The position numbers and the translations under genes were made by a program. This document shows positions 1-32,000 of a stretch of DNA of 32,000 nucleotides, in pieces. Within the stretch, counting starts at the first letter, position 1. Each line of letters opens with the position of its first letter. A model generated the notes under the pieces. The model did not search any database. It saw only the letters and a list, made by a program, of their open reading frames with translations, and had not been told where the DNA came from. This stretch comes from Candidatus Saccharimonadota bacterium (GTDB lineage Bacteria > Patescibacteriota > Saccharimonadia > Saccharimonadales > UBA4665): assembly GCA_002952755.1 (NCBI GenBank), contig CP025011.1, forward strand, positions 1,110,001 to 1,142,000. Direction: 5' to 3'.

Positions 1-287
1 CAGGCACTAATAGCACGCTCGTTGCAGGGACCGAATTCGCTAACCTTGGTGTAACCACTTCACAAACCGGCGGCACCGGCACGCTGGCTGCCGACGCTGC
101 ATTCCTTGGCGGCGGCACCGGCAAAGGTGGCGGCCTTGACACGACACTCCGCACCATCGCCAGCTCAAACGGCACTGCCAATAACGCTGTTTTGACGCTT
201 ACCAATAACGCTGTCGTCAGCGCCACCACTCCCGCAGCCACCGATTATAGTGATACCATCACCATGGTCGGCGCGGCATTGTTTTAG
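1..287 (+). CDS. 3' end of a CDS truncated by the window edge; Gly/Thr/Ala/Asn-rich, probable secreted surface or fibre subunit
   Basis: Frame 3 is open from the window edge to TAG at 285-287 (...GTGTLAADAAFLGGGTGKGGGLDTTLRTIASSNGTANNAVLTLTNNAVVSATTPAATDYSDTITMVGAALF*). It is absent from the ORF track because it has no start. It is on the same strand as, and 42 nt upstream of, the next surface-protein gene. Confidence 0.5.
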   Translation, partial: GTNSTLVAGTEFANLGVTTSQTGGTGTLAADAAFLGGGTGKGGGLDTTLRTIASSNGTANNAVLTLTNNAVVSATTPAATDYSDTITMVGAALF

Positions 288-329
288 GGCGAACCCCTAA
301 AGTACTTCAAATCATAAGAGAGCAGTGTA

Positions 330-1382
330 ATGTCCAACCATGTTTCACAATGGTTGCGTATGGGTGGTGTATGGCTATTAGGAGTTTTAGCCATACTCTA
401 CTCGTTCTACCCGGCAACGGCTCAAGCAACAGGCAGTGATTTTAATATACAGGTGGCGCCTTCGCCCCTCACAATCACACTCACACCTGGTCAAATGCAG
501 AGCACCAGCCTGGTAGTGCGTAACTTTTCCAGCCACGACGAAACGCTTCGGCCCAGTCTAAGCGGTTTTCGTATTGATAGTGTTAGCCAGAAGATTACCC
601 TCTTGAGCGCTCCGCCGGCCAATATGGCTAACTGGGTACACTTTAAACAGTCGGACCTAACGCTGGCACCAGGCACCGGCAAAAACCTAGATATCATTTT
701 TGACACCCCAAAGGATGTCGGCTTTAGTTACGCAGCCGCCATTACGCTTACTCGCGCCAACACAGTCGCGAGGGCCGATGCAACCAACCTGAGAGGGGCA
801 GTAGCAGTGTTTTGCCTTGCCAACATTAATCGTCCGGACGCCAAAAGCGCAGTAGCCATCACTAGTCTGAGCTCAGATAAATCATCCTACGAATTCCTAC
901 CTGCAACATTTCATCTTAGCTTAAAGAATACCGGCAACGTGATTAGCCAACCTACCGGAACTATCTTCATACAGCGCTCATTTTCTGATGCGACGCCAAT
1001 TGCCTCGCTGCCCATTAACAGCACCGGCGGTTACGTTCTACCCGATACAACCCGCAGTTTTTCGTCAAGTTGGCAAAATGGTTTTCCAGCGTATGTTGCC
1101 AACCCGGCGCTTTCGGGCCAATCGGCCACTAATCACTTAAATTGGAACTGGTCTCATCTCAGCCAGCTCCGCTTTGGGCGTTATGTTGCGAAAGCAGTCA
1201 TCATATACAACGATGGGCATAGCGACGTGCCCGTGATTGCCAGCACATCATTTTGGGTGATTCCATGGCGCCTTATAGGGTTCGGGCTGCTGCTGCTCAT
1301 CGTCTTAGGCACCGGCCTTTACGCATGGGGTCGTTTCGCCTTTAAAAGCGTGCAGAAAGTGCAACGTCGTGGGCATAAATAA
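330..1382 (+). CDS. Secreted, membrane-anchored surface protein: N-terminal signal peptide, Ig-like/beta-rich body, C-terminal TM helix plus basic tail. The architecture is reminiscent of CscA-type DUF916/DUF3324 proteins.
   Basis: ATG at 330. Hydrophobic N-terminus ending ..ATAQA. C-terminal LIGFGLLLLIVLGTGLYAWG followed by KSVQKVQRRGHK. The family assignment rests on architecture only. Confidence 0.75.
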   Translation: MSNHVSQWLRMGGVWLLGVLAILYSFYPATAQATGSDFNIQVAPSPLTITLTPGQMQSTSLVVRNFSSHDETLRPSLSGFRIDSVSQKITLLSAPPANMANWVHFKQSDLTLAPGTGKNLDIIFDTPKDVGFSYAAAITLTRANTVARADATNLRGAVAVFCLANINRPDAKSAVAITSLSSDKSSYEFLPATFHLSLKNTGNVISQPTGTIFIQRSFSDATPIASLPINSTGGYVLPDTTRSFSSSWQNGFPAYVANPALSGQSATNHLNWNWSHLSQLRFGRYVAKAVIIYNDGHSDVPVIASTSFWVIPWRLIGFGLLLLIVLGTGLYAWGRFAFKSVQKVQRRGHK

Positions 1383-2307
1383 ACAATCGTTCGTCGGAAT
1401 CGTAGTACTAGTTTCTGTTTTTGGACTCGCATCCAGCCGGCAAGCAGCAGCTGCCACATCACCCGGCATCACAGTTACGCCTGCCACCTTTAGACTTGAG
1501 CTTAAGCACGGCCAGATTCAAAACCAAACAAGTTTTACGTTGACTAATGGCTATACATCCAGCATTGCGCTCCACTTCTCCTTCAAAACTTCGCCGAACA
1601 ACGTATCGTCAGACAGTAATGCTGACCCTGCAGGCCAGCTGTCCATCGCTACTCCTGATATCACCATCCAACCACACGACTCGATCACCCAAACAGTTAC
1701 CCTCAGCGACAGTCGGCTACTTGCTCCAGGGAGTCAACTAGTGGATTTAGTGGTATCTGAAGTATCGCCAGGTACCAGGGCCATCAGTACGGTCCCGAGT
1801 ATCCGCTTGCCGGTCGTTATCATCAAAGATGACGGTGCTTTTACAAGGCTTACCGCCACAACCTTACCAATTGGCGGTATCCGCACAGGCTTACCGCGCG
1901 CCTTAAGCGTTACCATTCGCAATACGGGCAATGTCGTAACTGCCCCGCACGGCGCTGCGATTATTACCGACGGGGCAGGAAACGAGGTGAGCAAAGGAGT
2001 GCTTAATAGCAACTCGCAGGCGCTCGCCCCAGGCGCAAGTGTAGCCTACACGATTCCGCTCACACAACTTGCACCTTCCAGACTGCTCGGGAAGTACCAG
2101 GTAAGCCTCTCGTATGGACTTGGGGGCGGACTGGGCGTCCAGCTGGTCCGTGCGCATTTCTTTTACATCGGCTGGCAGCACATTACTGGGGCTGTCCTGG
2201 TTTTCATACTTTTATATGCCGGCATACGGACGCTCCTCTACATTCGCTCTCAGCCTAATGCAGCACATCGTGGGAAGAAATCGATATCAGCGGCGAGGGC
2301 ACAATGA
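1369..2307 (+). CDS. Paralogous-architecture secreted surface protein (signal peptide, beta-rich body, C-terminal TM anchor plus basic tail)
   Basis: GTG start at 1369 overlaps the upstream gene by 14 nt. Signal-like IVVLVSVFGLASSRQAAAA. C-terminal TM AVLVFILLYAGIRTLLY followed by HRGKK. Confidence 0.7.
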   Translation: MGINKQSFVGIVVLVSVFGLASSRQAAAATSPGITVTPATFRLELKHGQIQNQTSFTLTNGYTSSIALHFSFKTSPNNVSSDSNADPAGQLSIATPDITIQPHDSITQTVTLSDSRLLAPGSQLVDLVVSEVSPGTRAISTVPSIRLPVVIIKDDGAFTRLTATTLPIGGIRTGLPRALSVTIRNTGNVVTAPHGAAIITDGAGNEVSKGVLNSNSQALAPGASVAYTIPLTQLAPSRLLGKYQVSLSYGLGGGLGVQLVRAHFFYIGWQHITGAVLVFILLYAGIRTLLYIRSQPNAAHRGKKSISAARAQ

Positions 2308-4553
2308 AAAAGGCAAACATAACATTGTTTGTACTGGGTCTGTCACTCATGGGCGGGCTCTTTTCGGTGCATCACGCAGGCGCTGCCATAAATCGGCAGC
2401 TCAGCTTCCAAGGCAAGCTCACCAATAGCGACGGCACTAACGTAACCGACGGCACCTATAGCATCCGTTTTCGGATCTATACCGATCCAACCGCCGACGC
2501 CGGCAACACGTGCAGCGCTAACACCTGCAAATGGGAAGAAACACAGGCTAGTGTGACGGTCAGCGGCGGTCTCTTCCAGGTGAATCTTGGAAGTGTAACG
2601 CCGCTGCCAGGGAGCGTCGACTTTAACAGTGCCGCATTGTATCTAGGGGTGAAGGTGGGGTCGGACAGCGAAATGACGCCGCGCATTCAGCTTACGGCTG
2701 CGCCTTACTCCCTGAACGCCGACATGCTGGATGGACTGGACAGTACAAACTTCGTGCAACTATCGCCAGGTTCGCAACAGACCGGCGCCATTAACATCTC
2801 GGGTGGCATTACCTCTGGAGCTGTGAATGGGCTCACGCTTGCTCAGGCTGCCGACGGCTTTACCCTGGCCGGCGGCACAACCTCGCGCACGTTGACCGTG
2901 CAAGGCGCCAATATCACCATTGGTAGCACTATTCAGCCTACCAACAGCGGCACACTCAGTATCCAGAGCAGCGGAGCAAACGCACTCAATCTCGATACTG
3001 GTGGGGCAGCGGCCATTAATATTGGTGTGAACGGTACGAGTGTCAATACCATCACTATCGGCAATAGCACGAGCAACCCCAACATATCGCTAGCGGGGGG
3101 CGGCACACTTAGCACACCTACGGGTGCAGCCTCAATTAACGGTAATACTACGATTACCGGCACTAAAACGCTTACTGTCGCCGGTGGACTAACGACGCTT
3201 GGGGCCGGTCTTACCTTCAGCGGGACCACCGCCCAAACGATCACGGGGCCGAGTACCGGAGGACTCACGGTGAACGTTGCATCTGGCCCCTTGAGCCTAT
3301 CGACTACGACTGCTGGCGCACTAGCCATTACTTCTGCTGGAGCGCTCTCCCTCACTGGCGCCAGCCCATCCACCTGGGATATCGGCAGCAATCTCTTATC
3401 CTTACAAACCACAGGCAATGGGGGAATTACCACAGGGACCGGCCTCCTGACTCAAGGTGGCAATGTTACATTTTCGGGTACCACAGCACGAACTCTGACC
3501 GGGCCGAGTACTGGAGGACTCACGGTGAACGTTGCAAGCGGACCACTCACACTCTCCACGACAACGTCAGGCACACTAGCAATCAACTCAGCCGGTGCAG
3601 CAAACATCAGCGCTGCAGCTGCCTCCACCTGGGATATCGGCAGCAACACACTTTCTTTGCAAACAACCAATAACGGGGCGGTTACTACTGGGAGTGGACT
3701 CTGGACCGAAGGCGGCAACCTGACGTTTAGCGGTACCGCTGCACGTACTATAACCGGGCCAGGAACGGGGGGACTTACGATCAACGTCACCAGCGGCCCA
3801 TTAACGCTTTCAACGACCACTTCCGGGACATTAACCATCCAGGGGAGTGGCGGGGTGGCGATAACCAGTGGCGGCAATGTCACTATTGGTGCGGTTGACG
3901 GCACCGCTACACTACTTGTGCTCGACACGAAGAATAGTACCGGCGACCCAACCGAAGCAGATGGCGGTATGTACTACAACTCCTCAAACAACCGCTTCCG
4001 TTGCGGCCAAAATGGCACTTGGCTAAACTGCATCGGCGGCACCATGACTTCCAACACTACAGCTTCGTCGGCAGTCAATACCTGCACTACAGCCTGCAGT
4101 GCCTTTACCACCACTTCGGCCTTCCCGGCTAACTTCTGCGTACCCGGCCGCGTCTTTCATATTGTTGCTAACGGCGTATACAGCACGGCAGCAGCAGCAA
4201 CCCTGGCGATGGGCGTCTATGTCGGCACCAACGCCACCACTAAGGCATCTGATACGCTCATCGGTGCAGCATCGGGAGCGCTGAGCTCGGGCGCTCTAGT
4301 TACCAACCAGGGCTGGAGCATCGATTTCTATATATCCTGTTTTACAACTGGTACGAGCGGTACGGTAAATGGTCAGGGCGTTTTTAGCATGGCCACTGCT
4401 GCTACAACGACACTTACCAGTCGTATGTATCTCAGCACCAACACGACCATCAACACGACCACCGCCCAAACGATCTATCTTTTCCCAGCATGGGGCACAT
4501 CTGCCGCAGGCAATACTGCAACTGTGCAGCAATTTATTGTCACAGCGCTTTAG
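2304..4553 (+). CDS. Large secreted repeat protein, tail-fibre-like or beta-helical surface fibre/adhesin candidate
   Basis: The ATG overlaps the upstream stop (ATGA), suggesting translational coupling. It has a signal peptide. N-terminal motifs (QLSFQGKL..., SLNADMLDGLDSTNF, GGMYYNSSNNRFRCGQNGTW) resemble those I recall from tail-fibre-like surface proteins. The centre is Gly/Thr-rich with three ~85-aa repeats. Confidence 0.8.
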   Translation: MKKANITLFVLGLSLMGGLFSVHHAGAAINRQLSFQGKLTNSDGTNVTDGTYSIRFRIYTDPTADAGNTCSANTCKWEETQASVTVSGGLFQVNLGSVTPLPGSVDFNSAALYLGVKVGSDSEMTPRIQLTAAPYSLNADMLDGLDSTNFVQLSPGSQQTGAINISGGITSGAVNGLTLAQAADGFTLAGGTTSRTLTVQGANITIGSTIQPTNSGTLSIQSSGANALNLDTGGAAAINIGVNGTSVNTITIGNSTSNPNISLAGGGTLSTPTGAASINGNTTITGTKTLTVAGGLTTLGAGLTFSGTTAQTITGPSTGGLTVNVASGPLSLSTTTAGALAITSAGALSLTGASPSTWDIGSNLLSLQTTGNGGITTGTGLLTQGGNVTFSGTTARTLTGPSTGGLTVNVASGPLTLSTTTSGTLAINSAGAANISAAAASTWDIGSNTLSLQTTNNGAVTTGSGLWTEGGNLTFSGTAARTITGPGTGGLTINVTSGPLTLSTTTSGTLTIQGSGGVAITSGGNVTIGAVDGTATLLVLDTKNSTGDPTEADGGMYYNSSNNRFRCGQNGTWLNCIGGTMTSNTTASSAVNTCTTACSAFTTTSAFPANFCVPGRVFHIVANGVYSTAAAATLAMGVYVGTNATTKASDTLIGAASGALSSGALVTNQGWSIDFYISCFTTGTSGTVNGQGVFSMATAATTTLTSRMYLSTNTTINTTTAQTIYLFPAWGTSAAGNTATVQQFIVTAL
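3186..3880 (+). repeat. Intragenic tandem repeat, period 255 bp (85 aa), two full units plus a partial third
   Basis: Units begin at aa 295 (GLTTLGAGLTFSGTTAQTITGPSTGGLTVNVASGPLSLSTTT...), aa 380 (GLLTQGGNVTFSGTTARTLTGPSTGGLTVNVASGPLTLSTTT...) and aa 465 (GLWTEGGNLTFSGTAARTITGPGTGGLTINVTSGPLTLSTTT...). Similarity is also visible at the nucleotide level. Confidence 0.85.
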
Positions 4554-4595
4554 GATGTAAGAATCATACCTCATCGTGGCCTACATGATGGATAC

Positions 4596-4703
4596 GAACG
4601 ACCATACCCTCTTCGAAAAATAGAGCGTTACACGCAGGCCGACCTCAGGTCGGTCTGGTTGCACTACGCCTGACTCTATTTTTCGAAGAGGGTATGGTCG
4701 TTC
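4596..4703 (-). repeat. Hairpin element copy 1 (conserved core in reverse orientation, 26-bp copy-specific perfect arms)
   Basis: Left arm gaacgaccataccctcttcgaaaaatagag is the exact reverse complement of the right arm. The core lies at 4622-4677. The copy sits between the convergent 3' ends of 2304..4553 and 4714..5652. Confidence 0.9.
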
Positions 4704-4713
4704 ACACCGCTAC

Positions 4714-5652
4714 TTATTGTTGCGAGACGAAATCGTAGACCTCTTTAGAGACATCAGCGATAAAACTATTCGCTTGGTCTTCCGGTAAGCCGACCATCAC
4801 ACACAACAAGTACGGGCGCTTGGGTATGTACACAATCCCACAATCGCTCTCCGACCACGCAGCATTAAATACACCAATTTTATGCGCAACGGTAAGCTTG
4901 GGCGGCAGATTCTGAGGGATGCGATTTGTTGCTGTCGATTTGGCCAGGTAGCTCAGCAGCTCTTGTGAATCACTTTTCTCCAGATAGGAAGAGAAATAGA
5001 GCCCTTTGAGCACCGAAGCGTACGAGCGGGCGTTGATCACCGCCTGGCCATTCTGCTCATTCTGGTCAATATCCAACCGAGCGAGCGACTGCTCGTCATA
5101 CGTCAACATGTCTTTGGTGTGATCGAATATAACATGCGTAGCAGTGTTATCGGACTGCTCAAGCGCATATTGCGCTGCCTGGCGAAGCGTCAATGTAAAA
5201 CCAGCGCCTTTTTTATAGAGGTCGCCATACGCATCGTCCAGCTCATCGGACGTTACGCTTACCGTTTGATCAAGATGAATCCGGCCCAATTCGGCAGCCT
5301 TATACAGATTCATGACAAGCGGCACCTTTATGAGCGAAGCAGCTACTAGTTCCTGGTCGGCCCCGATACGGATAGACGTACCATCCGGCAGATACTCAAA
5401 ATAAAAACTCTTCTGCACCGTAAGGGCGTCAAATTTGCTTTGGAGCTGTTTACGTAAAGGAACAAAATTGATCAAAATATCATTTTGAGGATCGCCTAAA
5501 ATATTAGCTGCCAGCAAAGGCAAATGCCGCCGGGAGGAGATTTGGGGAGGAGCGGGGCGGTCTTTGATAAACCAGCCAAGATTGCCCAGCAGAAGCAGCA
5601 CGCAAAGAGGTGCCAATATCTGCGCCCCCGTACGCTGTTTGATTTGTTTCAT
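4714..5652 (-). CDS. Class A beta-lactamase-fold serine hydrolase (penicillin-binding-like), membrane-anchored or secreted
   Basis: SxxK (ASLIK), SDN (EQSDNTA) and a KTG-like motif (HKIG). The ORF track starts at TTG 5691. I prefer ATG 5652 (MKQIKQRTG... followed by a hydrophobic anchor). Confidence 0.75.
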   Translation of the reverse strand: MKQIKQRTGAQILAPLCVLLLLGNLGWFIKDRPAPPQISSRRHLPLLAANILGDPQNDILINFVPLRKQLQSKFDALTVQKSFYFEYLPDGTSIRIGADQELVAASLIKVPLVMNLYKAAELGRIHLDQTVSVTSDELDDAYGDLYKKGAGFTLTLRQAAQYALEQSDNTATHVIFDHTKDMLTYDEQSLARLDIDQNEQNGQAVINARSYASVLKGLYFSSYLEKSDSQELLSYLAKSTATNRIPQNLPPKLTVAHKIGVFNAAWSESDCGIVYIPKRPYLLCVMVGLPEDQANSFIADVSKEVYDFVSQQ

Positions 5653-5693
5653 CCTATTGGTAGTGTAGGGGGTGTAGCAGAGTTCTGGCAAGC

Positions 5694-6341
5694 TCAGTTT
5701 GATAAATGTTCGTGCTGATGCCGCTTACAGGAATACATCATGTAGGCAGCAATGGCGCCGGTCGCTTCATAATGCACCGGGTTGCCCGGCGTCTCCTGAT
5801 AACGCGGGTCAAGCCCCAGCTCGGCCGAAGCGAGCGCCAAGTGAAAGCACACCAGCGATTCGGTAGGGGTGATCTCCGGGCAACGCTTCTTGAGCACAGC
5901 CCGAAAAGCATCGACGAAACGCTCCCAGCTAGCTTTGTTTTGAGCTAACAGCCGGGGATTAGCCTTCTCGGCATACAGGAAAGCAAACGGGCCGTTCAAA
6001 CGCGAATAATTCACCCAGGATTCTACCAGCAAGAGCAGCACCTCATCCCACGACAAGTGTGGCAAAAAGGGATGTTGACCAATCTCAGCAAAAATCTTCG
6101 AAAGGTCATCAACATACAATTCGGTGAGCGCAGCGATAATCGCATCTTTGTTTGGGTAGTACCGATACACCGAACCTATGGGCACTCTAGCGTGCGCCGC
6201 AATGTCATTCGTCGTCACTTCCTCAAGGCCACGCTCCCTAAATAGGGCTAACGCCGCGGCCAATATAACACGCACCCGCTCTTTACCTCGGGCTTGAGAC
6301 GGAGCCGTGCGCTTGGCTTTATACTTATCCGGATCGTACAT
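5694..6341 (-). CDS. TetR/AcrR family transcriptional regulator
   Basis: N-terminal TetR HTH: ILAAALALFRERGLEEVTTNDIAAHARVPIGSVYRYYPNKDAI. Confidence 0.9.
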   Translation of the reverse strand: MYDPDKYKAKRTAPSQARGKERVRVILAAALALFRERGLEEVTTNDIAAHARVPIGSVYRYYPNKDAIIAALTELYVDDLSKIFAEIGQHPFLPHLSWDEVLLLLVESWVNYSRLNGPFAFLYAEKANPRLLAQNKASWERFVDAFRAVLKKRCPEITPTESLVCFHLALASAELGLDPRYQETPGNPVHYEATGAIAAYMMYSCKRHQHEHLSN

Positions 6342-6440
6342 CGTTCGTACGTTTACTATATGAGAAGAGCAGAACTACTGCAATAAAATATATTACGGCT
6401 TAGACAACAATGTTTTGCTACGGTATGATTGGATTTACGC

Positions 6441-6911
6441 ATGAACCCTAAAATTTCCTCACTCGTCTTTCTTAACTACCTGACGACCGTGTTCGATAAC
6501 GTCGCCGATGCCATTATTTTGATTGGCGTGGAGGCCAAAGGAGCATACCGCTTGCTACTTGCCAATCATGCTTTTTATGCATCAACGGGTCATTCTGAAG
6601 ACATCATTGGGCGCGAAGTCACTGATATTGTAGCGCCAGGCACTTATCCCGGCCTCTTAAAACACTATCAAAAGGCAATCCGAACCAAACAGCCACACGA
6701 ATACACCACTTGGATTCAGGTTCCCCGCGGTCGGCGTGCTTACCGCATAAAATTAATTCCTATACTTAACACTGTGGGTGAAGTTGCACAATTAGCCGGC
6801 ATTACCCGAGACGTTACCGACCATCTCAATATGCAAGAAGAACTGCGCCAGTTACGCGCCCAACAATATCCCCTCAGAGCGAAAGGTACCGACCGAACGC
6901 AAGCCTTGTAG
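6441..6911 (+). CDS. Single PAS-domain protein
   Basis: PAS-like fold sequence (ADAIILIG...LLLANHAFYASTGHSEDIIGREVTDIV...AQLAGITRDVTD) followed by a coiled-coil-like tail. The track start 6429 is TTG, so ATG 6441 is preferred. Confidence 0.7.
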   Translation: MNPKISSLVFLNYLTTVFDNVADAIILIGVEAKGAYRLLLANHAFYASTGHSEDIIGREVTDIVAPGTYPGLLKHYQKAIRTKQPHEYTTWIQVPRGRRAYRIKLIPILNTVGEVAQLAGITRDVTDHLNMQEELRQLRAQQYPLRAKGTDRTQAL

Positions 6912-6960
6912 CTGCGGTGATCGTTGCGTGTGACCCTACTCCTGCTATCATTGGAGTACT

Positions 6961-7959
6961 ATGAATCGACGCGCAACCGCTGCACACGCCTGGAGAGTTA
7001 TGGACGGGGAGGCTTACTATCAAACATTGATACATGCTATTCCCCTCGCTCAAAAACGCATTACTATTGCTAGTATGCTCTTGCTTGCCGAGAAAAGGGT
7101 GGGTCACATACTAGCCTTGCTAGAACAAGCGATCGAACGCGGCGTATCCGTTACTTTATTATTCGATAATGGCGCTCTTCGGTCGCATTTTATCTACCAA
7201 ATCGATGAAGGCTCAACTCGTAAAACAGTATTGCGTGACACCTTTGCGACACTTGAGACGCTTGCTGCCAAAGGTGCTACAGTTTATCCCTTCAGCAAGT
7301 CACGTCTGCATCCGTACCGCGGCAGATGCCACGTCAAGATAACTATTCTCGACGATACTGTATATTCCTTTGGCGGTATAAATATGATGGATGGCGGCTT
7401 TAGAAGTACGGATTTCATGCTGTCTCAAGTATATCCAGCAGCAGCCAATATACTTACCGACCTGGTCGAACAAATTGGCACCCAGGGCCCGCCCTTACTT
7501 AATCGAGATCCATCGATTGCACAGGGGAGTATTTTGTTTGATGGCGGAGAGCCACATCATTCCATTATCTATGAGCGAGCCTGTGAACTCACCTTGCAGG
7601 CCAAGCACGTCACCTTTGTATCGCAAATGACGCCGAGCGGCAGGTTAGGGCAATTACTCAGCAAAACCGATGCAACGTGCTACTTTAACCGTCCGGAACA
7701 AATGACCGCCCCCCAATCATGGGGTCAGATATTCGACCAGCAACGTTACCGAATTACAAATAGCTATACGCGCGCCGAATACATACACGCCAAATGTATG
7801 CTCTTCGAGTTACCAAGCGGCCAGCACGTCGTGTTAACTGGCTCAAACAATTTCAGTTACCGCGGCGTAGCGTATGGCACACAAGAGATTGCACTCTGCA
7901 GTACCGATCCCCGCTTATACGAGAGCCTCGATGAGTTCATACGGAAAACAATTGGTTAA
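6961..7959 (+). CDS. Phospholipase D superfamily protein with two HKD-type motifs
   Basis: HVKITILD (HxKxxxxD) and HAKCMLFE..GSNN (second HKD-like motif). Confidence 0.8.
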   Translation: MNRRATAAHAWRVMDGEAYYQTLIHAIPLAQKRITIASMLLLAEKRVGHILALLEQAIERGVSVTLLFDNGALRSHFIYQIDEGSTRKTVLRDTFATLETLAAKGATVYPFSKSRLHPYRGRCHVKITILDDTVYSFGGINMMDGGFRSTDFMLSQVYPAAANILTDLVEQIGTQGPPLLNRDPSIAQGSILFDGGEPHHSIIYERACELTLQAKHVTFVSQMTPSGRLGQLLSKTDATCYFNRPEQMTAPQSWGQIFDQQRYRITNSYTRAEYIHAKCMLFELPSGQHVVLTGSNNFSYRGVAYGTQEIALCSTDPRLYESLDEFIRKTIG

Positions 7960-7966
7960 AACCATC

Positions 7967-8317
7967 CTATATGAGGGCGCCGCGGCGCACATACGCCATC
8001 AGGAGCAGATCCCCAGAGAATTGACGCCAACGACCGAGAAGCATGTTTCGTCGCTCGCGGCGCACTTTGGGGTTGCGCTCAAAACGGATCGCTCGGCCAA
8101 TCGCCCATTCGCCCATAGCCAGAGAAGCAAGCAAGCCCGCTCGGCTATGACGAGCCGTCTCCTGGATATCAACTCTTTCCTTACGGCGACGCTTACGAGC
8201 CCGTTCGGCGGCGAGTGCGCGCTCTAAGTTGTATTGTCTCAATGCGAGTTCGTTATACACAGGAGGCTGAGGAAATATGGCCTCTCCCGACGGCGTAACG
8301 ATCGGTTGTCGCTCCAT
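7967..8317 (-). CDS. Hypothetical protein, Arg-rich
   Basis: A strong Shine-Dalgarno sequence (AAAGGAGG) lies 5 nt upstream of the ATG on the minus strand. This ORF is preferred over the overlapping plus-strand ORF 7874..8227. Confidence 0.6.
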   Translation of the reverse strand: MERQPIVTPSGEAIFPQPPVYNELALRQYNLERALAAERARKRRRKERVDIQETARHSRAGLLASLAMGEWAIGRAIRFERNPKVRRERRNMLLGRWRQFSGDLLLMAYVRRGALI

Positions 8318-8336
8318 ATAAACCTCCTTTCAAAGA

Positions 8337-8510
8337 TTATTTTTTAGGTACTTTGCCTCCAGCCTCCCGGGCTTCTGAGAGTCCGATCGCAACAGCCTGC
8401 TTTGGGTTGGTCACCTTCTTACCTGAGCGTCCGCTCTTTAGAGTACCGTGCTTCATCTCGTGCATGGCTTTTTCAACTTTGGCTGATGCTTTTGGTCCGT
8501 ATTGATTCAT
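8337..8510 (-). CDS. Small conserved protein (57 aa), resembles the DUF6496 family of small basic proteins
   Basis: Not in the ORF track because it is under 60 aa. Translation: MNQYGPKASAKVEKAMHEMKHGTLKSGRSGKKVTNPKQAVAIGLSEAREAGGKVPKK*. GGAGG lies 7 nt upstream of the ATG. The family call is from memory of the ...MHE.K.GTLKSG.SGKKV..RKQAIAIGLSEAR... pattern. Confidence 0.7.
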   Translation of the reverse strand: MNQYGPKASAKVEKAMHEMKHGTLKSGRSGKKVTNPKQAVAIGLSEAREAGGKVPKK

Positions 8511-8527
8511 AGACCTGCCTCCGTTTA

Positions 8528-8549
8528 GATGTACAAAAAATAGTACATC
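8528..8549. promoter_or_regulatory. 7-bp inverted repeat (GATGTAC-N8-GTACATC) just upstream of the small-protein gene; candidate operator or promoter element
   Basis: The perfect inverted repeat is seen directly. On the minus strand it overlaps a TACTAT -10-like hexamer upstream of the SD of 8337..8510. Confidence 0.3.
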
Positions 8550-8600
8550 ATTTGGATGTGAGTGCGCAGTAAGCTATTTCACCGGGTGCCCAATAAGTAC

Positions 8601-8710
8601 TACTAGTCCGTATTCCTATGCCCAAGTAGAGTCAGGCGTAGTGCAACCAGACCAGCGCAAGCTGGTCTGCGTGAGAACGCTCTACTTGGGCATAGGAATA
8701 CGGACTAGTA
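8601..8710 (+). repeat. Hairpin element copy 2 (core forward, 27-bp perfect arms)
   Basis: Arms tactagtccgtattcctatgcccaagtagag / ctctacttgggcataggaatacggactagta. The core lies at 8628-8683. The apical stem CAGACCAGC-GCAA-GCTGGTCTG is perfect. The right arm overlaps the stop codon and last codon of the pilin-like gene. Confidence 0.9.
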
Positions 8711-9169
8711 AGTGCGCGTGATGCTAATCTTCACATGGCCTTCGGCATGCGGGGCTTCGACGGTAACCGTACGGCCAGAAGCCCGCAACCCATACCCAGA
8801 GAGGTACAGCCCTCCACTATCAGCACAGGTAGTAGCACTTAGATCCACGCCACCGACGGGATCTAAGGGCATCTCTTTTAGATAGGTTGGTATTAAGATT
8901 TTACACAAATCAAAATTGGTACTCGTTACCGAGCCGATTACTGCATTGGCCGTCGGCAAGCCAGCCGGCAAACTCCCATTGGCGGCCACGTACCGATTAA
9001 ACGCCTGCGCAATCGCCGCAATGTCAGCCCAGCGATTACCATTATTGCGCTCCACCTGATAGTTCTTAGGATGCAATAAAAATGCGGATAAAAATGCTAA
9101 TCCACAGATAAAAAAACTAACAACGAGTAGCTCCAATAGCGTAAATCCTCGCTGACTATGCCTATACAT
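8705..9169 (-). CDS. Type IV pilin-like (prepilin-type N-terminal cleavage/methylation domain) protein
   Basis: Class III signal: MYRHSQRG|FTLLELLVV plus a hydrophobic helix. The track ORF extends to 9307. The short basic leader argues for ATG 9169. Confidence 0.75.
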   Translation of the reverse strand: MYRHSQRGFTLLELLVVSFFICGLAFLSAFLLHPKNYQVERNNGNRWADIAAIAQAFNRYVAANGSLPAGLPTANAVIGSVTSTNFDLCKILIPTYLKEMPLDPVGGVDLSATTCADSGGLYLSGYGLRASGRTVTVEAPHAEGHVKISITRTY

Positions 9170-9215
9170 AGCTAAAGGGTAGCATATCTGTCGTAAGCCA
9201 GGGTAGAATAGGCTC

Positions 9216-9755
9216 ATGAGCACCCCAAATGCCAGTATCGAATATGAGCTTACTTTTTTAGCCAAACATGTACCAAACGAAATACACAATACGCTCCCTG
9301 AACGCATGGTAGATATCTACCTTCCCGAAAATGTAGAAATTCACCCTGTCCTGCGCCTCCGTAAGCGAGCAGGCAACTACGAAATTACTAAAAAAACAAT
9401 CCTAAACGGCACCGACTCATCCGAAATGCGGGAGCAAACAATCCCGCTGACCCAACTTGAATTTGAAGAGCTCGCCAGCGGGCATCACCGCCTGGTCGAA
9501 AAGGATCGCTATAAAGTAATGCTCGGAGGCCGCCCGGCCGAGGTGGACATTTTTAGCGGTAAGCTGGAAGGATTGGTACTTATCGACTTTGAATTTCTAA
9601 ATAGTGTCGACAAAGCAGCATTCCAGCCGCCGGATTGCTGTCTTGCCGAGGTGACACAAGAAGTTGCGGTAGCCGGCGGTCATTTGGCCGGTAAATCGTA
9701 TGATGATATCGACGAAATACTGCAGCGCTTTCAATATCGGCGCCTGTTCTTATAA
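9216..9755 (+). CDS. CYTH-domain (triphosphate tunnel metalloenzyme) protein
   Basis: An N-terminal IEYELTFL motif (ExExK-like) and the overall CYTH-like pattern. TAGAAT lies 6 nt upstream of the ATG. Confidence 0.65.
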   Translation: MSTPNASIEYELTFLAKHVPNEIHNTLPERMVDIYLPENVEIHPVLRLRKRAGNYEITKKTILNGTDSSEMREQTIPLTQLEFEELASGHHRLVEKDRYKVMLGGRPAEVDIFSGKLEGLVLIDFEFLNSVDKAAFQPPDCCLAEVTQEVAVAGGHLAGKSYDDIDEILQRFQYRRLFL

Positions 9756-9845
9756 AAGGGAGATTGGCAAATTGCTCGGACACTACTAGTCATTCAGCGA
9801 ACAATCAGTTAGGCTACATATAGTACGAGGTAACTAGAGAGAAAC

Positions 9846-10799
9846 GTGATGAAGTTAGTAGTGCAGATTTCCTGCCTCAATGAAGAGAACACGCTGCCAG
9901 CAGTCCTGAAAGGTATTCCTAAAAAGATTCCGGGTATCGACAAGATCGAAATATTAATTATCGATGACGGCTGCAGCGATAACACAGTACAGGTTGCTAG
10001 AAAACTAGGCGTGCATCACTTTGTATATCACCGCCAATGGAAAGGACTGGCCGCCGGCTTTAAAAATGGGCTGAATAAATCGTTAGAACTCGGCGCTGAT
10101 ATCATCGTTCACACCGATGGCGACAATCAATACCCGGGCGATCGTATCCCCGATCTAGTACAACCCATTCTAGACGGCAAAGCAGACATGGTTATTGCCG
10201 ACCGCCAAACGCAAAAAATCGAACATTTCTCGCCGGCAAAAAAAATCTTCCAGCGGGTGGGCACTCGCGTGCTCAATGCCGCGGCCGGGCTGCAGGTACC
10301 CGATGCACCCAGCGGCTTCCGGGCCTATAGCCGGGAAGCGGCCATGCAGCTGAATGTCATCACCCGGTTCAGCTACGCCATGGAAACACTCATTCAGGCT
10401 GGACAAAAACGGCTAGCCATCGTGAGCATACCCATCACCACCAATCCCAAAACACGCGAATCGCGCCTGTTTAAGTCATCTTGGGAGCATATGTATAAAT
10501 CGGGCATGGCCATCAGCCGTGCATTTGTAATGTACCGTCCGTATGTACTCTTTAATAGCCTCGGCTTACTTCTTTTGCTCCTCGGCATGATTCCCTTTAC
10601 GCGCTATCTGTACTTCTACTTCTTTGATCACTCGCATGGTCTGCATCACATTCAATCCCTCATAGCCGGGAGCGTACTACTTATCGGTTCCTTCATCGCT
10701 TTCACGCTCGGCGTCATTGCCGATTTGATCCGTATCAATCGAGTCCTTGTAGAAGAGGCGCTCGAGCATAGTCGCCACCGACGATTTGATAGCGACTAG
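9846..10799 (+). CDS. Family 2 glycosyltransferase, polyprenol-phosphate sugar synthase-like, with C-terminal TM helices
   Basis: ISCLNEENTLPAVL..., IIDDGCSDNT and DGDNQY motifs, plus C-terminal hydrophobic helices. Start is GTG 9846 or the adjacent ATG 9849. Confidence 0.85.
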   Translation: MMKLVVQISCLNEENTLPAVLKGIPKKIPGIDKIEILIIDDGCSDNTVQVARKLGVHHFVYHRQWKGLAAGFKNGLNKSLELGADIIVHTDGDNQYPGDRIPDLVQPILDGKADMVIADRQTQKIEHFSPAKKIFQRVGTRVLNAAAGLQVPDAPSGFRAYSREAAMQLNVITRFSYAMETLIQAGQKRLAIVSIPITTNPKTRESRLFKSSWEHMYKSGMAISRAFVMYRPYVLFNSLGLLLLLLGMIPFTRYLYFYFFDHSHGLHHIQSLIAGSVLLIGSFIAFTLGVIADLIRINRVLVEEALEHSRHRRFDSD

Positions 10800-10832
10800 C
10801 CCGCAAATATACTAAAGAGAAGACCTTATAAT

Positions 10833-12341
10833 CTAGAAATATTTATTACCCTCGAGCACCAAGGGCGACAACACGCTACGAACGCTGTTATTAAGTGTCA
10901 CAATCGGACGGCTCGGCCAATCCCAACTGCTATCGCTACGCGTAATAAAACCGATAACACCACCCCCTTGCAGGAAGCATGCTACAGCCAACCCTGCTAT
11001 CACTGGCTTAACGTTGGGCCAGAGACGAAGCGCCAGGTTCAGCCCCCGGCCAGCTACCACACCCAGCGGCAATAGTACCGGTAATAGGTAGCGCCCATTG
11101 ACTGCCACCGGCTGTCCTGTCTCCAGATACTGGGAAAAATTATCGGCCCATACGATGGTAATATACAGCACGCTCATTCCCGTAAGGAAGATCAACAAAG
11201 GGCGCTTGTTGAATACTTTACGGGCATACAACAAAGTAGCTATCAACGCGCACACCCCAAAACAAATGGCTGCGGCACTGGGCAACGGAGAAGGAGGGTA
11301 ATTCAGAAAACCACTAGCCGGGCCGTTGATCATAAAGAAAAGCCGGTAGTGCATACCCTGCAGCCAAAGCCAGCTATAGCTTAACGGATTGGCTGATACG
11401 CTTTCCTTGTTTTGGGTATAGATGTAATTACGGGCCCAGGGCCCATACGACTGACAGTCGCCAGGGGTAAGCACTGTATCACAGGCTGGGACAGGGGTGT
11501 GGTAGGCGGACAAATTCATACCATAGCGTTGCACGAACAGTATGCTGCTCACCAGAAGAAATACTATCAACCCGATTTTCGTAAGCATAGATAATGCACC
11601 ATAACCTTGCCGTAGCCGTGAGCGCAAAAGCCCCTGCCGCCAGAAATTGCGCGCAAAGATAACAACTAGGAAGCATGTGGCCGCTGCCGCCATCGGCAAA
11701 AAGGCATACTTGACGAGACTACCAAGCAGACAGAGGCATACAAAATAAGTAAACGCCTTCAGATCGATCTGTTGTTTTTGAAAACCGTCGTATAACTTAA
11801 AGGTGAGGAGGCAGAGACCGGCGACGACTGGCATAAGTAAATTATCATAGTTGATTTGTCCGGCTAGCAACGGCACAATAGGGATGAGTACAAATAGCGC
11901 CAGTAGGGCGTTCGCAAGGCCTCGCGAAGTGCCCGCCTTGCGCATCACTTTTACAAATAACCACAATCCCAGCGTGAAAAGAACGATATTAATACATCTT
12001 AGGGCGATAATCTGTACCGCCTGCTTGCCGGATAGTATCGAGATTATTCGATAAGGAAAGCTCATCAGCCAGTGATATAGGTACGACGGGTCACGATTAA
12101 GCGCGCCATACTTGCCGTTACCGATGCCGGCATCGGACAAAAAAGGGATCCAATGATGTGCGTATATTTTGATGATACCGAAATGAAAATCCTCATCGAA
12201 TGCCATCGGATACACGGCAGAACAGGCTACCCAGGCAGCCTCAAAAACAAAAAATCCCAATAGTATATGGGTACATCGACGTGATCTGAATACTTGATTT
12301 ATCTTCTCAATAATACGCTGCATGGAATACTTACCGCTCAT
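10833..12341 (-). CDS. Polytopic membrane protein, GT-C fold glycosyltransferase candidate (ArnT/PMT-like)
   Basis: About 12 hydrophobic segments. An acidic DED motif follows TM1 (AFDEDFHF). It is adjacent to the GT2 gene. An alternative start exists at ATG 12323. Confidence 0.7.
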   Translation of the reverse strand: MSGKYSMQRIIEKINQVFRSRRCTHILLGFFVFEAAWVACSAVYPMAFDEDFHFGIIKIYAHHWIPFLSDAGIGNGKYGALNRDPSYLYHWLMSFPYRIISILSGKQAVQIIALRCINIVLFTLGLWLFVKVMRKAGTSRGLANALLALFVLIPIVPLLAGQINYDNLLMPVVAGLCLLTFKLYDGFQKQQIDLKAFTYFVCLCLLGSLVKYAFLPMAAAATCFLVVIFARNFWRQGLLRSRLRQGYGALSMLTKIGLIVFLLVSSILFVQRYGMNLSAYHTPVPACDTVLTPGDCQSYGPWARNYIYTQNKESVSANPLSYSWLWLQGMHYRLFFMINGPASGFLNYPPSPLPSAAAICFGVCALIATLLYARKVFNKRPLLIFLTGMSVLYITIVWADNFSQYLETGQPVAVNGRYLLPVLLPLGVVAGRGLNLALRLWPNVKPVIAGLAVACFLQGGGVIGFITRSDSSWDWPSRPIVTLNNSVRSVLSPLVLEGNKYF

Positions 12342-12389
12342 TATACATCGCCCTCTGGATATCAGCTGGAATCTTCATCGCATAGGCAC

Positions 12390-12500
12390 TGCCAGAACAA
12401 ACAGAACTGCTCTCAGTAGAGTCAAGCGTAGTGCAGCCAGACCGACGTAAGTCGGCCTGCGCCTAACGCTCTACTGGGAGCAGTTCTGTTTGTTCTGGCA
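12390..12500 (+). repeat. Hairpin element copy 3 (core forward, 28-bp arms with one T:G position)
   Basis: Arms tgccagaacaaacagaactgctctcagtagag / ctctactgggagcagttctgtttgttctggca. The only non-Watson-Crick position is T12413:G12477. The core lies at 12418-12472. The copy lies between the divergent starts 12341(-) and 12540(+). Confidence 0.9.
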
Positions 12501-12539
12501 TTAGTCGCCTCTGACGAAATTTTATATACTGGTATCATC

Positions 12540-13436
12540 ATGAAAAAATATCTACGCAGCGTTGCTGCAGCGAGCATTGTTATTTGTACCATCGCAGCAT
12601 TTGTTCGCTACATTTCAGCACATCCTGCTCTCCGCCATCAGTTACAGAGGCTATCCGTAAGTACGCTAGCCCTGTTATTTGGTTTATACTGTCTCGTGTT
12701 CTTGCTACTGTCAGTTGTAAGTCGAGCCAGCTTGGATTTGTATGGAAAACGCATCACCCCTAAGGAAAATATGCTCTTTAATGCCTATTCATCGCTGGTT
12801 AATTTCTTCGGCCCAGGGCAGAGTGGTCCGGTCTTCCGGGGAGCATATCTTAGAAAACGGCACAACCTAGGATTGAAACAGTACGTCTTTGCCACGCTGT
12901 TGTATTACGGCTTTTTCGCAGTCTTCAGTACTTTTCTGATGCTGGCAGGCACTTGTCCCTGGTGGCAGACAGCAGGACTTATGTGTACTACCGGAGTCCT
13001 GAGTGGAGGAGTTATACGCTGGTATAAGCGGCGAGCTGGCCTGCAACAGATACGACCCACTGTCTCAGCCATTGCCTGGATCGGCATGGCTACTGCGTTG
13101 CAAGTTGCCCTTATGGTTGCCATTTACAGCGTCGAGCTACACAGCGTGGCAGTGAAGGCTTCTCTCGGGCAAGTAATGTCCTACACTGGCGTCGCCAATT
13201 TGGCACTTTTTGCAGCCCTAACACCGGGTGCTATCGGTATCCGCGAGGGTTTCTTGCTCTTCAGCCAGCGGCTGCATCATATCACCAGCAGCGCTATCGT
13301 AGCCGCTAACGTTGTCGACCGTGGCGTGTACTTGCTATTTCTCGGATTGCTCTTCATTTTGGTTATCAGTATGCATGCCAAACAGAAACTCCAGGTAACA
13401 CAAACTAACACTGACACACATTTAAAAAAGCCATAA
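12540..13436 (+). CDS. UPF0104 / lysyl-phosphatidylglycerol-synthase-TM-like flippase-type membrane protein
   Basis: Multi-pass membrane protein with GPGQSGPVFRGAYLRK and TPGAIGIREG motifs typical of this family. Confidence 0.7.
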   Translation: MKKYLRSVAAASIVICTIAAFVRYISAHPALRHQLQRLSVSTLALLFGLYCLVFLLLSVVSRASLDLYGKRITPKENMLFNAYSSLVNFFGPGQSGPVFRGAYLRKRHNLGLKQYVFATLLYYGFFAVFSTFLMLAGTCPWWQTAGLMCTTGVLSGGVIRWYKRRAGLQQIRPTVSAIAWIGMATALQVALMVAIYSVELHSVAVKASLGQVMSYTGVANLALFAALTPGAIGIREGFLLFSQRLHHITSSAIVAANVVDRGVYLLFLGLLFILVISMHAKQKLQVTQTNTDTHLKKP

Positions 13437-13447
13437 ATCGCCACACA

Positions 13448-13548
13448 GCACTCTCCCAATGTTCTCCAAAAGAGTCAGGCGTAGTGCAGCCAGACCGACG
13501 TAAGTCGGCCTGCGCGTAACGCTCTTTTGGAGAACATTGGGAGAGTGC
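13448..13548 (+). repeat. Hairpin element copy 4 (core forward, 23-bp perfect arms)
   Basis: Arms gcactctcccaatgttctccaaaagag / ctcttttggagaacattgggagagtgc. The core lies at 13471-13525 and differs from the copy 3 core at 2 positions. Confidence 0.9.
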
Positions 13549-13596
13549 CGGCTATCATACATACGCAAAAAGGCTAGACGCTGTTATGATACTTTT

Positions 13597-14772
13597 ATGA
13601 ACTGGCTCGACCTGTTTATTGCCCTTTTTCTGATCTCGGCATGTATACGAGGAGTTGAAATAGGGTTCGTACGCCAATTTTTCTCGACGACTGGCTTCTT
13701 TGGTGGGCTATTCCTAGGAGCCGCCATTGAAAGACTACTTGGGAAGAGCGTGCACTCTGCCGAAGGCAAAGCCTTATTGGCACTCTCTGTGGTCGTCGGC
13801 GTTGCGCTGGTTTGTATGGCAGTAGGGGAATACATAGGCTTGCGCATTAAATTTAAGCTACGCGAGACACGGCTTGCCGAGAAGATCGACAACGCCCTCG
13901 GCTCATTGCTCGCCGGCATAACACTGCTGGCTGGCGTCTGGCTAGGGGCAGCGATATTCCGCAATGTGCCCGATGGCACTTGGCAGCGGCAAATCCATCG
14001 TTCGCGCATTGTTGCCATACTCAATACCCAGCTGCCCTCGGCGCCAAATCTGCTGACTAATCTTGGTGGCTTAATCGACCCAAATGGCTTCCCCCAGGTG
14101 TTTACGGGGCTAGAGCCGGGACTGCCCAATGACACAACACTGCCAAATATGGGAACGCTGACCGCAGCTGTACAGCAAGACCGTGCGTCAGTTGTCAAAA
14201 TTGAAGGACAGGGCTGCGGCGGAGTGATCGAAGGTTCTGGCTTTGTCGCCGCAGACAATGAGGTCGTCACCAACGCTCATGTGGTGGCTGGCGTCAAACA
14301 GTCCTATGTGCTCGACCAAAACGGTCAACACAAAGGGAGGGTCACCCTCTTTGACCCTGAACTTGACATTGCCATTCTGCGCGTAGATGGCCTGAAGGGC
14401 GCTCCACTTCACCTAAGCGCTAACGCTATCGACAATGGGACTGCCGCGGCTATTGCCGGGTACCCGGGAGGCGGTGGATTTAGTGCCGGGCCGGCGGTAA
14501 CACTCGATTCATTTACTGCGATGGGGCGTGATATCTACAATAAAAGACAAACGACCCGCCAAATATACTCACTCAGAGGAGATGTGCAGCAGGGCAATTC
14601 TGGTGGCCCACTGATCATGCAAGACGGATCAGTGATGGGCGTTATTTTTGCCAAATCAACGGTCTATAGTAGCGTAGGTTACGCGCTTACCATCAACCAG
14701 GTCATTAACGAACTTCACCAAGCTGCAAACCAGACAGGCACGACAAGTACCGGGAGCTGTGCAGCCTCATAA
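13597..14772 (+). CDS. CvpA-family membrane domain fused to a trypsin-like serine protease (MarP-like architecture)
   Basis: N-terminal CvpA-like TM region. Catalytic triad contexts TNAHVV, DIAILRV and GNSGGPL. The track start 13537 is a TTG inside the repeat arm, so in-frame ATG 13597 (MNWLDLF...) is preferred. Confidence 0.85.
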   Translation: MNWLDLFIALFLISACIRGVEIGFVRQFFSTTGFFGGLFLGAAIERLLGKSVHSAEGKALLALSVVVGVALVCMAVGEYIGLRIKFKLRETRLAEKIDNALGSLLAGITLLAGVWLGAAIFRNVPDGTWQRQIHRSRIVAILNTQLPSAPNLLTNLGGLIDPNGFPQVFTGLEPGLPNDTTLPNMGTLTAAVQQDRASVVKIEGQGCGGVIEGSGFVAADNEVVTNAHVVAGVKQSYVLDQNGQHKGRVTLFDPELDIAILRVDGLKGAPLHLSANAIDNGTAAAIAGYPGGGGFSAGPAVTLDSFTAMGRDIYNKRQTTRQIYSLRGDVQQGNSGGPLIMQDGSVMGVIFAKSTVYSSVGYALTINQVINELHQAANQTGTTSTGSCAAS

Positions 14773-14821
14773 GTATCCAAGAGCATAGGCATTTCTGCTA
14801 CAATATCGATAAGCGAGCATT

Positions 14822-16195
14822 ATGCCGACTAAAAAACATCAATTTATTACCAAAACTGCCGAAGCGCCATCTGTGGCATTGGGTCGCGCGGTGCTCATGA
14901 CGCAAGTAGTTCGCAACGTAGGGCTCAATAATACCGTCGTTAAAAAAACCAAAGACTACTGGCTGATGCTCGGGCCCGGCCTCACTACTGGCGCCTCGGA
15001 TGACGACCCTTCGGGTATTGCCACCTATTCACAGGCCGGTGCTCAATTCGGCTTTAATTTGCTGTGGCTTGCACCGTGGACATTGCCACTTATGGCAACT
15101 GTTCAGGAAATGTGTGCCCGGATTGGCCTGGTAACGGGCCGAGGGCTGGCTGGTAATATCCGTATTTTTTATAGCAAACGAGTGCTCTATGTATGTACTT
15201 TGCTCCTTTTTGCTGCGAACTCGTTCAATATAGGCGCTGACTTAGGGGCTATGGCTAAGGCTACACAGCTGCTTGATACGCACCTCAATTTTGGCGTATT
15301 AGTAGTCGGCTTTACTTTCTTTAGTCTGATCCTGCAAATCTTCACCCCCTATGCGCGTTACGCGAAATACCTGAAATGGTTGGCACTCATCCTACTCTCG
15401 TACATCGTTTCCGCAATACTGGCTCATATTAACTGGGGAGTTGCAGTGCAGCATACATTAGTGCCTCATATGGCATTCACTAAGGAACAGTTCATTTTAA
15501 TCGCAGCTATTTTGGGCACCACTATTTCACCCTATCTGTTCTTCTGGCAAACCAGTCAGGAAGTAGAAGAGCAAGTCCGCGAAGGACGCACCACGCTCGC
15601 ACAGCGCAGACATACCGAAAAGAACGAGGTCCGATCGATGCGCGTCGATATCTGGTCGGGTATGCTTTTGTCAAACCTGGTGATGTTCTTTATTATTGCA
15701 GCAGCAGGTGGGATCTTATTCCCGCATGGCATTACCCATATTCAAACAGCAGCGCAGGCAGCAGAGGCATTGCGCCCATTTGCCGGCAATGCTACCTACT
15801 TCTTGTTTGCGATCGGCATTATTGGTACCGGCCTCTTAGCTATCCCAGTCCTAGCCGGAGCCAGTTCATATGCCTTGGCCGAAAGCTTGCGCTGGAAAGA
15901 GGGGTTATACCGCGACCTTGGTCAGGCCAAGGCCTTTTACGGCGTCATCATTATCTCCATGCTTGTAGGTCTTGGTATGAACTTCGTTGGTCTTGACCCC
16001 ATTAAAGCCCTCATCTACTCAGCGGTCGCCAATGCCATTGTCGCCCCGATGGTGCTATTCTGTATTGTGCGTATCAGCAGCAGCAGAAAAGTTATGGGTA
16101 CGTGGGTCAATAAAAAATATGTGACCACCATTGGCTGGCTGGTGTGCGGCCTCATGCTTATTTCTGCCGTAGCGGCAATTATTTCTTTCTTTTAA
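14822..16195 (+). CDS. NRAMP-family divalent metal cation transporter
   Basis: GPGLTTGASDDDPSGIATYSQAGAQFGF motif and about 11 TM segments. Confidence 0.8.
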   Translation: MPTKKHQFITKTAEAPSVALGRAVLMTQVVRNVGLNNTVVKKTKDYWLMLGPGLTTGASDDDPSGIATYSQAGAQFGFNLLWLAPWTLPLMATVQEMCARIGLVTGRGLAGNIRIFYSKRVLYVCTLLLFAANSFNIGADLGAMAKATQLLDTHLNFGVLVVGFTFFSLILQIFTPYARYAKYLKWLALILLSYIVSAILAHINWGVAVQHTLVPHMAFTKEQFILIAAILGTTISPYLFFWQTSQEVEEQVREGRTTLAQRRHTEKNEVRSMRVDIWSGMLLSNLVMFFIIAAAGGILFPHGITHIQTAAQAAEALRPFAGNATYFLFAIGIIGTGLLAIPVLAGASSYALAESLRWKEGLYRDLGQAKAFYGVIIISMLVGLGMNFVGLDPIKALIYSAVANAIVAPMVLFCIVRISSSRKVMGTWVNKKYVTTIGWLVCGLMLISAVAAIISFF

Positions 16196-16205
16196 GAACG
16201 CTCAC

Positions 16206-17444
16206 CTATTCGTGGCGCAAGGCGTCAATAGGGTCCTTGCGCGCCGCCTTAATAGCTGGAGCCGTTCCAAAGACTATGCCAATGGCTAGGCTGACGAGTG
16301 TGGCCACCACAATAGCTTGCCAAGAAATAACCGGTTTTAGATCGGAGTAAGCGTACAGTAGTCCATCCACAACCAGTGCTACCACAATACCGACACAACC
16401 GCCCACCACACTGAGCACTGCCGCTTCCATCATAAACTGGCTCCAAATCTGGCGTGAGCTAGCGCCAATTGCTTTACGCACGCCGATTTCGTGCATTCGT
16501 TCGGTCACATTCAGCAGCATGATATTCATAATACCCACACCGCCGATTGCCAACGAGATAGCGCCGATAGCAAAGATCCACATCGAAAGCAGATGAATCA
16601 CGCCACTATTAATGCCAGCGCTTTGACTAGCGTTGAGCACTGTAAAATCCTGAGCGTTGCCGTGGGCCGCCCTGAGCTTAGTGGTAATAGCTGTAGTGAC
16701 GCCGTTTGTCTGCTTGGGGTTGCTCGCCTTAGCCAAAATGACATACAAGCTGGCGGTATTTTGCGTTAGATGAGCGGCCGTTTGGTACGGGATAAAAATA
16801 GCATCGTTGAAGCTAGCGGTGGGCGAAAAAGGCACATTATCGAACGGAGCAAAAATGCCTCGCACAATAAAGTCCTGCCCTCTGAACTTAAACGAACGTC
16901 CAAGCGGCACTGGCTCGCCGAATAATGCCTGCCCAACATTGCGTCCGATAACCGCTGTTTGGGCATTTTCGTCAGCACTTGACCAAAAATCGCCCTGGGA
17001 CACCTTCTGATTCAGTACAGTAGCGGCATTACTATTAGCTGCGAGCACAAATACTTTAGAACTTTTATGGTCATCCACTGTTGCAACGCCGGGCACTACA
17101 CCTAAAGGTGCTACCGTGCTCACCCCAGGAGTTTGTTGCACTGTTTGCAAATCTTGCATCGAGAGCGTCGAAGCGCTGCTCAGACCAAATAGGACATCGT
17201 TCTTGCCGTTTCCAAGTCCCGAACCGGTATCGGAAACCTGACCAGGTCGGACGATAATTAATCCCGGGCCAAAATGCTGCAACGTACCGACGATCTGCCT
17301 CTTCACCCCGCCGCCAATATCAACAACTGTCACTACCGCAACAATACCTACGGTAACCCCGAGCATGGTGAGCACACTGCGCCATTTCGCACCCCGCACA
17401 TCACTAAGTGCCATCCGGAGATTGCCACGAAGCACGGCGCTCAT
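16206..17444 (-). CDS. ABC transporter permease, MacB/FtsX type
   Basis: An N-terminal TM helix, a large periplasmic-type domain and a C-terminal FtsX 3-TM bundle. The start overlaps the ATPase stop (ATGA). Confidence 0.85.
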   Translation of the reverse strand: MSAVLRGNLRMALSDVRGAKWRSVLTMLGVTVGIVAVVTVVDIGGGVKRQIVGTLQHFGPGLIIVRPGQVSDTGSGLGNGKNDVLFGLSSASTLSMQDLQTVQQTPGVSTVAPLGVVPGVATVDDHKSSKVFVLAANSNAATVLNQKVSQGDFWSSADENAQTAVIGRNVGQALFGEPVPLGRSFKFRGQDFIVRGIFAPFDNVPFSPTASFNDAIFIPYQTAAHLTQNTASLYVILAKASNPKQTNGVTTAITTKLRAAHGNAQDFTVLNASQSAGINSGVIHLLSMWIFAIGAISLAIGGVGIMNIMLLNVTERMHEIGVRKAIGASSRQIWSQFMMEAAVLSVVGGCVGIVVALVVDGLLYAYSDLKPVISWQAIVVATLVSLAIGIVFGTAPAIKAARKDPIDALRHE

Positions 17445-18328
17445 ACCTTGCTCCTCGTTGCACGGCGGCGTGTTTTCGTGCTACCAGCCTTTTTTGCCGT
17501 CTTTTTCTTAGCTGTCGCCCGCGGCGGTTTCGCGGCGTGTGGAACGGCTTTCATGAGTGTTGACACGCCGGCAAGATCATCCTCTTCGGTCTTCACCGGC
17601 AGCGTATACATAACCTCGCGGGCCGTGGAAGCAATCTCACCGATAGCCGTCTGCTCGTCGTGCACAATAGCGCCGTCGTGCATGTACACCACGCGTGTAG
17701 CGTACCGGGTTAACTCCGGGTTGTGGGTCACAAACAAAATGGTGCTGCCTGTTTTGTGAATCTCGCTGAGTAGTTCCATTACTAAGCGGGAGGCAGCGCT
17801 GTCTAAATTACCCGTTGGCTCATCGGCGATAATAATTTTAGGGTTATTCACCAGCGCTCGGGCAATGGCAACGCATTGCGCCTGGCCACCGCTCAAGTGC
17901 TGCGGATGGTAAAATTCCCGGCTGTTCATCCCCACGCGCTCCAGCATATTCAATGCCTGCTTCATGCGATTCCGCGGGCCAATACCTTTATAAGCTAAAG
18001 GGAGGGCAACATTTTCTATCACCGTCAGCCGCGGCAGGAGATTAAAAAATTGAAAGACAAAGCCAATCGTATCACGCCGTATTTTTGCCCGGCGGGCAGG
18101 GCGTAAATGTTCAGCCGACTTGCCGCTCAATGTATATGTCCCATGCGTCGGTCGGTCGAGCAATCCAATGAGATTCATAAGCGTAGACTTGCCGCAACCG
18201 GATGGGCCCATGACTGCCACAAATTCACCCTCGTCGATATCTAGCGTAATTTCGTCCAGGGCCAGCGTAGTGGCATCGCCAAAGCCGTACAGTTTGCTTA
18301 CATCCTGAAGTTCAATAATAGAACCCAC
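17441..18328 (-). CDS. ABC transporter ATP-binding protein (MacB/LolD-like) with a ~70-aa C-terminal extension ending in a polybasic tail
   Basis: Walker A GPSGCGKST, signature LSGGQ, Walker B IIIADEPT. The track start 18361 is TTG. GTG 18328 is preceded by AAGGGGGGAG (SD) and gives the usual ..IIELQDVSKLYG N-terminus. Confidence 0.85.
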   Translation of the reverse strand: MGSIIELQDVSKLYGFGDATTLALDEITLDIDEGEFVAVMGPSGCGKSTLMNLIGLLDRPTHGTYTLSGKSAEHLRPARRAKIRRDTIGFVFQFFNLLPRLTVIENVALPLAYKGIGPRNRMKQALNMLERVGMNSREFYHPQHLSGGQAQCVAIARALVNNPKIIIADEPTGNLDSAASRLVMELLSEIHKTGSTILFVTHNPELTRYATRVVYMHDGAIVHDEQTAIGEIASTAREVMYTLPVKTEEDDLAGVSTLMKAVPHAAKPPRATAKKKTAKKAGSTKTRRRATRSKV

Positions 18329-18549
18329 CTCAACTCCCCCCTTCGATGCCAAATTGTCCAATGTTAAGACAACATTTGTACAGGGTAAAGAGACGTACCA
18401 GTGGGTACGTCAACGCACCATGGGCGGATGTGGTCCTAAACGGGGAGATTCGGGACGGAGGGGGAAGTTGAAATGGGTGGATAGCCATTCTTAGTAGTGT
18501 ACCTTCGTATTCACTAGCCCTGCAAGGTGTTTTTCTTGCTTTTTTGCGG

Positions 18550-18555
18550 TATAAT
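18550..18555 (+). promoter_or_regulatory. TATAAT -10-like hexamer upstream of tRNA-Ser
   Basis: An exact TATAAT lies 30 nt upstream of the tRNA 5' end. I found no convincing -35. Confidence 0.3.
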
Positions 18556-18585
18556 GCTCTTTGTTCCAAAAAATGAATAGTACAA

Positions 18586-18676
<91 letters not shown>

Positions 18677-18731
18677 AAAATAACACGTACCCATCTGGTT
18701 GACGTTATCCTAGACCGTCAGCTAGACCGAA

Positions 18732-19106
18732 CTATTGCCCGGGTGCACTTGAGGACAGACCCAGGGGACACGATAGGCCGATCCCGCACACAGCACCCGT
18801 GCCGAGCGCACGTATCCCATCTTCCTCTGTCAAGGTTGCGTAACGATACGCACCACAAGATTCCGCCGGGCATTCCTCTTTTACTTCGTTCAAAAGTACT
18901 TTACCCAGCTCGCGGACAGCTTCCTCCTCATCGCCAGACCATTCACTAGATAGGGCGACACGGCCAACCCAGGCGCGCTTGGGTAGCAGAACCACGCCTC
19001 CAATAGCGGTATCTTTATCTAGCTGCTCAGCGAAGCATACATCTACCACACCATGGGCAGTTTCTATAGGCATTTTTGTTCCGGGACGGGTAGAGCGTAG
19101 CGTCAT
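18732..19106 (-). CDS. Hypothetical protein
   Basis: It is the longest ORF in this interval. No motif was recognised and no clear SD was found. Confidence 0.45.
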   Translation of the reverse strand: MTLRSTRPGTKMPIETAHGVVDVCFAEQLDKDTAIGGVVLLPKRAWVGRVALSSEWSGDEEEAVRELGKVLLNEVKEECPAESCGAYRYATLTEEDGIRALGTGAVCGIGLSCPLGLSSSAPGQ

Positions 19107-19215
19107 AAATTGTCATCATAGACCAAATTTTAATTTTTGTATATGAATCACGCGAACAGTATATTTTATGCCGTAGAAGCGGTATTCTATAGGCTGATTA
19201 GTAGAGGAACGCTTT

Positions 19216-19677
19216 ATGACATACGACATACCTGGGGTAGGGCAACTTACCATTAACACCATCATTCTGGATCTCAATGGCACGCTGTCTGTAGGCGGAC
19301 AGGTAGTTGACGGAGTAAGGGGACGCCTGACTCGCCTTAAGGAAAGGGGATTTAAGGTTGTATTCTTTACTGGCAATACCCGTAATGACGCCAATGACTT
19401 AGCTGCAGATCTTGAGATTGACTGGAAACTAGCAAAGAGTGCTGAGGATAAACGAGATCTGGCCATGGACATGGACCCCGAAACATGCGTCTCAATTGGC
19501 AATGGCCGTATCGACCTTGAGCTTATGAAAGCCGTCAAGCTTGGCATCGTCACGCTGCAAGGTGAAGGCGTGCACGTCGAGACGTTGCAAGCCTGTGACA
19601 TCATTATCCCCACCATTAACGATGCGCTCGACTTATTCATCGACAGCCAACGTCTTATTGCAACCCTTAGGAAATAA
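19216..19677 (+). CDS. Small HAD-superfamily hydrolase (soluble P-type-ATPase-like, COG4087-like)
   Basis: ILDLNGTL (DxxGT-type motif I), FFTGNT and GNGRID (motif IV-like). GAGGA SD upstream. Confidence 0.7.
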   Translation: MTYDIPGVGQLTINTIILDLNGTLSVGGQVVDGVRGRLTRLKERGFKVVFFTGNTRNDANDLAADLEIDWKLAKSAEDKRDLAMDMDPETCVSIGNGRIDLELMKAVKLGIVTLQGEGVHVETLQACDIIIPTINDALDLFIDSQRLIATLRK

Positions 19678-19679
19678 CC

Positions 19680-20600
19680 ATGCGCATTATTACCAGCGGC
19701 AGCAGATACATCGATATCGATGCCTACGGAGGCTGTGTCGCCTATGCCGAGCTGCTTAATCTGCAAGGCACGAAGGCAAAGGCCGCCAGTAATGCCGTCC
19801 TCAATGCCAGCGTGCCACCTGTAGTGCAAAGCTGGAACGCGCCGTGCACCCTGGGCTATGCGCCCGCACCCGAGGATACGTTTGCGGTGCTCGACGTATC
19901 AGAGCCCGAATTCTTTGACACTATGGTGAATCTCGACATGTTAGACGAAGTCATCGACCATCACCCTGGACGGGAAGCATATTGGCAAGAGCGGATTGGC
20001 GATAAAGCCGATATCGAATTCGCCGGTGCAGTCTGTACTATGATTTATGAACGCTGGAATAAGGCAGGGTTGCTCGGTAAAATGAGTGTTACCAGCGCCC
20101 GCCTGCTGATTTGCGGTATCCTCGATAACACCCTCAATTTTGGCGCCGAGATTACCACCGATCGCGACCGCCAAGCGTATCAGGCCCTATTGGCAATCGC
20201 TGATCTGCCCGGCGGTTGGGCCGCACAATATTTCGAACAATGTGGGCAGGCTATAGTAGCTGACATCGCGGCAGCTATCCGCGACGATTCCAAGCAAATC
20301 ACCTTTGCCGGCCAGCCAAAAGCATTCACCGCCGGCCAACTTGCTGTCTGGAATGGACGAAATATTCTCGATGCCCATCTTACAACCCTTGAAAAAACCA
20401 TGCCCGCTATCGGTTCCCCGTGGTTCGTGAATGTCATTAGTATCAGTGAAGGGAAGAGCCATTTCATTTGTAATGATCAAGCACTGCAACATTGGCTCAG
20501 CCAACTACTCCATGTGACATTTACGGATAACCTTGCCACTGCTAACCGTTTATGGCTGCGCAAAGAGATCATGAAAGCGGCAATCGAACAGGCAGCCTAG
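19680..20600 (+). CDS. DHH-family phosphoesterase
   Basis: IDIDAYGG (DxD) and VIDHHPG (DHH) motifs. It starts 2 nt after the HAD gene stop, with an AGGAA SD. Confidence 0.7.
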   Translation: MRIITSGSRYIDIDAYGGCVAYAELLNLQGTKAKAASNAVLNASVPPVVQSWNAPCTLGYAPAPEDTFAVLDVSEPEFFDTMVNLDMLDEVIDHHPGREAYWQERIGDKADIEFAGAVCTMIYERWNKAGLLGKMSVTSARLLICGILDNTLNFGAEITTDRDRQAYQALLAIADLPGGWAAQYFEQCGQAIVADIAAAIRDDSKQITFAGQPKAFTAGQLAVWNGRNILDAHLTTLEKTMPAIGSPWFVNVISISEGKSHFICNDQALQHWLSQLLHVTFTDNLATANRLWLRKEIMKAAIEQAA

Positions 20601-20618
20601 CTAACAGCATTCTTTTAA

Positions 20619-21323
20619 TCAGGAAATATAGCTACCGACAGGCTGGCCCTGTGCAGCGCGCAAGATTGTATCCGACTGCATGGGGTTAAGAACAATGACA
20701 GGCATGCCTTGCTCCATAGCTAAGCCGAGCGCCGCTTTATCCATCACCTTGATATCGTTATTAGCAACTGCTTCCTGGTAGGTTAATTTGTCCATCTTTT
20801 TAGCATCCGGATATTTCGCCGGGTCTTTGTTGTATACACCACTTACTTTCGTTGCCTTGAGCACCACCTCGCAGCCAAGTTCCAGCGCAATGCTTACCGC
20901 CGCAGTATCGTGGGTAAAATAAGGTCGGGCGATACCGCCGCCAACCACAACGACACGGCCCCGCTCCAAATGCTTATCTGCCAAACGATAAGTATACGAT
21001 TCGGCTACTTGCTCGACATAGATATTACTTAAGCAGCGGGTCTCAAGCTGCTCGCTTTCGAAAATATCAGTAAGTGCCATCGAGTTAATAAGCCCGCTGA
21101 GCATCCCCATCTGGTCAGCCGTGACGCGCTTAATGCCATTTCCAGCAACCTCGGCGCCGCGCACCATATTGCCACCGCCCACCACAATAGCTAGCTGGCA
21201 GCCTGCTTCAATTACCTTTTTGCATTCTTTTGCTAAATAGTGGCCAACCTCAGGATCGACTCCAAACTCGTGCTTGCCGCTTAGCTGTTCGCCAGAAATC
21301 TTCAGGAGCACGCGTTTGTACAT
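20619..21323 (-). CDS. pyrH: UMP kinase
   Basis: YKRVLLKISGEQLSG..., VVGGGNMVRG and the overall amino-acid-kinase fold pattern. Confidence 0.92.
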   Translation of the reverse strand: MYKRVLLKISGEQLSGKHEFGVDPEVGHYLAKECKKVIEAGCQLAIVVGGGNMVRGAEVAGNGIKRVTADQMGMLSGLINSMALTDIFESEQLETRCLSNIYVEQVAESYTYRLADKHLERGRVVVVGGGIARPYFTHDTAAVSIALELGCEVVLKATKVSGVYNKDPAKYPDAKKMDKLTYQEAVANNDIKVMDKAALGLAMEQGMPVIVLNPMQSDTILRAAQGQPVGSYIS

Positions 21324-21403
21324 ACTGCCGGTATTCTAGCAGAAGGCACGTAAAAAACGAACGATTATAGCCAACGCATCGTCAGGGATGGTAGGATACA
21401 ACC

Positions 21404-22204
21404 ATGGTTAAGATTTACTCCTGGAACATTAACGGCATCCGTGCCGTAGCGCGCAAAGATTTGTTTAAACCGTTTATTGATAAGGAGCAGCCTGACATCC
21501 TCTGCCTGCAGGAAACCAAAGCCGAACGAGGCCAGGCCGAAGTCGATCTGCAAGGATACGAAGAATACTGGAATTCGGCCGACAAAAAAGGATACTCAGG
21601 CACCGCGATATTTTCGAAAGTCAAACCATTGGCGGTGCTCAACGGCTTTCCTGAGGCGATTATCGATACATACAAAGTGACCGGCGATACGTATGGCGAC
21701 CCCAACAAAGAAGGTAGGGTGATCGCCGCTGAGTTTGAAAAATTTTACGTAGTTACTGTATATACGCCCAATGCCAAAGACGACCTCAGCCGCATCCCAC
21801 TCCGCGAAAAGCACTGGGACCCAGCTTTTTTGGCCTACTGCAAAGAACTTGAAAAGAAGAAACCGGTCGTTTTCTGCGGCGATCTCAACGTTGCCCATAC
21901 TGAGGACGACCTAGCAAACCCCAAGCCTAATCGTGGCAAAAAAGGCTTTACCGACGAAGAACGTCGTGGGTTCCAGAACTTTTTGGATGCCGGCTTTGTC
22001 GACACGCTTCGTATGTTTGTACAGGGTAACGGCCACTACACCTGGTGGAGTCATTTTGCGAACTCCCGTGCCCGTAACGTCGGCTGGCGTATCGACTACT
22101 TTCTCGTTTCTGGTGCGCTCAGAAGCAAGGTGAAGGCTGCCGATATTCACGCGTCGGTTATGGGCTCCGATCACTGCCCGATAAGTATTACGTTGGAGGT
22201 ATAA
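21404..22204 (+). CDS. xth: Exodeoxyribonuclease III (AP endonuclease family 1)
   Basis: KIYSWNINGIRA, LCLQETK, GDLNVAH and SDHCP motifs. Confidence 0.92.
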   Translation: MVKIYSWNINGIRAVARKDLFKPFIDKEQPDILCLQETKAERGQAEVDLQGYEEYWNSADKKGYSGTAIFSKVKPLAVLNGFPEAIIDTYKVTGDTYGDPNKEGRVIAAEFEKFYVVTVYTPNAKDDLSRIPLREKHWDPAFLAYCKELEKKKPVVFCGDLNVAHTEDDLANPKPNRGKKGFTDEERRGFQNFLDAGFVDTLRMFVQGNGHYTWWSHFANSRARNVGWRIDYFLVSGALRSKVKAADIHASVMGSDHCPISITLEV

Positions 22205-22205
22205 T

Positions 22206-22625
22206 ATGCCAGCTACGAGCAACCCGCCTAATGATACGAATACGACGCTGCAGAACATCAAAGACACCATTGCTGTGTATCAGGCCGAACGCGGTTGGGA
22301 CAAATTGGATCCACGCGATCTAGCTATCTCAATTACCATCGAAGCCGCCGAACTTATGGAGCATTATCAGTGGGAAAACTCCGATACGACATCGGATGAC
22401 CACAAGCAGGGGATCGCCGACGAGCTGGCCGACATCTTGACCTACTGTATCGAGTTCGCTTTAGCTACAGGAATCGACATCAGCAGTGCCTTCCATAGTA
22501 AACTGGAGCGGGTGAAGCAAAAATATCCCACCACATTGTTTCATCCAGGCCATCTAAATGCCGAAGCGTACCGAAACATCAAAAAAGCGTATCGAAGCGA
22601 TGAACCGTCGGCTTCCAATGAGTGA
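22206..22625 (+). CDS. MazG-like nucleotide pyrophosphohydrolase
   Basis: EAAELMEHYQW...ADELADILTYCIEFA (EExxE/D helices). GGAGG SD. It starts 1 nt after the xth stop. Confidence 0.8.
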   Translation: MPATSNPPNDTNTTLQNIKDTIAVYQAERGWDKLDPRDLAISITIEAAELMEHYQWENSDTTSDDHKQGIADELADILTYCIEFALATGIDISSAFHSKLERVKQKYPTTLFHPGHLNAEAYRNIKKAYRSDEPSASNE

Positions 22626-23112
22626 CAACGTTAAAGTCTGTACGCTCGTGCTTTTGCGGCACGGCAACGAAATATGCTTAGCCATGAAAAAGCGCGGCTT
22701 CGGCGCAGGGCGGTGGAATGGAGCCGGTGGCAAAGTAGAGCCAGGCGAAACCATCGAAGCGGCCATGATCCGCGAGTGCCAGGAAGAAATCGGCGTCACA
22801 CCAACACGTTACCACAAGGCAGCCATCCATGATTTTCGGGGCATAAAAAATGGAGAAAAGTGGGGCAATATTGGCCACACCTTTATCTGTGACGCCTGGG
22901 ACGGTGAGCTGACCGAGACAGAAGAGATGGCACCGAGATGGTTTACCCTCGATGCCATTCCTTACGACGACATGTGGCCGGACGACCGCCTCTGGCTCCC
23001 TCGATTACTCAAAGGAGAGTTGCTGCGCACTGCGTTTCGATTTGACGATCAAGATCAGATAATCAATATGGAAATTACCCCTATAGACAACCTAGACTCG
23101 GGGGGCCAGTGA
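22618..23112 (+). CDS. NUDIX hydrolase (MutT-like)
   Basis: Nudix box GGKVEPGETIEAAMIRECQEEIGV. The track start is 22558. ATG 22618 (MSDNVKV...) gives an 8-nt overlap with the MazG-like gene and is preferred. Confidence 0.85.
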   Translation: MSDNVKVCTLVLLRHGNEICLAMKKRGFGAGRWNGAGGKVEPGETIEAAMIRECQEEIGVTPTRYHKAAIHDFRGIKNGEKWGNIGHTFICDAWDGELTETEEMAPRWFTLDAIPYDDMWPDDRLWLPRLLKGELLRTAFRFDDQDQIINMEITPIDNLDSGGQ

Positions 23113-23666
23113 AACAATCGCGCCCGACAGTGGCCATTATCTACGGCTTCTGCGAAGGTCCGCGCCTGGCAGGAGATATGCTGCGCACGCTTAGCCAGGC
23201 AGGCTTCGAGGTAACTTCCAACTACCAAGCAGCGGACATAGTTATCGCTCACTCTGGCGGCTGCTTTTTAGTACCAAGACAATCAAAAGCCAAACAAAAT
23301 ATTATGATCGGCCTAACCTACTGGCCGGGCAGATCCATTGTGCGCAGCCTCTTTGAGAAGATTTGGAACGATCTTCGTCACCACCACAACAACCGCAAAA
23401 CAAGGGCCTGGCTCCAAAAATCCTTCTGGAATCTGGTGTATTTTTGGAATATGCCACATACTCTGCGCATGCTGCGGGGCAGGGCACGCGGCGAATTTTG
23501 GAACGTACAATCGCTGACAGTTGTTCGTAACGCCGAAGATAGTTTTTGTACGCCGGACCTCAAGCATATACCATTTACGCATCCGCCCCACTTCGTAGCA
23601 TTGCCCGATCAGCACGATGACTGCTGGCTAAACCCAGATCGCTACATATCTGTTATACAATCATAG
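23109..23666 (+). CDS. Hypothetical protein, possible alpha/beta-hydrolase-fold esterase
   Basis: The GTG start overlaps the upstream stop (GTGA). AHSGG is a nucleophile-elbow-like motif. The functional call is weak. Confidence 0.6.
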   Translation: MKQSRPTVAIIYGFCEGPRLAGDMLRTLSQAGFEVTSNYQAADIVIAHSGGCFLVPRQSKAKQNIMIGLTYWPGRSIVRSLFEKIWNDLRHHHNNRKTRAWLQKSFWNLVYFWNMPHTLRMLRGRARGEFWNVQSLTVVRNAEDSFCTPDLKHIPFTHPPHFVALPDQHDDCWLNPDRYISVIQS

Positions 23667-23668
23667 TC

Positions 23669-24454
23669 ATGGAACGTGATTTTTGGCTCAAGCAGGAACC
23701 AGGCAAGCCGCTATTTCCTGAGTTACAGTGGAGCCGGCCAGAGAATCGCCTCAGCGCTGGCAAACTACTCATCGTTGGCGGCAACTTATATGGCTTTGCA
23801 GCCCCGGCCGAGGCCTATACGATGGCACTTAAAGCAGGCATCGGCACCACTCGCGTCCTGCTCCCAAATGCCGTCCAAAAGGTCGTAGGGAAAGTGTTGG
23901 AGCACGGTGAGTTTGCACCCAGCACACCTAGCGGCAGCTTCAGTCAAAAGGCACTCGACGAGCTACTGTTGCAGAGTCATTGGGCCGATGGCGTGTTACT
24001 GGCAGGCGACCTTGGACGCAACTCAGAGACCGCCGTATTGTTGGAAAACTTTTTGCAAAAAAGCAGCATACCGGTAATCATCACTAAAGATGCCGCCGAT
24101 TACTGCATATCAGCACCTAAAATAACTTTGGCGCGGTCACAAACACTCCTGGTACTCAGCTTAAGCCAGCTGCAGCGCCTTGGCACAGCTGCCAGATTCC
24201 CAAGGGCCATTACATTCAGTATGGACCTACTTCACCTTGTTGCATGGCTGCATGATTTTACCATCTTGCACGCCGCACAATTAGTTGTGAAGCATCACGA
24301 TATTCTTGCGGTTGCCGTTGACGGCAGAGTGAGCACTACCCGGCTCGTCACAGATATGCCAATCTGGCGCTTACAGGTAGCGGCGCAGGCAAGTGTCTGG
24401 CTCATCCAAAATCCCACGAGGCCATTCGAAGCAATTACTACTGCCCTCGTATAA
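23669..24454 (+). CDS. YjeF C-terminal-like (NAD(P)HX dehydratase / carbohydrate-kinase fold) protein
   Basis: GKLLIVGGNLYGFAAPAEAYTMALKAGIGTTRVLLP and ...VLLAGDLGRN...PVIITKDA resemble the family pattern. Confidence 0.6.
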   Translation: MERDFWLKQEPGKPLFPELQWSRPENRLSAGKLLIVGGNLYGFAAPAEAYTMALKAGIGTTRVLLPNAVQKVVGKVLEHGEFAPSTPSGSFSQKALDELLLQSHWADGVLLAGDLGRNSETAVLLENFLQKSSIPVIITKDAADYCISAPKITLARSQTLLVLSLSQLQRLGTAARFPRAITFSMDLLHLVAWLHDFTILHAAQLVVKHHDILAVAVDGRVSTTRLVTDMPIWRLQVAAQASVWLIQNPTRPFEAITTALV

Positions 24455-24509
24455 AACATGTGAGATATATTACATTGTATCTGTAAAGAACCAGCTGTAT
24501 AAGTAGTGT

Positions 24510-25451
24510 ATGGGCCATTCCACACCAAGGCCGGCAACTTCTGGGGTGGAATTAGTGTCGACTTATATCGAGTACATTGGAGAAGAAGAGTTAACGAGCC
24601 ATAGAAAACCCGTTAAATATCCGTCCAACACTCCTGAAGGGGCAGCTTATCTAATCGGGCAAGGATGCCTTGAACTCGTAACGGGTAACGATAAATTAGC
24701 CGACAGCGTATTCCGTTATATTCGAAGTACAGTGACAACCGTCATCACAAAACCAGAATGTCGTTGGAACCCAGACGGATCACGACTAGTACACTTGTTT
24801 CATTTAGCCGATATGCTCCTATCGCGTGACCAACCGCATGCAGTAGAGGCGTTTCGTAAGGCAACGTACACTGAATCACTTGTGGATCTCAAAAATACCC
24901 AGACTCAAATCCACACCGAGACTCAGATTCGCCAGACTTCTAGCGGAAGGCACTTGGATCATTTGTTCGGAGCACGAACGGAGCAATGCGCAGAAGGATT
25001 ACTTACACGGCGCGCCACTCCTGGGACTCTTGCGGTTCAAGCCCTTACCCATCACGACCGGAGCAGGGATCCCAAAACCAATTACGATCTTTTGATCGTT
25101 CATAGTAAAACTGAAGAAACACCGCCTTCTATACAAAAGATACAATCAAAACGGTCTTGTTTAGGTTTTTGTAACAACGGAAGGGCAGACCACGGCGACG
25201 AGTTACGATCGAGATACTTGGAAGATATCGCCTTAATATCCGAGCATTGTGATTTAAGAGGAGCGTCAGAAAGCTCTGAGTATGTAAGGCGGTGGCTGGC
25301 TATGGAAGCAAAAACACAAACTTCCGAGTACGTAACGGCCATGCTTGATACGCGAACAGATTACTTGCTCGATATAGTTACCGACCCTCAAGAATGGCGT
25401 ATGGGATTAATTCCAAACGCGGGGCCAACAAATACAGGCCTGGCAGCATAA
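24510..25451 (+). CDS. Hypothetical protein (no recognisable domain)
   Basis: A long ORF with an ATG start. No motif was recognised. Its 3' end faces the tRNA-Leu 3' end. Confidence 0.5.
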   Translation: MGHSTPRPATSGVELVSTYIEYIGEEELTSHRKPVKYPSNTPEGAAYLIGQGCLELVTGNDKLADSVFRYIRSTVTTVITKPECRWNPDGSRLVHLFHLADMLLSRDQPHAVEAFRKATYTESLVDLKNTQTQIHTETQIRQTSSGRHLDHLFGARTEQCAEGLLTRRATPGTLAVQALTHHDRSRDPKTNYDLLIVHSKTEETPPSIQKIQSKRSCLGFCNNGRADHGDELRSRYLEDIALISEHCDLRGASESSEYVRRWLAMEAKTQTSEYVTAMLDTRTDYLLDIVTDPQEWRMGLIPNAGPTNTGLAA

Positions 25452-25481
25452 TCAGCTACCGACCTTCGGATACCCTGACAA

Positions 25482-25510
25482 CAAAAAACAGCGCCTTTTG
25501 AGAGCACTGT
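25482..25510 (-). terminator. Candidate intrinsic terminator downstream of tRNA-Leu (minus strand)
   Basis: Minus strand reads ACAGTGC-tctcaaaag-GCGCTGT followed by TTTTTTG. The stem is 7 bp including one G:U. Confidence 0.5.
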
Positions 25511-25519
25511 CTTAGCATT

Positions 25520-25571
25520 CATCGCCGTCCTATTCGGTCCTGCAGATGCAGGCACGAATACGACGGCGATG
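25520..25571. other. Long imperfect hairpin abutting or overlapping the tRNA-Leu 3' end
   Basis: catcgccgtcctattcg ... cgaatacgacggcgatg forms 17-bp arms with 1 mismatch, around an inner palindrome cctgca-ga-tgcagg. It is unrelated in sequence to the six-copy element. Confidence 0.6.
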
Positions 25572-25656
25572 GTGGGCGAGGAGGGAATCGAACCCTCACG
25601 AACTTGCGTTCACAGGATTTTGAGTCCAGCGCGTCTACCAATTCCGCCACCCGCCC
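25570..25656 (-). tRNA. tRNA-Leu (anticodon CAA), long variable arm, CCA encoded
   Basis: Reverse complement GGGCGGG-TG-GCG-GAATTGGTAGA-CGC-G-CTGGA-CTCAAAA-TCCTG-...-GAGGG-TTCGATT-CCCTC-CTCGCCC-A-CCA. It aligns with the E. coli tRNA-Leu(CAA) layout as I remember it. There is one U:U mismatch in the anticodon stem. Confidence 0.8.
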
Positions 25657-25704
25657 GGGACTTTTTTAGCGAGTAGTAATCCAAGGATTATCAACTCTGA
25701 TTTA

Positions 25705-25729
25705 CCTCAAAAACGAGCCGTTTTTGAGG
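25705..25729. promoter_or_regulatory. Perfect 11-bp inverted repeat (CCTCAAAAACG-agc-CGTTTTTGAGG) in the divergent region between tRNA-Leu and the sortase gene
   Basis: Seen directly. No U-tract on either strand. The right arm supplies a TTGAGG -35-like hexamer 19 nt upstream of TATAAT at 25749-25754. Confidence 0.4.
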
Positions 25730-25785
25730 CTTCACAGGGAGATTGTACTATAATTAAGAAGATAAGGCGAGCATTAGCAACGATT

Positions 25786-27108
25786 ATGAACCCACTGTTC
25801 CCAGACGAACCAGAAAGCGACCAACAAAACCAAAGCTATCTGCTCGCGCGCGGTCAGAATCGGAACATTAAACCGCCAGAGCACCCAGGAGAGGATGCCA
25901 ACCCGGCCGTTGAATTAATTCGACGCAAAATCGAAGCACTCTATGCCGCCGAACCAAACGCACGCTCTGAGCTCAAGGAAGTCGAGACCGTCCCGTCCCG
26001 CTCCAAGCACCAGGAGTTTATGCACCGGCTAAGTACCTCGGGTAAATCACTGGCCGAAATTCAAACCGCCTGGCACAACTACTACATCAGTCTAGATGAT
26101 GACCAAAAGCGCTTGGTATGGCAGGAGTTCTACGCTGCCAACCAAGCCCACCCTTCAGCCTTTACGATAGCGACGCAGCCCCCACAACCAGCCCATCCCC
26201 ACCATCGGGCTCAGACCCTGCCGCCTGCTACAACCCCAGCGCCCCGGACACTACCCGCGCCTTCGTCGCCAATCGTCACTAGTATCCATGAGTCAGACCT
26301 GCCCCGACCGAGCGATCGCCGCTCGGTCGCTACGATCAAACGACAGGTACTTAGCAAAGTACGCGAACGCAACCGGGTACAAATAAAGGCCAAGCAGCAT
26401 CTGCAATCGTTAGTCTTTGGCCTAGGCATGGGTGCGCTAGTGCTGCTCGTTTTTCTCTTTGGATTCTTCAATGAAGTAGTGATCGCGCCCTTCATTCAAC
26501 CAAACAATCACGCCAGCGCCACACCTATTATCTTAAGTCAAGACGGTATAGCACCTACTGCAACGCCTGAAGTGATTATCCCCAAAACCAATGTCGAGCT
26601 CCCGGTCATTTATGGTACCTCGGTGAACGAGAACGACGTCGAAAATTCGTTGGAAGACGGAGTAGTACACTACGCCAGCACATCAGTACCCGGCCAACAG
26701 GGCAATGCCGCTTTCTTTGGTCACTCAAGCAACAATATCTTTAATCCTGGTAAGTATAAGTTTGCCTTTGTGCTGCTGCATGAGTTAGTGCCAGGCGACA
26801 TTTTTTATCTTACATATAATAACCACGTATACACCTATAAAGTCTTCCGCAAGGAGATTGTCCAGCCAACCGACACCTGGGTACTCAACCCTATTGATGG
26901 CAAGGCCGCAACCGCTACCCTTATTACCTGCGACCCACCGGGAACGAGCTTGCATCGCCTCGTTGTCTGGGGCGAACAGATCAGCCCAGACATCAACGGC
27001 AACAGCGGCGCACCAGTCGCAAACACCTCGGCGTCACATTCAACCGACCAGTTAGCCAGCAACGGCCCGACACTCTGGACCAGATTCTGGCGGTGGGTAA
27101 CGCCTTAG
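25786..27108 (+). CDS. Sortase-domain protein with a ~200-aa Pro/basic-rich N-terminal extension and one TM helix
   Basis: Sortase motifs FFGHSS (His), TLITCDP (TLxTC Cys) and a downstream Arg (HRLVV). TM segment LVFGLGMGALVLLVFLFGFF. Confidence 0.85.
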   Translation: MNPLFPDEPESDQQNQSYLLARGQNRNIKPPEHPGEDANPAVELIRRKIEALYAAEPNARSELKEVETVPSRSKHQEFMHRLSTSGKSLAEIQTAWHNYYISLDDDQKRLVWQEFYAANQAHPSAFTIATQPPQPAHPHHRAQTLPPATTPAPRTLPAPSSPIVTSIHESDLPRPSDRRSVATIKRQVLSKVRERNRVQIKAKQHLQSLVFGLGMGALVLLVFLFGFFNEVVIAPFIQPNNHASATPIILSQDGIAPTATPEVIIPKTNVELPVIYGTSVNENDVENSLEDGVVHYASTSVPGQQGNAAFFGHSSNNIFNPGKYKFAFVLLHELVPGDIFYLTYNNHVYTYKVFRKEIVQPTDTWVLNPIDGKAATATLITCDPPGTSLHRLVVWGEQISPDINGNSGAPVANTSASHSTDQLASNGPTLWTRFWRWVTP

Positions 27109-27117
27109 TCAGACACA

Positions 27118-27228
27118 CCAATACCGCCTCCGCCTCTGTTTTAGTAGAGTCAAGCGTAGTGCAGCCAGACCAGCGTAAGCTGGCCTGCGGGAAACGCTCT
27201 ACTAAAACAGAGGCGGAGGCGGTATTGG
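27118..27228 (+). repeat. Hairpin element copy 5 (core forward, 28-bp perfect arms)
   Basis: Arms ccaataccgcctccgcctctgttttagtagag / ctctactaaaacagaggcggaggcggtattgg. The core lies at 27146-27200. The copy starts 9 nt after the sortase stop and ends 2 nt before the PEGA gene stop. Confidence 0.9.
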
Positions 27229-27230
27229 AA

Positions 27231-28694
27231 TTATTTTACCTGGAGAGACGTTACGGAAAGATTGTTCTGGCTAGTGAGATTGTAATAAGTATGATAATTC
27301 GGGGTAAAGAAGGGTAGAAACGACGGATTGGCGGAGCTTAGCGTCTGCATATTTGCACCGTCAAAATCGAACACAACCAGATGTCCGCCAGAGACGTAGG
27401 TAAGGTGATATCCATCCATCCATGAAGCTGCAACTTGCGGGGCATCGAGTGGTAGTTTAGCCTGATAGGCATAGCCCTTATCCGTTTCGGCGTCATATAC
27501 CGCAAAATGGTCACTACTCTCAGCGATAGCAAAACGAGCATTGGGTGAAAAACCAACGTAAGTTGGGTTGGCAACCTTGAGAATCTGCACAGGGACGAGT
27601 ACTGATTTAGCGTCATCCTTTAACTGCGCGAGCGGGTCCTGATAGACATACATCTTATCTTCGTTAGCAGCTCCGGCTACTACATATGGCGTGCCCTTAT
27701 AGCGCTCAAGCGCGAGCAGGTACGTTGTTCCGGCAGGCACTTCGCGTAGTGTGTACGCCGTATCCGTATTCTGGCGCATCCTAAGGAGTACCTTGCCAGT
27801 TGGGGCACGGTCCGTTGTGGCGTACAGCATTGTGTCGCCATCACTATCAAAGGCTAACACTTGATCGAGATAGGCCTGAGGAGTGGGTTTCTTGAGCGTT
27901 GCGGTAAACAGTTCGCCACTATGTTGGTCATAGGCAAAATACTGATCATAGTTATGGCCACGAAGCTGCATTTTGGTAGGAGTGAACCCAAGCAGCACCG
28001 ACAAATTCTGCGATGATTCCGGTGCTTGGCGGTCGAACAAGACATACTCACTGCCGCTGTCGGCACCTTTTTGATAACTCCGCTTTAGCAGCACGTGCCG
28101 GTTATCGCCTGCCCACTCGACTGGCTGCCAACTTGTCGTGGTACTACCTGCCGTCAGGACATCAGCGGGGATTGTTAGTGCCTTGGGTTCAGGTTTGCTG
28201 GCGTTCAGATCATACAGATCGATGTCGTCGGAATTAGAGACGCCAACGAGCAGCCAACGACGATCAGAGCTCTGGGTCGCCAGCGAAGGAACTGCTACAT
28301 ACTGCTTAGTAGAGGTAGTCACCAGTTTTGTTGGGAAAAGAAAGGGATAGTCAAAACGCTCAACATACCCACCTTCGACCGTTATAGCCCGTTTCCAGTT
28401 ACGATAGCCGCTGTGTTCGATTTCAACCGTGTACTGTCCGGCAGGAATAGTCACACGGTCATTGGTTTTGTTTTTATACCGCTGTCCGTTTAAAAAGATG
28501 CCAGCGCCAGATGGCTGCGATGATAAGAAGACTAGTCCATTCTGAAAGACTTGGCCCTTTTTGTTAATGCCATACCCATACGCCTGATACAGTAAAACGG
28601 TGGTTGCAAGTACCACAGCAAGGCCAATAAGCGCGTAGCCAATGGCTAAGCGTATAGCGTGCTTTTTTTGTTTTTGGGGATCAAAAAAATCCAT
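27231..28694 (-). CDS. PEGA-domain membrane-anchored protein with a large beta-rich extracellular region
   Basis: N-terminal TM helix. PEGA-like segment SSQPSGAGIFLNGQ...IPAGQYTVEIEHSGYRNWKRAITV. Confidence 0.8.
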   Translation of the reverse strand: MDFFDPQKQKKHAIRLAIGYALIGLAVVLATTVLLYQAYGYGINKKGQVFQNGLVFLSSQPSGAGIFLNGQRYKNKTNDRVTIPAGQYTVEIEHSGYRNWKRAITVEGGYVERFDYPFLFPTKLVTTSTKQYVAVPSLATQSSDRRWLLVGVSNSDDIDLYDLNASKPEPKALTIPADVLTAGSTTTSWQPVEWAGDNRHVLLKRSYQKGADSGSEYVLFDRQAPESSQNLSVLLGFTPTKMQLRGHNYDQYFAYDQHSGELFTATLKKPTPQAYLDQVLAFDSDGDTMLYATTDRAPTGKVLLRMRQNTDTAYTLREVPAGTTYLLALERYKGTPYVVAGAANEDKMYVYQDPLAQLKDDAKSVLVPVQILKVANPTYVGFSPNARFAIAESSDHFAVYDAETDKGYAYQAKLPLDAPQVAASWMDGYHLTYVSGGHLVVFDFDGANMQTLSSANPSFLPFFTPNYHTYYNLTSQNNLSVTSLQVK

Positions 28695-28905
28695 AACGAA
28701 TCATTCTATTATATGCCACGATGCCCCTCTTTAGGCAAGAGGTTTCGCAAGCGATCTATACCGTTCATGGGGTGGATCATTCTGCGCAGGCTAGATAAAA
28801 CTTTCATGAGACCATTACCCCTTCGGACACTTGCGCTTCACAGCATGAGCAATGTACGATATAAACAACTTACGCTTTAAGCGCTTGTAGAGGGTAATAA
28901 AAACG

Positions 28906-30066
28906 GTGAGCGAGAATACGATAGAACTAAACGGGAAGCGCTACGATGCGGTCACGGGTGCCTATTTGGGTAAAAGCAGCGCCGAAGTAGTACTGCCAGC
29001 GCTAGGCCTCTCCAAAAAAAGGAGCCAGACTATCGATGGCTTTATCCGCCCAGCACACCGTGACGTGCATCCCACAACCATAGCGAAACCCACACACAAA
29101 ACCGCTACAACGCATGCCCAGGATCACCCCAAGGCAAAACCTCGCAGCGTTTCTGGTATAGTTCGTGCCCCAGGGGCCACACATCGCAAGGCACACCAAC
29201 CAGAACATGCCACAACATTGATGCGCACTACGGTACACAAGCCAAAGGCGACACCCAAGCCCGCTATCAAAGCACAAAAACCGGCCGAAGTAAAAATAGC
29301 CGCCCGGCCAACTGCTGTGCTGGCACACAAGCAATCGGTCTCTAAGGTGGATCCGTCTCGTTTAGAGCGCTCGCAGCATGTGGCCAGGCACCAAGCAGTA
29401 CGGCGTTTTTATGCAACACAGCCCGCGGCTCTAGGCGTAGGCAACAGCACAAAAACGCAGCATATTCCCTTACCAATTATTCCGGTGAAAAATGCGCCGC
29501 CGCACCATGCCAGCACATCGCATCGCGAGATCCACCCCAAGCCCGCCGATATATTCGAATCAGCTATTACGCACGCCACCAGTCACAAACAGCCTAAGCA
29601 GCGTTATCGCAAACATCATAGCCGCCTCGTGAACACCATGGCTGCAGTGTCTGCTTTTGTGATACTTGGCGGTTTTATTACTTACCTCAATATGCCCAAT
29701 ATTGAACTGCATATTGCCTCAGCCCAAGCCGGCTTTCATGCCTCACTTCCGGGCTTCAGGCCCACAGGCTACGCTAGGAGCGGCCATATCGTGCATGCTG
29801 GTGGCACAATTAGCATGCGCTTTACCTCTGGAGACAGCAATTACACGATCACTCAGCAGGCTTCTGATTGGAACAGCCAGGCACTGCTCGACAATACGCT
29901 CGCTTTGAGCGGCGCCCACCAAACAGTCCAAAAAAACGGTGAAACAATCTACATCTACAATAAGGGCGCCAGCGCTGCATGGGTAAATAACGGCATACGC
30001 TATGACATGAGCGGCAACGCCAGCCTCAGCAGCAGCGACATCACGTCCATCGCCACCAGCTTATAG
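28906..30066 (+). CDS. Hypothetical single-pass membrane protein (long basic N-terminal region, TM, C-terminal extracellular domain possibly DUF4367-like)
   Basis: GTG start. TM segment AAVSAFVILGGFITYL. The N-terminal half is Lys/His/Pro-rich. The C-terminal domain assignment is tentative. Confidence 0.65.
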   Translation: MSENTIELNGKRYDAVTGAYLGKSSAEVVLPALGLSKKRSQTIDGFIRPAHRDVHPTTIAKPTHKTATTHAQDHPKAKPRSVSGIVRAPGATHRKAHQPEHATTLMRTTVHKPKATPKPAIKAQKPAEVKIAARPTAVLAHKQSVSKVDPSRLERSQHVARHQAVRRFYATQPAALGVGNSTKTQHIPLPIIPVKNAPPHHASTSHREIHPKPADIFESAITHATSHKQPKQRYRKHHSRLVNTMAAVSAFVILGGFITYLNMPNIELHIASAQAGFHASLPGFRPTGYARSGHIVHAGGTISMRFTSGDSNYTITQQASDWNSQALLDNTLALSGAHQTVQKNGETIYIYNKGASAAWVNNGIRYDMSGNASLSSSDITSIATSL

Positions 30067-30120
30067 CGAGTAACCTCTAGCGATCGTGTCACCTCAGTTC
30101 CCCTAGAGGGCATTTTCGGC

Positions 30121-30126
30121 TATAAT
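30121..30126 (+). promoter_or_regulatory. TATAAT -10 hexamer 7 nt upstream of the gltX ATG (implies a leaderless or near-leaderless mRNA)
   Basis: An exact TATAAT followed by caccctc and then ATG at 30134. There is no SD in between. Confidence 0.4.
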
Positions 30127-30133
30127 CACCCTC

Positions 30134-31561
30134 ATGAAACCAGCCCGCACCCGATTTGCTCCCAGCCCTACTGGCTACCTCCACGTTGGCGGTGTCCGAA
30201 CGGCTTTATTTGCCTGGCTTTTAGCAAAACAAAGCAAAGGGCAGTTTATCTTACGGCTGGAGGATACTGATAAAGCACGCGAAGTGCAAGGTTCCGAGCG
30301 GCACATTATAGATAGCCTGCATTGGCTCGGCTTGCAGTGGGACGAAGGGGTGGATATTGGTGGTCCCTATGCGCCCTACAAACAAAGTGAACGCTTATCA
30401 ATATACAAGGAGTGGGGTGAAAAATTAGTGGCCAAAGGAAGGGCATATGCCGACCCCTACACTCAAGCAGAAGTCGAAACCTTTAGGCAACAGGCTAAAG
30501 ATAGCAAACAACCGTTCTTGTTCCGCAACCACCGTCCAGAAAACCCACCAATATGGGACGGCACCCAGCCTTTACGCTTCAAGTCCGACCCAAAAGCCTA
30601 TACCTGGCATGACGCCGTCATGGGAGAATTATCTGCAGGAGAAGAGGCGATCGACGATTTTATCCTCATAAAATCAGATGGTTACCCCACTTATAACTTT
30701 TGCCACATTATTGATGATCTACTCATGAACTGCACCCATGTCATTCGTTCGCAGGAGTTCGTATCGAGTATACCGCGTTTTCTTAATCTCTACGAAGCAC
30801 TTGAAATAGAGCGACCCATATTAGCCACTCTGCCTGTAGTACTGGGGCCCGACGGCAAGAAAAAATTATCCAAACGCGACGGAGCTAAAGATATCTTGGA
30901 CTACGCACGTGAAGGCTATCTGCCAGAAGCGATGATGAATTTTATGGCCACTTTGGGCTGGAATGATGGAACTGAGCAAGAAATCTTTAGCGCCCAAGAG
31001 CTGATTGATACATTCCAGCTTGATCGCGTACAGCGGGGCGGTGCTAAGTTTGACGAGCAGCGCCTACTATGGATGAATGGCATGCATATGAGGGCCTTAT
31101 CGATCGATGATGTGGCCACTCGCGCCCAGACCTTTTGGCCACCAGAAGCCGCCAGTTACACCGACGACTACAAAAAACGTATCCTCAGGCTCGTTCAGGA
31201 GCGGCTAAAGTATTTTGCCGAACTACCTGCGCTCACCAGCTTCTTCTTCCAGGATTTACCAATTAATCCGAGTTTATGGACCGAGAACAAACAACTTAAA
31301 AAACTGAACGCCGGTGAATTAAAAAACCTACTTAATCTAGCCCGTAACACGCTTGCCGAATGCGACTTTTCGGTTACTTGTCTCACTAACCACTTGAACG
31401 ATTTATTGGAAAAAACACAGCAAAAGCCAGCGGTTTTGTTCAGCCTCGTCCGTATTGCCACCACCCAGGCGCCAGCTAGCCCAGCGCTAGCGGAAACGCT
31501 TGCCGTTCTTGGCAGAGAAGTTGTCCTGCGTCGTATCGACGCCATGCTACCTACATTGTAG
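30134..31561 (+). CDS. gltX: Glutamyl-tRNA synthetase
   Basis: RFAPSPTGYLHVGGVRTALF (HIGH-type) and KLSKRD (KMSKS-type). The length is typical of bacterial GluRS. Confidence 0.92.
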   Translation: MKPARTRFAPSPTGYLHVGGVRTALFAWLLAKQSKGQFILRLEDTDKAREVQGSERHIIDSLHWLGLQWDEGVDIGGPYAPYKQSERLSIYKEWGEKLVAKGRAYADPYTQAEVETFRQQAKDSKQPFLFRNHRPENPPIWDGTQPLRFKSDPKAYTWHDAVMGELSAGEEAIDDFILIKSDGYPTYNFCHIIDDLLMNCTHVIRSQEFVSSIPRFLNLYEALEIERPILATLPVVLGPDGKKKLSKRDGAKDILDYAREGYLPEAMMNFMATLGWNDGTEQEIFSAQELIDTFQLDRVQRGGAKFDEQRLLWMNGMHMRALSIDDVATRAQTFWPPEAASYTDDYKKRILRLVQERLKYFAELPALTSFFFQDLPINPSLWTENKQLKKLNAGELKNLLNLARNTLAECDFSVTCLTNHLNDLLEKTQQKPAVLFSLVRIATTQAPASPALAETLAVLGREVVLRRIDAMLPTL

Positions 31562-31621
31562 CCAATTGCCTCCTATCTTTCGCCATTGCCGTCATGCTGG
31601 CCCTGCATCCAGAGCTAGTTC

Positions 31622-31730
31622 TATCCTGATGGCAACCCCTCTTCAAGTAGAGCGTTTCGCGCAGGCCAGCTTACGCTGGTCTGGCTGCACTACGCTTGAC
31701 TCTACTTGAAGAGGGGTTGCCATCAGGATA
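31622..31730 (-). repeat. Hairpin element copy 6 (core reverse, 27-bp perfect arms)
   Basis: Arms tatcctgatggcaacccctcttcaagtagag / ctctacttgaagaggggttgccatcaggata. The core lies at 31649-31703 and, reverse-complemented, differs from the copy 5 core at 1 position. Confidence 0.9.
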
Positions 31731-31769
31731 TCAGTGTGTCTGAAAGCATAAGCTGATACAATAAGGCTC

Positions 31770-32000
31770 ATGATTGATGGCTTTCGTAAACGCCAGCCCG
31801 GTAAGTTCGTGCATCCTGCCGCACACCACGTTGCGTCGCATGCAGTTGTAAGTGACCATTCCAAAGCTGCCATACAATCACCCCAGACCGTCAGCCATAA
31901 CGACCAAGCTGCAGAGTCGGCAAGCGTCACTCCCAAGCCAAAAAAACGTTCTTTTAAAGAATGGCTGCGAGCGCGCACCAAAAAACAATGGATTATCTTT
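31770..32000 (+). CDS. 5' end of a CDS running off the window (hypothetical; basic N-terminus)
   Basis: ATG at 31770 and open to the window end (MIDGFRKRQPGKFVHPAAHH...KKRSFKEWLRARTKKQWIIF). TACAAT at 31757-31762 lies 7 nt upstream of the ATG. Preferred over the minus-strand ORF 31643..31981, which runs into the repeat. Confidence 0.5.
   Translation, partial: MIDGFRKRQPGKFVHPAAHHVASHAVVSDHSKAAIQSPQTVSHNDQAAESASVTPKPKKRSFKEWLRARTKKQWIIF

Follow-up and report, generated by a model that had tools for sequence, protein, structure and literature searches.

REP and REPIN sequences, mobilised by RAYT (TnpA-REP) transposases of the HUH Y1 type, are short, abundant and mostly extragenic hairpin repeats; they are lineage-specific and vertically persistent, carry a GTAG-like tetranucleotide at the foot of the conserved part, and are presumed to be recognised as folded single strands. 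Integron attC sites are likewise hairpins recognised by structure; their sequence varies between sites, and extrahelical bases and mismatches determine which strand is used. Insertion sequences of the IS110/IS1111 family typically insert into repeated palindromes, such as REP or attC hairpins. Fold-back (snap-back) duplication or quasi-palindrome template switching, as in the Tetrahymena rDNA palindromes and bacterial quasipalindrome mutagenesis, gives perfect inverted flank duplications around a short asymmetric centre with a small inverted repeat; such events are known as sporadic rearrangements and not as the propagation of a repeat family, and their arm length is not confined to about 25-30 bp. 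Rickettsia palindromic elements (RPEs) are palindromes of a reduced genome that can be inserted in frame into essential genes. Bacterial MITEs such as Correia, ERIC and Nezha are non-coding, multi-copy elements of about 100-200 bp that form long hairpins near genes. MITEs can be RNase III substrates, and the Correia hairpins of Neisseria are cleaved by this enzyme (PMC10969869).

The hairpins analysed here lie in a 32,000-nt stretch of DNA (the window) from a small uncultured Saccharimonadales (CPR) bacterium. They share traits with each of these repeats, and the claim of the initial annotation that their layout is the opposite of REP/REPIN, MITE, Correia and attC elements holds for 14 members from at least four organisms. 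REP and REPIN sequences conserve the paired arms, as an imperfect palindrome of 20-40 nt, and leave the centre free, whereas here an asymmetric centre is conserved and the arms are unique to each site. Terminal inverted repeats shared by the whole family and direct duplications of the target site mark MITEs; tests for both were negative here, only 7 nt beside the core being conserved while the outer arms are at the identity level of shuffled sequence. RPEs are conserved over their full length and are frequently inserted in frame, whereas these hairpins are mostly intergenic, conserve only the centre without a full-length consensus, and lie in frame in a gene in one member of 14. attC sites have R and L boxes conserved at their ends and a variable centre, and are found in cassette arrays close to an integrase; here the ends are unique, the copies dispersed, and no integrase was found in the window. 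Nor do the hairpins correspond to ordinary intrinsic terminators, in which a GC-rich hairpin runs straight into a U-tract. A scan of positions 4000-14000 called none of the four copies there as a whole and listed only a 5-bp stem inside the right arm of c3; a T-run follows the core in some copies only, located inside the stem, and canonical intrinsic terminators are not enriched in the region.

Core and fold of the window copies

Six exact matches to a 26-nt core pattern were found in the window and none in 100 dinucleotide-preserving shuffles, which reproduces the six copies first annotated, with their positions and strands (Table 1). A seventh, partial copy lies about 4.9 kb to the left of the window, at the start of L007; with this copy counted, the density is seven in about 37 kb, the previously estimated one per 5 kb. 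The copies are dispersed, 1-14 kb apart, and no other long perfect hairpin occurs in the window, where one imperfect palindrome was seen at 25520-25571. Convergent genes, 2304-4553(+) and 4714-5691(-), flank c1, and c5 occupies the 122-nt gap separating convergent sortase and PEGA genes. The right arm of c2 does overlap ORF 8705-9307(-) by its last 6 nt, stop codon included.

Table 1. Hairpin copies in the window and the parts of copy c5
Feature	Position	Strand	Description
c1	4596..4703	-	29-bp perfect arms; core variant A..TGT; apical stem GACC/GGTC with a 3-nt loop
c2	8601..8710	+	30-bp perfect arms
c3	12390..12500	+	31-bp arms with one T.G; divergently transcribed genes either side
c4	13448..13548	+	26-bp perfect arms; tandem + genes either side
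c5	27118..27228	+	31-bp perfect arms
c5 outer 5' arm	27118..27141	+	24 nt, C-rich, site-specific; partner 27205-27228
c5 closing stem	27142..27148	+	TAGTAGA, semi-conserved; partner TCTACTA 27198-27204
c5 core	27149..27197	+	Conserved, asymmetric (alignments A4 and A6, pair counts)
c6	31622..31730	-	30-bp perfect arms; 60 nt downstream of gltX

In each element, of about 105 bp, an asymmetric core of 49-50 nt is closed by a semi-conserved 7-bp stem (AAGTAGA/TCTACTT), beyond which another 17-24 base pairs follow. Read as inverted repeats, the six window copies have arms of 27-32 nt, 97-100% complementary, around a centre of 47-48 nt, and either strand folds with an energy of -69 to -80 kcal/mol (z-scores of -11 to -14). 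In the alignment of these copies (A1), which agrees with the core consensus originally given for them, 98% of the cells pair and both sides change at 27 of the 31 outer-stem pairs, values reached by none of 500 shuffles. The most similar cores belong to neighbours, with two differences between c3 and c4 and one between c5 and c6, the same counts as before.

From 5' to 3', the core of c5 contains a 5-nt bulge (GTCAA), a helix (GCGT/ACGC), an internal loop with AGTGCA on the 5' side and (G)GAA as its 3' counterpart, a covarying R-Y pair, a bulged C, and a 9-bp apical helix with an A.C mismatch and the loop GTAA. Covariation was observed in the apical helix and in the R-Y pair (AU 6, GC 5, GU 1). 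The A.C mismatch, which reads G.U on the complementary strand, is retained in 12 of the 14 copies; c2 is the only window copy in which A-T replaces it. Over the 14 members the invariant blocks are GCGTAGTGCA.CC.G and CTGCG.G..AACGC. The apical RRC-loop-GYY pattern annotated for the six window copies is true of these, but neither the RRC/GYY pairs nor the GNRA-type loop is conserved in members from other organisms. The description of a conserved centre with variable flanks extends to all 14, except that the inner 7 nt of each flank (A-R-T-A-G-A) are conserved too. GTAG adjoins the core in most copies and is replaced by ATAG, AAAG or GGAG in others, with mirrored changes; where the closing stem changes, in c1, c4, L094, L095 and L098, the partner arm changes to match.

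Arms and their boundaries

The cores of c5 and c6 are 98% identical and their outer arms 44%; for c3 and c4 the values are 96% and 52%. Outer arms of the 12 intact copies have a mean identity of 47%, against 45±6% for shuffled arms. Near-identical cores (96-98%) thus go with arms whose similarity is that of shuffled sequence, so core and arms are not inherited together. Neither the window nor 1.3 Mb of related loci contains a second copy of any arm. The arms pair almost without fault, and over the next 25 nt pairing drops to 26%, the chance level, which defines a sharp outer edge; stem length keeps to a narrow range of 24-31 bp. The arms hold three imperfections in all, each U.G on the reader's strand, and are otherwise almost devoid of G.U pairs. 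In 13 of 13 copies the 5' arm has more C than G (64:22 in the window, compared with 145:120 in ordinary 3' flanks), and the arms are thus no random sample of local DNA; this counts against the mobile-element explanation favoured below unless a target preference or selection is added to it. Some arm pairs within one metagenome organism are weakly similar (L093/L095, 64%, p<0.001), which also tells against that explanation. The octamer CAGACACA occurs twice in the window, both times abutting the outer end of a 5' arm (c5 and c6), and is consistent with a short motif marking the arm start.

That the hairpins are ordinary MITE, REP or REPIN elements, whose ends look variable only because few copies were seen, is very improbable and largely refuted by these data. 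They do resemble such families in their small size, multiple copies, hairpin fold and mostly intergenic location among genes, and GTAG stands beside the core as in REP, but this tetranucleotide varies, and neither the window nor the other loci examined showed a RAYT or matching IS. The initial annotation had reserved the outcome that its elements would become ordinary MITEs once more copies were aligned. They did not: no terminus is conserved over 14 members, and direct repeats of at least 3 nt, hence target-site duplications, are missing from the junctions of 12 copies. Least probable of all is that captured arms, from foreign DNA or rival elements, are joined to a constant handle as guides or memory. 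A constant handle with unique duplexes confined to 24-31 bp would suit such a role, and so would the match of the c5 arm to a core block of another hairpin family, B (15 of 18 nt; 46 of 20,000 shuffles), and of the c6 arm to another B segment (10 of 11 nt; 319 of 20,000 shuffles), although both similarities were spotted post hoc. Three arm 20-mers had no match in IMG/VR, nor did the arms in the related DNA; no effector genes associated with the hairpins were seen, the copies form no array, and the weak kinship of some arms within one genome also speaks against capture.

Members and site turnover in other genomes

No match was obtained in 185,579 reference genomes or among plasmids or phages, and no description of the family was found in the literature searched. 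The Rfam comparison proposed with the initial annotation returned only the two window tRNAs at gathering score, with no covariance model, self-cleaving ribozymes included, matching the hairpin, and at E<=10 around c3/c4 gave only sub-threshold look-alikes of miRNA or sRNA, none of them meaningful. The metagenome scan, also proposed there, added eight members in soil-type JGI contigs from at least three other organisms (38-98 bits with model R1; 45-87 bits with the core-only model R2). One of these, L090, is degraded and lies in frame within topA of another organism, which recalls the RPEs and shows that an intergenic position, as annotated for the window copies, does not extend to every member. 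The topA loop that holds it is uninterrupted in P0123, P0125 and P0128, and three hot spots of Saccharibacteria topA carry other palindromic inserts. The arms of L090 and L091 have decayed, so dead copies exist.

Orthologous gaps are filled, empty or differently filled among relatives, the closest available genomes being 78% identical in GluRS to the window host and 87% in NusA to the metagenome organism. A syntenic relative (L101-L103) has one family-B hairpin in the sortase/PEGA gap and one in the gap that follows gltX, both of the same build as the window family (A) and with another core. In L099 these two gaps are short and contain no hairpin, and at least seven further relatives have nothing in the gltX gap; in L011, L010 and L013 that gap holds families B, C or D at differing insertion points. 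These observations bear on the possibility, doubtful in our estimate, that the hairpins are residents inherited vertically at fixed sites, with arms that drift and are kept paired by arm-to-arm correction, and with centres repeatedly overwritten by gene conversion from other copies so as to be alike within a genome and different between genomes. Filling of the same two gaps by families A and B fits such residents, as do the similar cores of neighbouring copies and the alignment by cmsearch of B-core blocks with the A core. So do L076 and L077, with 98-99% identical flanks and identical 25-bp arms around loops that differ at three positions, two of them a compensatory pair. L090 and P0121 share what seems to be a common outer-arm sequence at the same topA site around different centres; these arms and the likeness of the c5 arm to the B core fit core replacement in a resident hairpin at least as well as the explanation that we prefer. 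However, the distance between stop codon and insertion point in the gltX gap differs between genomes (3 to 75 nt), the gaps are empty in many relatives, and the decayed copies indicate that arm pairing is not automatically maintained. A/B homology is unproven because R2 does not detect family B, and the origin of the scaffold and its sharp edges are left unexplained.

Possible mechanism and meaning

We tentatively favour the view that the hairpins are a family, not described before, of small mobile palindromes in Saccharimonadales that are non-autonomous, and that the core is copied while the arms are made or acquired at each site. What is propagated would be the asymmetric core plus the 7-bp closing stem, together about 63-65 nt; the 17-24 bp farther out in each arm would be site-specific, made or taken up anew with every insertion. 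An enzyme acting in trans, encoded elsewhere, may recognise the folded single-stranded core through its bulge, internal loop and conserved mismatch, and the core would insert into gene-free spacers and at times into permissive protein loops. The self-complementary core could then prime fold-back (snap-back) synthesis, with about 20-25 nt of the neighbouring DNA as template. Such copying would yield an inverted instead of a direct duplication, and so a perfect hairpin with a sharp outer edge, which might persist because transcripts are unharmed by it or gain slightly from it. The data establish the family with its structure and covariation, the unique perfect arms with their sharp edge and no target-site duplication, the varied filling of orthologous sites, the in-frame insertion and the decayed copies, whereas we infer that an enzyme acts in trans, that the intermediate is single-stranded and that flanking DNA is copied by fold-back.

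As a point against this explanation, no mobilising enzyme and no Y1/HUH domain was identified in about 37 kb of the host's 1.45-Mb genome, and no parent IS with the same ends and a transposase was found in the window or the loci read. The earlier statement that the window has no transposase needs one qualification. ORF 7874-8227(+), about 370 nt from c2 and overlapping an opposite-strand ORF, gives a borderline match to Pfam Transposase_20 of the IS110 family (E 1.6e-4; 22.4 bits, cut-off 21.3); it is the sole candidate, and probably either a remnant or a spurious hit. Neither an intact gene nor IS ends accompany it, and the hairpins would be at most targets of IS110/IS1111-type elements.

The hairpins may also be a cis-acting structured RNA module within neighbouring mRNAs, which is unlikely as the main explanation though compatible with mobility. 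The duplex would be an RNase III substrate or a hairpin protecting 3' ends, or an RNA polymerase pause or insulator between packed genes, and the core a protein-binding site or a small RNA released from processing stems. The covariation of the apical helix and R-Y pair, the retained mismatch with its G.U on the complementary strand and the U.G imperfections all suit an RNA. On either strand the 5' arm is rich in C and poor in G, which fits an RNA that stays unfolded until its partner is made, or Rho loading. The lack of enrichment of canonical terminators in the region, the long leader/trailer stem in which the tRNA-Leu of relatives likewise sits, and the cleavage of Correia hairpins by RNase III (PMC10969869) point the same way. 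Yet orientation is independent of transcription, c4 and c6 being opposite in the same tandem gene context; copies also lie between divergent genes and within a coding region, and most convergent gene pairs in the window have no element. The strand signals conflict, A.C on one strand against G.U on the other, arms nearly without G.U are unusual for selected RNA helices, and presence/absence and family replacement at orthologous sites resemble mobile DNA.

For the mobile-element explanation, it is conceivable, though we consider it doubtful, that a core of about 65 nt is inserted and its 17-24-bp site-specific arms are manufactured by a mechanism new for mobile elements. If so, the arms would arise by fold-back inverted target duplication or by another templated or untemplated C-biased process, and one mechanism would serve a superfamily of lineage-specific cores across Saccharimonadales, reusing a few intergenic gaps. 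A near-invariant centre between differing perfect arms inverts the layout of known bacterial repeat families and suggests that DNA is copied here in a manner not yet described.

A constant core between site-specific arms

The window comes from the chromosome of a bacterium of the order Saccharimonadales (Saccharibacteria, CPR), to which the best named relatives of its GluRS also belong, the nearest of them only 78% identical. All six hairpin copies reported in the initial annotation (family A; c1 to c6 along the window) were recovered at the expected positions and strands with a 26-nt core pattern, which had no match in 100 dinucleotide-preserving shuffles. An independent repeat finder returned six pairs of inverted arms of 27–32 nt, 97–100% complementary and 47–48 nt apart, and one long hairpin folds from either strand (−69 to −80 kcal/mol, z-scores −11 to −14). 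In the six-copy alignment, pairing holds in 98% of cells, 27 of 31 outer-stem pairs are changed on both sides between copies, and the observed pairing was approached by 0 of 500 shuffles and by no slid register. A Logan contig that reaches about 4.9 kb left of the window begins with a partial seventh copy, giving a density of 7 copies per ~37 kb. Logan short-read contigs of the same organism (L001–L007) break off precisely where arm and core of the elements meet, and therefore the repeats fragment assemblies of this genome. A separate hairpin scan of the 32 kb found no further long perfect hairpin, except for an imperfect palindrome (25 bp, 88% complementary, 2-nt loop) without the conserved core. 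It adjoins the 3′ end of a tRNA-Leu(CAA) gene, and could act as terminator of the tRNA gene or represent a hairpin scaffold that is decayed or empty.

The outer arms are site-specific, 17–24 bp long and, over 12 copies, perfectly paired apart from three G.T pairs in ~330 bp. They are joined to the core by a semi-conserved closing stem of 7 bp (AAGTAGA/TCTACTT), in which a variant on one side is matched on the other (ATAG in c1 and the metagenomic member L098, AAAG in c4, GGAG in the metagenomic members L094 and L095), so that the stem totals 24–31 bp. The core is an asymmetric module of 49–50 nt. Outermost is a bulge of 5 nt (GTCNN), followed by a helix of 4 bp (GCGT/ACGC) and an internal loop in which AGTGCA faces G-W-A. 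Further in come an R-Y pair that covaries (A-T in 6, G-C in 5, G-T in 1 and other combinations in 2), a C-G pair, a bulged C, and an apical helix of 9 bp that shows double compensatory changes and is capped by a tri- or tetraloop of free sequence. An A.C mismatch in the apical helix is retained in 12 of 14 copies, with A-T and G-C found once each. Directly beyond the arms complementarity is 26%, the chance level, which makes a sharp edge, and no direct repeats were found flanking the element.

Core variants had been said to cluster by neighbourhood, and this was borne out: core identity is 98% for c5/c6 and 96% for c3/c4, the free positions differing at only one or two sites. Identity of the outer arms is 44% and 52% in the same pairs, compared with 45 ± 6% for shuffled arms. 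Since the free core positions differ so little, the arms are not explained by neutral divergence from a common hairpin. Judging from these alignments, the arms must have been made, acquired or replaced per site, and not inherited with the core. Neither the window nor 1.3 Mb of related DNA contained a second copy of the arms, and three arm 20-mers had no match in IMG/VR. The arm sequences are not random: C exceeds G in the 5′ arm of 13 out of 13 copies (window total 64:22, p = 6.5e-6; ordinary 3′ flanks 145:120), and, with the families pooled, 8 of 19 elements have an arm tip that starts with GC. The octamer CAGACACA occurs just twice in the window, at 0 and 4 nt beyond the 5′ arm, in element orientation, of c5 and c6, which have near-identical cores; c4 has CCACACA in this place. 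A hairpin common to two Paceibacterota loci (L076 and L077), with identical 25-bp arms and flanks 98–99% identical, has a 28-nt loop that ends in CAGACACA; between the two loci this loop shows three differences, of which two compensate each other as a pair (A-T to G-C).

Distribution and genomic setting

Scans for the exact core in 185,579 reference genomes, JGI metagenomes and IMG/VR were negative, BLAST of the element against plasmids and phages gave no matches, and Rfam returned no family at the gathering score or at E ≤ 10, as the initial annotation had left to be checked. Literature searches by topic, core sequence and peptide translations of related palindromes yielded no description of the family or its layout. 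Relatives were retrieved solely by a gapped pattern retaining the two invariant blocks. This brought eight further members from JGI metagenomes, scoring 38–98 bits with a full-length covariance model and 45–87 bits with a core-only model: five in the soil-type sample Ga0193726, one in Ga0207647, and two degraded members, L091 and L090. They have the same invariant blocks (GCGTAGTGCA.CC.G and CTGCG.G..AACGC), with small differences in the bulge and closing stem and free variation in the apical stem-loop, and their arms too are unique and perfect, of 24–30 bp. At the covarying pair both genomes show the same alternatives, A/G and T/C. In L062, from a more distant relative, gltX is closely followed by a 13-mer, GTCATGCGTAGTG, that exactly reproduces the bulge and the beginning of the helix in the family A member L092, and then by a GC-rich hairpin. 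The core-only model gives this stretch only 15 bits (E about 2), and it may be a remnant or a distant relative.

Copies lie in both orientations between convergent, tandem and divergent genes. A copy usually takes up most of a short spacer, an arm tip covers the neighbouring stop codon in two cases, and the majority of the convergent gene pairs in the window lack the element. A simple terminator scan of 4000–14000 found no excess of intrinsic terminators, and of the four copies in this stretch it called none in its entirety. The description of the family as intergenic stands for the window copies, all essentially in spacers, and fails in another saccharibacterium, where the topA gene of L090 carries a degraded member in frame (residues 578–607 of 929) at a surface insertion site. 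This site is uninterrupted in the homologues P0123, P0125 and P0128 and holds other palindromic inserts in P0121, P0122 and P0139. The L090 and P0121 inserts apparently share outer-arm sequence and have different centres, which is suggestive, although unproven. More broadly, topoisomerase I of Saccharibacteria shows three hot spots of in-frame insertion, with palindromic elements that differ by genome (L090; P0121, P0122, P0126, P0139) and recurring peptides (HPELVSGS/ILKQVQDD, EPRNDGRE); in P0121 a NUDIX domain sits at one of them.

The statement that the window has no transposase has to be softened by a borderline Pfam match to Transposase_20 (IS110/IS116/IS902; E 1.6e-4, 22.4 bits, cut-off 21.3). 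The ORF concerned (117 aa), about 370 nt from c2 and overlapping another on the opposite strand, is perhaps what remains of a transposase, or else a chance match. Upstream of it and c2 is a PLD-family nuclease-like gene (PLDc_2 plus an NgoFVII restriction-endonuclease N-terminal domain). Elsewhere, an ORF of 749 aa without a Pfam match contains a 216-nt direct repeat (71% identity).

Related hairpins and turnover of sites

Other Saccharimonadales also have long, perfect hairpins, built in this way around different centres: families B (L011, L101–L103), C (L010), D (L013) and E (L080). The centres are asymmetric and conserved, and where a genome has two copies (L010, L101) the centre is common to both; the arms are completely different in L010 and different in their outer part only in L101. 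The L010 centre includes a complete bidirectional terminator-like hairpin. Several of these hairpins occupy the gaps that hold c5 (between sortase and PEGA genes) and c6 (downstream of gltX) in the window. Gene order sortase-PEGA-x-gltX in L101–L103 is that of the window and both gaps hold family B; in L099 both are short and empty. The gltX gap is empty in at least seven other relatives and in three more holds B, C or D at varying distance from the stop codon. In L017 a small gene takes the place of the hairpin in the sortase/PEGA gap. With gaps filled, empty or differently filled, the elements therefore come and go, reusing a few spacers of a compact genome. In the search for a close filled and empty pair, the nearest homologues were 78% (GluRS) and 87% (NusA) identical, and all-against-all BLAST of flanks among the loci gave no informative pair.

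Between the c5 arm (AAACAGAGGCGGAGGCGG) and the conserved 5′ block of the family-B core (AAACCGAAGCGGAGCCGG), 15 of 18 nt agree, a match also attained by 46 of 20,000 shuffles, and B occupies the orthologous gap in L101. Likewise, the c6 arm matches another B segment at 10 of 11 nt (319 of 20,000 shuffles). Such likenesses between short sequences are suggestive, not proof, and no family-B remnants were found in the flanks of c5 and c6. The full-length model aligns A and B chiefly through the long stems, and the core-only model does not detect B, so that an A-B superfamily is conjecture. In many Saccharimonadales tRNA-Leu(CAA) lies inside a 22–24-bp leader/trailer inverted repeat that extends the acceptor stem, and this embedding of a structured RNA in a long stem resembles the build of family A.

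Coordinates of features in the window and in compared loci
Feature	Locus	Positions
Family A copy c5	window	27118-27228 (+)
Family A copy c6	window	31622-31730 (-)
c5 arm resembling family B	window	27199-27222
Octamers near c5, c6	window	27110-27117; 31735-31742
Imperfect palindrome	window	25520-25571
tRNA-Leu(CAA)	window	25570-25656 (-)
ORF without Pfam match	window	2304-4553
Direct repeat in that ORF	window	3369-3584; 3624-3839
PLD-like gene	window	6961-7959
Transposase_20-like ORF	window	7874-8227 (+)
ORF on opposite strand	window	7967-8317
Family B hairpins	L011	10726-10848
	L101	2906-3019; 7432-7542
Family B 5′ core block	L101	2932-2953
Family C hairpins	L010	1143-1274; 11501-11627
Family D hairpin	L013	2311-2411
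Family E hairpin	L080	3022-3150
topA with insert	L090	2984-5773
13-mer and hairpin	L062	5413-5472
Paceibacterota hairpin	L076/L077	6012-6089
tRNA-Leu(CAA) in long stem	L027	5600-5721
	L034	2932-3048
	L040	5899-6016
	L043	5161-5275
	L045	6023-6138
	L048	4266-4382
	L063	5985-6101
	L065	5763-5881
	L078	4002-4117

Nature and significance of family A

The layout, a conserved centre with unique perfect arms, is the opposite of that of families with conserved ends, as the initial annotation held. Its proposed refutation, that the copies are ordinary MITEs, was pursued, and neither the conserved terminal repeats nor the direct target duplications of MITEs were found. Family A likewise lacks the conserved arms of REP/REPIN, the conserved end boxes and arrays of integron attC sites, with no integrase in the window, and the U-tract of intrinsic terminators. 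It works like small palindromic repeats, yet is outside every described family. Several other candidates were rejected: hairpin, hammerhead or other ribozymes (no model match, different loop layout), a bidirectional intrinsic terminator (no U-tract outside the stem), an invertible promoter switch (arms not conserved, no recombinase in the window), a DNA uptake sequence (element too long and too structured), a retron or DGR accessory hairpin (no reverse transcriptase in the window, copies dispersed), and RAG/hAT-type P-nucleotide palindromes (palindrome centre 30 nt from the flank motif, not on it).

Family A is most likely a non-autonomous palindromic mobile element, given the high core identity, the lineage-restricted families, the presence, absence and family replacement at orthologous sites, the in-frame insertion and the decayed copies. 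The propagated unit would be the core with its closing stem. Enzymes that act on folded single strands (attC, REP/RAYT) choose the strand by asymmetric bulges, loops and mismatches, and the bulge, loop and conserved mismatch of family A could be features of this type. The chief alternative sees the hairpins as resident scaffolds in which gene conversion overwrites the centres. This would explain the occupancy of one site by different families, the likeness of neighbouring cores, and the L090/P0121 and L076/L077 pairs. A structured-RNA role, as an RNase III site, a pause or insulator hairpin or a processed small RNA, is compatible with either model and is favoured by the covariation and the arm composition; alone, it leaves the turnover of sites unexplained.

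For a mobile element, the arms would be formed in a separate, special step, in which the centre, via its own short inverted repeats, would prime fold-back copying of ~20–25 nt of adjacent DNA. The asymmetric centre with its short inverted repeats, the perfect arms, the sharp edge and the lack of direct duplication make this the most likely origin of the arms, held with modest confidence, and there is a fair chance that their origin is mechanistically new.

CPR bacteria have tiny, tightly packed genomes, thought to be poor in repetitive DNA. At one copy per ~5 kb, family A would occupy about 2% of the 1.45-Mb genome, and analogous families exist in sister lineages. Assemblies from short reads are broken at these elements, which matters for MAG building, and their possible insertion into essential genes such as topA matters for gene calling. 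We know of no transposition chemistry that fits a constant centre, site-specific perfect arms and no direct target duplication; the layout therefore points to a new mechanism of insertion or copying, or alternatively to an unrecognised class of structured RNA or DNA modules with a dedicated partner protein. Taken together, family A is real and new, and its architecture is unusual. It is one of a wider, as yet undescribed group of elements in Saccharimonadales, within which homology of the families is a conjecture.

Follow-up and report, generated by a model that had tools for sequence, protein, structure and literature searches.

Gene content of the window

The window, which is the whole 32-kb stretch of DNA that was analyzed, contains six copies of a hairpin-forming intergenic repeat of approximately 110 bp, found with a repeat finder and a mismatch-tolerant pattern search. 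The best relatives of the GltX protein of the window (30134-31561) have 73-78% sequence identity to it and are in Saccharimonadales/Patescibacteria; judged by this protein, the host is a Saccharimonadales bacterium. The gene order sortase, PEGA, DUF4367, gltX is common to the window and its relatives. A DUF6496 gene (8337-8510, minus strand; 57 aa, Pfam E-value 1.6e-21), which is missed by lists of open reading frames with a cut-off of 80 aa, sets the context of copy 2 of the repeat. The gene at 2304-4553 encodes a 749-aa protein with a signal-peptide-like N-terminus, three '...GPSTGGLTVNVASGPL...' units and no Pfam match, and contains a direct repeat of 216 nt (3369-3584 and 3624-3839, 71% identity); the genes upstream of it (330-1382 and 1369-2307) also have no Pfam match. 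The two tRNA genes are Ser(GGA) (18586-18675) and Leu(CAA) (25570-25656, minus strand), the latter adjoined by an inverted repeat (25520-25571; 25-nt arms, 88% complementary, 2-nt spacer) that does not contain the core of family A, the window's own family. Two further direct repeats of two copies each, one of 27 nt (19062-19088 and 19185-19211, 70% identity, beginning TTCTATAGGC) and one of 37 nt (25071-25107 and 26581-26617, 73% identity, beginning CCCAAAACCAAT), may be due to chance.

Six copies of an intergenic hairpin

Copy 2 is the element on which the original prediction was made. The copies are as follows.

Copy 1: 4596..4703, core on the minus strand; arms 4596-4625 and 4674-4703 (30 nt, 100% complementary); apical stem GAC/GTC, loop CTGAG; convergent genes 2304-4553 (plus) and 4714-5691 (minus) on either side
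Copy 2: 8601..8710, core on the plus strand (8628-8683); arms 8601-8631 and 8680-8710 (31 nt, 100%); apical stem 8648-8656 and 8661-8669, AGC/GCT, loop GCAA (8657-8660); between two minus-strand genes, pilin-like (8705-9307) and DUF6496 (8337-8510)
Copy 3: 12390..12500, core on the plus strand; arms 12390-12421 and 12469-12500 (32 nt, one T:G at 12413:12477); apical stem GAC/GTC, loop GTAA; between divergent genes 10833-12341 (minus) and 12540-13436 (plus)
Copy 4: 13448..13548, core on the plus strand; arms 13448-13474 and 13522-13548 (27 nt, 100%); apical stem GAC/GTC, loop GTAA; flanked by two plus-strand genes
Copy 5: 27118..27228, core on the plus strand; arms 27118-27149 and 27197-27228 (32 nt, 100%); apical stem AGC/GCT, loop GTAA; nearly all of the 122-nt spacer between convergent sortase and PEGA genes
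Copy 6: 31604..31748, core on the minus strand; perfect arms 31622-31652 and 31700-31730 (31 nt); apical stem AGC/GCT, loop GTAA; 43 nt downstream of gltX

A core of 55 nt is common to all six copies, and each core is nested between copy-specific inverted repeats with arms of 27-32 nt. The 18-mer GCGTAGTGCARCCAGACC occurs six times in the window, compared to 0.02 occurrences expected from shuffled sequences. The predicted folding energy of whole elements is -69 to -89 kcal/mol on either strand, with z-scores of approximately -10 to -14, and the folding ensemble is better defined on the reverse strand. In copy 6, weaker pairing continues beyond the perfect arms out to 31604-31748; in copy 2, the right arm runs into the pilin-like gene and takes in its last codon and its stop codon. 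The cores of copies 5 and 6 differ by one base, and these two copies have a common 10-nt flank (TCAGACACAC) outside the palindrome although the middle parts of their arms differ.

All six elements are intergenic: three are in convergent spacers, two are between co-directional genes (copies 2 and 4) and one is between divergent genes (copy 3), and five of the six abut the 3' end of a gene. The core is on the plus strand both in copy 2, which has minus-strand neighbors, and in copy 4, which has plus-strand neighbors, so in read-through transcripts of these two copies the core would be represented by opposite strands. No such hairpin is present in orthologous spacers of relatives.

Short-read contigs from two independent sequencing runs are 100% identical to the window, including the arms, and stop at the conserved core; two Logan contigs of the same organism (L094, L095) terminate precisely where the conserved core of copies 5 and 6 lies. 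This shows that the elements are genuine and that they are repeated often enough to interrupt assemblies, and the identity of the arms in independent contigs rules out an assembly artifact.

Structure and variation of the core

The core of copy 2 reads AGAG-TCAGG-CGT-AGTGCAAC-CAGACCAGC-GCAA-GCTGGTCTG-CGTGAGA-ACG-CTCT, in which TCAGG is a bulge and AGTGCAAC is an internal loop. The center of the element consists of a 5' segment that contains GTAG, an apical stem of 9 bp in which an A:C mismatch is conserved, and a short segment on the 3' side; all six cores have GTAG without variation (GCGTAGTGCA), 6 nt away from the stem. The features that had been read from the sequence at the outset are present as described. 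The apical stem exists in two states, CCAGC/GCTGG in copies 2, 5 and 6 and CCGAC/GTCGG in copies 1, 3 and 4, so that the change from AG to GA on one side is matched by a change from CT to TC on the other; the loop is GCAA in copy 2, GTAA in copies 3 to 6 and CTGAG in copy 1; and the TCARG bulge, the CGT:ACG helix and the internal loop of AGTGCARC versus CG-NNN-A are invariant or nearly so. The predicted A:C pair is at 38:54 of the alignment in five of six copies, being replaced by A:T in copy 2 only, and T12413:G12477 is indeed the sole non-Watson-Crick arm pair of the window. The conserved asymmetry of the core argues for constraint beyond that of a plain hairpin, as had been proposed. Cues to the functional strand conflict, the A:C pair favoring the reverse strand while T12413:G12477, the GNRA loops and the CGT:ATG helix of a homolog described below (L172) favor the forward strand, and the earlier statement that no single functional strand is indicated still stands.

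Covariation was checked on an alignment of the six copies that included 18 nt of each arm and was scored on the structure of the original prediction. Paired cells make up 97% of this alignment, versus 29-44% when the 3' partners are slid by one to three columns. Half of the pairs (15 of 30) are altered on both sides, as are 13 of the 18 inner arm pairs, and covariation is much stronger in the outer arms than in the apical stem, in which pairs 41:51 and 42:50 show a 3:3 split between A-U and G-C with both sides changed. The last base of the 3' internal loop tracks the AG/GA state perfectly among the copies of the window (T with GA, A or G with AG), for which a single switch is the simplest account, and the window therefore provides one event rather than three. 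The two R positions of the 5' side occur in mixed combinations with the AG/GA state, and the core variants show a four-gamete pattern. From this distribution of variants, the AG/GA switch probably happened once and was passed on by descent, accompanied by recombination between copies or by recurrent transitions.

Copy-specific arms

The core, not the arms, was used to find the copies, and 182 of the 183 arm pairs in the window are Watson-Crick pairs, the exception being one G:T; over 18 elements, the proportion is 480 of 491. The arms resemble each other only near the core (consensus ...CCCTCTTCAAGTAGAG): the inner 8-20 nt are common, the outer 10-14 nt are unrelated between copies, and identity fades outwards from cores that are nearly identical. 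In the orientation of the core, the left arms of all six copies are rich in C (53 C versus 18 G), which argues for inheritance of the arms together with the core or for some strand-specific constraint.

Arm sequences are matched nowhere else in the window and nowhere in approximately 1 Mb of relatives, and three 20-mers from the arms have no exact match in viral contigs; with matches missing from the window, the relatives and (for three arms) the viral contigs, the idea that the arms serve as guides or consist of captured foreign DNA is rejected. Insertion into pre-existing long palindromes is also rejected, such 'empty' palindromes being essentially absent from the window and the relatives. 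Inspection of the flanks of all six copies reveals no direct repeat indicative of a target-site duplication; a possible flanking repeat, TTTCG, is present only at one element of a relative (L151-C2). The possibilities for the origin of the outer arms are drift and conversion in old loci combined with gene conversion of the core, creation at insertion, and stepwise outward extension.

A homolog and further hairpin families in other Saccharimonadales

The set of relatives comprises 80 metagenome loci around gltX and three loci from exact-protein look-ups, approximately 0.97 Mb in all, which were scanned for near-perfect inverted repeats around spacers of 20-130 nt with arms of at least 18 nt (strict) or at least 14 nt (loose). 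The strict scan found 11 such hairpins in approximately 0.97 Mb, versus six in the 32-kb window; one of the 11 (L098) is a duplicate of the L097 locus and another (L140) is probably derived from a tRNA. The loose scan together with a covariance model added a few (L151 9843-9963, L099, L109 and L172). The covariance model, made from the six-copy alignment, identifies one convincing homolog in approximately 1 Mb of relatives, at 15962-16047 of L172 (56 bits, E-value approximately 4e-11), a locus of which the GltX protein is 66% identical to that of the window. The apical stem of this homolog is CGGACGCGA/TCGCGCCCG and its loop is TTGTGTT, which is not of the GNRA type; GTAG is replaced by GTAA, and the CGT helix is CGT:ATG. 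The element is antisense to its co-directional neighbor genes. When L172 is included, both sides are altered in five of the nine apical pairs, and the A:C mismatch is at the same position, kept in six of seven sequences, so the apical helix and the A:C mismatch are conserved and the GNRA loop is not.

Other elements of the relatives are as follows.

L097: 1143-1274 and 11501-11627, family B
L110: 1637-1756, family B
L151: 1277-1423 and 9843-9963, family C
L169: 306-426, family C
L116: 1129-1259 and 5950-6078, family D
L109: 182-290, family D
L108: 11439-11576
L103: 8371-8460
L099: 8372-8491

On comparison of their sequences, these elements appear to have the same architecture as those of the window, with unique near-perfect arms and a conserved asymmetric core, and to have different cores, making up at least four families in Saccharimonadales genomes. 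Several of them are immediately upstream or downstream of gltX. Divergent spacers hold L151-C1, L116-D2 and L103. One JGI contig of a relative (L152) begins, at position 1, inside its own family C element.

Family B has CGCGCGGCGCG...CTTCCGGCTT in common around a variable apical hairpin, and its three copies all point the same way with respect to co-directional genes. In the two L097 copies the arms are homologous, being identical at 18 of 27 positions, and each difference is matched in the partner arm according to a reading by eye. Their apical loops, AGATG (1205-1215) and CATCT (11562-11572), are exact reverse complements on identical stems, which suggests, from the sequences of this one pair, inversion by exchange between the arms of the hairpin. 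In family D, the L116 pair is identical in the core and in the 13 arm nucleotides next to it, except for a 2-nt indel; further out are approximately 9 nt that are partly similar and then unrelated sequences, and both copies are still perfect palindromes. In family C, core identity is approximately 80%, with compensatory changes, and the arms show no relationship. Families C and D have GTAG or GTAA a few bases 5' of the apical stem; family B does not.

In L151 and L169, a family C element, oppositely oriented in the two, is located just upstream of gltX; it is absent from L165, which is a closer relative of L151 than L169 is (89% versus 86% GltX identity). Neither arm sequence of L151 or L169 is present at this site in L165, the only empty site available. 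The sequence TGnTATAAT is present approximately 10 nt before the gltX start codon in L165 (9950-10000), L151 (9965-10000) and L169 (430-465); from its sequence and position it may be an extended -10 box, in which case the gltX mRNA would be nearly leaderless. L151-C1 has TGnTAWAAT boxes on both sides that use the TG of the arm ends.

Searches for known families and for a mobilizing gene

At gathering thresholds, Rfam models match only the two tRNAs in the window; down to an E-value of 10, the element is matched only by generic long-hairpin miRNA models below their gathering thresholds, and nothing is matched at the elements of the relatives. A known RNA family is therefore rejected as an identification, at gathering thresholds and at E-values up to 10. 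A pattern of the core with 17 specified bases matches 91 stretches in a scan of genome contigs, approximately the estimated chance number, and the two Enterobacterales matches that were inspected are chance matches inside G+C-rich sequence. A pattern with 21 specified bases has no matches in metagenomes; a viral scan gave two matches, both rejected by the covariance model, and a phage collection gave none. These pattern scans of genome, metagenome and viral collections thus added no members to the family. A terminator scan does not call the elements, its calls being at background numbers only, and no T/U tract follows the hairpin on either strand; with no U-tract and with copy 3 between divergent genes, a canonical Rho-independent terminator is ruled out.

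Pfam scans of the proteins of the window found no RAYT, integrase, credible transposase or other candidate mobilizing gene. A phmmer search for Y1/RAYT proteins among six-frame open reading frames of approximately 1 Mb of relatives, with an IS200 TnpA query of low sensitivity, found none. The open reading frame at 7874-8227 (plus strand) matches Transposase_20 at 22.4 bits versus a cut-off of 21.3 bits and has no homolog among 5.8 billion proteins, so the Pfam match is probably spurious and a link to IS110 is rejected. The segment 7960-8336 is otherwise without an assigned gene.

A DNA-level interpretation of the repeats

Compensatory double substitutions in the apical stem had been taken to indicate selection on structure. 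The part of this claim that concerns pairing holds, the apical pairing being conserved while five of nine pairs change on both sides once L172 is considered, but the step from there to a selected RNA structure is not justified. The AG/GA switch is most simply one event by descent; the element is a DNA palindrome, in which template switching yields 'compensatory' pairs in one step; RNA-level compensatory evolution usually leaves more wobble intermediates, and wobble pairs in the arms are far fewer than this; the orientation of the core is independent of the direction of transcription; and the GNRA loop is absent from L172. The claim is thus partly supported: pairing and asymmetry are under constraint, and compensatory change here is not evidence for a functional RNA, as a DNA palindrome of the REP/MITE type accounts for it no less well than a selected RNA structure does.

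The interpretation favored here, with a probability of about 0.5, is that the six elements are a lineage-specific family of non-coding, non-autonomous intergenic palindromic repeats, functionally of the REP/MITE kind, that act at the level of DNA. The asymmetric center would be the selected part, a recognition module for a putative trans-acting protein, for which the candidates are a transposase or a nuclease that recognizes one DNA strand in its folded form, in the manner of RAYT and IS200/IS605 enzymes. The features left unpaired in every copy (the TCARG bulge and the AGTGCARC/CG-NNN-A loop), together with the A:C mismatch, may form the recognition surface; under a homogenizing pressure on the palindrome, features that stay unpaired need selection to persist. 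The arms would drift freely, with perfect complementarity restored by intrastrand template switching (quasipalindrome correction) or arm-to-arm conversion, and the same processes could yield the AG/GA-CT/TC change and the 'repair' of the A:C mismatch in copy 2. Arm-to-arm exchange could also invert the center, and copies within a genome may exchange core sequence by recombination or conversion to give mosaic variants. In the Ripley model and in E. coli studies by the Lovett laboratory, template switching reportedly copies a change between the arms of a quasipalindrome in one step; its operation in these elements is proposed by analogy with those other bacteria.

A repeat of this kind accounts for the free orientation of the elements, their presence in divergent spacers, the missing U-tract, the scarcity of wobble pairs in the arms, the filled and empty sites, and the inverted loop, as seen in six copies and one homolog. 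Counting against it are that no mobilizing gene was found in the sequences searched, that no target-site duplication is evident in the flanks, that the outer copy-specific arms are left unexplained, and that neither arm is at the one available empty site. Further points against it are the 10-nt flank common to copies 5 and 6, which is not predicted by a simple gradient model; the C-rich left arms, a strand asymmetry tied to the core that an RNA function could also explain; and the GNRA loops of five of six copies on the forward strand.

The same observations bear on two explanations that act through transcripts. Cis-acting structured RNAs in untranslated regions, with the long stem as a 3'-end stabilizer or RNase III site, the apical domain binding a protein or making a tertiary contact, and the compensatory changes reflecting selection on RNA pairing, would account for the very stable folds on both strands (z-scores of approximately -10 to -14), strong covariation in all helices, GNRA loops in five of six copies, an A:C that becomes G:U on the reverse strand and is kept in L172, the better-defined ensemble of that strand, the proximity of five of six copies to a gene 3' end, C-rich 5' arms tied to the orientation of the core, and the uniform orientation of the three family B copies relative to co-directional genes. 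An asymmetric RNA motif cannot work both ways, however, and copy 2 and L172 are antisense while copy 4 is sense; copy 3 and several elements of relatives are in divergent promoter spacers; G:U is nearly absent from the arms (one in 183); the GNRA loop is lost in L172; strand cues conflict; and there is no Rfam match, which together leave this explanation rather unlikely. Bidirectional terminators or insulators, in which a symmetric long hairpin works either way and the conserved center is incidental, avoid the problem of orientation, since the hairpin is very stable and the same on both strands, and they suit the three convergent and two co-directional spacers, above all that of copy 5, which takes up almost the whole of a convergent spacer. 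They are very unlikely given that no T/U tract is on either strand and the terminator scan does not call the elements, that copy 3, L151-C1, L116-D2 and L103 are between divergent genes, that orthologous spacers of relatives have no such hairpin, and that the conserved asymmetric core is left unexplained.

Within a DNA-level account, the outer arms might not be maintained at all, having been made at each insertion, perfect and unique, as a small mobile core inserted by a replication-based template switch or a hairpin intermediate. The L116 pair, with near-identical cores and inner arms but unrelated perfect outer arms, has this appearance, as do the family C copies with unrelated arms in one genome; no target-site duplication was seen, long 'empty' palindromes that could be targets are essentially absent, and the arm ends of copy 2 and of L110 include the stop codon of a neighboring gene. 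Against this, the only available empty site has neither arm of L151 or L169, the similarity of arms fades gradually with no fixed boundary, the C-rich left arms of all six copies point to inheritance with the core, and the arms have no match in the window, in relatives or, for the three tested, in viral contigs; creation at insertion is accordingly quite improbable as a general explanation. An extension of the favored interpretation, palindromic repeats acting as DNA with a selected center and re-perfected arms, is offered as a speculation that is itself improbable: Saccharimonadales may harbor an as yet undescribed class of 'inside-out' palindromic elements, in which a small asymmetric core spreads or is homogenized between loci and the long locus-specific arms are re-perfected, and sometimes flipped, by hairpin-templated DNA synthesis; a DNA hairpin would thus persist and spread in a very small genome by a largely transposase-independent, replication-driven process.

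The genomes of Saccharibacteria are small and streamlined, and searches of the literature found interspersed repeats described neither for Saccharibacteria in general nor for the present family. A dense family (six copies in 32 kb) with sparser analogs across the order would be a new repeat population of the Candidate Phyla Radiation, and would be a practical cause of assembly breaks in metagenome-assembled genomes of Saccharibacteria. They also provide a natural test case for distinguishing selection on RNA pairing from templated mutation in DNA palindromes as the source of 'compensatory' change, and whenever a structured RNA is called from covariation in palindromic repeats, the same caveat holds.

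Comparison with known systems

Bacterial MITEs such as Correia, ERIC and RPE have terminal inverted repeats that are conserved between copies, and target-site duplications. The present elements are like them in being approximately 100-150 bp long, non-coding, intergenic, multi-copy, capable of forming long hairpins, and abundant in particular lineages, and unlike them in that only the inner 8-20 nt of the arms are common between copies and no duplication was seen. Integron attC sites, which are recombination sites recognized as folded single strands, have conserved outer R''/R' sequences and a variable center; structure and specific unpaired or mismatched bases likewise outweigh sequence in both, and stems covary, whereas the outer ends are unique and the center is conserved here, with no integrase among the proteins of the window and no cassette context. 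Quasipalindrome correction, by which imperfect inverted repeats are perfected in one step, is the proposed source of the compensatory changes and near-perfect arms of these elements, but it is a mutational process shown in E. coli and not an element family, and it is extended to them by analogy. Hairpin-forming repeats of organelle genomes, such as those of sponge mitochondria (PMC2800124), are unrelated in sequence and host, and resemble the present families in that they reportedly invade the intergenic DNA of compact genomes as hairpins without a transposase.

From sequence features, the closest match found appears to be the GTAG-tagged REPs, which are imperfect palindromes of 20-40 bp with a stem of 6-13 bp, a short loop, and many intergenic copies (Di Nocera et al. 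2013, PMC3733652). GTAG-tagged REPs and REPINs are mobilized by RAYT tyrosine transposases (PMC3733652; Bertels & Rainey 2011, PMC3116915), but no RAYT was found among the proteins of the window or, with a low-sensitivity query, in approximately 1 Mb of relatives. A REPIN consists of two conserved, inverted REPs around a variable spacer, whereas the present elements have a single central conserved module and copy-specific arms with no stem-loops of their own. They differ from GTAG-tagged REPs also in that GTAG is 6 nt from the stem and is replaced by GTAA in L172, that divergent spacers are not avoided, and that Patescibacteria are not among the host phyla reported (PMC3733652). The likeness extends, all the same, to palindromes with a 9-bp stem and a 4-nt loop in six intergenic copies within 32 kb, a G+C-rich composition, conserved mismatches in the stem, the possibility of long hairpins, and families that differ between species, and it may include the GTAG 5' of the stem that is invariant in the six cores. 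REP families are described as having alternative complementary residues in their stems (PMC3733652), and the present copies likewise form sub-families by complementary residues, AG:CT versus GA:TC, at a ratio of 3:3.

Follow-up and report, generated by a model that had tools for sequence, protein, structure and literature searches.

The hairpin at positions 27,118-27,228 of the analysed window, which is the whole 32,000-nucleotide stretch of DNA from an uncultured soil bacterium of the Saccharimonadales (CPR), raises the question of how the arms of a repeat can differ from copy to copy and still be perfectly complementary to each other. An earlier note on this sequence proposed that one arm could template the other, that the arms could be made from flanking target DNA at insertion, or that they could be acquired variable segments displayed on a constant scaffold. 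According to the present analysis, the element may be a REP-like mobile hairpin repeat that owns its arms, which are kept perfect and diverge fast through fold-back template switching. The probability of this reading was put at about 0.47, i.e., slightly below one half.

The hairpin family itself was confirmed. Six copies were found in the window by a repeat search and by a separate scan, and a seventh was located 4.9 kb upstream of it; thus, there were 7 copies in ~37 kb, or roughly one per 5 kb in this genome, a density at which the 1.45-Mb genome would hold about 250-300 copies. The element is ~100-110 bp long and consists of arms of 27-32 bp around an asymmetric core of 47-48 nt. The copies in the window were as follows (the strand is that of the core; bits are covariance model scores):

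c1, 4596..4703, minus strand: arms 4596-4625 / 4674-4703, 30 bp, perfect; core 4626-4673, A/U subtype with apical loop CUGAG; 89.5 bits; between convergent genes 2304-4553(+) and 4714-5691(-)
c2, 8601..8710, plus strand: arms 8601-8631 / 8680-8710, 31 bp, perfect, with pairing continuing outward past a bulge; core 8632-8679; 89.5 bits; the right arm holds the stop codon of gene 8705-9307(-)
c3, 12390..12500, plus strand: arms 12390-12421 / 12469-12500, 32 bp, with the sole mismatch in the window (5' T opposite 3' G); core 12422-12468; 93.2 bits; between divergent genes; orthologous site empty in relative L089
c4, 13448..13548, plus strand: arms 13448-13474 / 13522-13548, 27 bp, perfect; core 13475-13521; 93.7 bits; between tandem genes; orthologous site empty in L089 and L087
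c5, 27118..27228, plus strand: arms 27118-27149 / 27197-27228, 32 bp, perfect; core 27150-27196; 93.0 bits; occupies the gap from the sortase stop (27108) to the PEGA-gene stop (27231); orthologous convergent site of 31-36 nt, empty, in six relatives
c6, 31622..31730, minus strand: arms 31622-31652 / 31700-31730, 31 bp, perfect; core 31653-31699; 98.5 bits; a decayed outer palindrome reaches 31604-31748 (49 nt, 84%); downstream of gltX, site empty in L012, L015, L068, L073, L077 and L093

The copies were solitary, 1-14 kb apart, and had housekeeping genes as neighbours. Together with four copies from metagenome Ga0193726 (two of which are m2 and m4), four copies lay between convergent genes (c1, c5, m2 and m4), five between tandem genes and one between divergent genes. 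The z-scores of the predicted RNA folds ranged from -10.9 to -13.8. An assembly artefact could be ruled out because independent short-read Logan contigs from other samples reproduced the arms at 100%; these contigs ended inside the arms, at which short-read assemblies of such CPR genomes are interrupted. Contigs from Logan, ENA and JGI that encoded identical proteins were 100% identical to the window at the DNA level, and the next relatives had 65-78% protein identity, the nearest being at 78% GltX identity.

The core was the constant part of the element. The pattern GCGTAGTGCARCCAGRCC..GGYCTGCG matched six times in the window versus 0.00 expected from shuffles, about nine core positions varied among the six copies, and GCGTAGTGCA was invariant in 11 copies from three genomes. 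The GTAG of GCGTAGTGCA occupies an internal loop, and the 11-bp stem on its 3' side contains a bulged C and an A·C mismatch that is conserved. Short A-rich and T-rich inner arms flank the core. Covariation was found within the core (columns 30-57, GC 5 and AU 4), as was an apical swap from GA/UC to AG/CU. Three proposed structures, namely group II intron domain V, a kink-turn and loop E, found no support in Rfam or in the sequence. A small ORF in the core was also discounted, since the frame changes from copy to copy through indels in the apical loop and the 3' internal loop.

Judged by published descriptions rather than by a model, the core appears to resemble a GTAG-tagged REP sequence with a terminator-like centre (PMC3733652, PMC8266576). 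REP sequences likewise consist of an imperfect palindrome preceded on its 5' side by an unpaired GTAG, with a conserved mismatch or bulge, nearby CT dinucleotides (PMC3733652, PMC8266576) and complementary stem changes between subfamilies. The elements also share with REPs and REPtrons their small size, high copy number and non-coding, intergenic location, mostly after convergent or co-directional genes. However, a REP is just a hairpin of ~20-40 nt with a conserved stem sequence, whereas here the REP-like unit tops an additional perfect stem of 27-32 bp that is different in each copy. Moreover, G·T pairs are common in REPs but nearly absent from these arms, and no gene for RAYT, the Y1 HUH transposase of REPtrons that REPs usually flank, was seen in the 32 kb of the 1.45-Mb genome covered by the window. 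The core would be the portion on which sequence selection acts, for instance because it is recognised by a putative enzyme.

The same family was present in two other Saccharimonadales lineages. Metagenome Ga0193726 contained four copies with perfect arms of 23-27 bp and without synteny to the window, and L089 contained one copy with a 22-bp arm and one T·G pair. An unrelated family with a 75-nt core but the same design was found in a fourth lineage (L008; two copies, arms of 26-28 bp, one mismatch), and long perfect hairpins with other cores were present at the gltX-downstream site in L008, L009 and L011. The strict core pattern was found 0 times in GTDB species representatives, 0 times in IMG/VR and 4 times in JGI metagenomes; it fixed the apical stem, so that variants such as that of L089 escape it, and a relaxed form would be AGCGTAGTGCA..AACGC. 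The family was absent from the 1.37 Mb of relatives searched and from a relative with 87% NusA identity; L092, L093 and L096 lacked it as well.

The arms behaved differently from the core. The window arms (30, 31, 32, 27, 32 and 31 bp for c1-c6) summed to 183 bp with one non-Watson-Crick pair, the T·G in c3. The earlier note had likewise counted one such pair; its total of 159 bp covered only the copy-specific part. In the larger set of 16 elements from seven genomes, about 4 mismatches were found in ~440 arm bp, all of the transition type. The gapless identity between copies, measured outward from the core, fell from 0.88 over positions 1-7 to 0.27-0.39 over positions 8-22 and 0.23 over positions 23-32; the value predicted from composition alone was 0.28. 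Since the identity of the outer arms is about that expected from composition, the outer arms look unrelated between copies. The conserved inner part is ..AGTAGAG, and the rest of the arm is copy-specific. The similarity of the inner arms decays away from the core as the earlier note described, and includes CCCTCTTC, common to c1 and c6. The statement that such arms need more than point mutation with slow compensation held for the 16 elements; the continuum of mismatched arms that ordinary drift would leave was not seen among them. Perfection is not general to palindromes of this genome: the window also contains a 25-bp hairpin, at 25520-25571, in which 3 mismatches persist.

Ordinary compensatory evolution would make the elements structured-RNA genes or terminators that need a long stem, in which single-arm mutations are purged or compensated one by one and no special DNA mechanism is involved. 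The covariation and conserved non-canonical features of the core, which are typical of functional RNA, agree with it, as do the very stable folds and the T-rich tract found in all families after the GC-rich core on either strand, an arrangement also seen in bidirectional intrinsic terminators. Like such terminators, the elements combine a GC-rich central hairpin with a 5' A-tract and a 3' T-tract at gene ends. The T-tract was clear in c1, c4, m2-m4 and L089 and inside the L008 and L078 cores. However, it was weak or absent in c2, c3 and c5, c3 is located between divergent genes, and a 25-bp outer stem is not required by terminators. A scan for consensus terminators flagged none of the elements, its sites being no more numerous than in shuffles. 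At the gathering score, Rfam matched only two tRNAs across the window and not the element; at E<=10, the element matched only mir-4874, with 26 bits where the gathering score is 70, a match that reflects long hairpins in general. The arms themselves argue further against this explanation. G·T (G·U) pairs, the usual tolerated intermediates, made up <1% of the ~440 arm pairs, and indels were mirrored between the arms. Selection should hardly act on a single mismatch in a 30-bp stem, least of all in a symbiont with a small population, and the orientation of the elements relative to adjacent genes was mixed. Compensatory evolution was therefore considered an unlikely source of the arms. A cellular role of the element, such as that of a bidirectional terminator or insulator, may exist.

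The constraint on arm pairing looks to act at the DNA level, because an RNA stem would tolerate wobble pairs, yet these are nearly missing from the arms; the core, by contrast, keeps its A·C mismatch and covarying pairs.

Several arm pairs were found to be homologous, and in these, every substitution and indel was mirrored in the partner arm. The m2 and m4 arms were ~17/24 identical with one indel, a score reached by 0/500 shuffles. The arms of the two L008 copies matched at ~17/26 with an indel (p about 0.2 for the outer arms), and those of c1 and c6 shared CCCTCTTC plus outer matches across two indels (p about 0.05). In c3 and L089, which belong to different genomes, AACAGAACT was found at equal distance from the core. 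In addition, the outer 5' arms were skewed in composition (G 49, C 116, A 83, T 80; p = 2e-7 for G versus C), with G below C in 13/13 family copies, whereas the flanks in the same sense were not (G 125, C 141; Fisher p = 4e-4 for arms versus flanks). Among the three mechanisms of the earlier note, the templating of one arm by the other was thus the best supported, by the mirrored changes, the rarity of G·U pairs and the excess of C over G.

The c3, c4, c5 and c6 sites and the L089 site were empty in relatives, and neither arm was present there; the same was true of the alignable tRNA-Ser flank between L089 and the window. The relatives used are at ~70% nucleotide identity, which is too distant for a clean test of flank-derived arms. 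A likeness between the L089 arm and the empty site in the window (GAACTA..TT.CC) was judged to be due to chance, the match to the c3 arm being stronger. The elements are insertions that bring both arms, and the empty sites did not show the arms to be merely part of a longer conserved element, the outcome that would have spoken against the earlier note.

These data bear on the proposal that a short mobile core inserts and that, through template switching or fold-back repair during insertion, adjacent target DNA is duplicated in inverted orientation, so that one arm is pre-existing local sequence. The outer arms are indeed locus-specific and the inner ones shared, as if the boundary of the element lay inside the arm, and outward expansion of arms by template switching is known (PMC13100816). 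Moreover, if one c5 arm is counted as native, the ancestral spacer becomes ~43 nt, not far from the 31-36 nt at the empty sites. Nevertheless, neither arm was found at any empty orthologous site, the C>G skew of the arms was foreign to the flanks, sequence was common to arms across loci and genomes, the arm length was narrow, and the shared 9-mers described below lie outside the variable arm. The origin of the arms in flanking DNA was accordingly disfavoured and appears distinctly improbable.

It could also be supposed that the constant core is a mobile unit homing into the loops of existing long palindromes, since the loops of hairpins or REPs serve as targets for several IS families (PMC1525189), and the long perfect hairpins with other cores downstream of gltX in L008, L009 and L011 fit with this. 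However, the window contains no core-less long perfect palindrome, nor was any palindrome found at the empty sites, and conservation of the core extends to the inner arms; homing of this kind seems extremely improbable.

By core subtype, c5 is the sister of c6 and c1 that of c2, and each pair has a 9-mer in common next to the arm:

TCAGACACA, 27109..27117, plus strand: directly 5' of the c5 arm; common to sister c6
TCAGACACA, 31735..31743, minus strand: 4 nt 5' (core sense) of the c6 arm
CAATAAGTA, 4711..4719, minus strand: 7 nt 5' (core sense) of the c1 arm; common to sister c2; includes the TAA stop of gene 4714-5691(-)
CAATAAGTA, 8591..8599, plus strand: 1 nt 5' of the c2 arm

In the window, TCAGACACA occurred only beside c5 and c6, and the null probability that two pairs share at least 9 nt was 0.0003. 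A likeness of the 3' flanks of c5 and c6 (CTGGA) was discarded because it falls where the PEGA gene encodes its conserved C-terminus. Despite the common 9-mers, the outer arms of the sisters are unrelated; thus, divergence is limited to the arms.

The element is probably mobile, and its mobilisation may be REP-like. If a single-strand or half-element moved and the second arm were made by fold-back copying for each new copy, the copies would be born perfect, and perfection would reflect youth and the mechanism of birth rather than ongoing correction. The REP-like core, an imperfect hairpin with GTAG on its 5' side and CT dinucleotides alongside (PMC8266576, PMC3733652), is compatible with such regeneration at transposition, as are the lineage specificity of all insertions and the patchiness of the family, which has many copies here and none in the 1.37 Mb of relatives, as for an active mobile element. 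However, new copies should then inherit the parental arms, yet sisters with near-identical cores have unrelated outer arms. Neither Y1_Tnp nor another transposase was found among the 40 ORFs of the window (32 kb of the 1.45-Mb genome), and none was found among the 10 ORFs beside the Ga0193726 copies; target-site duplications or flanking direct repeats were not found around the copies. A link to IS110 through ORF 7874-8227 was rejected, as the Transposase_20 match was marginal (22.4 bits versus a cut-off of 21.3) and no stretch passed alone. Regeneration at each transposition is therefore doubtful, and we regard it as improbable.

REPINs and MITEs are similarly ~100 bp long, form one long hairpin and are dispersed between genes with lineage-specific copy number, but their arms, which are REP units or terminal inverted repeats, are conserved and their centre is variable, the inverse of the design seen here; MITEs have target-site duplications in addition. 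The outer-arm identity of 0.23-0.29, against 0.28 expected, and the lack of flanking direct repeats around the copies set the elements apart from them. Integron attC sites lie at cassette boundaries and have conserved outer core sites (RYYYAAC / GTTRRRY), a variable centre and a stem that is imperfect and contains extrahelical bases; the present elements have unconserved outer ends, perfect stems, a constant centre and housekeeping neighbours. Human Y-chromosome palindromes and plastid inverted repeats also have near-identical arms of lineage-divergent sequence around a unique central spacer. However, such arms measure kb to Mb and undergo arm-to-arm gene conversion through homologous recombination, and 27-32 bp is at or below the length usually needed for it.

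The alternation of a constant scaffold with variable segments is reminiscent of CRISPR and TIGR-Tas. The arms might accordingly be acquired or programmed segments, the perfect 27-32-bp duplex being expressed and processed, e.g., by RNase III, to small guide RNAs directed against phage, host or self. A duplex of this length suits RNase III-type processing. In the sister copies, the flank 9-mer, the inner arm and the core are conserved around an unrelated outer arm of similar length, and an outer arm bracketed in this way leaves room for arm-specific turnover. Unusual guide systems are carried by CPR and parasitic bacteria, e.g., TIGR-Tas, which was found in phage and parasitic bacteria and has 9-nt spacers A and B without covariation (PMC12045711). 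In contrast to the tandem arrays beside effector genes of CRISPR and TIGR, the units here are single copies scattered in housekeeping intergenic gaps, and no cas or Tas-like genes were found near them among the window ORFs. The two variable segments, unlike those of TIGR, are exact complements. When all arms were searched by blastn-short against the rest of the window and 1.3 Mb of related loci, only self matches were obtained, in agreement with the lack of matches in the window claimed before, and three outer arms had zero exact matches in IMG/VR. Compositional bias and partial homology among the arms would not be expected of acquired spacers. Positive evidence for acquired segments was thus not obtained from these searches, and this origin is highly improbable. 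A variant in which the arms are actively renewed modules on a REP-like scaffold between the 5' flank motif and the core, the duplex being rewritten or replaced by a dedicated mechanism, expressed and diced to small guide RNAs or DNAs, was also regarded as very unlikely.

In the preferred reading, that of fold-back template switching, the long arms would be part of the element and be inherited from ancestral arms, being neither made from target DNA nor taken from outside, and only their complementarity would be maintained. The maintenance would occur at the DNA level by quasi-palindrome template switching: during synthesis of the second arm, the nascent strand would fold back onto its own 5' arm and copy it, and any difference between the arms would be erased or mirrored in a single step. 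If this recopying were frequent and error-prone, it would act as a mutator restricted to the arms, and the arms would for this reason diverge far faster than the core and immediate flanks, with the 5' arm drifting to a C-rich, G-poor composition. In a toy simulation in which the 3' arm was recopied from the 5' arm with a conventional mispair spectrum, the 5' arm became C>T>A>G, and the residual mismatches were mostly 5'T·3'G, the type found in c3 and L089; the parameters were arbitrary, and the result is informative for sign only. The observed C>G asymmetry has the sign expected of fold-back copying.

This process has precedents. Quasi-palindromes are perfected by template switching in E. coli (PMC7202029), template switching can give rise to hairpins and preserve them through multi-base compensatory changes (PMC8794818), and it can make the arms of inverted repeats more uniform and longer (PMC13100816). 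The agent proposed here is thus the quasi-palindrome switching of the Ripley model and of the E. coli hotspots, which perfects imperfect inverted repeats in one step, leaves mirrored multi-base changes and can lengthen arms (PMC7202029, PMC8794818, PMC13100816), but which is known from single loci, mutation-accumulation data or comparative scans.

Certain observations do not follow from template switching alone. The narrow arm length (27-32 bp here, 23-27 bp in Ga0193726) is unexplained by it, the skew could alternatively come from selection, and in c1/c6 and c5/c6 the similarity of the inner arms gives way so abruptly to unrelated outer arms that uniform arm hypermutation fits less well than replacement of the outer part. 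The evidence comprises seven copies here and 16 elements in total, with several of the arm-arm alignments being weak singly.

To our knowledge, the well-described bacterial hairpin repeats (REP, REPIN, MITE, Correia and ERIC) all conserve their arms. Here, the design is inverted: the centre is conserved, and the arms diverge freely yet stay perfectly paired. At least two unrelated core families share this design, and perfect hairpins with further cores are present at the same sites. The elements also mark lineage-specific insertions. If, as the minority reading has it, the arms were programmed, this epibiotic CPR bacterium would carry a guide system of a new kind, in which hairpins dispersed through the genome form a repertoire of guides directed against phage, host or self.

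Most of what is known of template switching comes from statistical scans and individual mutational hotspots, and we know of no description of it as the standing regime under which an entire repeat family evolves, with a footprint in the composition of the arms. If the preferred reading is true, the elements would be a natural many-copy readout of template switching during replication, from which switch rates, direction and error spectrum would be measurable in a single genome. Template switching would then be both proofreader and mutator of a repeat family, leaving a measurable footprint in composition, which is relevant to the origin and persistence of long RNA and DNA hairpins, including the precursors of regulatory hairpins.

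The hairpin element was present in the window in six copies, c1-c6. Arms are designated 5' and 3' in the sense of the core, the inner arm adjoining the core and the outer arm lying farther out; because a perfect palindrome reads alike on both strands, the term 5' arm is strand-independent.

Copies of the hairpin element in the window
4596-4703: c1, inverted relative to c2-c5
8601-8710: c2, same orientation as c3, c4 and c5
12390-12500: c3, same orientation as c2, c4 and c5, with the sole T·G mismatch
13448-13548: c4, same orientation as c2, c3 and c5
27118-27228: c5, same orientation as c2, c3 and c4; the copy of the earlier note's finding
31622-31730: c6, inverted relative to c2-c5

The 47-48-nt spacer was near-identical among the six copies, and because it is asymmetric, each copy has an orientation. 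The arms were 27-32 bp long and, over 183 bp in total, contained one mismatch (T·G, in c3), which confirmed the observation that they are copy-specific and self-complementary. The core pattern matched six times in the window and never in shuffles, and fold z-scores of the copies ranged from -11 to -14. A seventh copy was found 4.9 kb upstream of the window start, where a Logan contig begins inside its core. Independent short-read contigs from other samples were 100% identical to the window and stopped 30 nt into the arms. Therefore, the hairpins are real, and they fragment k=31 assemblies; such repeats probably lower MAG contiguity for these lineages. In the comparison of the Logan contigs L005, L006 and L094 with window positions 27199-31651 and the upstream region, unitigs ended 30 nt into the arms or in the shared core.

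The core was studied in an alignment of ten copies: the six of the window plus four found in metagenome Ga0193726. In this alignment, the inner arm (A-rich, then AGTAGAG) paired with CTCTACT and a T-rich stretch. Within the core, 5-6 nt bulged out on one side (UCARG, replaced by GGUCCA in the Ga0193726 copies), and GCG(U)/(A)CGC formed a helix of 3-4 bp. An internal loop contained an invariant GTAG, and a stem of approximately 11 bp included a bulged C as well as an A·C mismatch that was conserved except in c2 (A-U) and metagenome copy m3 (G-C). The apical loop was variable, being GNRA in five window copies. RNAalifold of the ten copies showed covariation of core columns 30-57 (GC 5, AU 4, GG 1) and a GA/UC to AG/CU swap in the apical stem. 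No Rfam family was matched; the sole permissive match was a generic long-hairpin miRNA model, far below threshold. In GTAG-tagged REP sequences, which are recognized by RAYT/TnpA-REP, an unpaired GTAG lies on the 5' side of an imperfect hairpin that must contain a mismatch or bulge, and CT dinucleotides lie alongside (PMC3733652; PMC8266576). The core likewise combines an unpaired GTAG, an imperfect hairpin, a mismatch and bulge, and CT dinucleotides. By this likeness, GTAG-tagged REP sequences appear to be its closest known relative, membership itself not being claimed.

Core-anchored gapless identity among the arms was 0.88 at the 7 inner positions and reached the compositional baseline past approximately position 22. 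Gapped alignment demonstrated that several arm pairs were homologous over much of the arm. Metagenome copies m2 and m4 matched at approximately 17/24 positions with one indel (0/500 shuffles were as high), and two copies of an unrelated element in the Saccharimonadales contig L008 (A and B) matched at approximately 17/26 with one indel. Copies c1 and c6 had CCCTCTTC in common together with outer matches across two indels, and c3 shared AACAGAACT, equally far from the core, with a copy in the JGI contig L089, though the loci and genomes differ. In homologous pairs, every change in one arm, indels included, had its counterpart in the other arm of the copy. The 16 elements together had approximately 4 mismatches in approximately 440 arm bp, all transition-type (5'T·3'G in c3 and in L089, G·T in contig L009 and A·C in L008A). 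Thus, the continuum of mismatched arms that the earlier note had set against its own reading was not found; the arms form a continuum of relatedness with pairing intact throughout. Copy-specific arms, mirrored differences and near-perfect pairing together support the claim that the pattern requires a mechanism.

Among the mechanisms previously listed, templating of one arm by the other was best supported, by the mirrored changes and the near-absence of G·U. Quasi-palindrome template switching is the most likely mechanism and accounts for the facts most economically. During replication, the nascent strand would make the 5' arm and core first, then fold back and copy its own 5' arm into the 3' arm, so that any arm-arm difference would be erased or mirrored in one step. 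Such switching has been described from E. coli and other systems, in which it creates and maintains hairpins and homogenizes and expands inverted-repeat arms (PMC7202029, PMC8794818, PMC13100816). It would explain the perfect Watson-Crick pairing, the mirrored indels and the contrast of the arms with the core, in which an A·C mismatch is conserved. Selection alone could also compensate changes in a paired structure; however, an RNA-level constraint would tolerate G·U, which was nearly absent, and this explanation seems unlikely.

The arms also differed in composition from their surroundings. The outer 5' arms contained 116 C, 83 A, 80 T and 49 G (G versus C, p = 2e-7), and G was less frequent than C in the 5' arm of 13/13 family copies, whereas same-sense flanks contained 125 G and 141 C (Fisher p = 4e-4 versus the arms). 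Hence, the arms do not represent a sample of the local sequence. With polymerases, G·T mispairing is commoner than A·C mispairing, and mispairs between two purines are commoner than those between two pyrimidines. If the 3' arm were always the copy, fixed errors of this spectrum would enrich the 5' arm in C and deplete it of G. When recopying was simulated in a toy model whose rates were arbitrary, the 5' arm order was C>T>A>G and the residual mismatches were mainly 5'T·3'G; the observed order was C>A≈T>G, and the mismatches in c3 and L089 were exactly 5'T·3'G, an agreement in sign only.

Sister copies by core subtype shared exact 9-mers just outside the 5' arm, TCAGACACA in c5/c6 and CAATAAGTA in c1/c2, each occurring in the window at its two places only (null probability of two such pairs, 0.0003); nothing comparable was found in their 3' flanks. 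Between the 9-mer and the conserved inner arm, the outer arms were unrelated in both pairs, which indicates that arms change much faster than their neighbours. Recopying, if it happened often and with lower accuracy than ordinary synthesis, would act as an arm-restricted mutator and so explain fast divergence between conserved flank and core.

Several points do not fit template switching readily. The narrow arm length is left unaccounted for, and uniform hypermutation would fit the sharp inner/outer boundary in c1/c6 and c5/c6 less well than replacement of the outer arm. A further, improbable explanation is that the second arm is regenerated whenever the element transposes; neither a transposase nor any other gene associated with the element was found in the window or next to copies elsewhere. 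A 25-bp hairpin with a 2-nt loop at 25520-25571, directly after tRNA-Leu (25570-25656, - strand), retains 3 mismatches (88%), so the perfection of long palindromes is not universal in this genome. Either the large stable core specifically promotes fold-back, or perfect pairing is linked to the way in which the element itself propagates. The sample is small (16 elements), and conversion itself is inferred rather than directly observed.

Empty orthologous sites were informative on the origin of the arms. The gene order sortase> <PEGA, p386>, gltX>, next gene is conserved. The c5 site was a 31-36-nt spacer in six relatives. The c6 site was likewise empty in six, with the gltX stop nearly abutting the conserved promoter-like AAGCATAAGCTGnTACAAT. 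In L089, the c3 and c4 sites were 56 and 50 nt, and its own copy lay approximately 33 nt past a tRNA-Ser gene, in a flank that aligned with the window, where the element is absent. Neither arm was found at any of these empty sites. This argues against inverted duplication of target DNA at insertion, although the relatives are only ~70% identical to the window in gltX DNA; that origin, proposed earlier, is quite unlikely. Homing of the core into old palindromes is hardly credible. The earlier suggestion that arms are acquired variable segments on a constant scaffold was unsupported, and programmed, guide-like arms are very unlikely. The AAGCATAAGCTGnTACAAT block with the ATGAT(T/A)GA(T/C)G that follows it (window 31744-31776) marks where the next gene after gltX begins, and is conserved at the same position in L009, L012, L015, L068, L073, L077 and L093 despite only ~70% nucleotide identity in gltX.

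The design was not restricted to one family. The two L008 copies (1143-1274 and 11501-11627) have a ~75-nt core, ~88% identical between them, with a nested 19-bp canonical terminator-like hairpin; their 26-28-bp arms are copy-specific and self-complementary, keep an inner CAGGAG and are C-rich on the 5' side, as in c1-c6. A constant core with copy-specific paired arms is a class, not a single case. In four other Saccharimonadales lineages, perfect or near-perfect hairpins of 25-28 bp, each with a different core, occupied gltX-flanking intergenic positions corresponding to that of c6:

Hairpins flanking gltX in other contigs
L008, 11501-11627: directly downstream of gltX
L009, 10726-10848: directly downstream of gltX
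L011, 2311-2411: directly downstream of gltX
L078, 3022-3150: directly upstream of gltX

This occupancy suggests that the position is a hotspot of insertion or that selection has repeatedly favoured a hairpin there. Elsewhere (L025 5600-5721, L041 5161-5275, L063 5763-5881), an orthologous tRNA gene lies between 22-24-bp inverted repeats that lengthen the acceptor stem into leader and trailer, resembling a long processing stem.

A covariance model trained on the ten copies found one extra member, in L089 (53.5 bits, E = 9e-11), with an entirely different apical stem, and otherwise had 0 matches in 1.37 Mb from ~80 other Saccharimonadales genomes. By its GltX relatives, the window belongs to an uncultured Candidatus Saccharimonadales (Saccharibacteria, CPR) genome. 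L089 is the closest relative available (LPG-synthase identity 65%); apart from an identical GltX recorded on a 1.45-Mb contig, the closest GltX relatives were only 78% identical. The Ga0193726 organism belongs to Saccharimonadales by NusA, and no copy was found in 21 kb of its relative (NusA 87% identical). Therefore, the family is patchy and abundant in particular lineages only, a distribution that, by analogy, matches that of mobile repeats. In L089 (12080-12180, - strand), a frame of 33 codons is already open where the contig ends, crosses the right arm and the core, and stops at a TAG in the left arm; it is probably due to chance (about 20%).

The window encodes a sortase, pilin-like and PEGA proteins and many unassigned proteins. 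GC skew was negative in all 2-kb bins, falling steadily to a cumulative -0.92, which places the window on a single replichore without origin or terminus. Copies occupied housekeeping intergenic gaps (convergent, tandem and once divergent) in both orientations, often only a few bases from a stop codon. Adjoining c2, an ORF at 7874-8227 (+) matched Transposase_20 (IS110 family) marginally (E = 1.6e-4, 22.4 bits, no single stretch passing) and may be a decayed IS fragment or plain noise; IS110-family elements target REP-like hairpins. A 57-aa lysine-rich small ORF at 8337-8510 (-), MNQYGPKASAKVEKAMHEMKHGTLKSGRSGKK..., is probably the real left-hand gene of c2, in which case c2 lies between tandem genes and its core runs antisense to their transcription.

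In every family, a GC-rich centre was followed by a T-rich tract on both strands, and true terminator hairpins were nested in the L008 and L078 cores. Judged from these sequence features, the elements may act as bidirectional terminators or insulators where intergenic gaps are very short, or may be tolerated there in that role. The T-run was missing in several copies, one copy lay between divergent genes, and a generic terminator scan did not flag the elements. To our knowledge, based on a literature search for such repeats, no earlier description exists of a design that combines an unchanging REP-like centre with arms that evolve fast yet always pair perfectly. It would represent a variant of REP-like repeats and of palindromes maintained by template switching.
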